Of a DNA stretch of 64,000 bases, positions 1 through 64,000 are shown piece by piece; positions within the stretch are counted from its first letter, which is position 1, and every line of letters begins with the position of its first letter. A program made the position numbers and the translations under genes. The stretch is from Euprymna scolopes (lineage: Eukaryota): the NCBI GenBank assembly GCA_053919585.1, contig CM132785.1; one strand, given 5' to 3'. The notes below the pieces were generated by a model, which was given only the letters and a program-made list of their open reading frames with translations, did not search any database and was not told the DNA's origin.

Positions 1-220
1 ATTATTTGCTAAGTATAACCTCTCAACTAAAATTTGTTTTTCTACAAGTAACATAATTACAAACTACAGAAGGTATGCAAATATAATTATCTATACGATT
101 CAATGAATACATGATGTTATGTGGAGCACAACGTGCGTCAATCAGGGTTTGGTAGATGAACTTATCCTTATCTATATAATCGTTAGATATATAAGCTGAA
201 ATTCAAATTTGAACACTAAC

Positions 221-394
221 CTCCGGTACCACCTCCTAGGCTTTTAAGTGTTTCTCTAGCTTCCTGCAGATCGCAACTCAATTCTGGGTATCTGGCAGCT
301 TCACATTCTGTAATAGCTTCTTTTAATGCTGTCGTATCTTTGCTTCTAACAGCTTCGGCAATTTTCTCACGCAAACTCTCCGCAGATTTAATAT
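221..394 (-). CDS. Array copy 1 exon, type B, 174 nt
   Basis: ttgttag|AT ATT AAA...GGA G|gttag; DIKSAESLREKIAEAVRSKD...ECEAARYPELSCDLQEARETLKSLGGGTG. Confidence 0.88.
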
Positions 395-3300
395 CTAACA
401 AGCAGAAGCACAATCCAATTGCAAAACACTTTCGATAATTATGAATTTATTCGGTAAATAATAGAGCAAGTACTTATTTATACACACTTCAGCAAGAAAT
501 ATCTCTTATAATGAATCATTCATGAAAAATACGTGAATTAAACACAAGTTTTAAATAAAGTAAATATTGAAGAAGTTCTAACCTCCACTTCCTCCACGAA
601 GAATATCTAAAAGTTTCCGTGCTTTATCGATATCGGCGTCTAATTCTGGTATTCCAGCTGATACACTTTCAGTAATAACTTTCTCAAGCAGAGATTTGTC
701 TTGTTTTCTCATGGCTTCTGTCAGTTTCGCTCTCACACTGCCCACATTTGTCGTTCCTGTTAAGCAAACGTTTCACAAATACAAACACTGTCACAATATT
801 ACACTGAAAGCGACAACTAGTGATAAAGAAAAAGAATATAAAATGAAATTTTCCATGCAAGACAAATGAAATTTAAGTGAGAATTATTCTAACCTCCGAG
901 ACCACCTCCTAACTGTTGAAGGGCTTCTCTTGCTTTCCGTAGCACTGAACTCAGTTCTGGCAATGCGGCACGCTCGGCACCTTCGATAACTCTTTCCAGA
1001 CTAGCTTTGTCTTTGGAGTCGCTCGCTTTTTCCAGCTCATCCCGTAATTCACGCACAGACTTCTTTGGCATTTCTGACAACGGCAACAAACCATTACCAT
1101 ATATTAGTTTAATTTCTTAAAAATTGACCTAAATCATTGTTTTAAATTTACAACTGAAAGTAACCAGAATTTGAGTTCAATTAAATAAAACACCCACCTC
1201 CTATTCTGGCGTATCCAATAGGGGATAAATTGCGCCTAGCCTCTTGGATTACACTATCCAATTCTGGCATTCCAGCCGCTACACATTCACTGATCACATT
1301 CTCCAAACTGTCCTTATCTCCAACTCTCATAGTTGTCCTCAATTTCTCTCGTAAAGCGTCCGCTGTTAAAGTACCTACAATTTCAAATTCACAATTCCCT
1401 TTCTCAAACCGATTTAATCACTAATGTAATTTCATAAATTATTACATTTGAATTCTATTCTACTACAGGACACTCAGTTACTACCAGAGGTTAGATTCTA
1501 CCGCCGCTCCTCCGCCAATATTATTTCTATAAATCATATATGATTCACTAGTTAAAAAAGTGTCCTCTTCGACTTTTCAATAATTTTTCATTCAACGGGA
1601 TTTGATATCAAAGTAATAATTCCAATAGATAATCTCGTTCATAATATTATTAAATTCTACTGACGTAAACCTCTTATTATCAGCTCAATATACCAACACA
1701 GAAAAGAAGATGTATTTTTTCACTTTCCGAAATGTACAATTTGAAAATGATGCAATCTAATAAAGCAGACTTTAGAAACTGACCTCCTCGTCCTCCACCT
1801 AAACTTTCCAGTGAATCGCGGGCTTTACGTAGGTCACTGGCAATCTCTGGGTATCTGGCAACCTCAGCTTCTGCAATTGCTTTATCCAAAGCCTTGATGT
1901 CTTTTTGTCTAATAGCCATGGTCAGTTGGTCACGCAGTGTGTCGGCCGATTTCACATCTGACGAACAAATAAGTTTTACCGTCATTATACATAGCAATCC
2001 TACATATTGTATACATCTTGGGAAATTTCCAAGAAAAATGCACATTTTCAAAATCGATTACAACGTCAATAATACTATCAATCTAACCTCCAGTGCCACC
2101 ACGAAGAATGTCTGCTAAACTTCTAGCCTTCTGGATATCAGTTTCCAGCTCTGGCATTCCGACTGACACACATTCGCTGATAACCTTGTCCAAAATGATT
2201 CTGTCTTTCGCTTTCATTGCTTCCCCCAATTTACTACGTAGTCCATCAACACTCTTACTTCCTAACAAGCGAAAAATAACAACAATCATGAGCAACAATA
2301 ACCACATCGGATGTATTGAATAAAATGCATTAATTTCAAATCCATCACACTAAAGCACACAATGCATGATTAAAATTCTAACCTCCACGTCCTCCTCCCA
2401 AACTTTCCAGAGTGTCCCTGGCTTTACGTAGATCGGAGCTCACTTCGGGAAAGGCTGCTTCTTCAGCTTCTCCGATCACACTTTGAAGACTGCGTATATC
2501 TTTTGAGACGATCGCTTTCTTTATTTTATCGCGCACATTCTCAGGACTCACAGTTACGCTTTCTGTTAAGACAAGCACAATTGACGCACTCAATAACATT
2601 ACAGAAATAATGTAACGTATTCTGATTTGATTCAAATGCATCTATCAGTAAACTGCAATTCTCAAATGACCATTCAAACATCGTTTTTAAATAGAATCTC
2701 AACATAGATACGCACAAGAATCATGAAAATATCAATATATATATTTGCCCACCTCTTCTTGGCATTTCTTCCAAGTCATCCACAAGTTGTCTTGCTTGCT
2801 GTACAGCAGAATCTAGTACTGGCATACCAGCAGACACACATTCATTGATCACACCTTCCAGAGTCTCTATATCGCCATCTTGACTTGCTCTTCTTAGTTT
2901 TGCAAGCAATATTTCAGGCGATAATATTCCTATTAGATGAAACAAGCGATTTACGTTAAACAAATCTTACAACATAGCAACACTACAAATCCGCTCCTAA
3001 TCATGCAGTATATATATTAAATCTTTTATCTATTTTGATCTAAATAATTAATCGTATATCACTAGAATAATCATTTTGTTAATTATTATTTGCTAAGTAT
3101 AACCTCTCAACTAAAATTTGTTTTTCTACAAGTAACATAATTACAAACTACAGCAGGTATGCAAATATAATTATCTATACGATTCAATGAATACATGATG
3201 TTATGTGGAGCACAACGTGCGTCAATCAGGGTTTGGTAGATGAACTTATCCTTATCTATATAATCGTTAGATATATAAGCTGAAATTCAAATTTGAACAC

Positions 3301-6300
3301 TAACCTCCGGTACCACCTCCTAGGCTTTTAAGTGTTTCTCTAGCTTCCTGCAGATCGCAACTCAATTCTGGGTATCTGGCAGCTTCACATTCTGTAATAG
3401 CTTCTTTTAATGCTGTCGTATCTTTGCTTCTAACAGCTTCGGCAATTTTCTCACGCAAACTCTCCGCAGATTTAATATCTAACAAGCAGAAGCACAATCC
3501 AATTGCAAAACACTTTCGATAATTATGAATTTATTCGGTAAATAATAGAGCAAGTACTTATTTATACACACTTCAGCAAGAAATATCTCTTATAATGAAT
3601 CATTCATGAAAAATACGTGAATTAAACACAAGTTTTAAATAAAGTAAATATTGAAGAAGTTCTAACCTCCACTTCCTCCACGAAGAATATCTAAAAGTTT
3701 CCGTGCTTTATCGATATCGGCGTCTAATTCTGGTATTCCAGCTGATACACTTTCAGTAATAACTTTCTCAAGCAGAGATTTGTCTTGTTTTCTCATGGCT
3801 TCTGTCAGTTTCGCTCTCACACTGTCCACATTTGTCGTTCCTGTTAAGCAAACGTTTCACAAATACAAACACTGTCACAATATTACACTGAAAGCGACAA
3901 CTAGTGATAAAGAAAAAGAATATAAAATGAAATTTTCCATGCAAGACAAATGAAATTTAAGTGAGAATTATTCTAACCTCCGAGACCACCTCCTAACTGT
4001 TGAAGGGCTTCTCTTGCTTTCCGTAGCACTGAACTCAGTTCTGGCAATGCGGCACGCTCGGCACCTTCGATAACTCTTTCCAGACTAGCTTTGTCTTTGG
4101 AGTCGCTCGCTTTTTCCAGCTCATCCCGTAATTCACGCACAGACTTCTTTGGCATTTCTGACAACGGCAACAAACCATTACCATATATTAGTTTAATTTC
4201 TTAAAAATTGACCTAAATCATTGTTTTAAATTTACAACTGAAAGTAACCAGAATTTGAGTTCAATTAAATAAAACACCCACCTCCTATTCTGGCGTATCC
4301 AATAGGGGATAAATTGCGCCTAGCCTCTTGGATTACACTATCCAATTCTGGCATTCCAGCCGCTACACATTCACTGATCACATTCTCCAAACTGTCCTTA
4401 TCTCCAACTCTCATAGTTGTCCTCAATTTCTCTCGTAAAGCGTCCGCTGTTAAAGTACCTACAATTTCAAATTCACAATTCCCTTTCTCAAACCGATTTA
4501 ATCACTAATGTAATTTCATAAATTATTACATTTGAATTCTATTCTACTACAGGACACTCAGTTACTACCAGAGGTTAGATTCTACCGCCGCTCCTCCGCC
4601 AATATTATTTCTATAAATCATATATGATTCACTAGTTAAAAAAGTGTCCTCTTCGACTTTTCAATAATTTTTCATTCAACGGGATTTGATATCAAAGTAA
4701 TAATTCCAATAGATAATCTCGTTCATAATATTATTAAATTCTACTGACGTAAACCTCTTATTATCAGCTCAATATACCAACACAGAAAAGAAGATGTATT
4801 TTTTCACTTTCCGAAATGTACAATTTGAAAATGATGCAATCTAATAAAGCAGACTTTAGAAACTGACCTCCTCGTCCTCCACCTAAACTTTCCAGTGAAT
4901 CGCGGGCTTTACGTAGGTCACTGGCAATCTCTGGGTATCTGGCAACCTCAGCTTCTGCAATTGCTTTATCCAAAGCCTTGATGTCTTTTTGTCTAATAGC
5001 CATGGTCAGTTGGTCACGCAGTGTGTCGGCCGATTTCACATCTGACGAACAAATAAGTTTTACCGTCATTATACATAGCAATCCTACATATTGTATACAT
5101 CTTGGGAAATTTCCAAGAAAAATGCACATTTTCAAAATCGATTACAACGTCAATAATACTATCAATCTAACCTCCAGTGCCACCACGAAGAATGTCTGCT
5201 AAACTTCTAGCCTTCTGGATATCAGTTTCCAGCTCTGGCATTCCGACTGACACACATTCGCTGATAACCTTGTCCAAAATGATTCTGTCTTTCGCTTTCA
5301 TTGCTTCCTCCAATTTACTACGTAGTCCATCAACACTCTTACTTCCTAACAAGCGAAAAATAACAACAATCATGAGCAACAATAACCACATCGGATGTAT
5401 TGAATAAAATGCATTAATTTCAAATCCATCACACTAAAGCACACAATGCATGATTAAAATTCTAACCTCCACGTCCTCCTCCCAAACTTTCCAGAGTGTC
5501 CCTGGCTTTACGTAGATCGGAGCTCACTTCGGGAAAGGCTGCTTCTTCAGCTTCTCCGATCACACTTTGAAGACTGCGTATATCTTTTGAGACGATCGCT
5601 TTCTTTATTTTATCGCGCACATTCTCAGGACTCACAGTTACGCTTTCTGTTAAGACAAGCACAATTGACGCACTCAATAACATTACAGAAATAATGTAAC
5701 GTATTCTGATTTGATTCAAATGCATCTATCAGTAAACTGCAATTCTCAAATGACCATTCAAACATCGTTTTTAAATAGAATCTCAACATAGATACGCACA
5801 AGAATCATGAAAATATCAATATATATATTTGCCCACCTCTTCTTGGCATTTCTTCCAAGTCATCCACAAGTTGTCTTGCTTGCTGTACAGCAGAATCTAG
5901 TACTGGCATACCAGCAGACACACATTCATTGATCACACCTTCCAGAGTCTCTATATCGCCATCTTGACTTGCTCTTCTTAGTTTTGCAAGCAATATTTCA
6001 GGCGATAATATTCCTATTAGATGAAACAAGCGATTTACGTTAAACAAATCTTACAACATAGCAACACTACAAATCCGCTCCTAATCATGCAGTATATATA
6101 TTAAATCTTTTATCTATTTTGATCTAAATAATTAATCGTATATCACTAGAATAATCATTTTGTTAATTATTATTTGCTAAGTATAACCTCTCAACTAAAA
6201 TTTGTTTTTCTACAAGTAACATAATTACAAACTACAGCAGGTATGCAAATAAAATTATCTATACGATTCAATGAATACATGATGTTATGTGGAGCACAAC

Positions 6301-9300
6301 GTGCGTCAATCAGGGTTTGGTAGATGAACTTATCCTTATCTATATAATCGTTAGATATATAAGCTGAAATTCGAGTTTGAACACTAACCTCCGGTACCAC
6401 CTCCTAAGCTTTTCAGTGTTTCTCTAGCTTCCTGCAGATCGCAACTCAATTCTGGGTATCTGGCAGCTTCACATTCTGTAATAGCTTCTTTTAATGCTGT
6501 CGTATCTTTGCTTCTAACAGCTTCGGCAATTTTCTCACGCAAACTCTCCGCAGATTTAATATCTAACAAGCAGAAGCACAATCCAATTGCAAAACACTTT
6601 CGATAATTATGAATTTATTCGGTAAATAATAGAGCAAGTACTTATTTATACACACTTCAGCAAGAAATATCTCTTATAATGAATCATTCATGAAAAATAC
6701 GTGAATTAAACACAAGTTTTAAATAAAGTAAATATTGAAGAAGTTCTAACCTCCACTTCCTCCACGAAGAATATCTAAAAGTTTCCGTGCTTTATCGATA
6801 TCGGCGTCTAATTCTGGTATTCCAGCTGATACACTTTCAGTAATAACTTTCTCAAGCAGAGATTTGTCTTGTTTTCTCATGGCTTCTGTCAGTTTCGCTC
6901 TCACACTGTCCACATTTGTCGTTCCTGTTAAGCAAACGTTTCACAAATACAAACACTGTCACAATATTACACTGAAAGCGACAACTAGTGATAAAGAAAA
7001 AGAATATAAAATGAAATTTTCCATGCAAGACAAATGAAATTTAAGTGAGAATTATTCTAACCTCCGAGACCACCTCCTAACTGTTGAAGGGCTTCTCTTG
7101 CTTTCCGTAGCACTGAACTCAGTTCTGGCAATGCGGCACGCTCGGCACCTTCGATAACTCTTTCCAGACTAGCTTTGTCTTTGGAGTCGCTCGCTTTTTC
7201 CAGCTCATCCCGTAATTCACGCACAGACTTCTTTGGCATTTCTGACAACGGCAACAAACCATTACCATATATTAGTTTAATTTCTTAAAAATTGACCTAA
7301 ATCATTGTTTTAAATTTACAACTGAAAGTAACCAGAATTTGAGTTCAATTAAATAAAACACCCACCTCCTATTCTGGCGTATCCAATAGGGGATAAATTG
7401 CGCCTAGCCTCTTGGATTACACTATCCAATTCTGGCATTCCAGCCGCTACACATTCACTGATCACATTCTCCAAACTGTCCTTATCTCCAACTCTCATAG
7501 TTGTCCTCAATTTCTCTCGTAAAGCGTCCGCTGTTAAAGTACCTACAATTTCAAATTCACAATTCCCTTTCTCAAACCGATTTAATCACTAATGTAATTT
7601 CATAAATTATTACATTTGAATTCTATTCTACTACAGGACACTCAGTTACTACCAGAGGTTAGATTCTACCGCCGCTCCTCCGCCAATATTATTTCTATAA
7701 ATCATATATGATTCACTAGTTAAAAAAGTGTCCTCTTCGACTTTTCAATAATTTTTCATTCAACGGGATTTGATATCAAAGTAATAATTCCAATAGATAA
7801 TCTCGTTCATAATATTATTAAATTCTACTGACGTAAACCTCTTATTATCAGCTCAATATACCAACACAGAAAAGAAGATGTATTTTTTCACTTTCCGAAA
7901 TGTACAATTTGAAAATGATGCAATCTAATAAAGCAGACTTTAGAAACTGACCTCCTCGTCCTCCACCTAAACTTTCCAGTGAATCGCGGGCTTTACGTAG
8001 GTCACTGGCAATCTCTGGGTATCTGGCAACCTCAGCTTCTGCAATTGCTTTATCCAAAGCCTTGATGTCTTTTTGTCTAATAGCCATGGTCAGTTGGTCA
8101 CGCAGTGTGTCGGCCGATTTCACATCTGACGAACAAATAAGTTTTACCGTCATTATACATAGCAATCCTACATATTGTATACATCTTGGGAAATTTCCAA
8201 GAAAAATGCACATTTTCAAAATCGATTACAACGTCAATAATACTATCAATCTAACCTCCAGTGCCACCACGAAGAATGTCTGCTAAACTTCTAGCCTTCT
8301 GGATATCAGTTTCCAGCTCTGGCATTCCGACTGACACACATTCGCTGATAACCTTGTCCAAAATGATTCTGTCTTTCGCTTTCATTGCTTCCTCCAATTT
8401 ACTACGTAGTCCATCAACACTCTTACTTCCTAACAAGCGAAAAATAACAACAATCATGAGCAACAATAACCACATCGGATGTATTGAATAAAATGCATTA
8501 ATTTCAAATCCATCACACTAAAGCACACAATGCATGATTAAAATTCTAACCTCCACGTCCTCCTCCCAAACTTTCCAGAGTGTCCCTGGCTTTACGTAGA
8601 TCGGAGCTCACTTCGGGAAAGGCTGCTTCTTCAGCTTCTCCGATCACACTTTGAAGACTGCGTATATCTTTTGAGACGATCGCTTTCTTTATTTTATCGC
8701 GCACATTCTCAGGACTCACAGTTACGCTTTCTGTTAAGACAAGCACAATTGACGCACTCAATAACATTACAGAAATAATGTAACGTATTCTGATTTGATT
8801 CAAATGCATCTATCAGTAAACTGCAATTCTCAAATGACCATTCAAACATCGTTTTTAAATAGAATCTCAACATAGATACGCACAAGAATCATGAAAATAT
8901 CAATATATATATTTGCCCACCTCTTCTTGGCATTTCTTCCAAGTCATCCACAAGTTGTCTTGCTTGCTGTACAGCAGAATCTAGTACTGGCATACCAGCA
9001 GACACACATTCATTGATCACACCTTCCAGAGTCTCTATATCGCCATCTTGACTTGCTCTTCTTAGTTTTGCAAGCAATATTTCAGGCGATAATATTCCTA
9101 TTAGATGAAACAAGCGATTTACGTTAAACAAATCTTACAACATAGCAACACTACAAATCCGCTCCTAATCATGCAGTATATATATTAAATCTTTTATCTA
9201 TTTTGATCTAAATAATTAATCGTATATCACTAGAATAATCATTTTGTTAATTATTATTTGCTAAGTATAACCTCTCAACTAAAATTTGTTTTTCTACAAG

Positions 9301-12183
9301 TAACATAATTACAAACTACAGCAGGTATGCAAATATAATTATCTATACGATTCAATGAGTACATGATGGTATGTGGAGCACAACGTGCGTCAATCAGGGT
9401 TTGGTAGATGAACTTATCCTTATCTATATAATCGTTAGATATATAAGCTGAAATTCGAGTTTGAACACTAACCTCCGGTACCACCTCCTAAGCTTTTCAG
9501 TGTTTCTCTAGCTTCCTGCAGATCGCAACTCAATTCTGGGTATCTGGCAGCTTCACATTCTGTAATAGCTTCTTTTAATGCTGTCGTATCTTTGCTTCTA
9601 ACAGCTTCGGCAATTTTCTCACGCAAACTCTCCGCAGAATTAATATCTAACAAGCAGAAGCACAATCCAATTGCAAAACACTTTCGATAATTATGAATTT
9701 ATTCGGTAAATAATAGAGCAAGTACTTATTTATACACACTTCAGCAAGAAATATCTCTTATAATGAATCATTCATGAAAAATACGTGAATTAAACACAAG
9801 TTTTAAATAAAGTAAATATTGAAGAAGTTCTAACCTCCACTTCCTCCACGAAGAATATCTAAAAGTTTCCGTGCTTTATCGATATCGGCGTCTAATTCTG
9901 GTATTCCAGCTGATACACTTTCAGTAATAACTTTCTCAAGCAGAGATTTGTCTTGTTTTCTCATGGCTTCTGTCAGTTTCGCTCTCACACTGTCCACATT
10001 TGTCGTTCCTGTTAAGCAAACGTTTCACAAATACAAACACTGTCACAATATTACACTGAAAGCGACAACTAGTGATAAAGAAAAAGAATATAAAATGAAA
10101 TTTTCCATGCAAGACAAATGAAATTTAAGTGAGAATTATTCTAACCTCCGAGACCACCTCCTAACTGTTGAAGGGCTTCTCTTGCTTTCCGTAGCACTGA
10201 ACTCAGTTCTGGCAATGCGGCACGCTCGGCACCTTCGATAACTCTTTCCAGACTAGCTTTGTCTTTGGAGTCGCTCGCTTTTTCCAGCTCATCCCGTAAT
10301 TCACGCACAGACTTCTTTGGCATTTCTGACAACGGCAACAAACCATTACCATATATTAGTTTAATTTCTTAAAAATTGACCTAAATCATTGTTTTAAATT
10401 TACAACTGAAAGTAACCAGAATTTGAGTTCAATTAAATAAAACACCCACCTCCTATTCTGGCGTATCCAATAGGGGATAAATTGCGCCTAGCCTCTTGGA
10501 TTACACTATCCAATTCTGGCATTCCAGCCGCTACACATTCACTGATCACATTCTCCAAACTGTCCTTATCTCCAACTCTCATAGTTGTCCTCAATTTCTC
10601 TCGTAAAGCGTCCGCTGTTAAAGTACCTACAATTTCAAATTCACAATTCCCTTTCTCAAACCGATTTAATCACTAATGTAATTTCATAAATTATTACATT
10701 TGAATTCTATTCTACTACAGGACACTCAGTTACTACCAGAGGTTAGATTCTACCGCCGCTCCTCCGCCAATATTATTTCTATAAATCATATATGATTCAC
10801 TAGTTAAAAAAGTGTCCTCTTCGACTTTTCAATAATTTTTCATTCAACGGGATTTGATATCAAAGTAATAATTCCAATAGATAATCTCGTTCATAATATT
10901 ATTAAATTCTACTGACGTAAACCTCTTATTATCAGCTCAATATACCAACACAGAAAAGAAGATGTATTTTTTCACTTTCCGAAATGTACAATTTGAAAAT
11001 GATGCAATCTAATAAAGCAGACTTTAGAAACTGACCTCCTCGTCCTCCACCTAAACTTTCCAGTGAATCGCGGGCTTTACGTAGGTCACTGGCAATCTCT
11101 GGGTATCTGGCAACCTCAGCTTCTGCAATTGCTTTATCCAAAGCCTTGATGTCTTTTTGTCTAATAGCCATGGTCAGTTGGTCACGCAGTGTGTCGGCCG
11201 ATTTCACATCTGACGAACAAATAAGTTTTACCGTCATTATACATAGCAATCCTACATATTGTATACATCTTGGGAAATTTCCAAGAAAAATGCACATTTT
11301 CAAAATCGATTACAACGTCAATAATACTATCAATCTAACCTCCAGTGCCACCACGAAGAATGTCTGCTAAACTTCTAGCCTTCTGGATATCAGTTTCCAG
11401 CTCTGGCATTCCGACTGACACACATTCGCTGATAACCTTGTCCAAAATGATTCTGTCTTTCGCTTTCATTGCTTCCTCCAATTTACTACGTAGTCCATCA
11501 ACACTCTTACTTCCTAACAAGCGAAAAATAACAACAATCATGAGCAACAATAACCACATCGGATGTATTGAATAAAATGCATTAATTTCAAATCCATCAC
11601 ACTAAAGCACACAATGCATGATTAAAATTCTAACCTCCACGTCCTCCTCCCAAACTTTCCAGAGTGTCCCTGGCTTTACGTAGATCGGAGCTCACTTCGG
11701 GAAAGGCTGCTTCTTCAGCTTCTCCGATCACACTTTGCAGACTGCGTATATCTTTTGAGGCGATCGCTTTCTTTAGTTTATCGCGCACATTCTCAGGACT
11801 CACAGTTACGCTTTCTGTTAAGACAAGCACAAGCGACGTACTGTGTTTTATAATATTCTTATTTAAACATGACATTTAATTATTGTCATATTTAACTCAC
11901 CTTTCGTTTTGTTTATTAGATAATAACTTTTTTTTTATTAATTATTTTCCTCATTTTTCTTTATTTAATTGATGAATGCTTTTTTTATTTTTTAGATTGT
12001 TTGAATATAGTTCATGTTTCAATAAGGCTTTAAGTGTAATACATAGGCACATATTTGTAGGCATAAAAATTCTGATGATCTATTGCCTTACTTTCTATTT
12101 GCACCGTTTTTAAACATAATTTTTTACACCCACTCCTATTAAAGAAATTGCACAATAATACTATGTATGTATATTTTAGCCCC

Positions 12184-12234
<51 letters not shown>

Positions 12235-13278
12235 TGCGTGTGTATATTTGCTTAAATTTTCAAAATATTTCCAAGTTTTCAAGCTCACGTATACACTCAC
12301 CTTCGTCCTGACCATCAAGAAACAAAATATTCATCTTTGCTTCATGAATGTCACTGGATAATTCAGGATAGCAAACAGCATCACATTCCTCGATAACCGT
12401 CTGTAATGTTTGCACATCATTTAGTCTCATAGCTTTCATAAGTTCCTCTCGTAGAGTTTCGGCTGATTTGAGTTCTGGGTAGCGAAATAATATTAACAAG
12501 TAAATACATAGGCTTTGTGACATGCCTTTCTTTATTTTCAACCGTTTATGTTGTTTCCTTGTTTATAAAACACTTGGCTTTTCGAATGTAGTAAGAAATT
12601 ATTATTTATGACTTCTCTAAATATTTTACTGTAATTTCACTTTTATTTATTCTGTAGATATGCTTTAATATATTATTACACGGTACTGTGATTTTGAATT
12701 ATTTATTTAAATCTAGTCAGAAATGTATTTAAACACCGTTGAAAATAAGTAATCCATCGAATTGACATAAATTATTTAGATAATTTCTATTTATTATTTT
12801 TTAAATACATTAATACATATATATATATATTTCACTGCTTTTGCAGGGAACACAATATTAACATTGCAATTAGCATGTTTTATTGATATTCATGATGAAC
12901 GGCGAGAAGGGTAAAGAAAAATTCTTCCGGACTCGTCAAGAGCTGTATTGAGGGATTTTTGTATTGAAGGCGAAAAAAAAAAAACAAAAAAAAAAAAAAC
13001 AAGGGAAACTTTATATATTTAAAAATATAACTTCGATAATATATATATATATATATATGCATATATATACACATACATATATATATAACTACTTCATTTA
13101 CTCACATAAAATTAATATACGAAAGTATAAATTTATGCGTAAACTTTAAGTATTTACTTCAAAAGTGCTCAATACGTAGGTAGAGCTAGTTAGTTAGTTA
13201 TAAAATATATATGACGATTAAGCTACACTGAATATTCCGCGTTTCATCCACTCTAGCTTAATCGCCATATATATTTCA

Positions 13279-13361
<83 letters not shown>

Positions 13362-13451
13362 ATAATGGTGGAATGTCTTAGAGGCTAATCACGTACACCC
13401 TCTTTGGATATACATATATATGTATGCATATATATATACATATATATAATA

Positions 13452-13498
<47 letters not shown>

Positions 13499-16400
13499 GT
13501 GAATAAGGCAACAATACATCACCTATTAAAGTTGTTTCAATTTTATTACCTATACACTTCTTTAAAAAATAGAATCATTTTTCACCGAAAAAATTCTCGT
13601 ACATTTTCCCGCTAATTTAAAACAATTAGGATAAGTTATTTAACAAAACATTACACGAATTATACACAATATTCTGGGTCATTTCATATATCAGAATACT
13701 AAAACATGTTTAAAATAAAATATACAAATAGATATATTTTATATTATAGTCGTATTCTAACCTCCAGTTCCTCCTCGCAAAATATTAACCAATCGTCTGG
13801 CTTCTGCGATGTCTGGTTCAAGTTCCGGTATTCCTGCTGCTACGCATTCGCTGATGACTTTGATCAGCAATTTTTTATCCCTCTTTTCCATTGCGTTTCT
13901 AAGTTTTGTGCGAAGTTCTTCAGGTGTTTTGGTCCCTATTCATTAAAAGTGATCAAAAATATATTACAATTCGGTTTCTTTTGAAAAGTTAATATATATT
14001 AGTCAGTAAATAGCATCGTAATATCGAATGAAAATATAGTCATTAATTAAACAAACTACAGAACATAGTCATTTTCATTTATTTATGTGCCAGGAATATA
14101 TATGTATATTTTATTATTATAACATAGATTATCTCTTTGCAACTTACTCTTGGTCACTATCCGTCACGATTAACTTAAATTCTTTTCAGTTTACATGATA
14201 TAATTTTAAATCATAAATAAATACATTACGTGTATTAATTATTTCTAATTGTTTCCTATTTATCTAGTGCATATTCAAAATACTTTCCGTGTTAAATGAT
14301 AAAGGAAATAAATAGAACATAAATTGGACTTGTACTAATTTCTTTAGTTAATTTAAGAAAAAATTTCAATGATACAGAAGTGAATAAATGAATTGACGTC
14401 CAACTTATTTTAACATAAATGAAGCAGTTGATATAATACAGTGTGAAAAATATATGCGAAATTTCTTATTTTCTTAATATAAGTCAGTGGGGAAAAAAGG
14501 TGTCGACTACTCTTTCAGATTCTCTCTCATTTTCCTACTTTCAGCGCTTCATTTACACCTCTTTTGCATCACTAACTTACTAAGAGAAACAGAAGATATA
14601 AATAGTAGTATCTGGAGAGTGAAATGTTTAAATAGAGAGAAAGGGAGGGAGAAAATGAAAAGAGGGAGATATACCCAACAGAGAAAAACTAATTTTGTAT
14701 ATTGTCTTGTTTTAAATTTTACTGACTGCAGACTAGCTTTGTTTTCATTAAAACTATCTAACTGGCGCCCAACAAGTCATAATGTTAGTAATACATATAT
14801 AAAAACTCATCATCAAAGTAATTTAGCCTTTAAACAATACGAACTGAAATATAACTTTTTAATTTGATCAAAAGTTTGATATATATTTATAAACTAAAAA
14901 TTGAACAGCATTCTTAGTACGAGTATGTCCAAGTATAATATATTATTATAATTTTACAATTTAAAAAAAAATCATAATAATGAATACTAACTATATTACT
15001 ACGCTATCCTGGCTTTATATAATACCAAACTTATAATTATAAGAACGTTCTATAAGGAAGCAATGTTTCTAACCTCCACGACCACCACCTAGACTGTATA
15101 GTGCGTCTCTGGCATTTTGTAGGCGCCAATTCAATTCTGGGAATGCTGCTCGTTCTGCACCTTCTATTATTCGTTCCAGACTTGTCATGTCTCTTTCGCT
15201 TATCGCTCTTTCTAGAGCGTCTTCTAGCATGCCAAGTGTTATTGTTGAAGATTCTGACAATAAAACAATTTACAATGAATAATTTATAACAAAATAAATA
15301 ATCATAGGAATTTATTTTTATCCTTGTGTTTTTTCTTCCCTTTTTGTTTTGATAGGGAATTATTTTAAACTCTGTTAATTATAGGTTTCTGTAACTATTT
15401 CTATATTTTTCTCTCTTTACACTGTCAACAATTGAAATGATTAAGTGAAATTAATTACTTTAGTAATGGATTTGATTATAATTAATAATCGATATATGAT
15501 ATTTGTCTGTCTGAAATCGAAACTATACTATTACTTTTATAAATACTGGAGATTTATATCTATCGTTATGAAGCCGAATCTATACTATTGTTATATATCA
15601 ACGCTCAATGAGTAGTACAGTGTCTGTGTCTTGTCATGATACCATTCTCCCAGTCATTACTTCTTGTTTTCTTTCAGGGTAGGAATATTTGTTATATTGT
15701 CATGAGAGAATGTTTACACGAATTGTCTCCGCTTTATGAAAGGGAAGTTTATCGTAGTATGTGTTCGTCTGTCAGAATATCATCCCGCCAGAAATTATCC
15801 CGTCTTTTATTTTTTGGCGGGTAGACAGTATATATATGTTCGTTCGTTATATAGACTAGCAAAAATATACGACCAAAAAGCAGCATATTTCTGCTAGTAA
15901 AAATAATAAACCTATTATGAAATATCACAAAACTTCTGTTAGTACTTAATTCATAATTATCATTTAATTACTTAAGTCCTGTTTTGGCAGTAAATGTTTC
16001 ACTTTGAGAAAAAACTAATGTAAAACATGTCATCTAAAAGTAGATATGAAAAGATTTCGAATAAAAATGATGCACGCACCTCCAGCTGTTGAATATTCCA
16101 TGCCAATAAGAGCACCTCTGGCCTTTTTTATGTCAGTATCAAGTTCCGGCATACCAGCGGCAACACATTCATAAAGCACGCTTTGTAAATTATCCTTGTC
16201 ACCTTTTGTCATTGCATCTTTCAGTTTTGCACTTAACGTATCCGGAACTAATGTACCTGGATGTTAAAGGATATAGCACATACTATGACATACTTTAATT
16301 CAGACATGTTTTATTCAAGACAAACGGCAAGATTTTCTTCTTAAATCTATTTGTATATTTGGATTCTTCCAAGATCTTTAGTTTTGAGAAGTTCTACATA

Positions 16401-17500
16401 TTGCTAAGGCTTATCGAAAACATTAGATACTCAGGTCTTTATCTTTTAGATGTAACTTTAAATCTAAATCAAAGTGCTTTATTTGAAGGTTTCTTGAGAC
16501 GCATCAATTCGTAAGTCACTTTTTTTCAATTAATTCTGATCTACATCAACATTAAATTATATAATCTATTCTGTACATAATGATTGAAACGTATTAGTTC
16601 TATTAGATATAATAAGGTGTAAATAGACATTAGTTTCTTGTCTTTGAACAGTCGAGTTATAATATGTATCCTTTTGTCTGCGTTGTTTCAACAATATATA
16701 CACATATAATATGAATAAATTCATATTTAATATGCTCATATATATTTATGTATGTATATATGTATATGTGTATGTGTGTATATGGGTGTGTGTTTCTAAA
16801 AATGCATATATGAAGAACAAACCTCCTCGTCCACCACCGAGTTTCTCCAGAGTGTCTCTTGCTTTCCGAAGGTCGGCTGCCAACTCTGGATATCTAGAGG
16901 ACTCAGCTTCTGTAATGGCCTTATCCAGAACTTTAATGTCCTTTTGTCTAATCGCCATGGTCAATTGGTCACGGAGAATATCGGGAGGTTTTAGATCTAA
17001 TGGGGAAAATGATTGTTTTAAATGAATACGTATTCGAACCTGGTAGGAATATACTATAAAATTCAAACATCACCAATTATTTTACAATTTTACATCATAC
17101 AACGTTAAGTTTTAATTATGTAGTCTATTTAAATAATTCAAAAAATTGTCTCCTTTTTAGATTTAATGATACAATAAAATTATTATATTTTTATATGTTC
17201 AATAGTTATTATTCATGAAGTATATCTAATAAACAGTCAGTTAATATTCAAAGATAATATCAACTCTATCAATATAATGCAACATGGATCAATACGCAAA
17301 CATATACATTTTTATTATCTCTGTATATTGTATATCTACAATTACAGGAAAACTATAATACATATGCTTCTATAACACTATCTTATTATAAAATGTTTGC
17401 ACGTATATGATGCATCTATGTTTTATATCATATCACATATCATATCACATATATAATATATAATATGTATCATACACATATAAATTTGATATTTTATATA

Positions 17501-17535
<35 letters not shown>

Positions 17536-18596
17536 TAAAATTTTATTATTTTACTAATACTCATTACATATGAAAGTATTTCTAACAATATGTGAAATGT
17601 GCTAAATGTATGGACTATCAGCTAGAATCATATAGTGATAAACTTTTGTCTAACCTCCGGTTCCACCTCGAAGAATATCTGCTACACTTCTCGCTTTTTG
17701 GATGTCGGCATCCAGTTCTGGCATTCCAGCAGATACACATTCACTAATCGCCTTGTCCAACACAATTCGATCTTTTGTTTTGATCGCCTCTTTCAGATTT
17801 TCTCGCAAACTCTCAGAAGTCTTTGAACCTGATAATTTCAAGTTGAAAAGTTTATATACAAAATTAAAATAGTATTTTTCTCTCCTCCTTAATAGATCAT
17901 TCAAAATCGGAGGATTGTTGTAAATTATATATCGTCCATGTTCCTATGATACAATAAATATCCACATATTAAAATCTACAAATGTAAAATAGAAAATACT
18001 TATTTCTTATTGCTGACAATTATTTGTTTATAATATATTACGAATGCAAATTTAAAATATATACACATTATTTTAAAATTAACTTTTGCAATAAGCTGTT
18101 CTTTTTCTATTATCTAATGCTAAATATATGCCTTGAATACGAACATCTGATAATAACAATGTTTCTATATTTTGGCAGAGATATTATATTATCAACTTTT
18201 GAGATTATCCTATGCATTATGCACATATGTTCTCTTTCTATATGTACATAATATGCAAGTAACACACCAATATACTTTCTGTTATTTTACAGGGGTTTTT
18301 AATAGGAAAGCAATACTTGAAAATACTTGAAAATACTAATAGTTCTAACCTCCTCGTCCGCCTCCAAGTTTTTCAAGGGTGTCTCTAGCTTTACGTAAGT
18401 CTGAACCAAGTTCTGGAAGAGCCGACTTTTCTGCTTCTTCTATTAACATTTCCAAACCAGCTACATCTCTGGATTTCATGGCTTTCTTCAGTTTATCACG
18501 CAGACATTCAGGGTCAAGATGAATAGTTTCTAACAAGAACAGCAAATAAATTTTTCATTTTGATAAAAATGAAAACTTTGTGCTCATACACACACA

Positions 18597-18670
<74 letters not shown>

Positions 18671-20123
18671 AAGAGAGAGAGAAAAAGAGTGAGAAAAAGA
18701 AAGAGAGAGAATACGCGAACATATTTTACATAGAATAACTTGGTTACATTTCCTTAATATGGTTATTAGAAAAAGATGAATATATCGAGTGTATCATTGT
18801 ACAATAAAATCTTCAATTAATTTTGCAAAATCTCTGAAAATAATCATATTGTAATAAAAAGTATTACAGAAAATATTAAAATAATCCCATTTAACAATCT
18901 AAAAAAGGATTATTATTGTTGTCACTCTGTTTCTCTTGTTTTACTTGAAATACTACGGTCAAAATTCTCACTTTGGACTGAGAACATAATTATATGATAC
19001 CAAAATCCAGTTCTTAAAACTGATAGGAGTAAATTCAATTAAATTTTCAATATACTGACAAGTTTTCACTAATTTGTTAGTAACACTTCGTAAATATTCA
19101 TTTGTTACTGAATTATAATCGCAACATAGAAAAAGAACACAATACAGTATAAAAATGTTTCATTAAATTATAGGTTCGTCTATCATTAAGTATATGTGAA
19201 TAATAATATAATTTAAAAGCATTTCTAATATTACTTTATGTAAGCTCAAATCTACTGAATTTCTACTTTATAGGTTTCCATCCAATATTGCTGACACAAT
19301 GGCTGTCGAATATAAATCCTAAAATGATTTTTAATGCGTAAAATAATTAATTGGTATGGTAAGATGAGTAAATAAGACTTCTAACCATATTTTAAATCGC
19401 GCTCTTCCACTTCCCTGTCGATTTGTCTATCGTCTTCGGTTAATTCTTCATCGTCAATCAATTGAAAGTCTGGTTCACCGAGAATATCATCGAACGGGCT
19501 GGATATCCCTAACAAAAATATAGCAAAAATTCACACACTAATTCGGCATTTTTATAAAATAAAAATCAATTATATTTTATATCAAACTTTATATATATTA
19601 CATAGTGATCAGTTTGCATTTAATCTCTTATAATGAAGAAAAGTTGGGCATTTGGTCCTTTCTCATGAAATCACAGCTGTGCTGAACATGTCATATTTTG
19701 CGTATGCAAGAGGAAATAATTCCAAAAATATTGATGTACAGTCAACTTGACAGTGATCACCGGGCAGTAGGCCGACCATTACGTATGTGCAAGGGCAAAT
19801 TAAAAAGCAATCTCTTAACTGCTAAAATAAACGTCACTTCCTCTCGAAGACTGTGATTGATAGGAATGAATAGAGGTCTACATGCTTCAATGGCATTATG
19901 AAAAATTCAGTATCAAACATTGTCAAACTGCGTCAAATTATGGAAAAAAATAAAGTATCGTCCGTTGTCCCAGCCATATACTCAAACAATCCACATTCTT
20001 GCACAATTTGTGGACTTCTTTGTAGATCATTTTCTGGACTGAAATGTCATCTGAGACTCACACACAAGGTTAAATAGACGAAGTTGTAAGAATCGGATAC
20101 GTCGAAATCGATGGGAGAGTCCA

Positions 20124-20192
<69 letters not shown>

Positions 20193-21232
20193 TATATGTA
20201 TATATATCATAATTATGTAAAGTATAAATATTCCACTAATAATTTTATCTTAAAGGTTTTATATATATGACGTCTCTTTTCTCTTATTACTCAAGTCAGT
20301 AAAATCTATTACATTGTTATTTGCAATTCTGACTGTCATTCATTTGGTTCAATGAAGTTAGAACTATTAGTTCTGTGTTAGACAAAATGTCCATTACATT
20401 GACATTTACGCAGTCTTGGTTCTATGAACTCCTATTATTTAACTTATACACAGAAACATTTTTACATGTAAATGTTCAATGTATATCTAAACCTAAATAT
20501 CCTGTTTCTTTTAAATTACTCTGTAACGATTAATACATCATACATAAAATATTTCTCACCTTCGTCGTCATATTCCATAGATTCTAATACTTTTCTTGCC
20601 ATTTCTATGAGTGGCTCGAGTTCTGGAAAACCTAAGGCTACACATTCGTTTATAAGTTTCTCCAACAGTGGTTTGTCACGGTGCATAAGAGCGTCGGTGA
20701 GTCTATCACGTAGATATTCAGGTGTCTTGGTTCCTATCATCGAGCAGGCATAATTTAAAAACAAAAAAGTGTGATGAAATACAATTAATTTAATTCTAAA
20801 TATTATACAATATTATTGGGTTTACACGCCTGCATATGCATATATATTTCATATATATATAGGTGTGTGAATATATATGCTTATATTTACTATTCTTGAT
20901 AATAACCAATCTTTTAATAATTCAATGTTTTTTAAGATATAACAGCAGAGTATATGAATAAATAACAAGTTTTCTAGATTCCAAAATCTAAGATTTTATT
21001 AATCGTATCAATCAGTTTTTCAAAACAAAAACTTCGGCGTCATTACAAATGTGCCTAGTTCATGAAGGAACCACCGATCTTTGTATATACGTATGTATAA
21101 TACACATATGTTTTATAAGCCAATTTTTCAGTCAGAAGCAAGTTATATACATCATATCCAAACAGTTACATAGATGCATACATTATACTAAAAATTAAAC
21201 AATATAAATAGCTAAATATATGTAAATAAATC

Positions 21233-21308
<76 letters not shown>

Positions 21309-24224
21309 TGATTACAAATATATGATCTTTGGTGTATTTGAGCATCACATTTTTGTACTATTCTTCCGTAAATAATCAACAAAAATAGAAGAAATAAAAT
21401 ACAGCCTGTAAGCCAAGACATTTACTTGCATTTAACTAAGGTAAGTACACAACTAATGTAACAGTAGGTATTAAACTTCTACATATAGTAAAAAAGATAG
21501 ATAAACTAGTATACTTTGTAAAATACATATAGGCCTCAATATAGCAAAATTAAACGTGCAATATATAAATAGAATAATAAATCTGATAACAAAGATGAAT
21601 AGACTTTTTCTGACCTCCATAGCTTCCAACAAGACCCTCTAAAGTTTCCCGCGCTTTCTGTAATCTCGAACTCAATTCCAAATAACCTGCGGCTTCACAT
21701 TCTTCAATTACAGTCGCCAATTTCTTTTGATTCTTTTGTTTCATGGCCAACTTTAGTTGCTCGCGCAAAAATTCTGGAGATCTTATATCTAAATGGGTCA
21801 GAATTTAACGTAAGAGAATACATTAGCTGAAGAAAATAATGCATTCAAGTATTAATTCAAATTGATATTAAAATCTCATACGTATTATAGAATTTTTGAA
21901 ATATACAAATGAAAATTGTCATTTTGTGAATATCTATACAAGAATACAAACTGACTACTAACCTCCTGTTCCTCCTTTGAGAATATCTAGAATTTCTCTC
22001 GCCTCTTGAATATCATCATCCAATTCAGGCATCCCAGCCGCTACACACTCGTTAATAACTCGTTCCAAAACAGGTCGGTCTTTTCTACGCATTGCTTTTT
22101 TGAGTTTGTCTTGTAAAATGATTGAAGTTTTAAATCCTATCGAGAATGGGGAAAAAGAAAATCGCGCAGGATATTTAAAGATATTTGCTAGAAAGACATT
22201 CGAGCTCCTAAATGACAAACCTTATTACATATTTCCATATTTATATATGAAAACAAAAAAAAAATTATATCCTGATATTTTAACTTGCATTTTAAAATTA
22301 ACAAATATAAAATGAATCAATAAGCCACACAAATATTCTATTTGATTATCGGGAACTCTTTCCAATAGCTCTAAACCATTTAAAAATACATTGGTCTAAC
22401 ATTAAACAACTATCCGAATTAAAAAATATTTAAGACTACAAAAACTTATATTTTAATTTATTTCTCACCAGACTGTGTATGACGTAAGATCGTTTTTGAA
22501 AATAAAACATTTATCATAAATCGATAGAATTTATGAGATTTACTACTAAAAACGACTTAATAATAGCTACAGCACAAAAAAGTCTATTTTCCCCGAGCAC
22601 ACGAAAGACTTGCAATTCTAATTCNNNNNNNNNNNNNNNNNNNNNNNNNNNNNNNNNNNNNNNNNNNNNNNNNNNNNNNNNNNNNNNNNNNNNNNNNNNN
22701 NNNNNNNNNNNNNNNNNNNNNNNNNNNNNNNNNNNNNNNNNNNNNNNNNNNNNNNNNNNNNNNNNNNNNNNNNNNNNNNNNNNNNNNNNNNNNNNNNNNN
22801 NNNNNNNNNNNNNNNNNNNNNNNNNNNNNNNNNNNNNNNNNNNNNNNNNNNNNNNNNNNNNNNNNNNNNNNNNNNNNNNNNNNNNNNNNNNNNNNNNNNN
22901 NNNNNNNNNNNNNNNNNNNNNNNNNNNNNNNNGTCTGCACTTGTAATTTTTTCAAAAACTGCAAATTGAAACTAAATTTAATGTAACTGTTTAAACAAAC
23001 TACACCTCATTTGATTCGCCTTTTATTTACCTATAATTTTACCTGTTCATATTTGACTTTTAATTGACATATTCTAGGGTTCACGTCAATTTAAAAAAAT
23101 AACTTCAATTGAGATGGCAAAAAGAAAGTCCGCAGCAACAAATTCGCTTAAAACCAGCTTAAGTTTTCGACCCTAAATCAGTTTAAAATATCCACCAGCA
23201 ATCAACAAAGCATCTCTAATCGTAATTGTTGTTGTTCCAGGTTATACAACGTAACATTTAGTTCATATACCACGTGATCGTCAGGAGCTCATTAATCTCC
23301 ACCTTTCTGGTTTATCAAATCGAGAAATCGACCGCAGATTGAAATGTGATGAGAAAACAGTACGAAAGACTGCAAAGCACCAAACACCGGTAATGTTCAC
23401 GATGTCCCTAAATTTTGTTGTACTAGAGTTACTTTTAACAGGGAAAACAATGTTATCAAAATCCGCAGCCTAAGAAACAGATTTGAAACGGCACCCCAAA
23501 CCGAAGAACAGCGCAATCTTGTTAAAAATGCTCTCTTTCTACTGTCAAGAACAGATTAAAAGACTTTAATTTGCGAGGATATGTTGCAGGACAAAAACCA
23601 ATGATTTCTGTAAAGAACAGAAAGCGCTGTCTGGACTTCGTCAGATGAAGTGAAGATCATGACGCTTTATATTGGCCAAAAGTGCTTTTTAGCGACGAAG
23701 GCAAGCTCAGTAGGCTAGGCAGTGATGGTAGGCAGTACCTCTGTCGGAGGAAAAACGAAGAATTTAATCCTAGGTGCTCAGTTTCAACGTTACAAGGTGG
23801 TGGAGTTTTGGTGTGGGGCATTATTAGTACCAATGGTCCAGGGCCTATAGTTCGCTTGCAAGGTGGAATTAATTTGACTAAATACATTAATATGTTGACT
23901 GAGGATCTTCTACCATACTTTGGTCGGAATTTGGATGATAATCCCATCTTCATGCAGGATAATGCTCCCATTCACACAGCTGGCAATGTCAAGAGGCTTC
24001 TGGAAGAGCATTATATTCCGTATTTGGATTGGCCTGCACAATCTCCAGACCTCAATCCTATCGAAAATGTATGGCATTAAGCATTAAGTTAAATATGAAC
24101 AGGTAAAATTAATGAAGAATAAAAGGCGAATCAAATGAGGTATAGTTTGTTTAAACAGTTATATTAAATTTAGCTAAAATTTGCAGTTTTTGAAAAATTA
24201 CAAGTGCAGACTTTCTTTTTGCCG

Positions 24225-24260
<36 letters not shown>

Positions 24261-24629
24261 CGGCAAAACGTGCGGACNNNNNNNNNNNNNNNNNNNNNNN
24301 NNNNNNNNNNNNNNNNNNNNNNNNNNNNNNNNNNNNNNNNNNNNNNNNNNNNNNNNNNNNNNNNNNNNNNNNNNNNNNNNNNNNNNNNNNNNNNNNNNNN
24401 NNNNNNNNNNNNNNNNNNGTAATTATCAGGATTAGCGAGCAAACTTTGTTATTGTGCGAAGCAAATATTACAAATTTTAAAGCACGATAAAACTAAACAC
24501 TTTTCAGAAATCATTTCTATCTTAACTGGTTTTTTAAAGGTCTTAACAGCTTGTGGAAGAGACTAGTTGTGATCTAAATAATTTTTCTAAGGTTTTTGCT
24601 TAGATTTTGTTTTCATTTATTCTTAAGGA

Positions 24630-24676
<47 letters not shown>

Positions 24677-25117
24677 ATATCAATAACATGAAATATTGGT
24701 ATATTAATCCGCTTTGAGAGGTTATGCGCACGTCTGTCTGTATTAATGTTTACATAACTGATATTACCGAAAATTCAGAAGACTGAATGACATTTATATA
24801 GAAGTTTTGTTCTGTTATATCGCTTTATAACATGGAACGGCAACAATTACGATTAGAGATGCTGTGTTGCTTAAAAGATGGATATTTTAAGCTGGTTTTA
24901 AGCTCATTTGTTGCTGCAGAGTCTCTTTTGTCCTTCTCAATTTGAAGTTATTTTTTTAATTGTCGTGAACACTAGGATACTTCAATTAAAAATCAAATAT
25001 GAACAGGTACAATTGTAGAGGAATAAAAAAGGCGAATCAAATGAGGTATATGTTGGTTAAACAGCTTTAATTTGTAATTTTTGAAAAAATCACAAGTGCG
25101 AACATTCTATTTGGTGC

Positions 25118-25174
<57 letters not shown>

Positions 25175-27355
25175 GTGATTAATTAAGTTCTACTATATTG
25201 TTAACATGAATTAAACTAATAATATATTTTCAAAAGTGCTCAATACGTGCGTAGTACTTATAAATAAATAAAATTATACGAACATTGTAAAGAGGCTAAG
25301 CAGATCGACCTAAGTTTGCATATTTCGATGTCTCGTCAGAACTTCAACCAGACCAGACATGTAAACGTTGAAACTTTGATCGATCTNNNNNNNNNNNNNN
25401 NNNNNNNNNNNNNNNNNNNNNNNNNNNNNNNNNNNNNNNNNNNNNNNNNNNNNNNNNNNNNNNNNNNNNNNNNNNNNNNNNNNNNNNNNNNNNNNNNNNN
25501 NNNNNNNNNNNNNNNNNNNNNNNNNNNNNNNNNNNNNNNNNNNTTAAGTTTGTCTTTTTTACAAAACGATTAGTATTATTTTTATGATCATGTGATACAC
25601 AGTGTTCATCAATATTGTATGTTGCATGCTGATGCTAACCTCCTCGACCTCCTCCAAGGTTTTCTAGAGCGTCCCTTGCTTTTCGAAGGTCTTTTCCTAA
25701 TTCGGGATAAGCGGAGATTTCACATTCTTCAATCACCATTCTTAATGACGATATATCCTTTTGTTTCATAGCAGCTTTCAATTTGTCACGCAAAGTGCTT
25801 GTTGTTCTCGGTCCTACATGCCAAAAACAAAGAGATATTTTCGTTCAGTCACAGATTACCTTTTAGATGACATAGTATCTTATCAATGGCTATTTATGTA
25901 GATTTCTTATGTACTTAAATGTCTGGATTTAATCAACATTATGAAAACTGCCTCAGATATTATTGACAAAATGTGTTTTTCCTTAATTCAACAATTCATA
26001 AAATTAAATCAAATAAAACCAGTTGTGCTTATATATTTTAACAACTCGTGAGTATTGCAGCTATTTTCATAATTTAGACTGTTATGCCTATCTTAGTTAT
26101 TGTCGTGTTCACAAGGTTTCTTTCGTGTTTCTCTTCAACGTTCTTTTCAATATAAGAGTAGATAATTGACTAATATATTTATTAGCTAGTAATATTAAGA
26201 ATTAAGCACGTAGTTCACTAAACAGAAATCAAACGGAATCCAAGTGTTGATCCTGATTATATAAATCAGGATTGTGGAAAAAGGGACTAAAAATATATGG
26301 GCGTACATGAAGACAACGGAATTTCGGGATGGGATGTTACAATCTTGGAGAAACGACCATTTAAAACTTCTAAAAGGTATCAATATAAAAAGAGTTGGGC
26401 ATCAACAAACCTTCTGGATTGTCTTCCATTTCTTTCAGGATTTCTCGGGCCTTTTCTATTTCGGAATTTAATTCTGGGAAACCGGACGCTACACATTCGT
26501 TAATTATGTGCTCTAATACCGATTTTTCTTCACGTTTTATGGCTCTCTTCAATTTTGCCAGCAGCTTTTCAGGAGTCTTTACTCCTAATAGATTTTGTAG
26601 AAAGAAGTACACGTGAATCAAATAAACTATTTTATGCAAAGATTGTCACAAGAATACAAATAGTGTTATTCACAATACACAATTATATTTTCACTGTGCA
26701 CATATACAGAGTAATCCAAAACTAGGTGGACAGTATGTGAAATATTTTTATATATCAGTTATATTATTACAAATGTGTTCATAATAAGTATTTTTTGCAA
26801 GATGAGACCCATTCGCATTATCCAAGAGCAGCCTGTGAATATCTTTATCAACTATTTCCTGAGAAATGGGGTTCTAGTACATATTGTGAACCAGATTCTC
26901 GTAAATATCCCGTAAGGCTAGACTGGAAACTTACGCAAACCGCCAAAATATTCCAAGCGATGCTAATCAGGATGATACAACAGACGCGATTAGCCTATAA
27001 GCAGCCGAGCAAACGACTTTCGATAAATTGGAAGTAAAGGAAAAATACAATAAAAAACATTTTTGCTTATTACTTTTAAACCATGGAAGGCGCGTGGCAA
27101 TGAAAAAAAAAACTGTGTTGGACAAGTTAGTACAGACGCCCGATCAAGTCGAGGCGTACTGTCAACAGGACAAATTCATAGCATCTGAAATGAGTTGCAG
27201 GATATGGCCATAAAAATAATCTGACGAACAGAATATGAGTTGGCTCAGAACATACCGTTACCGGTGTAGGGAACCGTAAACCCCAACTCTAAATCCTGAC
27301 CCCCACCATCAAAATAGTTTTTAAATACTTGAGAAATAAATGGTTATACTTATTT

Positions 27356-27400
<45 letters not shown>

Positions 27401-29872
27401 TGAACCAATATTTTTTCATAAACTTAAAGTAGGTTATTTTTTATTTTATTGCTTTTCCATTTTTTTAAATTGTAATTCCTATCCGATGAATGTTGTTATT
27501 TTCTGTTTTCCAACGCTTTTAAGATTTACTCGGTGGCGCTCGCACCTTAAGGTAGTCGGAGCATGCACCGGAATTGACCTTAATAGATTCTTTTTTCTTT
27601 GGGGGTATTCAAGCACAAATTCTATAGTCAAAAATCAATAAATGTTGGTGATCTGAAGAATGATATCAACGATGCATCTCAAGAAATTATTACCTAGACA
27701 TACTTGTGCAAAAACATTTAACGGCATTTGTATTATGGTCCATAATAAAATTTGATTATCAATGTAATGATTGTGTTAGTAAATATAATTGTATGTATAC
27801 GTAATCTCAAAACAAATATTTTCATTTACTGTTCACTTATTTTTGGACCACCCTGTATATTCGAAGTTAGACGATTATAGATATACTAATTATTAAAGTT
27901 GACCTCAGTATTTATAAATATGTTTAATGTATATACAAAAGATTTCGATATATGTTTATTTTTATAAATGTATAACTATTTCAGTATAAACATATATTTG
28001 ATAAAAGTTCGTTATAAATATACCTCATTTTAACATACACAGTTATGCGTAGTGACAAAAATTGTCATGGAATTGTTTTAATCTAAACAAAAATTAAAAC
28101 AAATTTAAGTAAGTTATTATATACGCTGTAGAATGAATTGACTGAAATACTTTGGTGACAACAAAGCTAAAAGAATTTAGTTATTGAATGAAATTTACAA
28201 GCAAAATATATGTGATCAAATTTTCTATTTCAAAATGTTTTTTTAAAGATCAAGGAACAAATAAATATATATGCATCTAACCTCCTCGGCCTTCTCCCAT
28301 TTCTTCAAGCACATCGCGCGCTTGGCCTAAATGATCGCCGAGCTCCGGGTAATTGGCAACCTCGCATTCATCAATTACTTTTTCGAGTTTTACTCTATCA
28401 CGTTCCTTGATAGCTGTCTGCAATTGGCTTCGCAAGTCTTCGGGACATTTCAGGTCTGATGATAAGTGTAAATATTCCGAAGAAAATTTTGGGTTAGAAT
28501 ACACAAAAGGAAAAAACGATTTTAATAGATTTTGTGTATGAGTGATTATGTATAAAAGCGAATATGTATAAAAGGCTAATACAACAAATGGGGAGGTAAT
28601 ACATGTGTGTGTAAAACAGTGTTAAAAAAATTACCCATGGACTGGCAGAGAATGTTAGAAAATATCTATTGTACAAGACCAATAACATTAGTTAAAGAGT
28701 GTAATATTTTTTTAGTTTGATATATGTATGCGTGTGTGTTTGTGTGCGTGTGTGTGTATGAATATATATCAAACACCACCGATTGAATAAATCATTTGTT
28801 TGTATAACTTTGTTAAATACAAAAATATTAGTTATATCTAGTTGTAATTGTATAATTTCATATGTGCATGCGAGTATTTTTCTCATCGTGTTCAGTTCAT
28901 TTCCGAAAATGCTTTAAAAATGTAAAAAAGATCTTAACCTCCAATGCCTCCGTTTAATTTATGAAGAATGTTCCGGGATTGCTGAATTTCAAAATCAAGT
29001 TCTGGTAATCCTGCCGCTATGCATTCGTTAATTGTGCTTTCCAAAACCGATTTGTCTTTCCTTTCCATAGCTTTAATCAGCTTGTTGAGAAGAGAATTAA
29101 CATCCTTTTTCCCTGGGAGCCAGAAAAGAAATTCTTAATAAATGCAAAATGCAAAACATTTCTATATACGAATTAAAATTAACTAGTACTTACATAACTG
29201 CCAATTATTAAGTAACCTCTCTGTAGGCTTAATTTGTGAGTTTGTGTGTGTGTCAATGATGTGAATACATATTATTTAGTGCATATATGAAAATGCTCAT
29301 TCATAGATGTTTAAGTGTATGCTTATAGATTAGTTAATATAGTTTGACATATTTTAAAAAGCGAATATTTAGATATACGTATGAATATATCTGTATATTC
29401 TGTGTTACAGGTATATAGAGTAGTTAATTTATAAGTGTCACTAGATAGCTGCCATATATATATGTAAAAGAGATTTAGAAGGCTGTAACAATGCGAGGAA
29501 TGAATTATAGTCGCTGTTGGTAAGAGGAGACGAGAACAAGTGGCGATTTACAAATCAATAAGTACATGCTTTGAATCGACCTGTTACGCACACCATTTGA
29601 AAAGGGAAAATTTTTCCGAAATTAATAATGGAATACGTCGCATGAATACAAGTAAGACATTTTACCATACAACTGAATAAATATATATATAAAAAAATAA
29701 AAAATAATAAATATATATATATATATATGTACCTATTGATTTGTAAATCGCCACTTGTTCTCGTCTCCTCTTACCAACAGCGACTATAATTCATTCCTCG
29801 CATTGTGACAGCCTTCTAAATCTCTTTTACATACCTATCCCACACAATGCTTCAAGCAAACTACATATCAAT

Positions 29873-29923
<51 letters not shown>

Positions 29924-32276
29924 CGTCTTATCAACAATTTATTGTAGTTTCACGGTACACCCCGACATCAAACCTGTATTGATAAAATAATTGCGATCTA
30001 TATGCATTTGGATATCTATTCGTGTATTTAAAAACGCATGTAATCGTTTGATTCTCTTCAAATGTATAATTACCACATATTCTTTATTCATATACTTTGG
30101 CGGTCAGCTGTCCTGGAAAATTATAAGGAAGTAAAGTAATACTTAGCTCTGGAATTGCAGTTCTCAAGTATCATCTATCATTAGAAGTATCTGTGAGTAA
30201 GATTAATCCGAATCGAAGCAACTTTTAATGATCGGTGATACTGTGAAACTGCAAAGACGGGTTAATCTAAGTACATTTTACTATCACTTATAATTTATCA
30301 ATATATTTGTGTTAAGTTAAACATACAACGGCGATATTCTAATCAGCCACCAACAAGTGGCGATAACACAGTTGATATAGTTGAAACGTTACTGTTAACT
30401 GTGGTGGCAAAGCAGTTTGTTCTATCGGAAAATTAATAATAAAAAAGCAACGTGCGTATATATTAGAAGTTTACAAAACACTTATCAAAATTCTAACCTC
30501 CTCGTCCACCTCCAAGACTTTCCAATGTGTCTCTAGCTAAACCCAACTGTTCACAGAGTTCAGGAAGTTCCGCTTCTTCACACTCCAGTATTGCTTTTTT
30601 CAGTTCAGATTTGTCTTTGAGTTTCACTGCAGTCGAGAGCTTTTCTTGAAGTAAATCCAAATGACTCGGTCCTGGTAATCAAAAGTCGATTTATATCGTA
30701 AAGTCGATTTATATTTGTATTTGAAACGATACGCATGAACCCAAAATTGAATATATAAGTAGATTAAAAATGGATACATATTTTTTAGACAAAGTAGTTT
30801 TTATATTGCAACAATATGAATTTCTCTTTTTCGGTGTAGGAGATTTGGTACACATTCTTCAATCTCACCAATACATATTTCCGTATAGTTTCTTTAGAAA
30901 CAAAGTAAATCTATTATACTGATGTTTCTAGTTGGTTTACTGATGTCCTGCCTTATTTTTTTTTCATATTAAGAAATACTATTTACTATTCAATATATTC
31001 TTACTGCGATTATTTTTAAATAGTCAAATATGCACACGCATATAAGATGAATACTATTGAAATAATAATTCAATGTAACAGAAAATGAAAAGGAAAGGTA
31101 AACCGAAAAGCGTGTATGTGTTCATTAACGTTTTGTCTTTGTTTCAAGACTTTCTCTAGGTGACACACGCACAAATTTAAGTTAGTATATAGGATAGTGG
31201 ATAAACATAAAACATACTAATTAAAAATTCATATAGAAACCTTTATAAATGTAACCGGTATATTGATGACTTCAAACGAAAATTGAGAAAAAATGGTTAT
31301 TGTTAATAACCGCACCTTTGTCGGTTTCAGGAAGAGTTTTTAATAGGTCTCTGGCTTTCTGAATTTGATTGTCAAGTTCCGGAAAACCTGACGCCGCGCT
31401 TTCCTTTATAGCTTTTTCTAAACTTCCTCTGTCTTTTTGTCGGCTGGCCTTCATTAACTGACCGAGCAAAGAGTCAGGTGTTTTTGACCCTGACAATTAA
31501 AAAACAAAACAAAACAATAAATCAGTTCACTCAGAACTAATAGAATTATATAGATGATATTTACATTTATAATTTCCTATAATCTGCAATTTTACAACAT
31601 AAGAATTGTAGAAATGCTATAATCCTTAATAATGATAGAATATTTTAAGCCAATATACACATATATATATATTTATCCATATAATACCTAACAGCTTAAA
31701 ATAATCAGAAATAAAAAAAACAATTATATATACCAATTAAATTGATTATTTAGGCTAAAATACAAATAGTTGAGTTTCTCTATTCGGACAAATACTGAAC
31801 ATATATAGTATATGGATAAAAAAGAATTATTAGATGCGTGCTGACCTCCTCTGCCGCCACCAAGAGCCAATAAAACATCCCGAGCTTTTCGGAGCTCAGT
31901 GGATAATTCTGGGTAGTTTACGGTCTCGCATTCTCGAATGACTTTTTCTAAAGTTTCCGTTTCTTTTTTGTCAATTGCTTCTTTCAACTGATTACGGAGA
32001 ACATCAGGGGGTTTGATATCTAATCATGGATACAAAATATAGACAACAATATTTAGACACGAATCATATTCTGCATTGAAACATTTTTTGTACAAACATA
32101 CAATATAACTATTAACGAGTTATGAATTTTTTTGGTTATGTTCAAATAAAAAAGCTGAGTAACAACCAGAATTTGAACATATCACAAACTAGAAAAATAG
32201 GGCATTTTCAATTACTTAATGATAATCATAATCAGTATTTGATTACTACTACTGCTACTACTACTACTACTACTAC

Positions 32277-32315
<39 letters not shown>

Positions 32316-34193
32316 TAGTAGCAGTAGTAAATGAATATGTTAGTGCTAATAAATACAGAAAATTACTATGAGTTAATAATTATATAAATTATATATAATT
32401 ATAAAATATGCATTAAATCAATTTAAATATCTATCTAAATTTAATTGTTACAGCCTTTCTGACATTAACTCTTCCTTATTTTTAAGTTTATTATAATTTT
32501 TTAGGAATCTTCCGTGAATTGTGAAACAACCCCCAGAAATTAATTATGCTGATTTTGTTATTTATACGAAGGAATAATCGATTCAGAAATATCTTTTAGT
32601 CTGACTACAACTAAAGTTTAAATTAGTTTCAAATTCACGGTGAAAAGTTACGAATACAAAATTCAAGTGGAGAAAGATAGGTAATGCAACAATCAAAATG
32701 CTATTACTAAAACAAAACAAAGACGGCGATTATATTATGAAATACACCGATTCTTCACTTTTTAGCTACAAATAAACATAAACATAATCTGATATTTAGT
32801 ACACTATATTTTCGTTCTTTGCAACCATCGTTTGTTTGAAATAATTTCAACAAAAAGAAACATAAAAGAAAATAATTTTTAAAAAGATTGTTTTCTGCCA
32901 TCGCTTTCTAACCTCCTGTGCCGCCGTTAAGTACATTTAAGACTTCCCGGGCTTTTTGTATTTCAAAATCCAATTCGGGCATCCCAGCAGCCACACACTC
33001 ATTAATCACTCGTTCCAAGGAAATTTTATTCTGACTGTCGACTGCTTTCTGCAATTTGGTTAAAAGATCTTCAGCTTTCTTCGTACCTAATGACCAAAGG
33101 AGTGGAATTTGTTATATATTAACAAGAATCAATCCATAAAAAGTATATTTACAACAGGACAAACCTAAAATATAGTGGATTATTTCATGAAATAATTAAT
33201 ATATTTTTACTTTAACTCATTTAAAAAAATACACACTTTTACTGTTATTATTTATTTACTATTTAATCATGTATTATTACAAATCTGCTTGAACACTATT
33301 ATTCAACCAATTATTTGAACACCTTGGAAATAAAATAAATCTGTTTGTGATGTATACTAAGTATTTTTCTTTTTTCAATTCCCCATAACTTTAATTTTCT
33401 ATTCATTTATTAATCAAGACGTGTTTGGAGCTGGAATTCTATTATAAAAATCAATTTTAATAAGACAAACAACGCTATTCTGCTTATAATATAAATCAAC
33501 TATTTTAAGCATCGACTAGTTTATATATCTAACAATGTTAGCATGGATCAAATTACTGAAAATTGTTATAAATATTATAATGACGCTAACCTCCACGACC
33601 TCCACCCAATTCGTCTAGTGTGTCTCTGGCTTTTCGAAGGTTCGGACTCAATTCTGGGTATTCTGCGGCTTCACACTCATCAATAACTTTCAGCAGCTGA
33701 TCCTTGTCTTTGTGTCTTATAGCCGCGTTAATTTTATCTCGTAAACTAATCGTCGATTGAGACGCAGCATTAGAGTCTGACAATGATGAGATTGGAGAAA
33801 AATTCATTCATTTTTTATGTATTATGACAAAATAAAGATATTATAGCAGGGAAAATATATAAACCAAAATTATTTCAAAATAATACCAATAGCAATAACA
33901 TAATTTATTTAACCAAGTGTTACTGATATGAAAAGAAACCTTTATAATAGGTATTATATCACAGAATAGTAAGTGCGGTTCTGAACGAGAACATTAATAA
34001 TTTTGTAAAATAATTAATTCAAAATGTTTAATAAAGTACATCACTTTAAGAAAATGTTCTAAAAGTAATTGTAAATTAGTTTTCCGACTCTGATATTTAT
34101 TAAACAATACCAAATTATTTTTTAGAATATGAAAGTTACACAGCATATTTTACACATTGGTTTAGAGAATGCCGATTTAAAGAATACATCAAA

Positions 34194-34268
<75 letters not shown>

Positions 34269-34861
34269 TAGTAAAAGTACCCGTCGTTGACTGGGTTCAA
34301 AAACAGCCTATAGAAAATCGACTCTGATTTATGAAAGTATGATAGGTTATGAAAAGGAAGGGTTGTAAAGAGATAGCTTCGAATTTTGGGGTATCAAAAC
34401 CGAAGCAAAATAGGATGAAAGTAAAAATAAAATAGATAAACCCCATAATTTATTATACCATACCTGTTCACACTGAAACACTTATCACAATATTCTGTGT
34501 ATCTGTATAAAAAAATACCTTGTTAAGCTTTGTGACATATTTCCATTCTATGGAGGTTAGGTGCGAACGAATACCCATAATTTTATTATACCATATTTCT
34601 TCAAACTGAAACATAATTATCAAAGTATACTTACGCAGATAGATATGAAAAGTTTTTTTTATTAAAGTTTGTGCCTATTTCCATTCTATGGAGGCCATGC
34701 GCGAACGCAGACCCCACAATTTTAATGAATCACCGTTCTGCCAGATCAAACATACCCATTCCTGTGTCTCGATACATCTTCTATCATTATATGCAATCAG
34801 TTTTTTTTTAAATAGTCAACCATATAGGAGCCTATTCGTGACCAGACACACACACATACAG

Positions 34862-34895
<34 letters not shown>

Positions 34896-35376
34896 CAGGT
34901 TTGAGATGTTCAAAAGTAGGGACTAATAAATAACACGAGGTTGTTTGATAGTGCTCGCTAAGAAGAGCAAAGTATTTTTTTTATTATTTATTCGAGGGTA
35001 AATGTANNNNNNNNNNNNNNNNNNNNNNNNNNNNNNNNNNNNNNNNNNNNNNNNNNNNNNNNNNNNNNNNNNNNNNNNNNNNNNNNNNNNNNNNNNNNNN
35101 NNNNNNNNNNNNNNNNNNNNNNNNNNNNNNNNNNNNNNNNNNNNNNNNNNNNNNNNNNNNNNNNNNNNNNNNNNNNNNNNNNNNNNNNNNNNNNNNNNNN
35201 NNNNNNNNNNNNNNNNNNNNNNNNNNNNNNNNNNNGCTAAATACAGACCAATCAACATAATGATTAAAAAAAAATAAAAAATGAAAATAAAGGTTAGCTA
35301 ACCAGGTTTCGTACCTCGTTCAACAGAGCTAAATCGAGCAAAATACGATAAAAAATGTCATGAATATGGCAGGGGG

Positions 35377-35438
<62 letters not shown>

Positions 35439-38400
35439 TCCCCAAAATATCTGGTCTTGATGGAGGAGAGACCAAAACCTGCTGCCATGTTTTCAAATGA
35501 TCTGAAATAACAGCAAGAAGAGACTTAATGCCAAATATTTCTGATATGTTATATCTCCCCTCTTTTGGAAATATAATACGATTATAAATATCTCCAGTAT
35601 AAAAAAAACATTATGCACTGTGAAATTCATTTCATGTATTAAAAACAAAAGAAGAGATATTACATATGAAAAATATTTGGAATCAAGTCTTCCCTTGCTG
35701 ATATTTCAGATAATTTGAAGCAAATTTGGTCAGTGGTTTTGGAGAAATATTAGATATTGTTAATTCATATGAAAAACTAGTAAAAATATGACTATGACTG
35801 AAACATTTTATGGCTGTAAAATGGTACCAAAATAGGTTCTGGGTGATGGTTAATTCCTTTAATGTGCGAGCTTAAGGTCAAATATCATTACCTTTCCAAT
35901 TAGCTTTCATGTATTAAATTCTGATCAATAGTTGCTGAGATTTGGAACTTGTAAAATTACCCCCAAAAATAAAGGTATACCTACGGATATATCTATACTG
36001 GTAGCCAAATTGAATAATGAAATGCTCCTATCTTTGGTTCTATGGGACAAAACTACATGAAAATTTACAGGCTTTCTGAAGATTATAATGCTATTCTATG
36101 GTTAAAATATTATGACAATTGCTAGGAAAGAATGTATATTTTCAAACCAATAGAATATGCCCAAATCTGCCTACATTTGTGTATATAGTGTCCTGCAGAC
36201 CGGCGTCAGTTTTGCTGCTTCGATTGCCAGGCCACTAATATACGTATTAGGAACATATAAAATCTACATTCGGTTTAATAGCATATTCATATGACATTTT
36301 TCTCATATTAATAGAATAGCTTCACCTCATGGTAATAATATAGGTTATACTTGATTCTGTCTTTAAAAATAAATATACTATTTAACAAAAAACCAACCTG
36401 GTCGTTCATCAGGAAGAGAAGTGAGAGATTTTCGTGCTGCTTTGATATACTGGTCTAGTTGTGGCAAACCAGTGGCGACACAACGATCAAGAACTTTTTC
36501 CAACTTTGGTTTCTGTCTCTGAGCAATTGCCCTTCGAAGTTCCTCGATTAATGGATCTGGTTTTTTAGTTTCTAAGAATCAAAAAATTCTAATTGAGTAT
36601 TTTGAGAGTAGACTATTGACATGACTCTAACAAACTTGAACTTATCAAGCATTAACTTTTAAATATACACAGGAAAATCTTTCAGGCTTATATTAAAATG
36701 CTTATAGATTGTTTGGAATTTTTCATATTGATATTCCTACCTTAATGATACACAAGATCATTCAGATGGAGAAATGAAACAAATATAGCATTACTCATGT
36801 CCATAGTAAAAAATCTTACTAGGCTTCAACATTAGCAATTGTGTTAGAACAATTAGAGCATGAATATATTACGATCTTATTTATTAGTTAAGTTCTATCA
36901 GTTGTCCGATTATAGAATTTAAGTATATAAATGTAGTAAACATAATGGATTTTAAAATCCAAATAAATACATATTTCTTTTTATGTAAAGCATGATAAGC
37001 TTTGTGACATGATTATCAGTGTAAGCGGTTTCTGAGTCGTTATTACAAGGTGATCGAACTCCGTTTCCATATGTTATGTTTCGATAAGTAGAAATAATTA
37101 TATAAAACAGAAACAATACTATGGACATGAGTAATGCTATATTTGTTTTCATTTCTCCATCTGAATGATCTTGTGTATCATTAAGATAGGAATATCAATA
37201 TTGGAACAACAAGATATCTTATAAGATAACAATATAGTTTTGAATACATTCTAGTGTATTGAACTTCAGTACATAATTTAAAGCAGATTATATTTTGTAT
37301 TCTGAATATACAATGTAACTGATCAATTAAAATTGAAATAGAATTCAGAACATAAAATGAACGTACACCAATCAAAACAAAAAACAAAAACATTTCTGAC
37401 CTCCTTGAATTCCAGTCAAACTGGAAAGCTTCTCCCTAGCAACGCGAAGTTGTGCTGCTAATTCGGGATAGCTTGCTGTTTCACATTCTTCAATTGCCTT
37501 CTTTAGATGATCGATGTTGTTATCCTGGATTGATCTCTTCAATTGTTCGCTTAATAATTTGGCAGGAATTATTTCTGCGAACCAGATAATGATTCATTGG
37601 AAATTTAACAATTATTAAATATATTCGCAATAAGTTAACATTCATTTTACTACATATGAATTAAAGCATATACATCTATACACATTCGTAAAATATTTCA
37701 TATTTTTAAGAGCATTGGAATGCTTATTAATTACACACACATTTATATAATGTTTTCTTAAAATAAAATAACTTGTTACATTTGCATATGGTATCATAAT
37801 ATATAGAAATACATACACACACGCGCGGAACTTCCGAGATTGTCTTTCAAAACAATATTATTAAAATCTATCCGAAAAGAGCCATCACGGTTTGGATTTA
37901 TAGAGAATTAGTTTTTTATTATCCTTGAAGAATCCCAAAGAGATTGCATAATTTGCAAATTAACCCATAGCATTTTCACATTGCAGACGAATCGATTATA
38001 CGTAAGTAGAGAAAAAAATGCTATAAACTGTAAGTATATAATTGACTATGTAACTATGAAATACATCTAAAAGCAGACCAGAAAATTAAAAATTCAATGG
38101 ACATTCAGTTTATAATTTAGTAAACTAGACACTAATTCGACTCAATTGTCACGTGGCAATTTAAGTGTAACTGTCCTGAAGCTAAACACGAAATATAAGA
38201 TCTTTATTTAAAATGATTACTTGAACCTGATCTATTTAATTAATATAGGGATACGTTTAATGTATGGAACAATATTACTAATATTAATTTAATGTCGACA
38301 AATTGAACACATAAAATATGCTGACCTCCGGTTCCTCCCTGGAGAAGGTTGAGCGTTTTTCGGGCTTCGTGGATATCATCGGCTAATTCTGGTAGACCAG

Positions 38401-38877
38401 CAGAAACTGCTTCCCTGATTGTCTTCTCCAAAATAAGTTTGTCTTTTTTATCCACTGCCTTTTTCAAATTTTTGCCCAAGCTGGTTACCGATTTTGTGCC
38501 TAGTATTTCGAAGTACAAATAAAAACCATTTTTGTTTTTATATTGAAAAGTATTTTATATTGAAAATATTTTGACGTTTACATTTTTCGTATTCTACAGC
38601 TGTGATGAAGACTTTGCAACATCTTAGAGATATATTGAGAAATAGGTTAAATACTTTATCAAAAGATACGCAGACAAGAATTTGTAAAATATTAATAAAG
38701 ACATTTAAAATAAAAAAAATTAATTTTAATTGGATTGATAAAATATGAGATATATATGTTTATAAGTATTTCAAAATGAAAGAATGTTATATATATATAA
38801 TCTATTATCCATTTACTTATGAGGGTTGTGTAAAAATGGATTCTAAGATGGGAATTTTTCTATATTATCACTAATAT

Positions 38878-38949
<72 letters not shown>

Positions 38950-39924
38950 CGACAGAAAAGGATTATATTAATATACTAAAATAAACCTATCCATAATTAG
39001 ATAAAAATATATTTACAGATTGTATAAATATATGACAAATTTTAAATCTTAAAATTCTATAAGAATCTCTTAATTAGCTAAACGTAGTTCTGTATAAAAC
39101 CATACAAAAATGTAATCCGGATTTAAAAGCTTAATTAAAATCAACTTTTCAATCATAAACACACCATGTAGAAATGTTAGCTAAATAAACAAAAAAATTC
39201 TGGATAATGCCTGACCTCCACGAACTCCACTCAAATGTTCTAGAGTATCTCTGGCCCTTTGTAGATCATCTACCAATTCAGGATATCCAGCTTCTTCACA
39301 TTCTTCAATAATTTTCTCAAGGCTGACTCTTGACTTTAATCCGATGGCGCGTTTGATTTTATATCGTAAATGCATCGGATCCTTGGCACCTAACCAGCAA
39401 AAAGGTTGACATTTATTTATGAAATCAGTATTTTATGTATCTATTAATATATATATTTTCTGATCTTATTTATATGTGAATCCGTTCTGTTAAAATTACA
39501 AGTACTGACAAATAAAAGTATAAGATAAGAAAACATTTTATATAACTATAAATTGTATTTCTCTTTATACAATTAGCTATTTGTTACAGAACGAAAATCA
39601 TTATTTGAATTAAAACGTTTTACTAACACCTAGGGACCAGAGGTAACCCCAGAATGGAAATTGACGAAATCAAGTGAATTAAAGACAAAGATCAATCTGG
39701 CTGCTCTTGGTGAGGAGTGAAGCAAAGAAGATATGTAAAAGGCGCCATATCGAATGGGGCCGTGCAATGCAGATATTTGTAGCGAAGCAAGCTAACTCTC
39801 TAACTTTCTATCCGTCTATTTATTTATTTGTCTCTCCTTCTTTTTTTCATGTACACGGTTATAACCCATAATTTAAAAATAACTCGTAATCTTTCTGTCT
39901 AACTACCCCCGCTCTCTCTCTATA

Positions 39925-39976
<52 letters not shown>

Positions 39977-41245
39977 TTTCCCGTGATTATTCTCTTCTGG
40001 TAAAATAAAACTTTCTTATGAATTCGGTGTACGAATAGTTTTGTATTCACAGATCAGTAACAATCTAGATCCCCTACGACGACACGAGAACGATACTTGT
40101 CTTTTTACGCTTTCATTTTAACACACAGGAGGTTAAACATTCATACACACATTTCGATAAGTGAAAGTGGAACATTTGCATAATACTCTTCAAGATTAGC
40201 TCTATCTCAATAGTTGGCTGTTGCTATTTTATCTCAGCAACGATAAACAATTATCACTTTTTGTATCGTACTTCAAATAAGCTGCGTTTATACTATACAG
40301 TGAATTAACTCCCTTAATCTTACGTACTATTTATACACATATATGTTGAAACAAAAACATAGTATATTATTAGGGGTTTATTAATACCGAAAAGTTTCTA
40401 TGTCTACCGTTTTATTATTTTGTTGTTTGATTATTAAAAAAATAAAGTATATAGGTACTTTTCGATCAACCCATATATAATAGTATTTCTATTCTATACC
40501 CACCTGCATTAATTCAGTGCTCGATTTTTAATTGGTAACTTGTGGTAGAAATTGCTCAATTATTCTTATTTTATTAAAGGAAATGTTATATCGCATAGTA
40601 GATCTTAACCGATTTTTATTTAATATTTAAACCAGAAACAAATTTTTATTTATAGAAATAGAGACATATTAATAAACGATTCCAAAATGACATATTATCT
40701 TTAATTATTAATTTTAAACATTAACGTGTTTTCATTTTACGTTCAGCTTAAGAACGATACTAGTCTTTTTACGCTTTCATTTTAACACACAGGAGGTTAA
40801 ACATGCTAGGATAGAAATAAGAACAGTGCCAACCTTGACTTTCTCTCTCGAGTTGTTTAAGTGCATCCCTGGCTCGCTGAACATCAGAATCCAATTCTGA
40901 AAACCCGGCTGCAACACACTCACTGATTACTCTTTCAATAGCATCTTTATCTTTGCGTCTGATTGACCGGTTCAGTTTGCCAAGAAGAGTCGACGGAGTC
41001 TTCGATCCTAACGACCAAGATATATTTTTATAAAATCAAAGCAACCATTTTTAGAGTCTTTAAATTTAATTATTATTGTAAAAGATTTATTTATTTATTT
41101 ACATATAAATGGTGAAGCGATTACTAATTTAGACATCATTTCTAGCTTTTTTGTTATGTGAATTATTGTCTAGTCTTCTAGTGATACACAAAATTAACAA
41201 TGGGGGAGTACGAATTAAATATGGGAAACTCATGTAATATTAACA

Positions 41246-41288
<43 letters not shown>

Positions 41289-41590
41289 TACTTAGGCAAA
41301 TGAAAGATTTTTAGGAATAAAAATTGTAATTTATTGAAATTACTGATCCCTAGGAATTCTTTGAGTTTAATTTCCCGTAAGACACGTGGAAATTGTACAG
41401 TTGCTTACTATCGTTTTTCTTTCTTCTTACAAAATACGTTTCACCTCTAAAGTTCTTTAATAACTAAAATGAAGGCTTAAACGTTTTAATGTATGCATCT
41501 ATTATTGAAAATAATTTTGCAAGTCTTTATTTTTTAAAATAATCATCAGCTAAATATCATTTATATAAACAAAAAGGTTTAAATATTTAA

Positions 41591-41657
<67 letters not shown>

Positions 41658-43524
41658 CATGAATGTATATTTATACGTATTAAGCTACACAGCAACGTTT
41701 ATCTTTCATTGCCGTGGTAAATAATGACACTTATATATACATATATATAACCATACATAACTATACACATATACATATATATACATATATATTGTTTTGA
41801 TTTATTATTGAATGTGTATTATATGTTTGTGTATAGGGTGCTTATGAATGTCATACTTCGTATTGTAAATATCAAAAGTCTCTCTGGCTACGGTTTCAAA
41901 GCGTACGGTTACTACTAAATGCAAATTAATAGTAATCAGATTATAGTTGATTAAATATCAACCCCAAAACCCATAAAGTAATATTATATAATATTTGCTA
42001 TTTACAAAGAAAAACAGCATTTGGAAATATTGGAGAACATTAATTAAATGCACGGTAAATTAATGAAATATAATGCATGCACCTTACTGCGTCTAACGGT
42101 AATTATGGACGCTTTTATTACATAAGGTCAATTTAGGCATGAAAACTGATCAAAATTTCGAACAAAATATATAATAATGATTTTTTTAAAAAGAATCCTA
42201 ACCTCCACGTTCGCCATTTAGCGTCTCAATTGTATCTCTAGCTTTACTTAAGTCGTAACTCAATTCAGGGTAAGCAGCTTCCTCGCATTCTTTAACGGCT
42301 TTCTGCAAGACAGCGAGATCCCCCTCCTTTCTTGCTGACTTCAGTTTAATTCGCAGCTCCTCGGGTGATTTATATTCTGAGTGCAGAGTTGAAAATAAAA
42401 GAAAAGGGTGTGTAAAAAGTCAATTAGCGTTGATATACAGAAAACATTTTATGGATGAGATAATGCCTTACGTATAAGGAAAATAAATTACCCTACCTCT
42501 ATATACTGTAATAAATTATACTGAATGCCGTGGATTCAATTAAATTTATAAATTACTGACACATTAGATAATAGTATACACGATGGAATTTACGGTTAAA
42601 TTGACCTCACTTACATGTTGCTTTGTTTGAAACTACTTCAGTTGCAAAGAATTCACATGCGTCACAACATATTAGAGTTATTTGTTTTAGTAGAAAAAAT
42701 GCCAGTTTCTACTTCCAAACGAAAGAAATATGCTTAGTTTGGTATAACAAATGCTTTTCCTTATCAAATAAAGTTGATAAAATTACGTAGTTATAGTATT
42801 TTTATTTTTATTTTGGTAATATTCTCTATTCGAAATGTAATATATATTTATGAATCGTCCTGAAGTGTTAGTAGGAATATACGCATACATGCATAGTCTT
42901 TCTATATTATTTTGATTAATCAGACTATTATTCATATGTTAGTTTTTATATTGAAGATTTTTGTACGACAATAATAATTATTTATAATATTCTATTCTAT
43001 AATGGCAACTAGGTTTACCATAATTGATTCTTCAAGTAAATATTTCAAAATAGAGTTGTCTGCATTTTATGCTAGGTGATGATTTAAGATCTTTACATAA
43101 GTTGCTAAATATACATGGTTAATTTGGTATACATTTAATGAAATGCAAAGATTTGTCAAGTGCTAACCTTTTGTATCACCAGTTAGTGAACGCAGGGCTG
43201 CCCTAGCTTTTTTGATTTCTGAATCCAACTCGGGCATCCCTGCTGCTATACATTCATTAATTGCTTTTTGTAATGATGACTTGTCTTTTTCATTAATGTG
43301 TCTGTTCAAGCTGTCAACATAGCTTGATGCTGATCGAAATCCTAAAAATTGAAACCAAGATTTACTTCGTTAATAGCATTATCATATAAGTATAACTATA
43401 CTGATATCAATAGACATTCTAATTAACTAAAATAATATGTGCAAAACATATCGCTTGACTTGTTATTAACATGCCATATCTTAAGAAGAATATAATGACT
43501 AATAATAAAACTAGTCATAAAATC

Positions 43525-43569
<45 letters not shown>

Positions 43570-46500
43570 TCTATAGAAAGCAAGTCAGCAGATAAATAAC
43601 AATAGAAATATATCGCTAATATATTACAAATAAAATATGATCAAATAAAACTTTTTAAAAATATTACTAAAAGTAAAATTAAACTATCAATAATAATAGT
43701 AATGATAATAAACCGAATTTTTAAATTTTCTTATATGCATATTATTTTTAGTGTGTTCTATAGTAAATGGTAATAAATATAAACAAATGAACTTTATAGC
43801 GCTAACCTCCTTGACCTCCTCCTAAACTGTTCAAAGCATGCCTTGCTTTCCGAAGGTCAAAAGCCAACTCTGGGCATGCGGCTGCTTCACATTCAGCTAT
43901 AACTCTTTCAAGACCGTCTTTGTCCGCATCTCTTGTGCATTTTTTCAGTTCTTCGCGAAGTTTTGCAGGTGTTTTCTCTTCTGCTGATCAAAATTTCACC
44001 AAGTTTAATAAAAAGAGAAATTATAGTAACTGTACTTTCTAGAAAAGTAAATCGGTCTAAAGCGAAAATAAATAAAACGCAAAAATTCTTTAAAATACTG
44101 CAGGTAAAAGCATTATAAAAGAAAAAAAAGCGAACCTTCTTCACCCTCTTGAAAGCTTTGAAGAGCATCTCTTGCCTCTTGTATGTTATCTTGCAACTCT
44201 GGAAATCCAGACGCTACGCATTCGTTGATCATTCTTTCCAGATACTTAGGATTTTTCCGTCTAATCGCCTGCGTCAATTTCATACGTAACAAATCAGGTG
44301 ATATTGATCCTAATAACCAAAATATGTCATTTTAATCTATAATCTTCCAAAAATAATTTCACATGATAGAAAATTAGTATTGTTTACGATAAAAACTTCT
44401 CGGATTTATATCTGATTTTCATATACATTAGCATATGAATCAAAAATAGAAAAAGATAGACCTAATAATTCAGCGCATTGCCCGTTTCCTGTAGTTTTCA
44501 AGAGCGAAGAAAAAGATATAATATTACATTGCTCTTTACAAACTCCATGAAACAATCTGCGAAACATAGATCTTCATTTTCCATTTTATCAGACCATCTG
44601 ATTTATTTTATCCTTCTATTATCATGTCTGTATACACTTGGGGTTGACGCAATTTTGATACAATTTTGATAAGATTATTATAAAATATTATGCTAACCTC
44701 CGCGACCACCGCCTAAAACTTCAAGAGTTTCTCTGGCTTTACAAAGATCCTCACTCAATTCTGGATATGCAAAAGTCTCACATTCACTGATGACGGCTTC
44801 CAGTATTGATTTATCTCCTTTGTCAATGGCTGATTGCAGTCGCTCGCGTAAGGCGACAGCCGATGTCAGCTCTGCCAAACAGAATTATTCATTATTATAT
44901 TGAGTCAGATAAAATTAAAATTTTACAAATAATTAAGCTTATAAAGAATTAGTTTATCATTGCGAACAGGAAAATTATGTTCACCTTATTAAAATGAGAC
45001 CGACTTATTGATTTGCATTTTATTTAATTATTTAAATAACTTATTCTTTTGTTTTTAATATATAATTTTTTCTTTTATTATGGTAGGAATATTTACNNNN
45101 NNNNNNNNNNNNNNNNNNNNNNNNNNNNNNNNNNNNNNNNNNNNNNNNNNNNNNNNNNNNNNNNNNNNNNNNNNNNNNNNNNNNNNNNNNNNNNNNNNNN
45201 NNNNNNNNNNNNNNNNNNNNNNNNNNNNNNNNNNNNNNNNNNNNNNNNNNNNNNNNNNNNNNNNNNNNNNNNNNNNNNNNNNNNNNNNNNNNNNNNNNNN
45301 NNNAGTTTCTGGTGATTAAATAAACCAAGATTAAACTTATGTATAGTATCAATTGAAATAAAAAATAGTGCCCTTTCAAAAGTAATTGATCATTCTGATT
45401 ATTTCTACTATAACACTGTAGTACACCATACGCGTATGCATTTCGACATTTTTATCATATACACTTAAACCTTCACACAATTTATGGCAAAAGACAGATG
45501 GTTGAACACAAAACATAAAATATATCTGTCGAAATATAAAATAAACACAAATTTCACTATATCTAAAAATGTATTGCTATATTTAAAAAATCTTAATAAT
45601 TAGAAGAATGTACATTTTGATCCCTAGTATTATTTTCAATGAAATTTGAAGGCTAACCTCCTTTTCCGCCTTTGACTTGATCAAGTATATTCCTTGCTTG
45701 GTCAATATCCGAATCGAGTTCACCCAGCCCAGCTGAGACACACTCGTTAATAACTTGCTCCAAATTTCGTTTATCTCTTTTCTTCATCGCCTGTGCCAGT
45801 TTTTCTTTTAATGAATCTTCCGTTTTAGTTCCTGATAACGTAAAAAATTGTGTAAAAAATACGTTTTATATTTAACATAATCATTATTCTTTATTACATA
45901 TACGATGTGTATATATTCATTACTTTAATCGGTGTGTGATCAATCTCAAATTAAATTCCTTTATGATTGCAAAAAATATAATTACTAATTATGTATAGTC
46001 ATGAGAAAGGTGGAAGATAGAAAAGTGAGCTATGAGATGAGTAATAAGTCGGGTCCGGTTTTCGGTTAGGGTTAGTGTAAGAAATGTACTTAAAGCTTTA
46101 AAGAAAATCGGTTAAAACTAAAACAAATTAAAAGGGGGTATATATACAGTAAATTAATTTATGGTAATATTGGATTGGTAAAAAATTCGTTAGTGTTTTA
46201 GTCTTATTCTAATCTAAAAACCAAATGAATCTTGGTACCAACCATATACACATTTGATAATTACAAAACATTTATATAATAGTAGGAATAGTCACGTGTT
46301 TGTGTATTCATAAGTAATATATTTATAAAGAGATTGCTAAATAGAAGAATCGCATAGAAAATTCAAAAGACAATTTGTATTCATCATCTCATTACCATAT
46401 ATGAAGTTGTATCGGCATAATATTTTACAAAATATAAAAAGGCTCTCCACGAAGATTGGAAGCGATACGTTGATGAATGGGAAGATATAGGAAAAGCGCG

Positions 46501-47978
46501 GTAAAGTAAAATACAATCTTGATCGTAAATAACGTGGATGAATTTACAGCTCTAATTAGTACAGTTTTAAATCACTAGAAATAAAATAAATCACACAAAA
46601 ACAAAAATATATTATGTTTATCATGCACAGGACTACGTTGATATATACGTCGAATGCTAACCTCCATTTCCACCTCCCAAATGTTTTAAGGCTGCACGAG
46701 CTTCTCGAAGCGCGTAACTCAATTCTGGTAGGGAGGCAGCTTCACATTCTCGTATTGCTTTCTCTAAATCAGATTTGTCTTGTTTCTTTACAGATTTTCG
46801 AAGACGCGCACGAAGACTTTCTGGCGTAATCAAATCTAGAAATCAGAAACAACTTAGGATAAGTGAAAAAGAAAACAATTTGTAAAATAGTCATTTACTC
46901 TAATTCATTTATCTTGATTGTACCAAAATTTAATTTAGAATAAGTTGTTGGAGCATATAATAATATGAAAATATACCTATGGCAAATGATTTACATAGAA
47001 ACCTTTATGATTCATTCTCGAAGACAATCATCAGGCTCATTGGCAATTAGTCAGATGATATTCCCCGGGAATTAAGTGCAAATGTTACTTTGTAGCTTAC
47101 TTGCAATAAATATATTTTATGATTCTACTAAGCTATACTCATGTATTGAATACTATTAAAATAAATACTAAAAATATATGTAATGTATCATATAAATTAG
47201 TAATATATGTGTACATGTATGAGATAAAGTGAAAGTACGAATATATACCAATCAAATGCTTTCAAAAGAAAACAAAATGAACCTTACCGTAAAATTGCTT
47301 AAAACTCAAACACGTGCAATGTTCATAATACGATGATAACCCGCACACAAACACGTACAGATATAACAAAATTCTTATGAAATGAATATCACTAACTATC
47401 TAGTTTATTACACCTGGTGAACCAAGTGCAAGAGAGATAAAGTCAATTGCACTTGAAGGGACGGTTTCAATTTTGAAAGATCTATCGGTTTAAGTCTCTG
47501 AAATAATCAGTTAATAAATTGAAAATAAAGTAATCAATAAATAAATTGAATCTGATAGAATGTTCTCAACAGAACACAAGAAAATAAAACAAAAACATGT
47601 ATGTGTGGTCGATTCTGTTGTAAAGTCAAGTATACAAGTATACAAACAATTAAAATTGTAAAGTCAAGTATACAAGTATACAAACAATTAAAATATATAT
47701 CACGCAAGAAGCCAACCTTCTTTTTCATCTTCTAATACTTCCAGTTCCTTGAGAATATGTCTTGCTTCTTGTATTTCGGGACTGAGTTCTGGAAAACCAG
47801 AAGCCACACATTCGTTGATTACTTTTTCCAAATTCATTCTGTTTTTTCTTCTAATAGCACGCTTTAATTTCCCAAGGAGAGTATCGGCTGATAATGATCC
47901 TAGGAAAGACACGGTTAATCAGTATAAAATACCTAACGAAGAACTTAAATATAAATTAACTTGAATAATTATAATTAG

Positions 47979-48049
<71 letters not shown>

Positions 48050-50948
48050 GAGAGAGAGAGACAGACCGACAGACAGACAGATGGAGAGAGATGTTTCATA
48101 TAAAAAGAATCATAAGTATTCAGAAAATGTGCGTAAATTTTAAATATACAACTTAAAAAGAATGATGTATTTCGTGCAAGTGTATTTAGATTCAAGCACA
48201 AATAAAATGTGAATATTTATGATATCATGCTGGGCTGAAGTGGAAAACATCATGATCAAATTCCTAGCTAACCTTGACGGTCTCCACCAAGTATTTCCAA
48301 ACTGTCCCTTGCTTTGGCCAGATCAGAACCGAGTTCTGGAAATTTAGCTGTTTCGCATTCTCTGATGGCTTTCTCTAAGGCAGCTCTGTCCTTTGATTGA
48401 GTCGCTTCCTGGAGTTGTTTACGTAATTCCTCAGGCGATTTTGCTTCTAAGAAGCGAGATAAGAAATGTACTATATAGGGGATTCTGAATCACAATATAA
48501 TGATGAGGACATTAATAGGAATAACACACTTAATAAATGTTTCTTTTGCTTAGTTATTGAGAACAATAAATATAATTGTCCATAGAATTACGTAAAAAAC
48601 TACATTTTCGGCCTAATAGCTAGATGGTTCTATAACAGGAGAAAATGTGACAACATTATTAAATCATAATAAATCAAGTAACATGAATTCAAGAAACTAG
48701 TTAAGATTTAGTCAATACAAACATAAATGGCTATATTTTAGGCCCTAATATGTAAATTTCAATTAACATGATTGGCTTGGTTTTTATCAATCTTATTTTT
48801 TAATTATTCAATGCAGAAACACACTATTTATGTAAACAGTTGATTATAAACGATTTATTAAAAGCAAGTTGCTAGTTGATAAAAACGCATAGTGATATTT
48901 ATATCTCTCCTTATTTTATAATAATAGCAAGTCAATGTGACAGATTTTTTAACTTGGCTTTAAGTATTTGGATTTGAACTTAGCTTTAAGTATTTCATAT
49001 TCAGCATTGGTAGCCATTGCACCTTTTATGTAACCATCTTACAATAAAAGTGCTAATGAACTACAATAATTACCCTAATTATAAATTTAATACGTAGCGA
49101 ATTTCTCACGAATTATCCGTACTCCCAGAGGAACACAATTCTCATTAAACAGTACATTATGTAAGTTTTTACTTACATTAATTTCATCAATTTAATCAAT
49201 CGAAAAAATTGATCAGTTCACATAAAATGAATTGGATATGAATAAACTGTGCATCATCGATTAATCTTTTCGCTTAGAGTAAAGAATAGTATCTGTTTCG
49301 ATGTTGCAATTCGTCTAGTATAAAAAGATCTCTTCTGAATTGGCTAGTATAAAAAGATCTCTTTTAGATTGAGGCAACTTTTATTTACGATTAACTCGTA
49401 TGTCCCAATTCAGAGTAGCTCTTTTAGGGAGTTAGATTTTCCCAACATTAAAAAACCGCTTCATGTCTAACTCTGCCCTCATAAAGAGGCAAATTAGAAC
49501 TATGCATCCGTGAAATTTCAGAAAATCGTTGTTTTATAGAAATATTAACTGTACCAACCTGGCATTGTCAGGGTGGAGATAAATTATCGAGCAGGAAGCT
49601 TATAGAAAAATAATTTAAAATCTAGACATGTTTATATTTTTCACTTATTTGTTTGAGTTTTGATTTCAGTAAATATTCGATTAATAATAAATAAAAAAAT
49701 AATTCAATGCGTATTTAGCAAATTTCAAATATGCAAGATACACACTAACGCACTATATATTGTCTAATAGTTAATATCTTTATTAATACAGAAATAAAAT
49801 AAATAAATATTTCCTTTGAAGATATCTGATTACATATCTATTATTAATGAAAACAAATGGTTAAGGGCTCGGTGAAACTCTAACCTTTTGGAAGATCTCC
49901 TAATTCCTTCAGTAATTCTTTAGCCTGCAAAATGTCGGCGTCAAGCTCTGGCAATCCTAAAGCCAGACTCTTGTTAATGGCTTCTTGCAACGCAGATTTG
50001 TCTTTCGTTTCAGAAGCGCTTTGTAATTTCTCTCGCAATGGTTCTATAAACTCTGATCCTGACAGACGACATAGAAAAGAAACATACGTTAAATATCAGT
50101 TTCACCATTTTTCTTATTTATAAAATTTATTTTATTTCAACGTAAAAAGAAGTTCAAATTATTTTTAAGCAAAGATTTAAGCTAACCTCCACGGTCACCT
50201 CCTAACTTTTCTAATGCTTCTCGTGCTTTTCGTACATCTGAGCCTAATTCTGGAATGCAAATCTTTTCAGCATCCTCTATCGCCTTCTTCAATAGCGATA
50301 TGTCTTTGCTTCTCGTCGCCTTTCTAAGCTGGTCGCGTAGTTGGTCGAGTCCTTTAGATACAGAAAAAAAGACACGTAATTATTACTAATTAAATCACGG
50401 TAAAAAGACTCACAAAAATTGAAATACCAAAAGAAATTCGATTTGTTGTGTAAAATATCAGCACACAATGAATATAGCATAATCAGATTATAACAAGTAC
50501 TGAACGTTATCGCATATTGATTGATACGTTTAATTAAACACAGTCTGTATATTATAATTTTTACAATATTACATAGAAGCTGGTTTATTTTAGTAAATGC
50601 ACTCCTAGGAAGACATTCTCATAACTAACATTTATCAGAGAAGAATCGTTAAAATTGAAGTTCCTACGCTATTTTTCAGATGAATATAAATTAAAACAAT
50701 GATTTATGAGAGAATTTACAAAACTGAACAAGTTTTTATTTCATATTTGAAAATATTTTGCGTCGGTCGACATTTATGCATAATTATGACTATTAGGAAT
50801 ATGTTCCTTGGATAATATTTGCAGGTAACCAAACTAGAAAAGCATTTTCAAATATTTGAGTTTAATCATACAAACTAAATAGGATTTTCTTCAATCTAAT
50901 GAGTTTTTAGAGGTCAGTATTCCAACATTATGAAAATAAGAAGATTCG

Positions 50949-51013
<65 letters not shown>

Positions 51014-54000
51014 TATTATTATGAAAGTTGACAGCTTTAAATTAATGAAAGTTTAGTAGTAAAATAGGGATATTATTTGTAAAAGGCAAATTGAATAAAC
51101 GATCGTAATATATGGTAGAAGGCAAATTAAATCAAAATGATCTTACTATAGACATCTTTATTGTATGAGTAAATAAGTGAATTGTGAATAAATAATGCAT
51201 AATATATACTACATTACGAGTACTACAAAATCCATTGGCAAATGATCTAATTGAAAAAAATACCTTAAAAATTATAAAACAATTTGCCAAAGCCCATAAG
51301 TTTACGGGTTCATTGCTTGAATAAAAATATTATACTTATAATTTACTATTTATTTAATATACCTGATGTAACAATCTGTTTTAGACTGCTTACACGTTAA
51401 CACAATATCTATAGGCCTACCACAAAACCGTGAAACGTCTCCTCGTTTATGACATTTGTACTTAAAAACAAAAATTGATTTTATCTCAAGCATATAAAAA
51501 AAGAAGGCCAACCTTCTGGAGTTTTGCCCAACTCTTCAAGAAGTTCCCTTGCTCGGCTTATTTCTTCGTCCAGTTCTGGCATTCCCGCAGACACGCATTC
51601 ATTAATCACTTTTTCAAGATTTCGCATGTCTTTACGTCGCATAGCGCGCTTCAGTTTCTCAATAAGTGCCCCAGGCGTCTTTATTCCTGAGGGTTAAAAT
51701 TAGATGTTCACAAAAATGATCACATTTCAATAAACTTATTGTCTTCATTATCCTATCCTATATTAGTACGTACTTAATCTAATGAATTGCATATTGGATC
51801 TGTTAATACAATGAGGCATTATTTGATGAAAATATAAAGATAGAATTAAATATATATATGTTATGACGTTCAAACTCTGAGGTTCATTTCGCTAGCCACA
51901 TTACGTTATCATTTCCCCCGCTTCTTATACTAATAATACTAATAACTAATACACATAGCGATAGACTAGCTAATACGCTATAATTATCGTTATTACAGAC
52001 CTTCATAATCCGAACAAATAGTCTGTAAAATCATCGATTAGTTCAGTGATCATTTTCATTTTCGTTCTCAATAATCTACACAATTTATAAAAGTTAAACA
52101 AAATAATTCACCAAGCATACAAAGTAAAAAAGATACTAATAATCCTCATTAACATGGACAATACAAAAATATAAAACTATCCACTGCATAGAAACATATA
52201 AAATGCAAAGCACTAAAATAGTATTATGATGCTAACCTCCTCTGCCTCCGCCTAAAGCTTCCAATATGTCTCTGGCTTTCCGAAGGTCAGTTCCTAATTC
52301 AGGATAAGCAGCTTCTTCACAGTCAATAATGGCCCTTTCCAAAGCCTGTTTATCTTTCAGTGCAATAGCGGTGTTCAATCTGGCGCGAATGACGTCGGGA
52401 GTTTTAGAGCCTAAGTACACGTGACAAATTGTATATTTAAATAAATAAAAACTAAAATAAAAATAAAAAAAGAACAAATATTTTTACAATAATTTTGCGT
52501 ACCTACTTTAAAATTAAGCGATAATTAATTCCAGTGAAATGCTGTCACGTTATGGAGAACAAATTTTCTACCTTGACATTTAATATTGGAAATAGAAACG
52601 CATAATTTATTATTTTTTTAATTTGCGTTCATATTTAAGTATTATTGTTTATAAAATATCGTTAAATTCTTAATGAAAAACGCAGGCGTTAATCCTTTTC
52701 GCTGTTTCCAAATACTAAATTACCTTTTCCAACTTAGCAGAATGTATGCATTTATATACACACATTTATGTGTTATCTGTATATAAATTATATTCATATA
52801 ATTTATATATATATTAGCATATATGCTATATGTTTAGCTGCGTAAATTTGTTAGATGTTGATAAGCATGTGTTATTGGCTCAGATGGCTGTGAATACCGC
52901 TAGTGAGCTAAATGTTTTGGTTTCGATTTTAGCTGATGACACCGAAGTTATGTATTCTAAACAAGTGAAATGAATACTATAAATTGGGTACATTATTATA
53001 ATGACTAGATAATTAGCACTATAATAATAAATAGGTAATTGTTAACGTTATAGAAGTAGTCATCGGTTAGAAATTTCTGGCAATACGTTGTCAGACAATA
53101 TTTTCACTTTTATTTATTATGTATAGTTCTGTCAACGACAAGCCACTGTGTTGAGTAAACAGCGAGAAATGCCATATTAACTTTTTAGTAAGTGTTTATT
53201 CATATCTAATAACTCATCAGTTGAATGATAACTATTGATGAGAATGAAATTCAGCAGAATATAAACAAGTGAATGGAAACACTTGCTAAATATTATCCTA
53301 AGTTAAGATGTTTATAGTTAGTTACTAGAGCTTCATTTATTTAATACAGGAGCATCCAAAGCGTAGAACTGGCGTAATCGTCAATGGCAGAAAAATTGTT
53401 AATATGTGATTCAAACATAAATGCTCATTTTTTTTACACAGATTTAAATATATAAAATGAATTTTACACAAAATAGAATTGTATGATTATAGTAATGATC
53501 TGAGAGATTAACTGAATTATGCAAGTTCAACTGCGTCCGCTAAAAATAATATTCTCTTATTTTGCAAAATATTTTGTCTTTCTAAAGCTAAACAGGTGTG
53601 ATTTAGATTGAAATCATTATAGAGATAAGGATCTAACCTCCACGACCACCTCCTAACATGAATAAAACATCTCTGGCATGGTTTATGTCTGAATCAAGTT
53701 CAGGAAATCCGGCGGCGACACATTCATTAATAACCCTTTCTAGAGTCGGACGATTTCTCTGGGTAATGGCCACTTGCAGTTTTCCACGAAGTTCCTCTGC
53801 CGATTTATGTCCTAATAGACGGAACAAAGTGCATCAATTAAAACTCTAAATACACACAAAAATGTTTATCATTACAATACATCATTAAATCATTCACACC
53901 ATTTTCGAAACTTAAATATTTATCGATGTCTTACATACTTAGACCTTTGATTTGTTTGTATAAATACTCATGGATAAATCGATCACATGTATTTGACAAA

Positions 54001-56561
54001 CTTTAATTTGTTTGCCTACATACCTGTGTATGACAATTTCGTATATTTGTCGGTTTTTCATTTATTTACTTACATATTCGTGTATAAGTTGCTGTCGAGT
54101 ATATATACTAAGCCGATTCAATATGTTGACTTTTGATTTGTTTGATTACATACTTGTGAAATCATTTAATATTGTATGCATGCCAACTCTTCAGTTGTTT
54201 ACCTACATGCGTATGTATGAGTATACCTTTGATATGCCGACCCCTAGCTTTTGTTTTTCTAAATACCCGTGTATAAGTTGAGCATGTGTATAAGGTCGGT
54301 TTATCTTGGTAAATATTTAATATCCGAAACAACAGAAACATTAATCCGTTATCTTTAAACCATATCCGAATTTTAAAACGTATAGATCAACTAATACTTA
54401 CATGTTTTACTGATAGAGAATATTGAGTGTTGTAAGTAAACACTTCGGCCATGTATATAAATGGGTGCAACATATCAACACTTTTTGGATTACGTGTTAC
54501 TGAAATATAACACTTTATTTATTTATTATAAACGAGTGACTGAAAACAGGCGTGTATTCGAAAGAAATTGTCTGTTCATATCTATTCAAACAGCATAAGT
54601 GTGAAAATTCAAGAGACCCGATAAAATAAGAATTCCGTACAGTCGATGACATAGTCCACGGCTGTATCTATTAGGTAAACCACACACTATCCGAAAAATT
54701 GAGAAAGGTGTATTTTAAAAACATACAAACACATCTAAAATAATAATAATAACAACTCATTAACCAGATTCCGATTTATTTAAGAAAGCTATATAGTGCA
54801 TTTTCATTAAAAATAATCATAGATAATAACTAAGAAAAAAGATATTAAAAAAATGTAATAAATTTTGCCGCTAACCTCCAACACCACCCCCTAGGTGTTC
54901 AAGAATGGATCTAGCCCTTCGGAGCTCAGAGCCTAATTCAGGATACCCTGCAACTTCACATTCGCCAATAGCATCTTCCAGACCCTGTTTATCTTGCCCG
55001 GTGACTGCCAACTTCAATTTCTTACGAAGGGAGTCAGGCGATTGTGTTTCTAAATTGAAAAATGGATAAGCATTAATGTAAAATTGGCAATATGACAACG
55101 TTTTCATTATTTATACGTAACATAAATGCTTACTAAAATTATAACGTATTGTCTAGATTTTTACTCTGTATAAGCTAGATGCATAAATATTAACACAGCA
55201 ATTTATTTATATTAATTGTTGAGATTATTATTTTAATTCCTGTTGCTGTTATATTAAGGCCGTTTTTATCGTTGTACTCTCCGGGCCTTTTGAATATATG
55301 TGACTTTTATAGGATTGTAATCTGAACCTTTTACAAACGCGTTGGGATGTACTTCATCCAAGGAATGTCCCAGGAACGGGTAGTGATTAAAAGCACATGA
55401 AGAAGGCCAGAGAGTACAATGACTGAAAGATGTGAAGTTAGAAACAACAAAAATGAGAAAAACATCCTAATATATTTATGTAATGGAAATAACAATATTT
55501 CAGCTCAGAAATATCGTTAAATGCCAATGNNNNNNNNNNNNNNNNNNNNNNNNNNNNNNNNNNNNNNNNNNNNNNNNNNNNNNNNNNNNNNNNNNNNNNN
55601 NNNNNNNNNNNNNNNNNNNNNNNNNNNNNNNNNNNNNNNNNNNNNNNNNNNNNNNNNNNNNNNNNNNNNNTTTTGAGATTTATTTCTTTGTAGAAATTTA
55701 TCTCATAAATTTACTGCATTTACGTAAGAGTGTTCAATAACAAGTAGAGTTATGCTTTAGTATACATTTTTATTTAAGCAAACACTTTGTCAATATATGT
55801 GTAAACATGTCTTGATTATTACCTTAGCAAATTAAAATCTCCTCAGTCTATAGACAAAATATATATGCGTAGCCAAAACATTTATATAAATATAAATTTT
55901 ATTCTAAATACGCATGAGTATATATAGGAAAAGAGAGACAGACAGAGAAATTGACAGAGAGAAGGGATAGAGTTAAAAGGCATTTTTAAGCATAACGTAT
56001 TTCATTGTTTGAGTAAAAAGTGTTTTTGACTCTAACCTCCTTGACCACCACCTAAAATATCAAGCACATCTCTCGCTTTGTGTACTTCTGTGTCCAATTC
56101 GGGAAATCCAGATGCTACACATTCGTTAATAACTCTTTCCAAGTGTGGTTTGTCTTTCCAACGTACAGCCAACTTTAGTTTTCCGCGCAAACTGTCAGGA
56201 TTTTTAAATCCTGTCAATTAAAATAAAATAAAAATAAAGAAAAACGGAAAAATGTAAATTCGATAAATTGCTACTACATTATTTAGACTTCATCATTACC
56301 ATTATCTGAATTACTAGTTGATTAGATTTGATTAATTTTTGCCCAGTAGATTTTAAATAATTTTGTGATTCTTTATTGATTTAGTATTTTTTAAAATAAA
56401 ATCCACATTTATTGCCTCACAATTATCGACATAAATATACGTTTGGATGGTGTGCGTCAATCTAAAATACAGTTCTTGAGAAATATGTACGAAATATTTA
56501 TATAATAAATGTATAAATCTATCTATCTAACTATCTATATATATATATATATATTTCTATA

Positions 56562-56617
<56 letters not shown>

Positions 56618-57999
56618 GTGTGGATAGTTAGATGTAGGAAAATACATGTTTTTGGAAATACTAATTTCTATTAATCAATATTTTTTAAGTAAAAGCTCAA
56701 TGATGATAGGTAGCATGTAACATTAAAACATATATAAATAGACAATATTAGGTTACTTTGTGGTGACTAATATTGTATTCACTTTAGTGTTCATTTATTT
56801 CAAACAAAAACTTCGGTGTGTTTTTACGATAGTTTCGTCCACAGAAAACCATCCGTGAACAAAACAAACATTTCTGTCAAAATGTAGTTAAGCCTTTTTA
56901 TTGAAAAAATGAACAAAATCTGTCTCACTTAAATATAGCACCTCACATATATAAACAGGCAACAGCAGTGGGCATTCAGTATTTTCTACACTAGTTATGT
57001 GGACGATTTTTTCATCCTCACATCATCTCGCGAAAAAAACAATAAAATTCTAACTAAAACATTATCCACACTCACACATACCATAAGAAAGTATTATAAT
57101 ATAAAAGCCTGCAAATTTTCGTATTGGCCCATAGAACCAGAAATGTAAGCATTTCAATATTCAGTTTGGCGACGAGTATAGATTTATCCATATATAGATA
57201 TAACACTTTTTGGGGGCAATTTTATAAGTTCGAAATCTCGGCAACTACTGATCAGAATGTAACAAATAAAGGCTCGTTGGAAATGACCTGAATTATGTAG
57301 TGGGTTATGTGACATATGCCCTTAAGGTCAGACATTACTGTTCCAAGAAGTAGGGGATCACTTTTCTATATTAATTTAACGTAAAATGAACATCCGTTTT
57401 ATGGCCACCTTAGCTATAAAGTGGATGTTCATTTTACGTTAAATTAATATAGAAAAGTGATCCCCCACTTTATAATTTCTACATATCTTGGAAACTAATT
57501 GCTTCCTGGGATTTTACTGCTATTTTCGTTTTCAGCACCCCTCGAAAACCTATAATTAATTTTAAAGGATTTTCGTGGGTGGAAAGATACTGCACCTTTA
57601 GTTATTGATAGTGATTTTCTTTTCCTAGTTTTGCACATTTACTTAATTTACGAAATATCTGATATTTTCCCAAAACCTTTGGCCTTGGTGGGGGAGAGAC
57701 AAAAACTTACTTCTACGGTTTCAAATGATCTGAAATAACAGCAAGGGGAGACTTGATTCCAAATATTTCTCATATGTTATATCTCCCCTCTTTGATTTTT
57801 ATACATAAAGTAAATTTCACAGTGTATACGGATTATTTGATACTGGAGATATTCATAATCGTACCCTATTTCCAAAAGAGGGGAGATATAACATATGAGA
57901 AATATTTTGAATCAAGCCTCGTCTTGCTGTTATTTAAGATCATTTGAAACCATAGCAGCAAGTTTTTGTCTCCTCTCCATCAAAGCCAGAGGTTTTGGG

Positions 58000-58055
<56 letters not shown>

Positions 58056-60792
58056 TGTACAGAAAGTTGTTAGTTGAGACAGGTCATTGGTACCGTCGGT
58101 TTCAAGCCCGATAATAAGGCCCGTTTAAGGTATCCTTATCGAGCTCTCTTCAGCCAATATTCGTCTATCTTATAACCGGAAGTGTGAAGTATATATACCT
58201 CGCGAGTCCACGTTCAAANNNNNNNNNNNNNNNNNNNNNNNNNNNNNNNNNNNNNNNNNNNNNNNNNNNNNNNNNNNNNNNNNNNNNNNNNNNNNNNNNN
58301 NNNNNNNNNNNNNNNNNNNNNNNNNNNNNNNNNNNNNNNNNNNNNNNNNNNNNNNNNNNNNNNNNNNNNNNAATTTTCAACTTTTAATTATTTAAATTTA
58401 AGATCTAATTTCGAAAAAATGTTTTTTTTAATATATGAATCGATTTTAATTTGAACCCCATTTAATTTTAAAATCTCTTTCCTTATGTATAAAAACTTTA
58501 AAATCTGTATTGGTATCGGTTAAAAACTTAAAAATTCGTTTAATTATATCGAACATTTAAAAATTTCCAAAAATACGTTTAAAGTTTTAAAAAATATATT
58601 TTTAATTATATCGAATCACGTTTTTATGTGTTTATAACTTTAAAAGACCACAAGGAAAATTTTAATAATAGGCCAACCTGCAGGTTAATAAACCCGGCTA
58701 AAAGCGAAATCGGTCTAGCTAGCAAGTCTATACTTAGAGAAATAGTAAAAGAGATAAAAAGAAAATCAAATCTTAATTTGTGGGCAGACACTAGCGCGGT
58801 ACTGGACTGGTTTAAAAACATAACTGAACCACACAAATGTAAGTTTACACAACTGGATATCGTCGATTTTTACCCTTCAATCACTAAGGAAATCCTAGAA
58901 AAATCGTTGATCTTCGCATCAAAATATAGAAAGATAAGTGAGCTCGATAAGGAAACAATCATGCAAGCTCGACAGACCCTTTTATTTTTTGACGATAAAA
59001 CGTGGGTCAAAAAATCAAACCCCGAAGACCCCTTTGACGTCGCGATGGGGGCGTATGACAGTGCTGATATCTGCGATCTGGTTGGACTTTTTCTACTGGA
59101 GACCATGAAATATAAATTCCCAGATCACTTTTTTGGATTATATAGAGATGATGGACTTTGCCTATCGCGTGACTACAATGGATGTGCACTAGACAGGCTT
59201 AGAAAAGACCTAACTGAATTTTTTAAGGAACTAGGCTTTAAAATAATAATACATACAAATTTAGATAGAGTAGATTTTTTAGATGCCACTCTAGATCTCG
59301 AGAAGAAAATACACAAACCCTTTCACAAACTAAATGAAAAACTCATGTATATAAATAAGGGTTCATGCCACCCACCCACAGTGTTTAAAAATATGGTAGC
59401 GAACATTAGCCAAAGGATTTCACGGCTTTCTTCGAACGCTGAAGTGTTCGAGAAAGCAGCACCATATTATAATGACGCACTGCATCAAAGTGGGTTCAAT
59501 GAAAACATAAAATTTCAACAAACCCAGAATAAAGAAAATATAAAACGAAAGAGGAAACGGAAAATAATCTGGTTCTTACCTCCGTTTTCATTGAACACTA
59601 AAACTAGAGTAGGGCATTGTTTTCTTAGCCTTCTAGACAAACATTTTCCAAGAACACATAGACTACATAAACTTTTTAATAGAAACACGGTGAAAGTTAG
59701 TTACTCGACAGCTCCATCAATTAAGTCGATAATATCCAAAGAACCAAAAAAGATAGATAACGCAGGCTGCTCTTGCAGGACCAAAAATAGCTGTCCATTG
59801 GAGGGTAATTGTAAAGCTGAATCCCTTGTCTATGAGGCCACAGTAACGGAACAATCCACAAATATACCGGAAATATATATAGGTATGACAAAAGGCCAAT
59901 TTAAACAAAGGTATTATGCACATATGAGCTCCTTTAGAGCTAAAACAAGGATGAATACAGCATTAGCTACCCGCGTGTGGGAGCTTAAAGAAAAAAATAC
60001 ACCCTTTTCCATAAAATGGAGAAAAATAGAGCATAGACCAGCCTACGTCCCGGAATTAAGTCAATGCTCACTCTGTAACGCAGAGAAGTACTACATCCTC
60101 CGGTCCATTCATGACCCAAAAATAAAATGTTTAAATGTGAGGAGTGAAGCTTTGAAAAGTTGCATACATAGAAGGAAGGGTCTCCTAATAAATTGGATCA
60201 ATGAAAAGAACAACACTTAGATGTTGTTTTTATATATATATATATAAGGAAAAAAAAAATTGTAAATACATAAATAATTAGTCGGTAAACTTGGATTTTA
60301 ATCGCAATTATATTATAGATTTTTAATTAATGTCATATATATATATATATAATATTTTATAAATGTAATTTATAATCTATTTCGAATTTAAAACTATAGA
60401 AAAATATAATAATGTTAATAAACTAGGGAAATCACTTAGGATAGATAAATACTCACTTCCCCAAACCTTGAAAGATTTGGGTTTTTAAAAAATAATTTTT
60501 AAACGTATTTCGAAATTTTTAAACGTGATTCGATATAATTAAAAATATATTTTTTAAAACTTTAAACGTATTTTTGGAAATTTTTAAATGTTCGATATAA
60601 TTAAACGAATTTTTAAGTTTTTAACCGATACCAATACAGATTTTAAAGTTTTTATACATAAGGAAAGAGATTTTAAAATTAAATGGGGTTCAAATTAAAA
60701 TCGATTCATATATTAAAAAAAACATTTTTTCGAAATTAGATCTTAAATTTAAATAATTAAAAGTTGAAAATTAGGTATTACATTACCCGATA

Positions 60793-60834
<42 letters not shown>

Positions 60835-63065
60835 GATATAGATAGATATAGATAGATAAAAAAAAAAAGGGGGGGGGGATTAAACAAAACGAGATTTGAA
60901 CGTGGACTCGCGAGGTATATATACTTCACACTTCCGGTTATAAGATAGACGAATATTGGCTGAAGAGAGCTCGATAAGGATACCTTAAACGGGCCTTATT
61001 ATCGGGCTTGAAACCGACGGTACCAATGACCTGTCTCAACTAACAACTTTCTGTACACAAAATATAAGTACGCTCTTAAAATTTGGATTTTCCTTTTAAT
61101 TGAGCACTCTGCTGGAATTCTTTTTCCAAAAAAACTAATCATATATATATATATATATATATATAATGATATTTAGCATTTTTCCATGAAATTCAAACTG
61201 ATAATTGTAAATTAAATTTTATTAAAGTAAAATGATATATTGCAATATATAATAATGATAACACCTATTATAACTATTGTGTTTTACACAGTTTTGTTAA
61301 TCATGTCATTCATTGATATGTCACATAATATTTACCTGCTCAATTTCCTATGTAGTATTATAAATTTAACTAACAAAGTTGACATAAAATTAAGCAGCTT
61401 TCTTCTTTCTCACATGTTCTCGCTATTTAACCACCCAAAATTAAAAGTATTGGCAAATTTCAATATTCTAACCTCCACGTCCGCCTCCAAGATGTTGCAA
61501 AACCTCTCTGGCTTCGCGCAAATCGCTACCAAGTTCAGGAAAGGCAGCCGCTTCACATTGTAAAATTATCTTTTCGAGAACAAAACGATCTTTTTCTTTC
61601 ATAGCGGTTTTCAATTGCTCACGTAGGGTATCAGGAATTTTCGGCGCTAGTAAACAAGAGAGATAGTTATTCGTAAATATTACAAAATAATTAATTATAG
61701 TAAACTTATACCTGGAAAAGCAAACTAAGTAATAACTATACAAATGTGAGGTACTATATAAAACAATACATCACAAACCTGATTTTTATCACGTGTATAA
61801 GTTTCCTTTTAGAAAAGAAATATGACATTTAAAACATTTACTTATCTAGAGAGTTTCTGCATCTTCATAATATGGCTAAAAGGGACACTTATTTATAATG
61901 TATAGTAATTACTATCATATTTATAAATTCCTTCATGCATTGACCATATTGACAGGTTAAATACACTTAAATATTAGGTACTGTACACATATTTTAAACA
62001 TTAAACAGTAATCCACCTAGTATAATTCCTTTAAAGAAACGGTTAATTATTTGGGAAATGATTTTACCAAGTCTATCTGTTAATTTGGTCATAACATCTC
62101 TGGCCTTTGTCACATCTGTTTCGAGCTCCAGAAATCCGGACGCTACACATTCAGTTATAGCACTACTAATTGCTTCTTTGTCTTTACGATTTACGGTAGC
62201 AGTCAGCGTCTTCCGCAGACTTTCTGCCGTTTTCTGACCTGATATTAAACAAAAGAAAAATAAAATAAATTCAATTGATTAAACAAGCTACGAATGAAGA
62301 AAATTCACGAATTTTAATAATCTTTCCAAATGGAAAATTTTACTATAGTGTAACGAGTCTTTCTTATCTAATGTTGAATATTGAAATACTACAGTGCTAT
62401 CTAGTTTATAATCCTTACATTTTCCTTAATAAAATCAAAGATTTTTTATATTCCCCATAAATCAGAGAAATCTCCGACGACACTGACCTCCTCTACTACC
62501 ACTCAATCTTTTCAAGGTTTCTCTGGCCCTCGTCATTTCAGAGCCCAGCTCTGGATACCCCGCCACTTCACATTCTTCAATAGCTTTTTGCAAACTTGGG
62601 ATCGATTTCCGTCTAACTGAAACTCGGAGTTGGTCTCGAAGATTTTCCGGAGAGTCAACAACTGAAGGCAAAACGGACAACAAAAAATAAATTTAATTAA
62701 GTTTGGGTATTTTAATAAGAAATAGAATCTAATTAATTCATAAAAAAAATAGGATATTCATTTTATTAATTTTTTAACCAAGAAAATGTATAAGTTTTAA
62801 ATAATCTGTGCAATTTTTTAGGTAGATATAACACAAAATGAGCATCTTTAAAGTAAATTAACTCGAAAGGAGCATTAAAGATGTAGTTTATTTAAAATGG
62901 TTCTGGTTAACGTTTGTTTACACTTTTTGGAAATGTAAGTTATAATATATCAGGTACTTTAATTTAACCATAATAAAACATATTTTAGTAACACATTGTT
63001 AAAATTCATTTATTACGCAAATATCTTGTATTGATTAATTTAACAGACTGAATTACAAAATAATA

Positions 63066-63131
<66 letters not shown>

Positions 63132-63766
63132 AAACTTTTAAAATAGGATATATATATATAGTCAAACTTTTTCAAAAGTATATATAATATAGTCAAACTT
63201 TTTTTTCTATCTTATTACTATTACAAAATATTTTTTTAAGAATCTTAGTTTATAGTTGATTTTTAACTTTAAATATAAGTTTTTTTACGGATTTAAAAGC
63301 GTTTATGTTATATTCTAACTTGTATATTTGAAGTTTTACTTACTGATTATAATTTTTTGTCAATCTCCTAATTCTTATTTAAAGTATCGGTAAACACTTC
63401 GAAACATTGCTCGTCTATCACAATTCTAACTTCTATCTGGTGCTTTTATTATAATAAAATGTTTAAGGACACAGATTCTTCTAATTAAATTGCATAAACA
63501 TACAAATATTCTGAACCTATTTTTACAGTAAAACTATTATCAACTACGGCTTATTAAAACAAATATACATAATACAACATGCAGAAGCTGACCTCCTGTT
63601 CCTCCTTTCCAAACATCTAATGTGCATCGGGCCTGTTGAATATCATCGTCAAGTTCTGACATACCGGCAGCAACACATTCGTTTATGATTTCCGCCAATT
63701 CTGTTTTACTTCTCTGCGTCAACGCTAGATTCAAACGTCCTCGAAGATTATCAGGCGATTTTTTCC
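221..63766 (-). CDS. Giant multi-exon gene (partial, both ends outside window) encoding a tandem ~58-aa helical-repeat protein; 76 exons, about 4,420 codons in window
   Basis: 76 segments bounded by AG acceptor and GT donor, all phase 1-1, lengths 123-186 nt and all divisible by 3, stop-free when spliced. 75 encode the same repeat (LR..L..A...kD...Le..I.EC..ag.PEL..d...AR..L..L.GG.G). The short ORFs in the track are these exons extended into introns. Confidence 0.9.
583..756 (-). CDS. Array copy 1 exon, type A, 174 nt (not in ORF track)
   Basis: aacag|GA ACG...GGA G|gttag; GTTNVGSVRAKLTEAMRKQDKSLLEKVITESVSAGIPELDADIDKARKLLDILRGGSG. Confidence 0.88.
894..1073 (-). CDS. Array copy 1 exon, type B, 180 nt
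   Basis: gtcag|AA ATG...G|gttag; EMPKKSVRELRDELEKASDSKD...EGAERAALPELSSVLRKAREALQQLGGGLG. Confidence 0.88.
1198..1374 (-). CDS. Array copy 1 exon, type A, 177 nt (not in ORF track on this strand)
   Basis: ttgtag|GT ACT...ATA GGA G|gtggg; GTLTADALREKLRTTMRVGDKDSLENVISECVAAGMPELDSVIQEARRNLSPIGYARIG. Confidence 0.85.
1784..1957 (-). CDS. Array copy 1 exon, type B, 174 nt
   Basis: gtcag|AT GTG...G|gtcag; DVKSADTLRDQLTMAIRQKDIKALDKAIAEAEVARYPEIASDLRKARDSLESLGGGRG. Confidence 0.88.
2088..2261 (-). CDS. Array copy 1 exon, type A, 174 nt
   Basis: gttag|GA AGT...G|gttag; GSKSVDGLRSKLGEAMKAKDRIILDKVISECVSVGMPELETDIQKARSLADILRGGTG. Confidence 0.88.
2383..2562 (-). CDS. Array copy 1 exon, type B, 180 nt
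   Basis: aacag|AA AGC...G|gttag; ESVTVSPENVRDKIKKAIVSKD...EAEEAAFPEVSSDLRKARDTLESLGGGRG. Confidence 0.88.
2753..2929 (-). CDS. Array copy 1 exon, type A, 177 nt
   Basis: aatag|GA ATA...AGA G|gtggg; GILSPEILLAKLRRASQDGD...ECVSAGMPVLDSAVQQARQLVDDLEEMPRR. Confidence 0.85.
3305..6013 (-). CDS. Array copy 2: 8 exons (3305-3478, 3667-3840, 3978-4157, 4282-4458, 4868-5041, 5172-5345, 5467-5646, 5837-6013)
   Basis: Copy 1 exons shifted by +3084 with identical splice sites. Confidence 0.87.
6389..9097 (-). CDS. Array copy 3: 8 exons (6389-6562, 6751-6924, 7062-7241, 7366-7542, 7952-8125, 8256-8429, 8551-8730, 8921-9097)
   Basis: Copy 1 exons shifted by +6168 with identical splice sites. Confidence 0.87.
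9473..11814 (-). CDS. Array copy 4 (partial): 7 exons (9473-9646, 9835-10008, 10146-10325, 10450-10626, 11036-11209, 11340-11513, 11635-11814)
   Basis: Copy 1 exons shifted by +9252. The boundary exon 11635-11814 has extra substitutions (KLKKAIAS versus KIKKAIVS). Confidence 0.87.
12301..12474 (-). CDS. Repeat exon, type B with A-like end, 174 nt
   Basis: cccag|AA CTC...GAA G|gtgag; ELKSAETLREELMKAMRLND...ECDAVCYPELSSDIHEAKMNILFLDGQDE. Confidence 0.85.
13187..13292. repeat. Inverted repeat, about 39-bp arms, next to (TA)n(TG)n
   Basis: tagttagttagttataaaatatatatgacgattaagcta versus tagcttaatcgccatatatatttcataactaactaacta. Confidence 0.75.
13762..13935 (-). CDS. Repeat exon, type A, 174 nt (not in ORF track on this strand)
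   Basis: aatag|GG ACC...G|gttag; GTKTPEELRTKLRNAMEKRDKKLLIKVISECVAAGIPELEPDIAEARRLVNILRGGTG. Confidence 0.88.
15074..15253 (-). CDS. Repeat exon, type B, 180 nt
   Basis: gtcag|AA TCT...G|gttag; ESSTITLGMLEDALERAISERD...EGAERAAFPELNWRLQNARDALYSLGGGRG. Confidence 0.87.
16080..16256 (-). CDS. Repeat exon, type A, 177 nt
   Basis: tccag|GT ACA...GGA G|gtgcg; GTLVPDTLSAKLKDAMTKGDKDNLQSVLYECVAAGMPELDTDIKKARGALIGMEYSTAG. Confidence 0.85.
16823..16996 (-). CDS. Repeat exon, type B, 174 nt
   Basis: attag|AT CTA...G|gtttg; DLKPPDILRDQLTMAIRQKDIKVLDKAITEAESSRYPELAADLRKARDTLEKLGGGRG. Confidence 0.87.
17655..17828 (-). CDS. Repeat exon, type A, 174 nt
   Basis: atcag|GT TCA...G|gttag; GSKTSESLRENLKEAIKTKDRIVLDKAISECVSAGMPELDADIQKARSVADILRGGTG. 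Confidence 0.88.
18350..18529 (-). CDS. Repeat exon, type B, 180 nt
   Basis: gttag|AA ACT...G|gttag; ETIHLDPECLRDKLKKAMKSRD...EAEKSALPELGSDLRKARDTLEKLGGGRG. Confidence 0.88.
18588..18670. repeat. (CA)n then (TA)n microsatellite (one of many intronic microsatellites)
   Basis: Seen directly. Other long (TA)n runs occur near 12188, 13291, 20126, 21234, 25121, 29875, 34196, 35379, 38881, 41595, 58003 and 63069. Confidence 0.95.
19386..19508 (-). CDS. Unique acidic linker exon, 123 nt (not in ORF track)
   Basis: tttttgttag|GG ATA...TAT G|gttag, phase 1-1, stop-free; GISSPFDDILGEPDFQLIDDEELTEDDRQIDREVEERDLKY (16 of 41 residues are D/E). Confidence 0.8.
19630..20126 (+). mobile_element. Degenerate 3' fragment of an RTE-like LINE
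   Basis: Translates to ...QLC*TCHILRMQEEIIPKILMYSQLDSDHRAVGRP (post-RT WxGHxxRM...PK...GRP motif), then a C2H2-like CTICGLLCRSFSGLKCHLRLTH at about 20000-20065, ending in (TA)n. Confidence 0.7.
20560..20733 (-). CDS. Repeat exon, type A, 174 nt
   Basis: gatag|GA ACC...GAA G|gtgag; GTKTPEYLRDRLTDALMHRD...ECVALGFPELEPLIEMARKVLESMEYDDE. Confidence 0.87.
21615..21788 (-). CDS. Repeat exon, type B, 174 nt
   Basis: tttag|AT ATA...G|gtcag; DIRSPEFLREQLKLAMKQKN...ECEAAGYLELSSRLQKARETLEGLVGSYG. Confidence 0.87.
21963..22136 (-). CDS. Repeat exon, type A, 174 nt
   Basis: gatag|GA TTT...G|gttag; GFKTSIILQDKLKKAMRRKD...ECVAAGMPELDDDIQEAREILDILKGGTG. Confidence 0.88.
22933..24226 (+). mobile_element. 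Defective Tc1-family DNA transposon with long TIRs
   Basis: Left end gtctgcacttgtaatttt...cctcatttgattcgcctttt is the reverse complement of about 24090-24211. HTH-like remnant near 23270-23375. Right flank is (TA)n. Left end is in an N gap. Confidence 0.88.
23682..24080 (+). pseudogene. Tc1 DD34E transposase catalytic fragment
   Basis: FSDE, GGGVLVWG, MQDNAPIH, WPAQSPDLNPIENVW; 34 residues between the second D and E. Upstream is frameshifted and the C-terminus is cut directly into the TIR. Confidence 0.88.
24258..25121. mobile_element. Second, non-coding relative of the same Tc1 family, in tandem with the first
   Basis: Begins aggcggcaaaacgtgcggac after (TA)n. About 24888-25121 is a diverged reverse complement of 22933-23161 and ends ...ggtgccac(TA)n. 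Confidence 0.72.
25640..25813 (-). CDS. Repeat exon, type B, 174 nt (not in ORF track)
   Basis: tgtag|GA CCG...G|gttag; GPRTTSTLRDKLKAAMKQKDISSLRMVIEECEISAYPELGKDLRKARDALENLGGGRG. Confidence 0.88.
26411..26584 (-). CDS. Repeat exon, type A, 174 nt
   Basis: attag|GA GTA...GAA G|gtttg; GVKTPEKLLAKLKRAIKREE...ECVASGFPELNSEIEKAREILKEMEDNPE. Confidence 0.86.
26707..27855 (+). mobile_element. Degenerate Tc1/mariner-superfamily element
   Basis: TA-flanked imperfect TIRs CAGAGTAATCCAAAACTAGGTGGACAGTA and (reverse complement) CAGGGTGGTCCAAAAATAAGTGAACAGTA. Internal remnant DLNRFFFLWGY resembles the SPDLxPxDFFLWGY transposase motif. Confidence 0.7.
28282..28455 (-). CDS. Repeat exon, type B, 174 nt
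   Basis: atcag|AC CTG...G|gttag; DLKCPEDLRSQLQTAIKERD...ECEVANYPELGDHLGQARDVLEEMGEGRG. Confidence 0.88.
28939..29112 (-). CDS. Repeat exon, type A, 174 nt (not in ORF track)
   Basis: cccag|GG AAA...G|gttaa; GKKDVNSLLNKLIKAMERKDKSVLESTINECIAAGLPELDFEIQQSRNILHKLNGGIG. Confidence 0.87.
29461..29833. repeat. 107-bp inverted repeat (29461-29567 and 29727-29833), 2 mismatches
   Basis: Direct reverse-complement comparison. Confidence 0.9.
30498..30671 (-). CDS. Repeat exon, type B, 174 nt (not in ORF track)
   Basis: accag|GA CCG...G|gttag; GPSHLDLLQEKLSTAVKLKDKSELKKAILECEEAELPELCEQLGLARDTLESLGGGRG. Confidence 0.88.
31316..31489 (-). CDS. Repeat exon, type A, 174 nt
   Basis: gtcag|GG TCA...AAA G|gtgcg; GSKTPDSLLGQLMKASRQKD...ESAASGFPELDNQIQKARDLLKTLPETDK. 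Confidence 0.86.
31846..32019 (-). CDS. Repeat exon, type B, 174 nt
   Basis: attag|AT ATC...G|gtcag; DIKPPDVLRNQLKEAIDKKE...ECETVNYPELSTELRKARDVLLALGGGRG. Confidence 0.88.
32243..32316. repeat. (TAC)n/(AAT)n trinucleotide microsatellite
   Basis: Seen directly. Confidence 0.9.
32913..33086 (-). CDS. Repeat exon, type A, 174 nt (not in ORF track)
   Basis: attag|GT ACG...G|gttag; GTKKAEDLLTKLQKAVDSQNKISLERVINECVAAGMPELDFEIQKAREVLNVLNGGTG. Confidence 0.88.
33591..33776 (-). CDS. Repeat exon, type B, 186 nt
   Basis: gtcag|AC TCT...G|gttag; DSNAASQSTISLRDKINAAIRHKD...ECEAAEYPELSPNLRKARDTLDELGGGRG. Confidence 0.85.
34266..34870 (+). mobile_element. Non-autonomous Helitron/Helentron-like (HINE/DINE-type) element
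   Basis: 5' CTAG followed by a short hairpin (acccgtcgttgactgggt), an internal ~135-bp tandem duplication (ccccataattttattataccata...ccattctatggagg), and a 3' end cagacacacaca...ctttatatata, all within TA repeats. Confidence 0.5.
35438..36100 (+). mobile_element. Dispersed MITE-like repeat with internal inverted repeat; second copy in opposite orientation at about 57100-57999
   Basis: 35440-35570 matches 57669-57795. 35910-36075 is the reverse complement of 57105-57270. Confidence 0.7.
36398..36571 (-). CDS. Repeat exon, type A (divergent), 174 nt (not in ORF track)
   Basis: cttag|AA ACT...CCA G|gttgg; ETKKPDPLIEELRRAIAQRQKPKLEKVLDRCVATGLPQLDQYIKAARKSLTSLPDERP. Confidence 0.85.
36725..37201. 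repeat. About 84-bp inverted repeat (36725-36808 and 37117-37201)
   Basis: atattgatattcctac...ctcatgtccatagta versus tactatggacatgag...taggaatatcaatat. Confidence 0.88.
37401..37574 (-). CDS. Repeat exon, type B, 174 nt (not in ORF track)
   Basis: cgcag|AA ATA...G|gtcag; EIIPAKLLSEQLKRSIQDNNIDHLKKAIEECETASYPELAAQLRVAREKLSSLTGIQG. Confidence 0.87.
38326..38499 (-). CDS. Repeat exon, type A, 174 nt
   Basis: actag|GC ACA...G|gtcag; GTKSVTSLGKNLKKAVDKKD...EAVSAGLPELADDIHEARKTLNLLQGGTG. Confidence 0.87.
39216..39389 (-). CDS. Repeat exon, type B, 174 nt
   Basis: gttag|GT GCC...G|gtcag; GAKDPMHLRYKIKRAIGLKS...ECEEAGYPELVDDLQRARDTLEHLSGVRG. Confidence 0.87.
40087..40804. repeat. 54-bp direct repeat (40087-40140 and 40751-40804), 1 mismatch
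   Basis: agaacgatact[t/a]gtctttttacgctttcattttaacacacaggaggttaaacat occurs twice. Confidence 0.88.
40834..41007 (-). CDS. Repeat exon, type A, 174 nt (not in ORF track)
   Basis: gttag|GA TCG...CAA G|gttgg; GSKTPSTLLGKLNRSIRRKDKDAIERVISECVAAGFSELDSDVQRARDALKQLERESQ. Confidence 0.86.
42203..42376 (-). CDS. Repeat exon, type B, 174 nt (not in ORF track)
   Basis: ctcag|AA TAT...G|gttag; EYKSPEELRIKLKSARKEGDLAVLQKAVKECEEAAYPELSYDLVKARDTIETLNGERG. Confidence 0.87.
43168..43341 (-). CDS. Repeat exon, type A, 174 nt (not in ORF track)
   Basis: tttag|GA TTT...AAA G|gttag; GFRSASSYVDSLNRHINEKDKSSLQKAINECIAAGMPELDSEIKKARAALRSLTGDTK. Confidence 0.87.
43807..43980 (-). CDS. Repeat exon, type B, 174 nt (tandem CAGCAG acceptor)
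   Basis: cagcag|AA GAG...G|gttag; EEKTPAKLREELKKCTRDADKDGLERVIAECEAAACPELAFDLRKARHALNSLGGGQG. Confidence 0.86.
44136..44309 (-). CDS. Repeat exon, type A, 174 nt (not in ORF track)
   Basis: attag|GA TCA...GAA G|gttcg; GSISPDLLRMKLTQAIRRKNPKYLERMINECVASGFPELQDNIQEARDALQSFQEGEE. Confidence 0.83.
44698..44871 (-). CDS. Repeat exon, type B, 174 nt
   Basis: ggcag|AG CTG...G|gttag; ELTSAVALRERLQSAIDKGD...ECETFAYPELSEDLCKARETLEVLGGGRG. Confidence 0.88.
45658..45831 (-). CDS. Repeat exon, type A, 174 nt (not in ORF track)
   Basis: atcag|GA ACT...G|gttag; GTKTEDSLKEKLAQAMKKRDKRNLEQVINECVSAGLGELDSDIDQARNILDQVKGGKG. Confidence 0.88.
46662..46835 (-). CDS. Repeat exon, type B, 174 nt (not in ORF track on this strand)
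   Basis: tctag|AT TTG...G|gttag; DLITPESLRARLRKSVKKQDKSDLEKAIRECEAASLPELSYALREARAALKHLGGGNG. Confidence 0.88.
47717..47899 (-). CDS. Repeat exon, type A, 183 nt
   Basis: cctag|GA TCA...GAA G|gttgg; GSLSADTLLGKLKRAIRRKN...ECVASGFPELSPEIQEARHILKELEVLEDEKE. Confidence 0.85.
48273..48446 (-). CDS. Repeat exon, type B, 174 nt (not in ORF track)
   Basis: cttag|AA GCA...CAA G|gttag; EAKSPEELRKQLQEATQSKDRAALEKAIRECETAKFPELGSDLAKARDSLEILGGDRQ. Confidence 0.87.
49885..50058 (-). CDS. Repeat exon, type A, 174 nt (not in ORF track on this strand)
   Basis: gtcag|GA TCA...AAA G|gttag; GSEFIEPLREKLQSASETKDKSALQEAINKSLALGLPELDADILQAKELLKELGDLPK. Confidence 0.86.
50187..50351 (-). CDS. Repeat exon, type B, 165 nt (shifted acceptor; not in ORF track in this frame)
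   Basis: tttttttctgtatctaaag|GA CTC...G|gttag; GLDQLRDQLRKATRSKDISLLKKAIEDAEKICIPELGSDVRKAREALEKLGGDRG. Confidence 0.78.
50949..51022. repeat. (ATT)n microsatellite
   Basis: Seen directly. Confidence 0.93.
51513..51686 (-). CDS. Repeat exon, type A, 174 nt (not in ORF track on this strand)
   Basis: ctcag|GA ATA...GAA G|gttgg; GIKTPGALIEKLKRAMRRKDMRNLEKVINECVSAGMPELDEEISRARELLEELGKTPE. Confidence 0.86.
52237..52410 (-). CDS. Repeat exon, type B, 174 nt
   Basis: cttag|GC TCT...G|gttag; GSKTPDVIRARLNTAIALKD...DCEEAAYPELGTDLRKARDILEALGGGRG. Confidence 0.88.
53638..53811 (-). CDS. Repeat exon, type A, 174 nt
   Basis: attag|GA CAT...G|gttag; GHKSAEELRGKLQVAITQRN...ECVAAGFPELDSDINHARDVLFMLGGGRG. 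Confidence 0.88.
54876..55049 (-). CDS. Repeat exon, type B, 174 nt
   Basis: tttag|AA ACA...G|gttag; ETQSPDSLRKKLKLAVTGQD...ECEVAGYPELGSELRRARSILEHLGGGVG. Confidence 0.88.
56037..56210 (-). CDS. Repeat exon, type A, 174 nt
   Basis: gacag|GA TTT...G|gttag; GFKNPDSLRGKLKLAVRWKD...ECVASGFPELDTEVHKARDVLDILGGGQG. Confidence 0.88.
57100..57999 (-). mobile_element. Second copy of the MITE-like repeat, with a ~125-bp inverted repeat (57669-57795 and 57870-57999) and an inserted perfect 43-bp-arm hairpin (57353-57465)
   Basis: Reverse-complement comparison within the element and with 35438-36100. Confidence 0.7.
58085..58159 (-). ncRNA. Type I hammerhead ribozyme (inverted pLTR copy, sense to host gene)
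   Basis: Exact reverse complement of the motif at 60954-61028. Confidence 0.8.
58628..60220 (+). CDS. Penelope-like RT plus GIY-YIG endonuclease, N-terminally truncated, 530 aa open frame
   Basis: RT motifs QLDIVDFYPSI, AMGAYDSADICDLVG, LYRDDGL, VDFLD; RKRKIIWFLPPFS; CSCRTKNSCPLEGNC linker; LVYEATV...IYIGMTKGQFKQRYYAH endonuclease; C-terminal CSLCNAEK...LNVRSE...CIH. Confidence 0.92.
   Translation: MFITLKDHKENFNNRPTCRLINPAKSEIGLASKSILREIVKEIKRKSNLNLWADTSAVLDWFKNITEPHKCKFTQLDIVDFYPSITKEILEKSLIFASKYRKISELDKETIMQARQTLLFFDDKTWVKKSNPEDPFDVAMGAYDSADICDLVGLFLLETMKYKFPDHFFGLYRDDGLCLSRDYNGCALDRLRKDLTEFFKELGFKIIIHTNLDRVDFLDATLDLEKKIHKPFHKLNEKLMYINKGSCHPPTVFKNMVANISQRISRLSSNAEVFEKAAPYYNDALHQSGFNENIKFQQTQNKENIKRKRKRKIIWFLPPFSLNTKTRVGHCFLSLLDKHFPRTHRLHKLFNRNTVKVSYSTAPSIKSIISKEPKKIDNAGCSCRTKNSCPLEGNCKAESLVYEATVTEQSTNIPEIYIGMTKGQFKQRYYAHMSSFRAKTRMNTALATRVWELKEKNTPFSIKWRKIEHRPAYVPELSQCSLCNAEKYYILRSIHDPKIKCLNVRSEALKSCIHRRKGLLINWINEKNNT
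60954..61028 (+). ncRNA. Type I hammerhead ribozyme in the Penelope pLTR
   Basis: Stem I attgg/ccaat; CTGAAGA at 60960-60966; stem II gagctcgataa/ttatcgggctt; GAAA at 61010-61013; short stem III ccgacgg; GTA cleavage triplet ending at 61022. Confidence 0.82.
61473..61646 (-). CDS. Repeat exon, type B, 174 nt
   Basis: actag|CG CCG...G|gttag; APKIPDTLREQLKTAMKEKD...QCEAAAFPELGSDLREAREVLQHLGGGRG. Confidence 0.88.
62068..62238 (-). CDS. Repeat exon, type A, 171 nt (not in ORF track)
   Basis: atcag|GT CAG...CTT G|gtaaa; GQKTAESLRKTLTATVNRKDKEAISSAITECVASGFLELETDVTKARDVMTKLTDRL. Confidence 0.83.
62488..62661 (-). CDS. Repeat exon, type B, 174 nt
   Basis: ttcag|TT GTT...G|gtcag; VVDSPENLRDQLRVSVRRKS...ECEVAGYPELGSEMTRARETLKRLSGSRG. 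Confidence 0.87.
63593..63766 (-). CDS. Repeat exon, type A, 174 nt (most 5' exon in window)
   Basis: attag|GG AAA...G|gtcag; GKKSPDNLRGRLNLALTQRS...ECVAAGMSELDDDIQQARCTLDVWKGGTG. Confidence 0.87.
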
Positions 63767-63837
63767 CTAATAAATCAAGTCAACGGATAAAATACATGAC
63801 TAGCGGAACACAAAGCAATATTTGTGAACAGGACAGA

Positions 63838-63860
63838 AATAATAATAATAATTAATTATG

Positions 63861-63893
<33 letters not shown>

Positions 63894-63903
63894 GTAGTAG
63901 TAG

Positions 63904-63947
<44 letters not shown>
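63838..63947. repeat. (AAT)n/(TAG)n compound microsatellite
   Basis: Seen directly. Confidence 0.92.
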
Positions 63948-64000
63948 ACAATCGAAAATATGGGAGATGCTTTGTCACCTGGATTCCAAGGAATATCACA

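What the first reader, a model, noticed from the sequence alone, without database searches (positions are those of the whole stretch)
221..63766. Unrecognised giant one-exon-one-domain repeat gene: at least 75 symmetric exons, each a ~58-aa helical module
Seen: 76 phase 1-1 exons, all in frame with each other, totalling about 4,420 codons with no stop, start or terminal exon. Many are invisible in the ORF track. Every mapped exon is intact despite TE-riddled, unalignable introns, which implies purifying selection. Inference: each module looks like three amphipathic helices (LR..L..A / kD..Le..I.EC / PEL..d...AR..L..L) joined by a GGG.G hinge. This would give a beads-on-a-string protein of more than 480 kDa if all exons are used, possibly an elastic or scaffold filament. 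I do not recognise it as a named family. I have a weak, unverified recollection that invertebrate hillarin/KY-like proteins carry similar helical repeats.
Basis: partly seen in the sequence, partly recalled or inferred. Interest (0 to 1): 0.9.

Follow-up and report, generated by a model that had tools for sequence, protein, structure and literature searches.

The report
Middle of a giant KY-like gene
The window is an internal stretch of one ~640-kb cephalopod gene of the KY/hillarin family whose tail is built from hundreds of one-exon, three-helix modules, so it could encode a titin-sized protein that no paper we could find describes.

Summary
The window carries 75 (not 76) minus-strand exons. 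All have lengths divisible by 3 (53 are 174 nt), AG/GT at a fixed phase-1 position and no stop; they total 4,381 codons (~479 kDa). Types A and B alternate without exception, including across all seven N gaps, which all lie in introns.

It is not an orphan. Upstream on the same strand lie a transglutaminase-like exon and three Ig-like_KY domains (E 1e-58). Two C-terminal tail exons lie downstream. The order matches Octopus sinensis XP_036360723.1 (6,596 aa, 94 modules, "uncharacterized protein"). Here the array is about six times larger: 630 first-look candidates, 322 confirmed in the 232 kb I could read.

Old exons (window 12-64 kb) are under purifying selection: dN/dS is about 0.1-0.3, while synonymous sites and introns are randomised. 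The first 11.8 kb is different. It is 3.8 copies of a 3,084-bp, 8-exon unit, 99.8-99.9% identical including introns, so those 31 exons are not independent evidence.

One public assembled contig joins exons 24 and 25 exactly at the predicted GT..AG. AlphaFold gives three helices per module and low-confidence glycine linkers.

Earlier follow-ups of this scan reached the same reading on other windows of this gene.

The parts
221..63766 (-). Array of 75 module exons, numbered 1-75 in transcription order (descending coordinates). It is an internal part of the giant KY-like gene.
   Evidence: All exons are on the minus strand, phase 1-1, with no stops. A (odd-numbered) and B (even-numbered) types alternate perfectly. 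A looser 4-exon super-repeat runs A1 (GG.G tail)-B-A2 (acidic tail)-B.
12301..63766 (-). Exons 1-44, the old, diverged part. Coordinates: 63593-63766, 62488-62661, 62068-62238, 61473-61646, 56037-56210, 54876-55049, 53638-53811, 52237-52410, 51513-51686, 50187-50351, 49885-50058, 48273-48446, 47717-47899, 46662-46835, 45658-45831, 44698-44871, 44136-44309, 43807-43980, 43168-43341, 42203-42376, 40834-41007, 39216-39389, 38326-38499, 37401-37574, 36398-36571, 33591-33776, 32913-33086, 31846-32019, 31316-31489, 30498-30671, 28939-29112, 28282-28455, 26411-26584, 25640-25813, 21963-22136, 21615-21788, 20560-20733, 18350-18529, 17655-17828, 16823-16996, 16080-16256, 15074-15253, 13762-13935, 12301-12474.
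   Evidence: One search gives the coordinates; median pS 0.75-0.77 (saturated), pN 0.37-0.38, dN/dS about 0.25-0.28. Median intron length is 826 nt.
1..11842 (-). Higher-order repeat: 3.8 copies here of a 3,084-bp unit with 8 exons. The whole block is G000:C3:154868606-154887842, 6.2 copies. It holds exons 45-75. The reference copy has exons at 11635-11814, 11340-11513, 11036-11209, 10450-10626, 10146-10325, 9835-10008, 9473-9646 and 8921-9097. The further copies lie at -3084, -6168 and -9252.
   Evidence: 99.7-99.9% identity, introns included; independent public contigs L056 and L057 reproduce the unit at 99.7-99.97%.
36398..37574 (-). Exon 24 (37401-37574), an 829-nt intron (36572-37400) and exon 25 (36398-36571). 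This is the one splice junction seen in public data.
   Evidence: Logan contig SRR24189497_25331 (L051) runs from window 38629 down to 37401, then jumps exactly to 36571 and continues to 36335. The sequence reads ...CAAGGAG|AAACTAAA..., so a GT..AG intron was removed. The two neighbouring introns are retained.
52237..56210 (-). Exons 5-8, positional orthologues of modules 24-27 of Octopus sinensis XP_036360723.1.
   Evidence: Identities are 84-86%, 63%, 72-74% and 67%, in the same order, against a background of 45-60%.
22137..25639 (-). Intron between exons 34 and 35. It holds three N gaps (22625-22932, 24278-24418, 25387-25543) and a DDE_3 transposase fragment (23682-24080, + strand).
   Evidence: gaps; DDE_3, E 6.6e-12.
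56211..61472 (-). 5,262-nt intron between exons 4 and 5. It holds N gap 58219-58371 and a young inserted element. The element has perfect inverted arms, 58047-58623 (interrupted by the gap) against 60521-61066, and a 530-aa ORF at 58628-60220 (+ strand).
   Evidence: arms 100% complementary. (no Pfam hit). (language-model neighbours at 0.96-0.97 are HTH_animal / RVT_1 / GIY-YIG clusters, i.e. Penelope-like retroelements; this is a lead only).
33777..36397 (-). Intron between exons 25 and 26, with N gap 35007-35235.
   Evidence: The flanking exons are intact and the A/B order is kept.
44872..45657 (-). Intron between exons 15 and 16, with N gap 45097-45303.
55050..56036 (-). Intron between exons 5 and 6, with N gap 55530-55670.

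Best explanation
The window is an internal coding stretch of one very large gene on the minus strand of G000:C3, spanning about 155,035,338 to 154,398,026 (~637 kb). The gene is the orthologue of octopus LOC115214248 and belongs to the KY (kyphoscoliosis peptidase)/hillarin family.

Shown:
- The N-terminal part has a transglutaminase-like core and three Ig-like_KY domains, followed by a charged coiled-coil exon.
- A tail array follows, of about 600 exons, each encoding one ~58-aa three-helix module.
- Two conserved C-terminal tail exons end the gene.
- The modules are old paralogues kept under purifying selection.
- On top of them, two blocks have recently been amplified and homogenised as higher-order tandem repeats: a 3,084-bp unit x6.2 and a ~1,286-bp unit x32.

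Inferred mechanism:
- The KY-like head anchors the protein to a cytoskeletal partner. Vertebrate KY is a Z-disc/filamin-C-associated protein.
- The tail forms a micrometre-scale chain of small helical bundles joined by flexible Gly-rich hinges, acting as an elastic tether, ruler or scaffold.
- Because every exon is symmetric (phase 1-1), exon skipping or copy-number change alters length without breaking the frame.
For: Exon anatomy: 75 of 75 modules are on one strand, with AG/GT in fixed phase and no stops.

Gene context:
- Ig-like_KY x3 at E 1.1e-58, upstream on the same strand.
- Exon-by-exon collinearity of the head with the Octopus vulgaris model, at 79-86% identity.
- First exon and tail exons located at C3:155035096-338, 154401344-643 and 154398026-220.
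- All 322 modules in the 264 kb I read, and all 150 scored genome-wide hits, are on the minus strand in this locus. There are 630 first-look candidates.
- Octopus sinensis XP_036360723.1 (6,596 aa) has the same architecture: head, 94 modules, tail.
- Octopus bimaculoides shows the same 174-nt phase-1 exons.

Selection: pN 0.26-0.38 against pS 0.73-0.77, with introns at background identity.

Splicing: one exact GT..AG junction in a public contig.

Expression: the 1.44-kb KY exon is held at 0.96-0.97 by 18 small (transcriptome-sized) run assemblies from 6 studies.

Fold: AF2 gives 3 helices per module with pLDDT 81-87. For four modules, the linkers fall below pLDDT 50 and pTM drops to 0.41.
Against: - Only one splice junction was seen. 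Most public contigs over the array are unspliced.
- I could read only 264 kb of the ~637 kb. The total of ~600 modules rests on an unscored first-look count.
- Copy numbers in the near-identical repeat blocks depend on the assembly.
- Donor sites are atypical: GTTAG or GTCAG in most exons.
- The mechanical/scaffold function is inference only. The catalytic His of the transglutaminase core appears to be replaced by Thr, so no enzymatic role is implied.
Confidence: 0.85

Rival explanations
1. The gene is real, but only a minority of the exons is used in any one mRNA. Symmetric exons and weak donors allow massive exon skipping, so the proteins are far smaller (octopus-like, a few thousand aa). 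The homogenised repeat blocks are then largely neutral 'coding macrosatellites' that vary in copy number.
For: All exons are phase 1-1. Most donors have a pyrimidine at +3, and 28 of 52 give an in-frame TAG right after the exon. Introns are widely retained in public contigs. The repeat blocks are 98.6-99.9% identical, introns included. Octopus models have 94 modules or fewer.
Against: The 44 old exons in this window are each kept intact under purifying selection, which requires that each is translated at least sometimes. No skipping event has been observed.
Confidence: 0.35
2. The exon count is inflated by assembly error in the near-identical tandem blocks. The true gene has fewer, or a different number of, repeat units.
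For: The 3,084-bp and ~1,286-bp units are 98.6-99.9% identical over 19 kb and 42 kb. The scaffold has seven N gaps in this window alone.
Against: The unit sequence itself is reproduced in independent public contigs. Copies differ by scattered substitutions that grade with distance, as expected of a real array. The 44 diverged exons are unaffected.
Confidence: 0.15
3. The modules are several independent small genes, or a decaying pseudo-exon array, rather than parts of one transcript.
For: Many modules appear as stand-alone ORFs in a bacterial-style ORF list. Most contigs are unspliced.
Against: No module begins with a start codon in context. Every module is flanked by AG and GT in the same phase. 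One junction is spliced exactly as predicted. The head and tail exons bracket the array collinearly with octopus full-length models. There are no stops or frameshifts in 4,381 codons, although synonymous sites are saturated.
Confidence: 0.03

Closest known systems
Octopus LOC115214248 (O. sinensis XP_036360723.1, 6,596 aa, 'uncharacterized protein'). Related models: O. vulgaris CAI9725887.1 and O. bimaculoides XP_052825369.1 ('kyphoscoliosis peptidase-like, partial').
   Same: Same architecture and order: KY-like head, coiled coil, module array, conserved tail. Same 174-nt phase-1 exons. Window exons 5-8 are positional orthologues of its modules 24-27.
   Different: The octopus model has 94 modules. 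This genome has about 600 candidates over ~565 kb, including two large homogenised higher-order repeat blocks. None of these proteins has been studied.
KY (kyphoscoliosis peptidase) of vertebrates and hillarin / HIL-like proteins of invertebrates
   Same: The head shares the transglutaminase-like core and Ig-like_KY domains. Fish KY matches at E 1e-50 to 1e-59, 24-26% identity. Chiton, bivalve, bryozoan and annelid KY/hillarin-like proteins carry 1-2 weak copies of the same helical module after the Ig-like domains (fold-level leads).
   Different: Vertebrate KY has no such module. No other family member found here has more than two copies. The catalytic His seems to be replaced by Thr here (weak alignment).
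Nebulin and titin (from general knowledge): giant muscle proteins built from one-module exons. Nebulin has super-repeats and a near-identical 8-exon triplicated (TRI) region.
   Same: One exon per module, symmetric phases, super-repeat order, and a recently duplicated multi-exon block more than 99% identical. Potentially a similar size class.
   Different: No sequence or fold relationship. The modules here are 58-aa three-helix bundles with Gly hinges, not 35-aa actin-binding repeats or Ig/Fn3 domains. A muscle role is not shown.
Spectrin-type three-helix repeats; TPR-like helical repeats
   Same: Tandem three-helix units.
   Different: Half the length of a spectrin repeat, and joined by Gly-rich loops rather than a continuous helix. 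No significant sequence or structure match: Foldseek PDB finds nothing at E<=0.001, and the best VIA Z is 7.6, below the noise level for helical proteins.

Membership tests
KY / hillarin family (whole gene) | Ig-like_KY domains (Pfam PF23265) | tested here: met
   The exon at G000:C3:154975832-154977271 (L034:5832-7271:-) has three stretches, E 1.1e-58, 197 bits against a cut-off of 27.
KY / hillarin family (whole gene) | Transglutaminase-like core (Pfam PF01841) | tested here: inconclusive
   This genome's exon alone gives no Pfam hit at E 0.01. It is 85-86% identical to residues 156-292 of the octopus orthologue, and that orthologue passes PF01841 (25.8 bits against a cut-off of 23).
KY / hillarin family (whole gene) | Sequence homology to named KY / hillarin-like proteins | tested here: met
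   The octopus orthologue head finds 118 proteins at E<=1e-10. They include fish 'kyphoscoliosis peptidase', oyster 'Hillarin-like' and Mya 'HIL-like protein'.
KY / hillarin family (whole gene) | Cys-His-Asp catalytic triad of transglutaminase-like enzymes | tested here: inconclusive
   In the only PDB alignment (FAP246, 7n6g; the weak, non-significant domain of that hit) the His position reads Thr (..ARNTWNAV..). The Cys position could not be aligned with these tools.
KY / hillarin family (this window) | The window's modules are physically part of the same transcript as the KY head | tested here: inconclusive
   Same strand, collinear with octopus full-length models, and one internal junction is spliced.
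Spectrin repeat | ~106-aa three-helix repeat with a continuous inter-repeat helix; match to the family profile | tested here: not met
   No Pfam hit. The module is 58 aa with a Gly-rich loop between units. No spectrin among the structure matches.
TPR / designed helical repeats | Significant profile or fold match | tested here: not met
   Only de novo designed helical proteins match, at E 8e-5 or weaker by sequence. VIA Z <= 7.6 with about 60 residues aligned, within the stated noise for helical folds.

The most novel reading that the evidence does not exclude
Most of the ~600 module exons are joined into one mRNA. That would give a single polypeptide of about 36,000 aa (~3.9 MDa), as large as or larger than titin. 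It would be a previously undescribed class of giant animal cytoskeletal protein: a KY-like anchoring head with a micrometre-long chain of three-helix beads on glycine hinges, whose length evolves quickly through homogenised multi-exon repeat blocks.
Probability: 0.25. Interest if true: 0.85.

Novelty: new variant of a known kind. Interest (0 to 1): 0.6.

Why it matters
If the array is translated largely in full, this would be among the largest animal proteins. It would also be a new solution to building a micrometre-scale elastic or ruler molecule, attached to a head domain whose vertebrate relative (KY) is needed for muscle maintenance.

Even if only subsets of exons are used, the locus is a clean natural example of two things. 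One is domain amplification from 1-2 copies (other lophotrochozoans) to ~94 (octopus) to ~600 (this genome). The other is multi-exon coding repeats kept more than 99% identical, as in the nebulin TRI region.

The 58-aa module is not in Pfam and has no solved relative, so it deserves a family definition. It also shows how gene annotation fragments or truncates such genes.

Tried and rejected
So there is no read-level view of splicing, strand or depth.
The 3' 330 kb of the gene was not read.
- Tandem Repeats Finder found nothing because the periods exceed 500.
- Pfam on single modules, on four modules and on whole octopus arrays gave only sub-threshold or summed spurious hits.
- PDB by sequence gave only designed helical proteins.
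- Structure searches: Foldseek PDB and AFDB Swiss-Prot gave nothing significant, and the VIA wide search gave generic helical matches at Z <= 7.6.
- The ESM Atlas search on one module scored 0.88 against unnamed clusters, which is uninformative.
- Literature searches for kyphoscoliosis peptidase + cephalopod, hillarin, and giant gene/squid found no paper on this gene.
- Two-module proteins P0002-P0006 were considered as splice evidence and rejected. They are genomic double-module exons (intron loss), not spliced transcripts.
- Other public contigs over the array are unspliced.
- Dinoflagellate, Rhodelphis and Polykrikos proteins match about 40 residues of the module. I did not establish whether this is homology or convergence of an idealised helical repeat.

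Full report
OBSERVATION

The window is AT-rich (67%) and has seven N runs. I built a profile from seven seed modules and searched the six-frame translation. It finds 75 significant matches, every one on the minus strand, from 221 to 63766. The single extra row is a spurious overlapping hit with E 9.

For each match, an AG lies immediately upstream and a GT immediately downstream, at the same codon phase. That gives 75 exons of 165-186 nt, of which 53 are exactly 174 nt. All lengths are divisible by three, all exons are phase 1-1, and none has a stop. Together they make 13,143 nt = 4,381 codons, about 479 kDa and pI 5.5.

Aligned to the profile, odd-numbered exons are type A (G.K... ECVAAG[MF]PELD...). 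Even-numbered exons are type B (...ECE.A.YPEL..DLRKARD.LE.LGGGRG). The alternation has no exception. Type A further alternates between a GG.G tail and an acidic tail, which gives a 4-exon super-repeat.

ASSEMBLY GAPS

All seven N runs fall inside introns:
- three between exons 34 and 35;
- one each between exons 25/26, 15/16, 5/6 and 4/5.

No exon is cut, the flanking splice sites are intact, and the A/B order is preserved across each gap. At most an even number of exons could be hidden in a gap. I did not try to fill any gap.

TWO AGE CLASSES OF EXON

Window 1-11,842 is 3.8 copies of a 3,084-bp unit holding eight exons. The copies are 99.8-99.9% identical, introns included. The whole block has 6.2 copies at C3:154868606-154887842. 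A second block of about 32 copies of a ~1,286-bp unit, at 98.6-99.3% identity, lies at 154816958-154858586. So 31 of the 75 exons are very recent copies and carry no independent information about selection.

The other 44 exons are old:
- Among same-type pairs, synonymous differences are saturated (median pS 0.75-0.77) while pN is 0.37-0.38. Where dN/dS can be computed it is about 0.25-0.28.
- For the collinear paralogous blocks, exons 38-44 against 45-51, pooled pS is 0.73, pN is 0.26 and dN/dS is about 0.12.
- Flanking introns are 50-59% identical, no better than unrelated introns (54 +/- 3%).

Forty-four intact 58-codon frames with randomised silent sites and introns mean long-term purifying selection on the peptide.

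WHAT GENE IT IS

Searching the whole genome with the module profile gave 630 first-look candidates. All 150 that were scored lie on contig C3 between 154.40 and 154.96 Mb, on the minus strand. I fetched 200 kb of flanks and combined them with the window to make 264 kb. In that stretch there are 322 modules, all on the minus strand, and the array's 5' edge is at 154,968,558.

Upstream on the same strand lie four further features:
- a charged coiled-coil exon;
- a 480-codon exon with three Ig-like_KY domains (PF23265, E 1.1e-58);
- a transglutaminase-like core exon;
- an exon encoding the region just before the core.

The last three exons match residues 80-743 of Octopus vulgaris CAI9725887.1 in order, at 79-86% identity. 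The first coding exon maps to C3:155035096-155035338. The octopus C-terminal tail maps to 154401344-643 and 154398026-220, just beyond the last module hits.

The locus therefore has the order head - array - tail over about 637 kb. Octopus sinensis XP_036360723.1 (LOC115214248, 6,596 aa) has exactly this architecture, with 94 modules. An Octopus bimaculoides locus shows the same 174-nt phase-1 exons inside a 5,242-aa gene model. Window exons 5-8 are positional orthologues of octopus modules 24-27 (84-86, 63, 72-74 and 67% identity, same order).

The head is a bona fide KY/hillarin family member. It retrieves fish KY, oyster 'Hillarin-like' and Mya 'HIL-like protein'.

THE MODULE ELSEWHERE

Long arrays of the module were found only in octopod proteins. 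Scanning 117 KY-like proteins with the module profile finds one or two weaker copies after the Ig-like domains in a chiton, several bivalves, a bryozoan, a leech and a polychaete. It finds none in vertebrate KY. Structure-level leads point the same way: oyster K1R7C8, a slug protein and leech T1F739.

It also suggests stepwise amplification: 1-2 copies ancestrally, about 94 in octopus, and about 600 here.

The module is not in Pfam and has no solved relative. Protist proteins (Symbiodiniaceae, Rhodelphis, Polykrikos) match about 40 residues of it. I could not tell homology from convergence.

EXPRESSION AND SPLICING

- A public assembled contig (Logan SRR24189497_25331, L051) is collinear with window 38629-37401. 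It then continues exactly at 36571, so the 829-nt GT..AG intron between exons 24 and 25 has been removed at the predicted bases. The two neighbouring introns are retained. This fixes the transcribed strand and shows that the predicted sites are used.
- Other contigs from the same study are unspliced. That fits nascent RNA of a very long gene, but it is also what DNA carry-over would give.
- The 1.44-kb KY exon is held almost completely (0.96-0.97 of sampled words) by 18 small, transcriptome-sized run assemblies from six studies of the same organism.
- Several such runs hold about 0.23-0.27 of a 6-kb window stretch whose exons make up 20% of it. This is suggestive only.
- Donor sites are unusual: GTTAG or GTCAG in most exons. 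In 28 of 52 unique exons, read-through meets an in-frame TAG at once.

STRUCTURE AND LIKELY MECHANISM

AlphaFold2 was run on a natural two-module exon of this gene with 28 aligned pairs. It gives pLDDT 87 and pTM 0.67, with three helices (14, 14 and 17 residues) per module. Four modules give pLDDT 81 but pTM 0.41, and the Gly-rich linkers at 114-118 and 171-175 fall below pLDDT 50. So the beads are confident and their mutual arrangement is undefined.

The conserved positions (L8, L12, L24, I28, P37-E38-L39, A46-R47) are mostly core or helix-cap positions. That is expected of a structural repeat rather than of diverse binding sites. The octopus N-terminus has no obvious signal peptide (read directly from the sequence; this is inference).

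I therefore propose the following, as inference. The protein is cytoplasmic. The KY-like head docks it to a cytoskeletal partner, and the tail is a long, flexible chain of small bundles that serves as an elastic tether, ruler or scaffold. Its length can be tuned by exon skipping or by unit copy number, because every exon is symmetric. At about 110 Da per residue, 600 modules plus head and tail would be about 36,000 aa, roughly 3.9 MDa.

WHAT REMAINS OPEN
- How many exons are used together.
- In which tissue the gene is expressed.
- The true copy numbers of the homogenised blocks.
- Whether the head retains any catalytic residue. The His position reads Thr in the only, weak, structural-sequence alignment available.

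EARLIER NOTES OF THIS SCAN

After I had reached this reading, the scan's index showed that follow-ups on four other windows of the same gene had come to the same conclusion: a giant KY-like gene of about 600 modules and ~640 kb. It also showed a first-reader note on the 3,084-bp block of this window. These notes are not independent evidence. I re-derived the gene limits, the module count in 264 kb, the repeat blocks and the KY link myself.

VERDICT

The gene has annotated but uncharacterised octopus orthologues, so it is a new and much larger variant of a known but unstudied kind, not a categorically new entity.

Noticed in passing
window 58047-61066 (arms 58047-58623 and 60521-61066; ORF 58628-60220, + strand): A young insertion in the intron between exons 4 and 5. 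It has perfectly complementary inverted arms of at least 252 + 172 nt, one arm interrupted by N gap 58219-58371, around a 530-aa ORF with no Pfam hit. Language-model neighbours (0.96-0.97) are HTH_animal / RVT_1 / GIY-YIG clusters, which points to a Penelope-like retroelement.
   Followed up: partly
window 23682-24080 (+): A DDE_3 (Tc1/mariner-type) transposase fragment, E 6.6e-12, in the gap-rich intron between exons 34 and 35.
   Followed up: partly
window, donor sites of exons 1-52: Most donors are GTTAG or GTCAG, with a pyrimidine at +3, instead of the usual GTRAG. In 28 of 52 the retained intron gives an in-frame TAG immediately after the exon. The one verified junction uses GTCAGA. This may bear on slow or regulated splicing.
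   Followed up: partly
G000:C3:154942049-154942453, 154943981-154944418, 154801586-154802077 (minus strand): Three exons each encode an A+B module pair with the intervening intron lost. Near-identical double-module ORFs exist in other assemblies (P0004, P0003, P0005), so these intron losses seem to be shared with related species.
   Followed up: partly
G000:C3:154816958-154858586: A second, larger homogenised block in the same gene: about 32 copies of a ~1,286-bp unit at 98.6-99.3% identity, with identity falling gradually with distance between copies.
   Followed up: partly
proteins P0023, P0032, P0100, P0116, P0130, P0138 (Rhodelphis, Symbiodinium, Polykrikos and others): Protist proteins made of a ~40-aa repeat with the same pattern (D...L..AI.EC...GLP....L..A) match the module profile at E 1e-11 to 1e-19. 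They also appear in the AlphaFold cluster search. Homology versus convergence is unresolved.
   Followed up: no
L035 (G000:C3:154980001-154990000): 5018-6685 (+) and 7917-8468 (+): A reverse-transcriptase ORF pair (RVT_1) and a DDE_3 transposase ORF lie in the 12-kb intron between the second and third head exons.
   Followed up: no
window 35389-35649 and 57791-58051: A 261-nt inverted pair at 87% identity, 22 kb apart, in two different introns. Probably two copies of a dispersed repeat.
   Followed up: no
G000:C27:96026528-96126111 and C75:9535-16129: Paralogous KY-like head exons (44-49% identity to the octopus head) occur in two near-identical copies on C27 and again on the small contig C75. 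Each contains one TAA inside the match. This may be a duplicated or unplaced paralogue.
   Followed up: no
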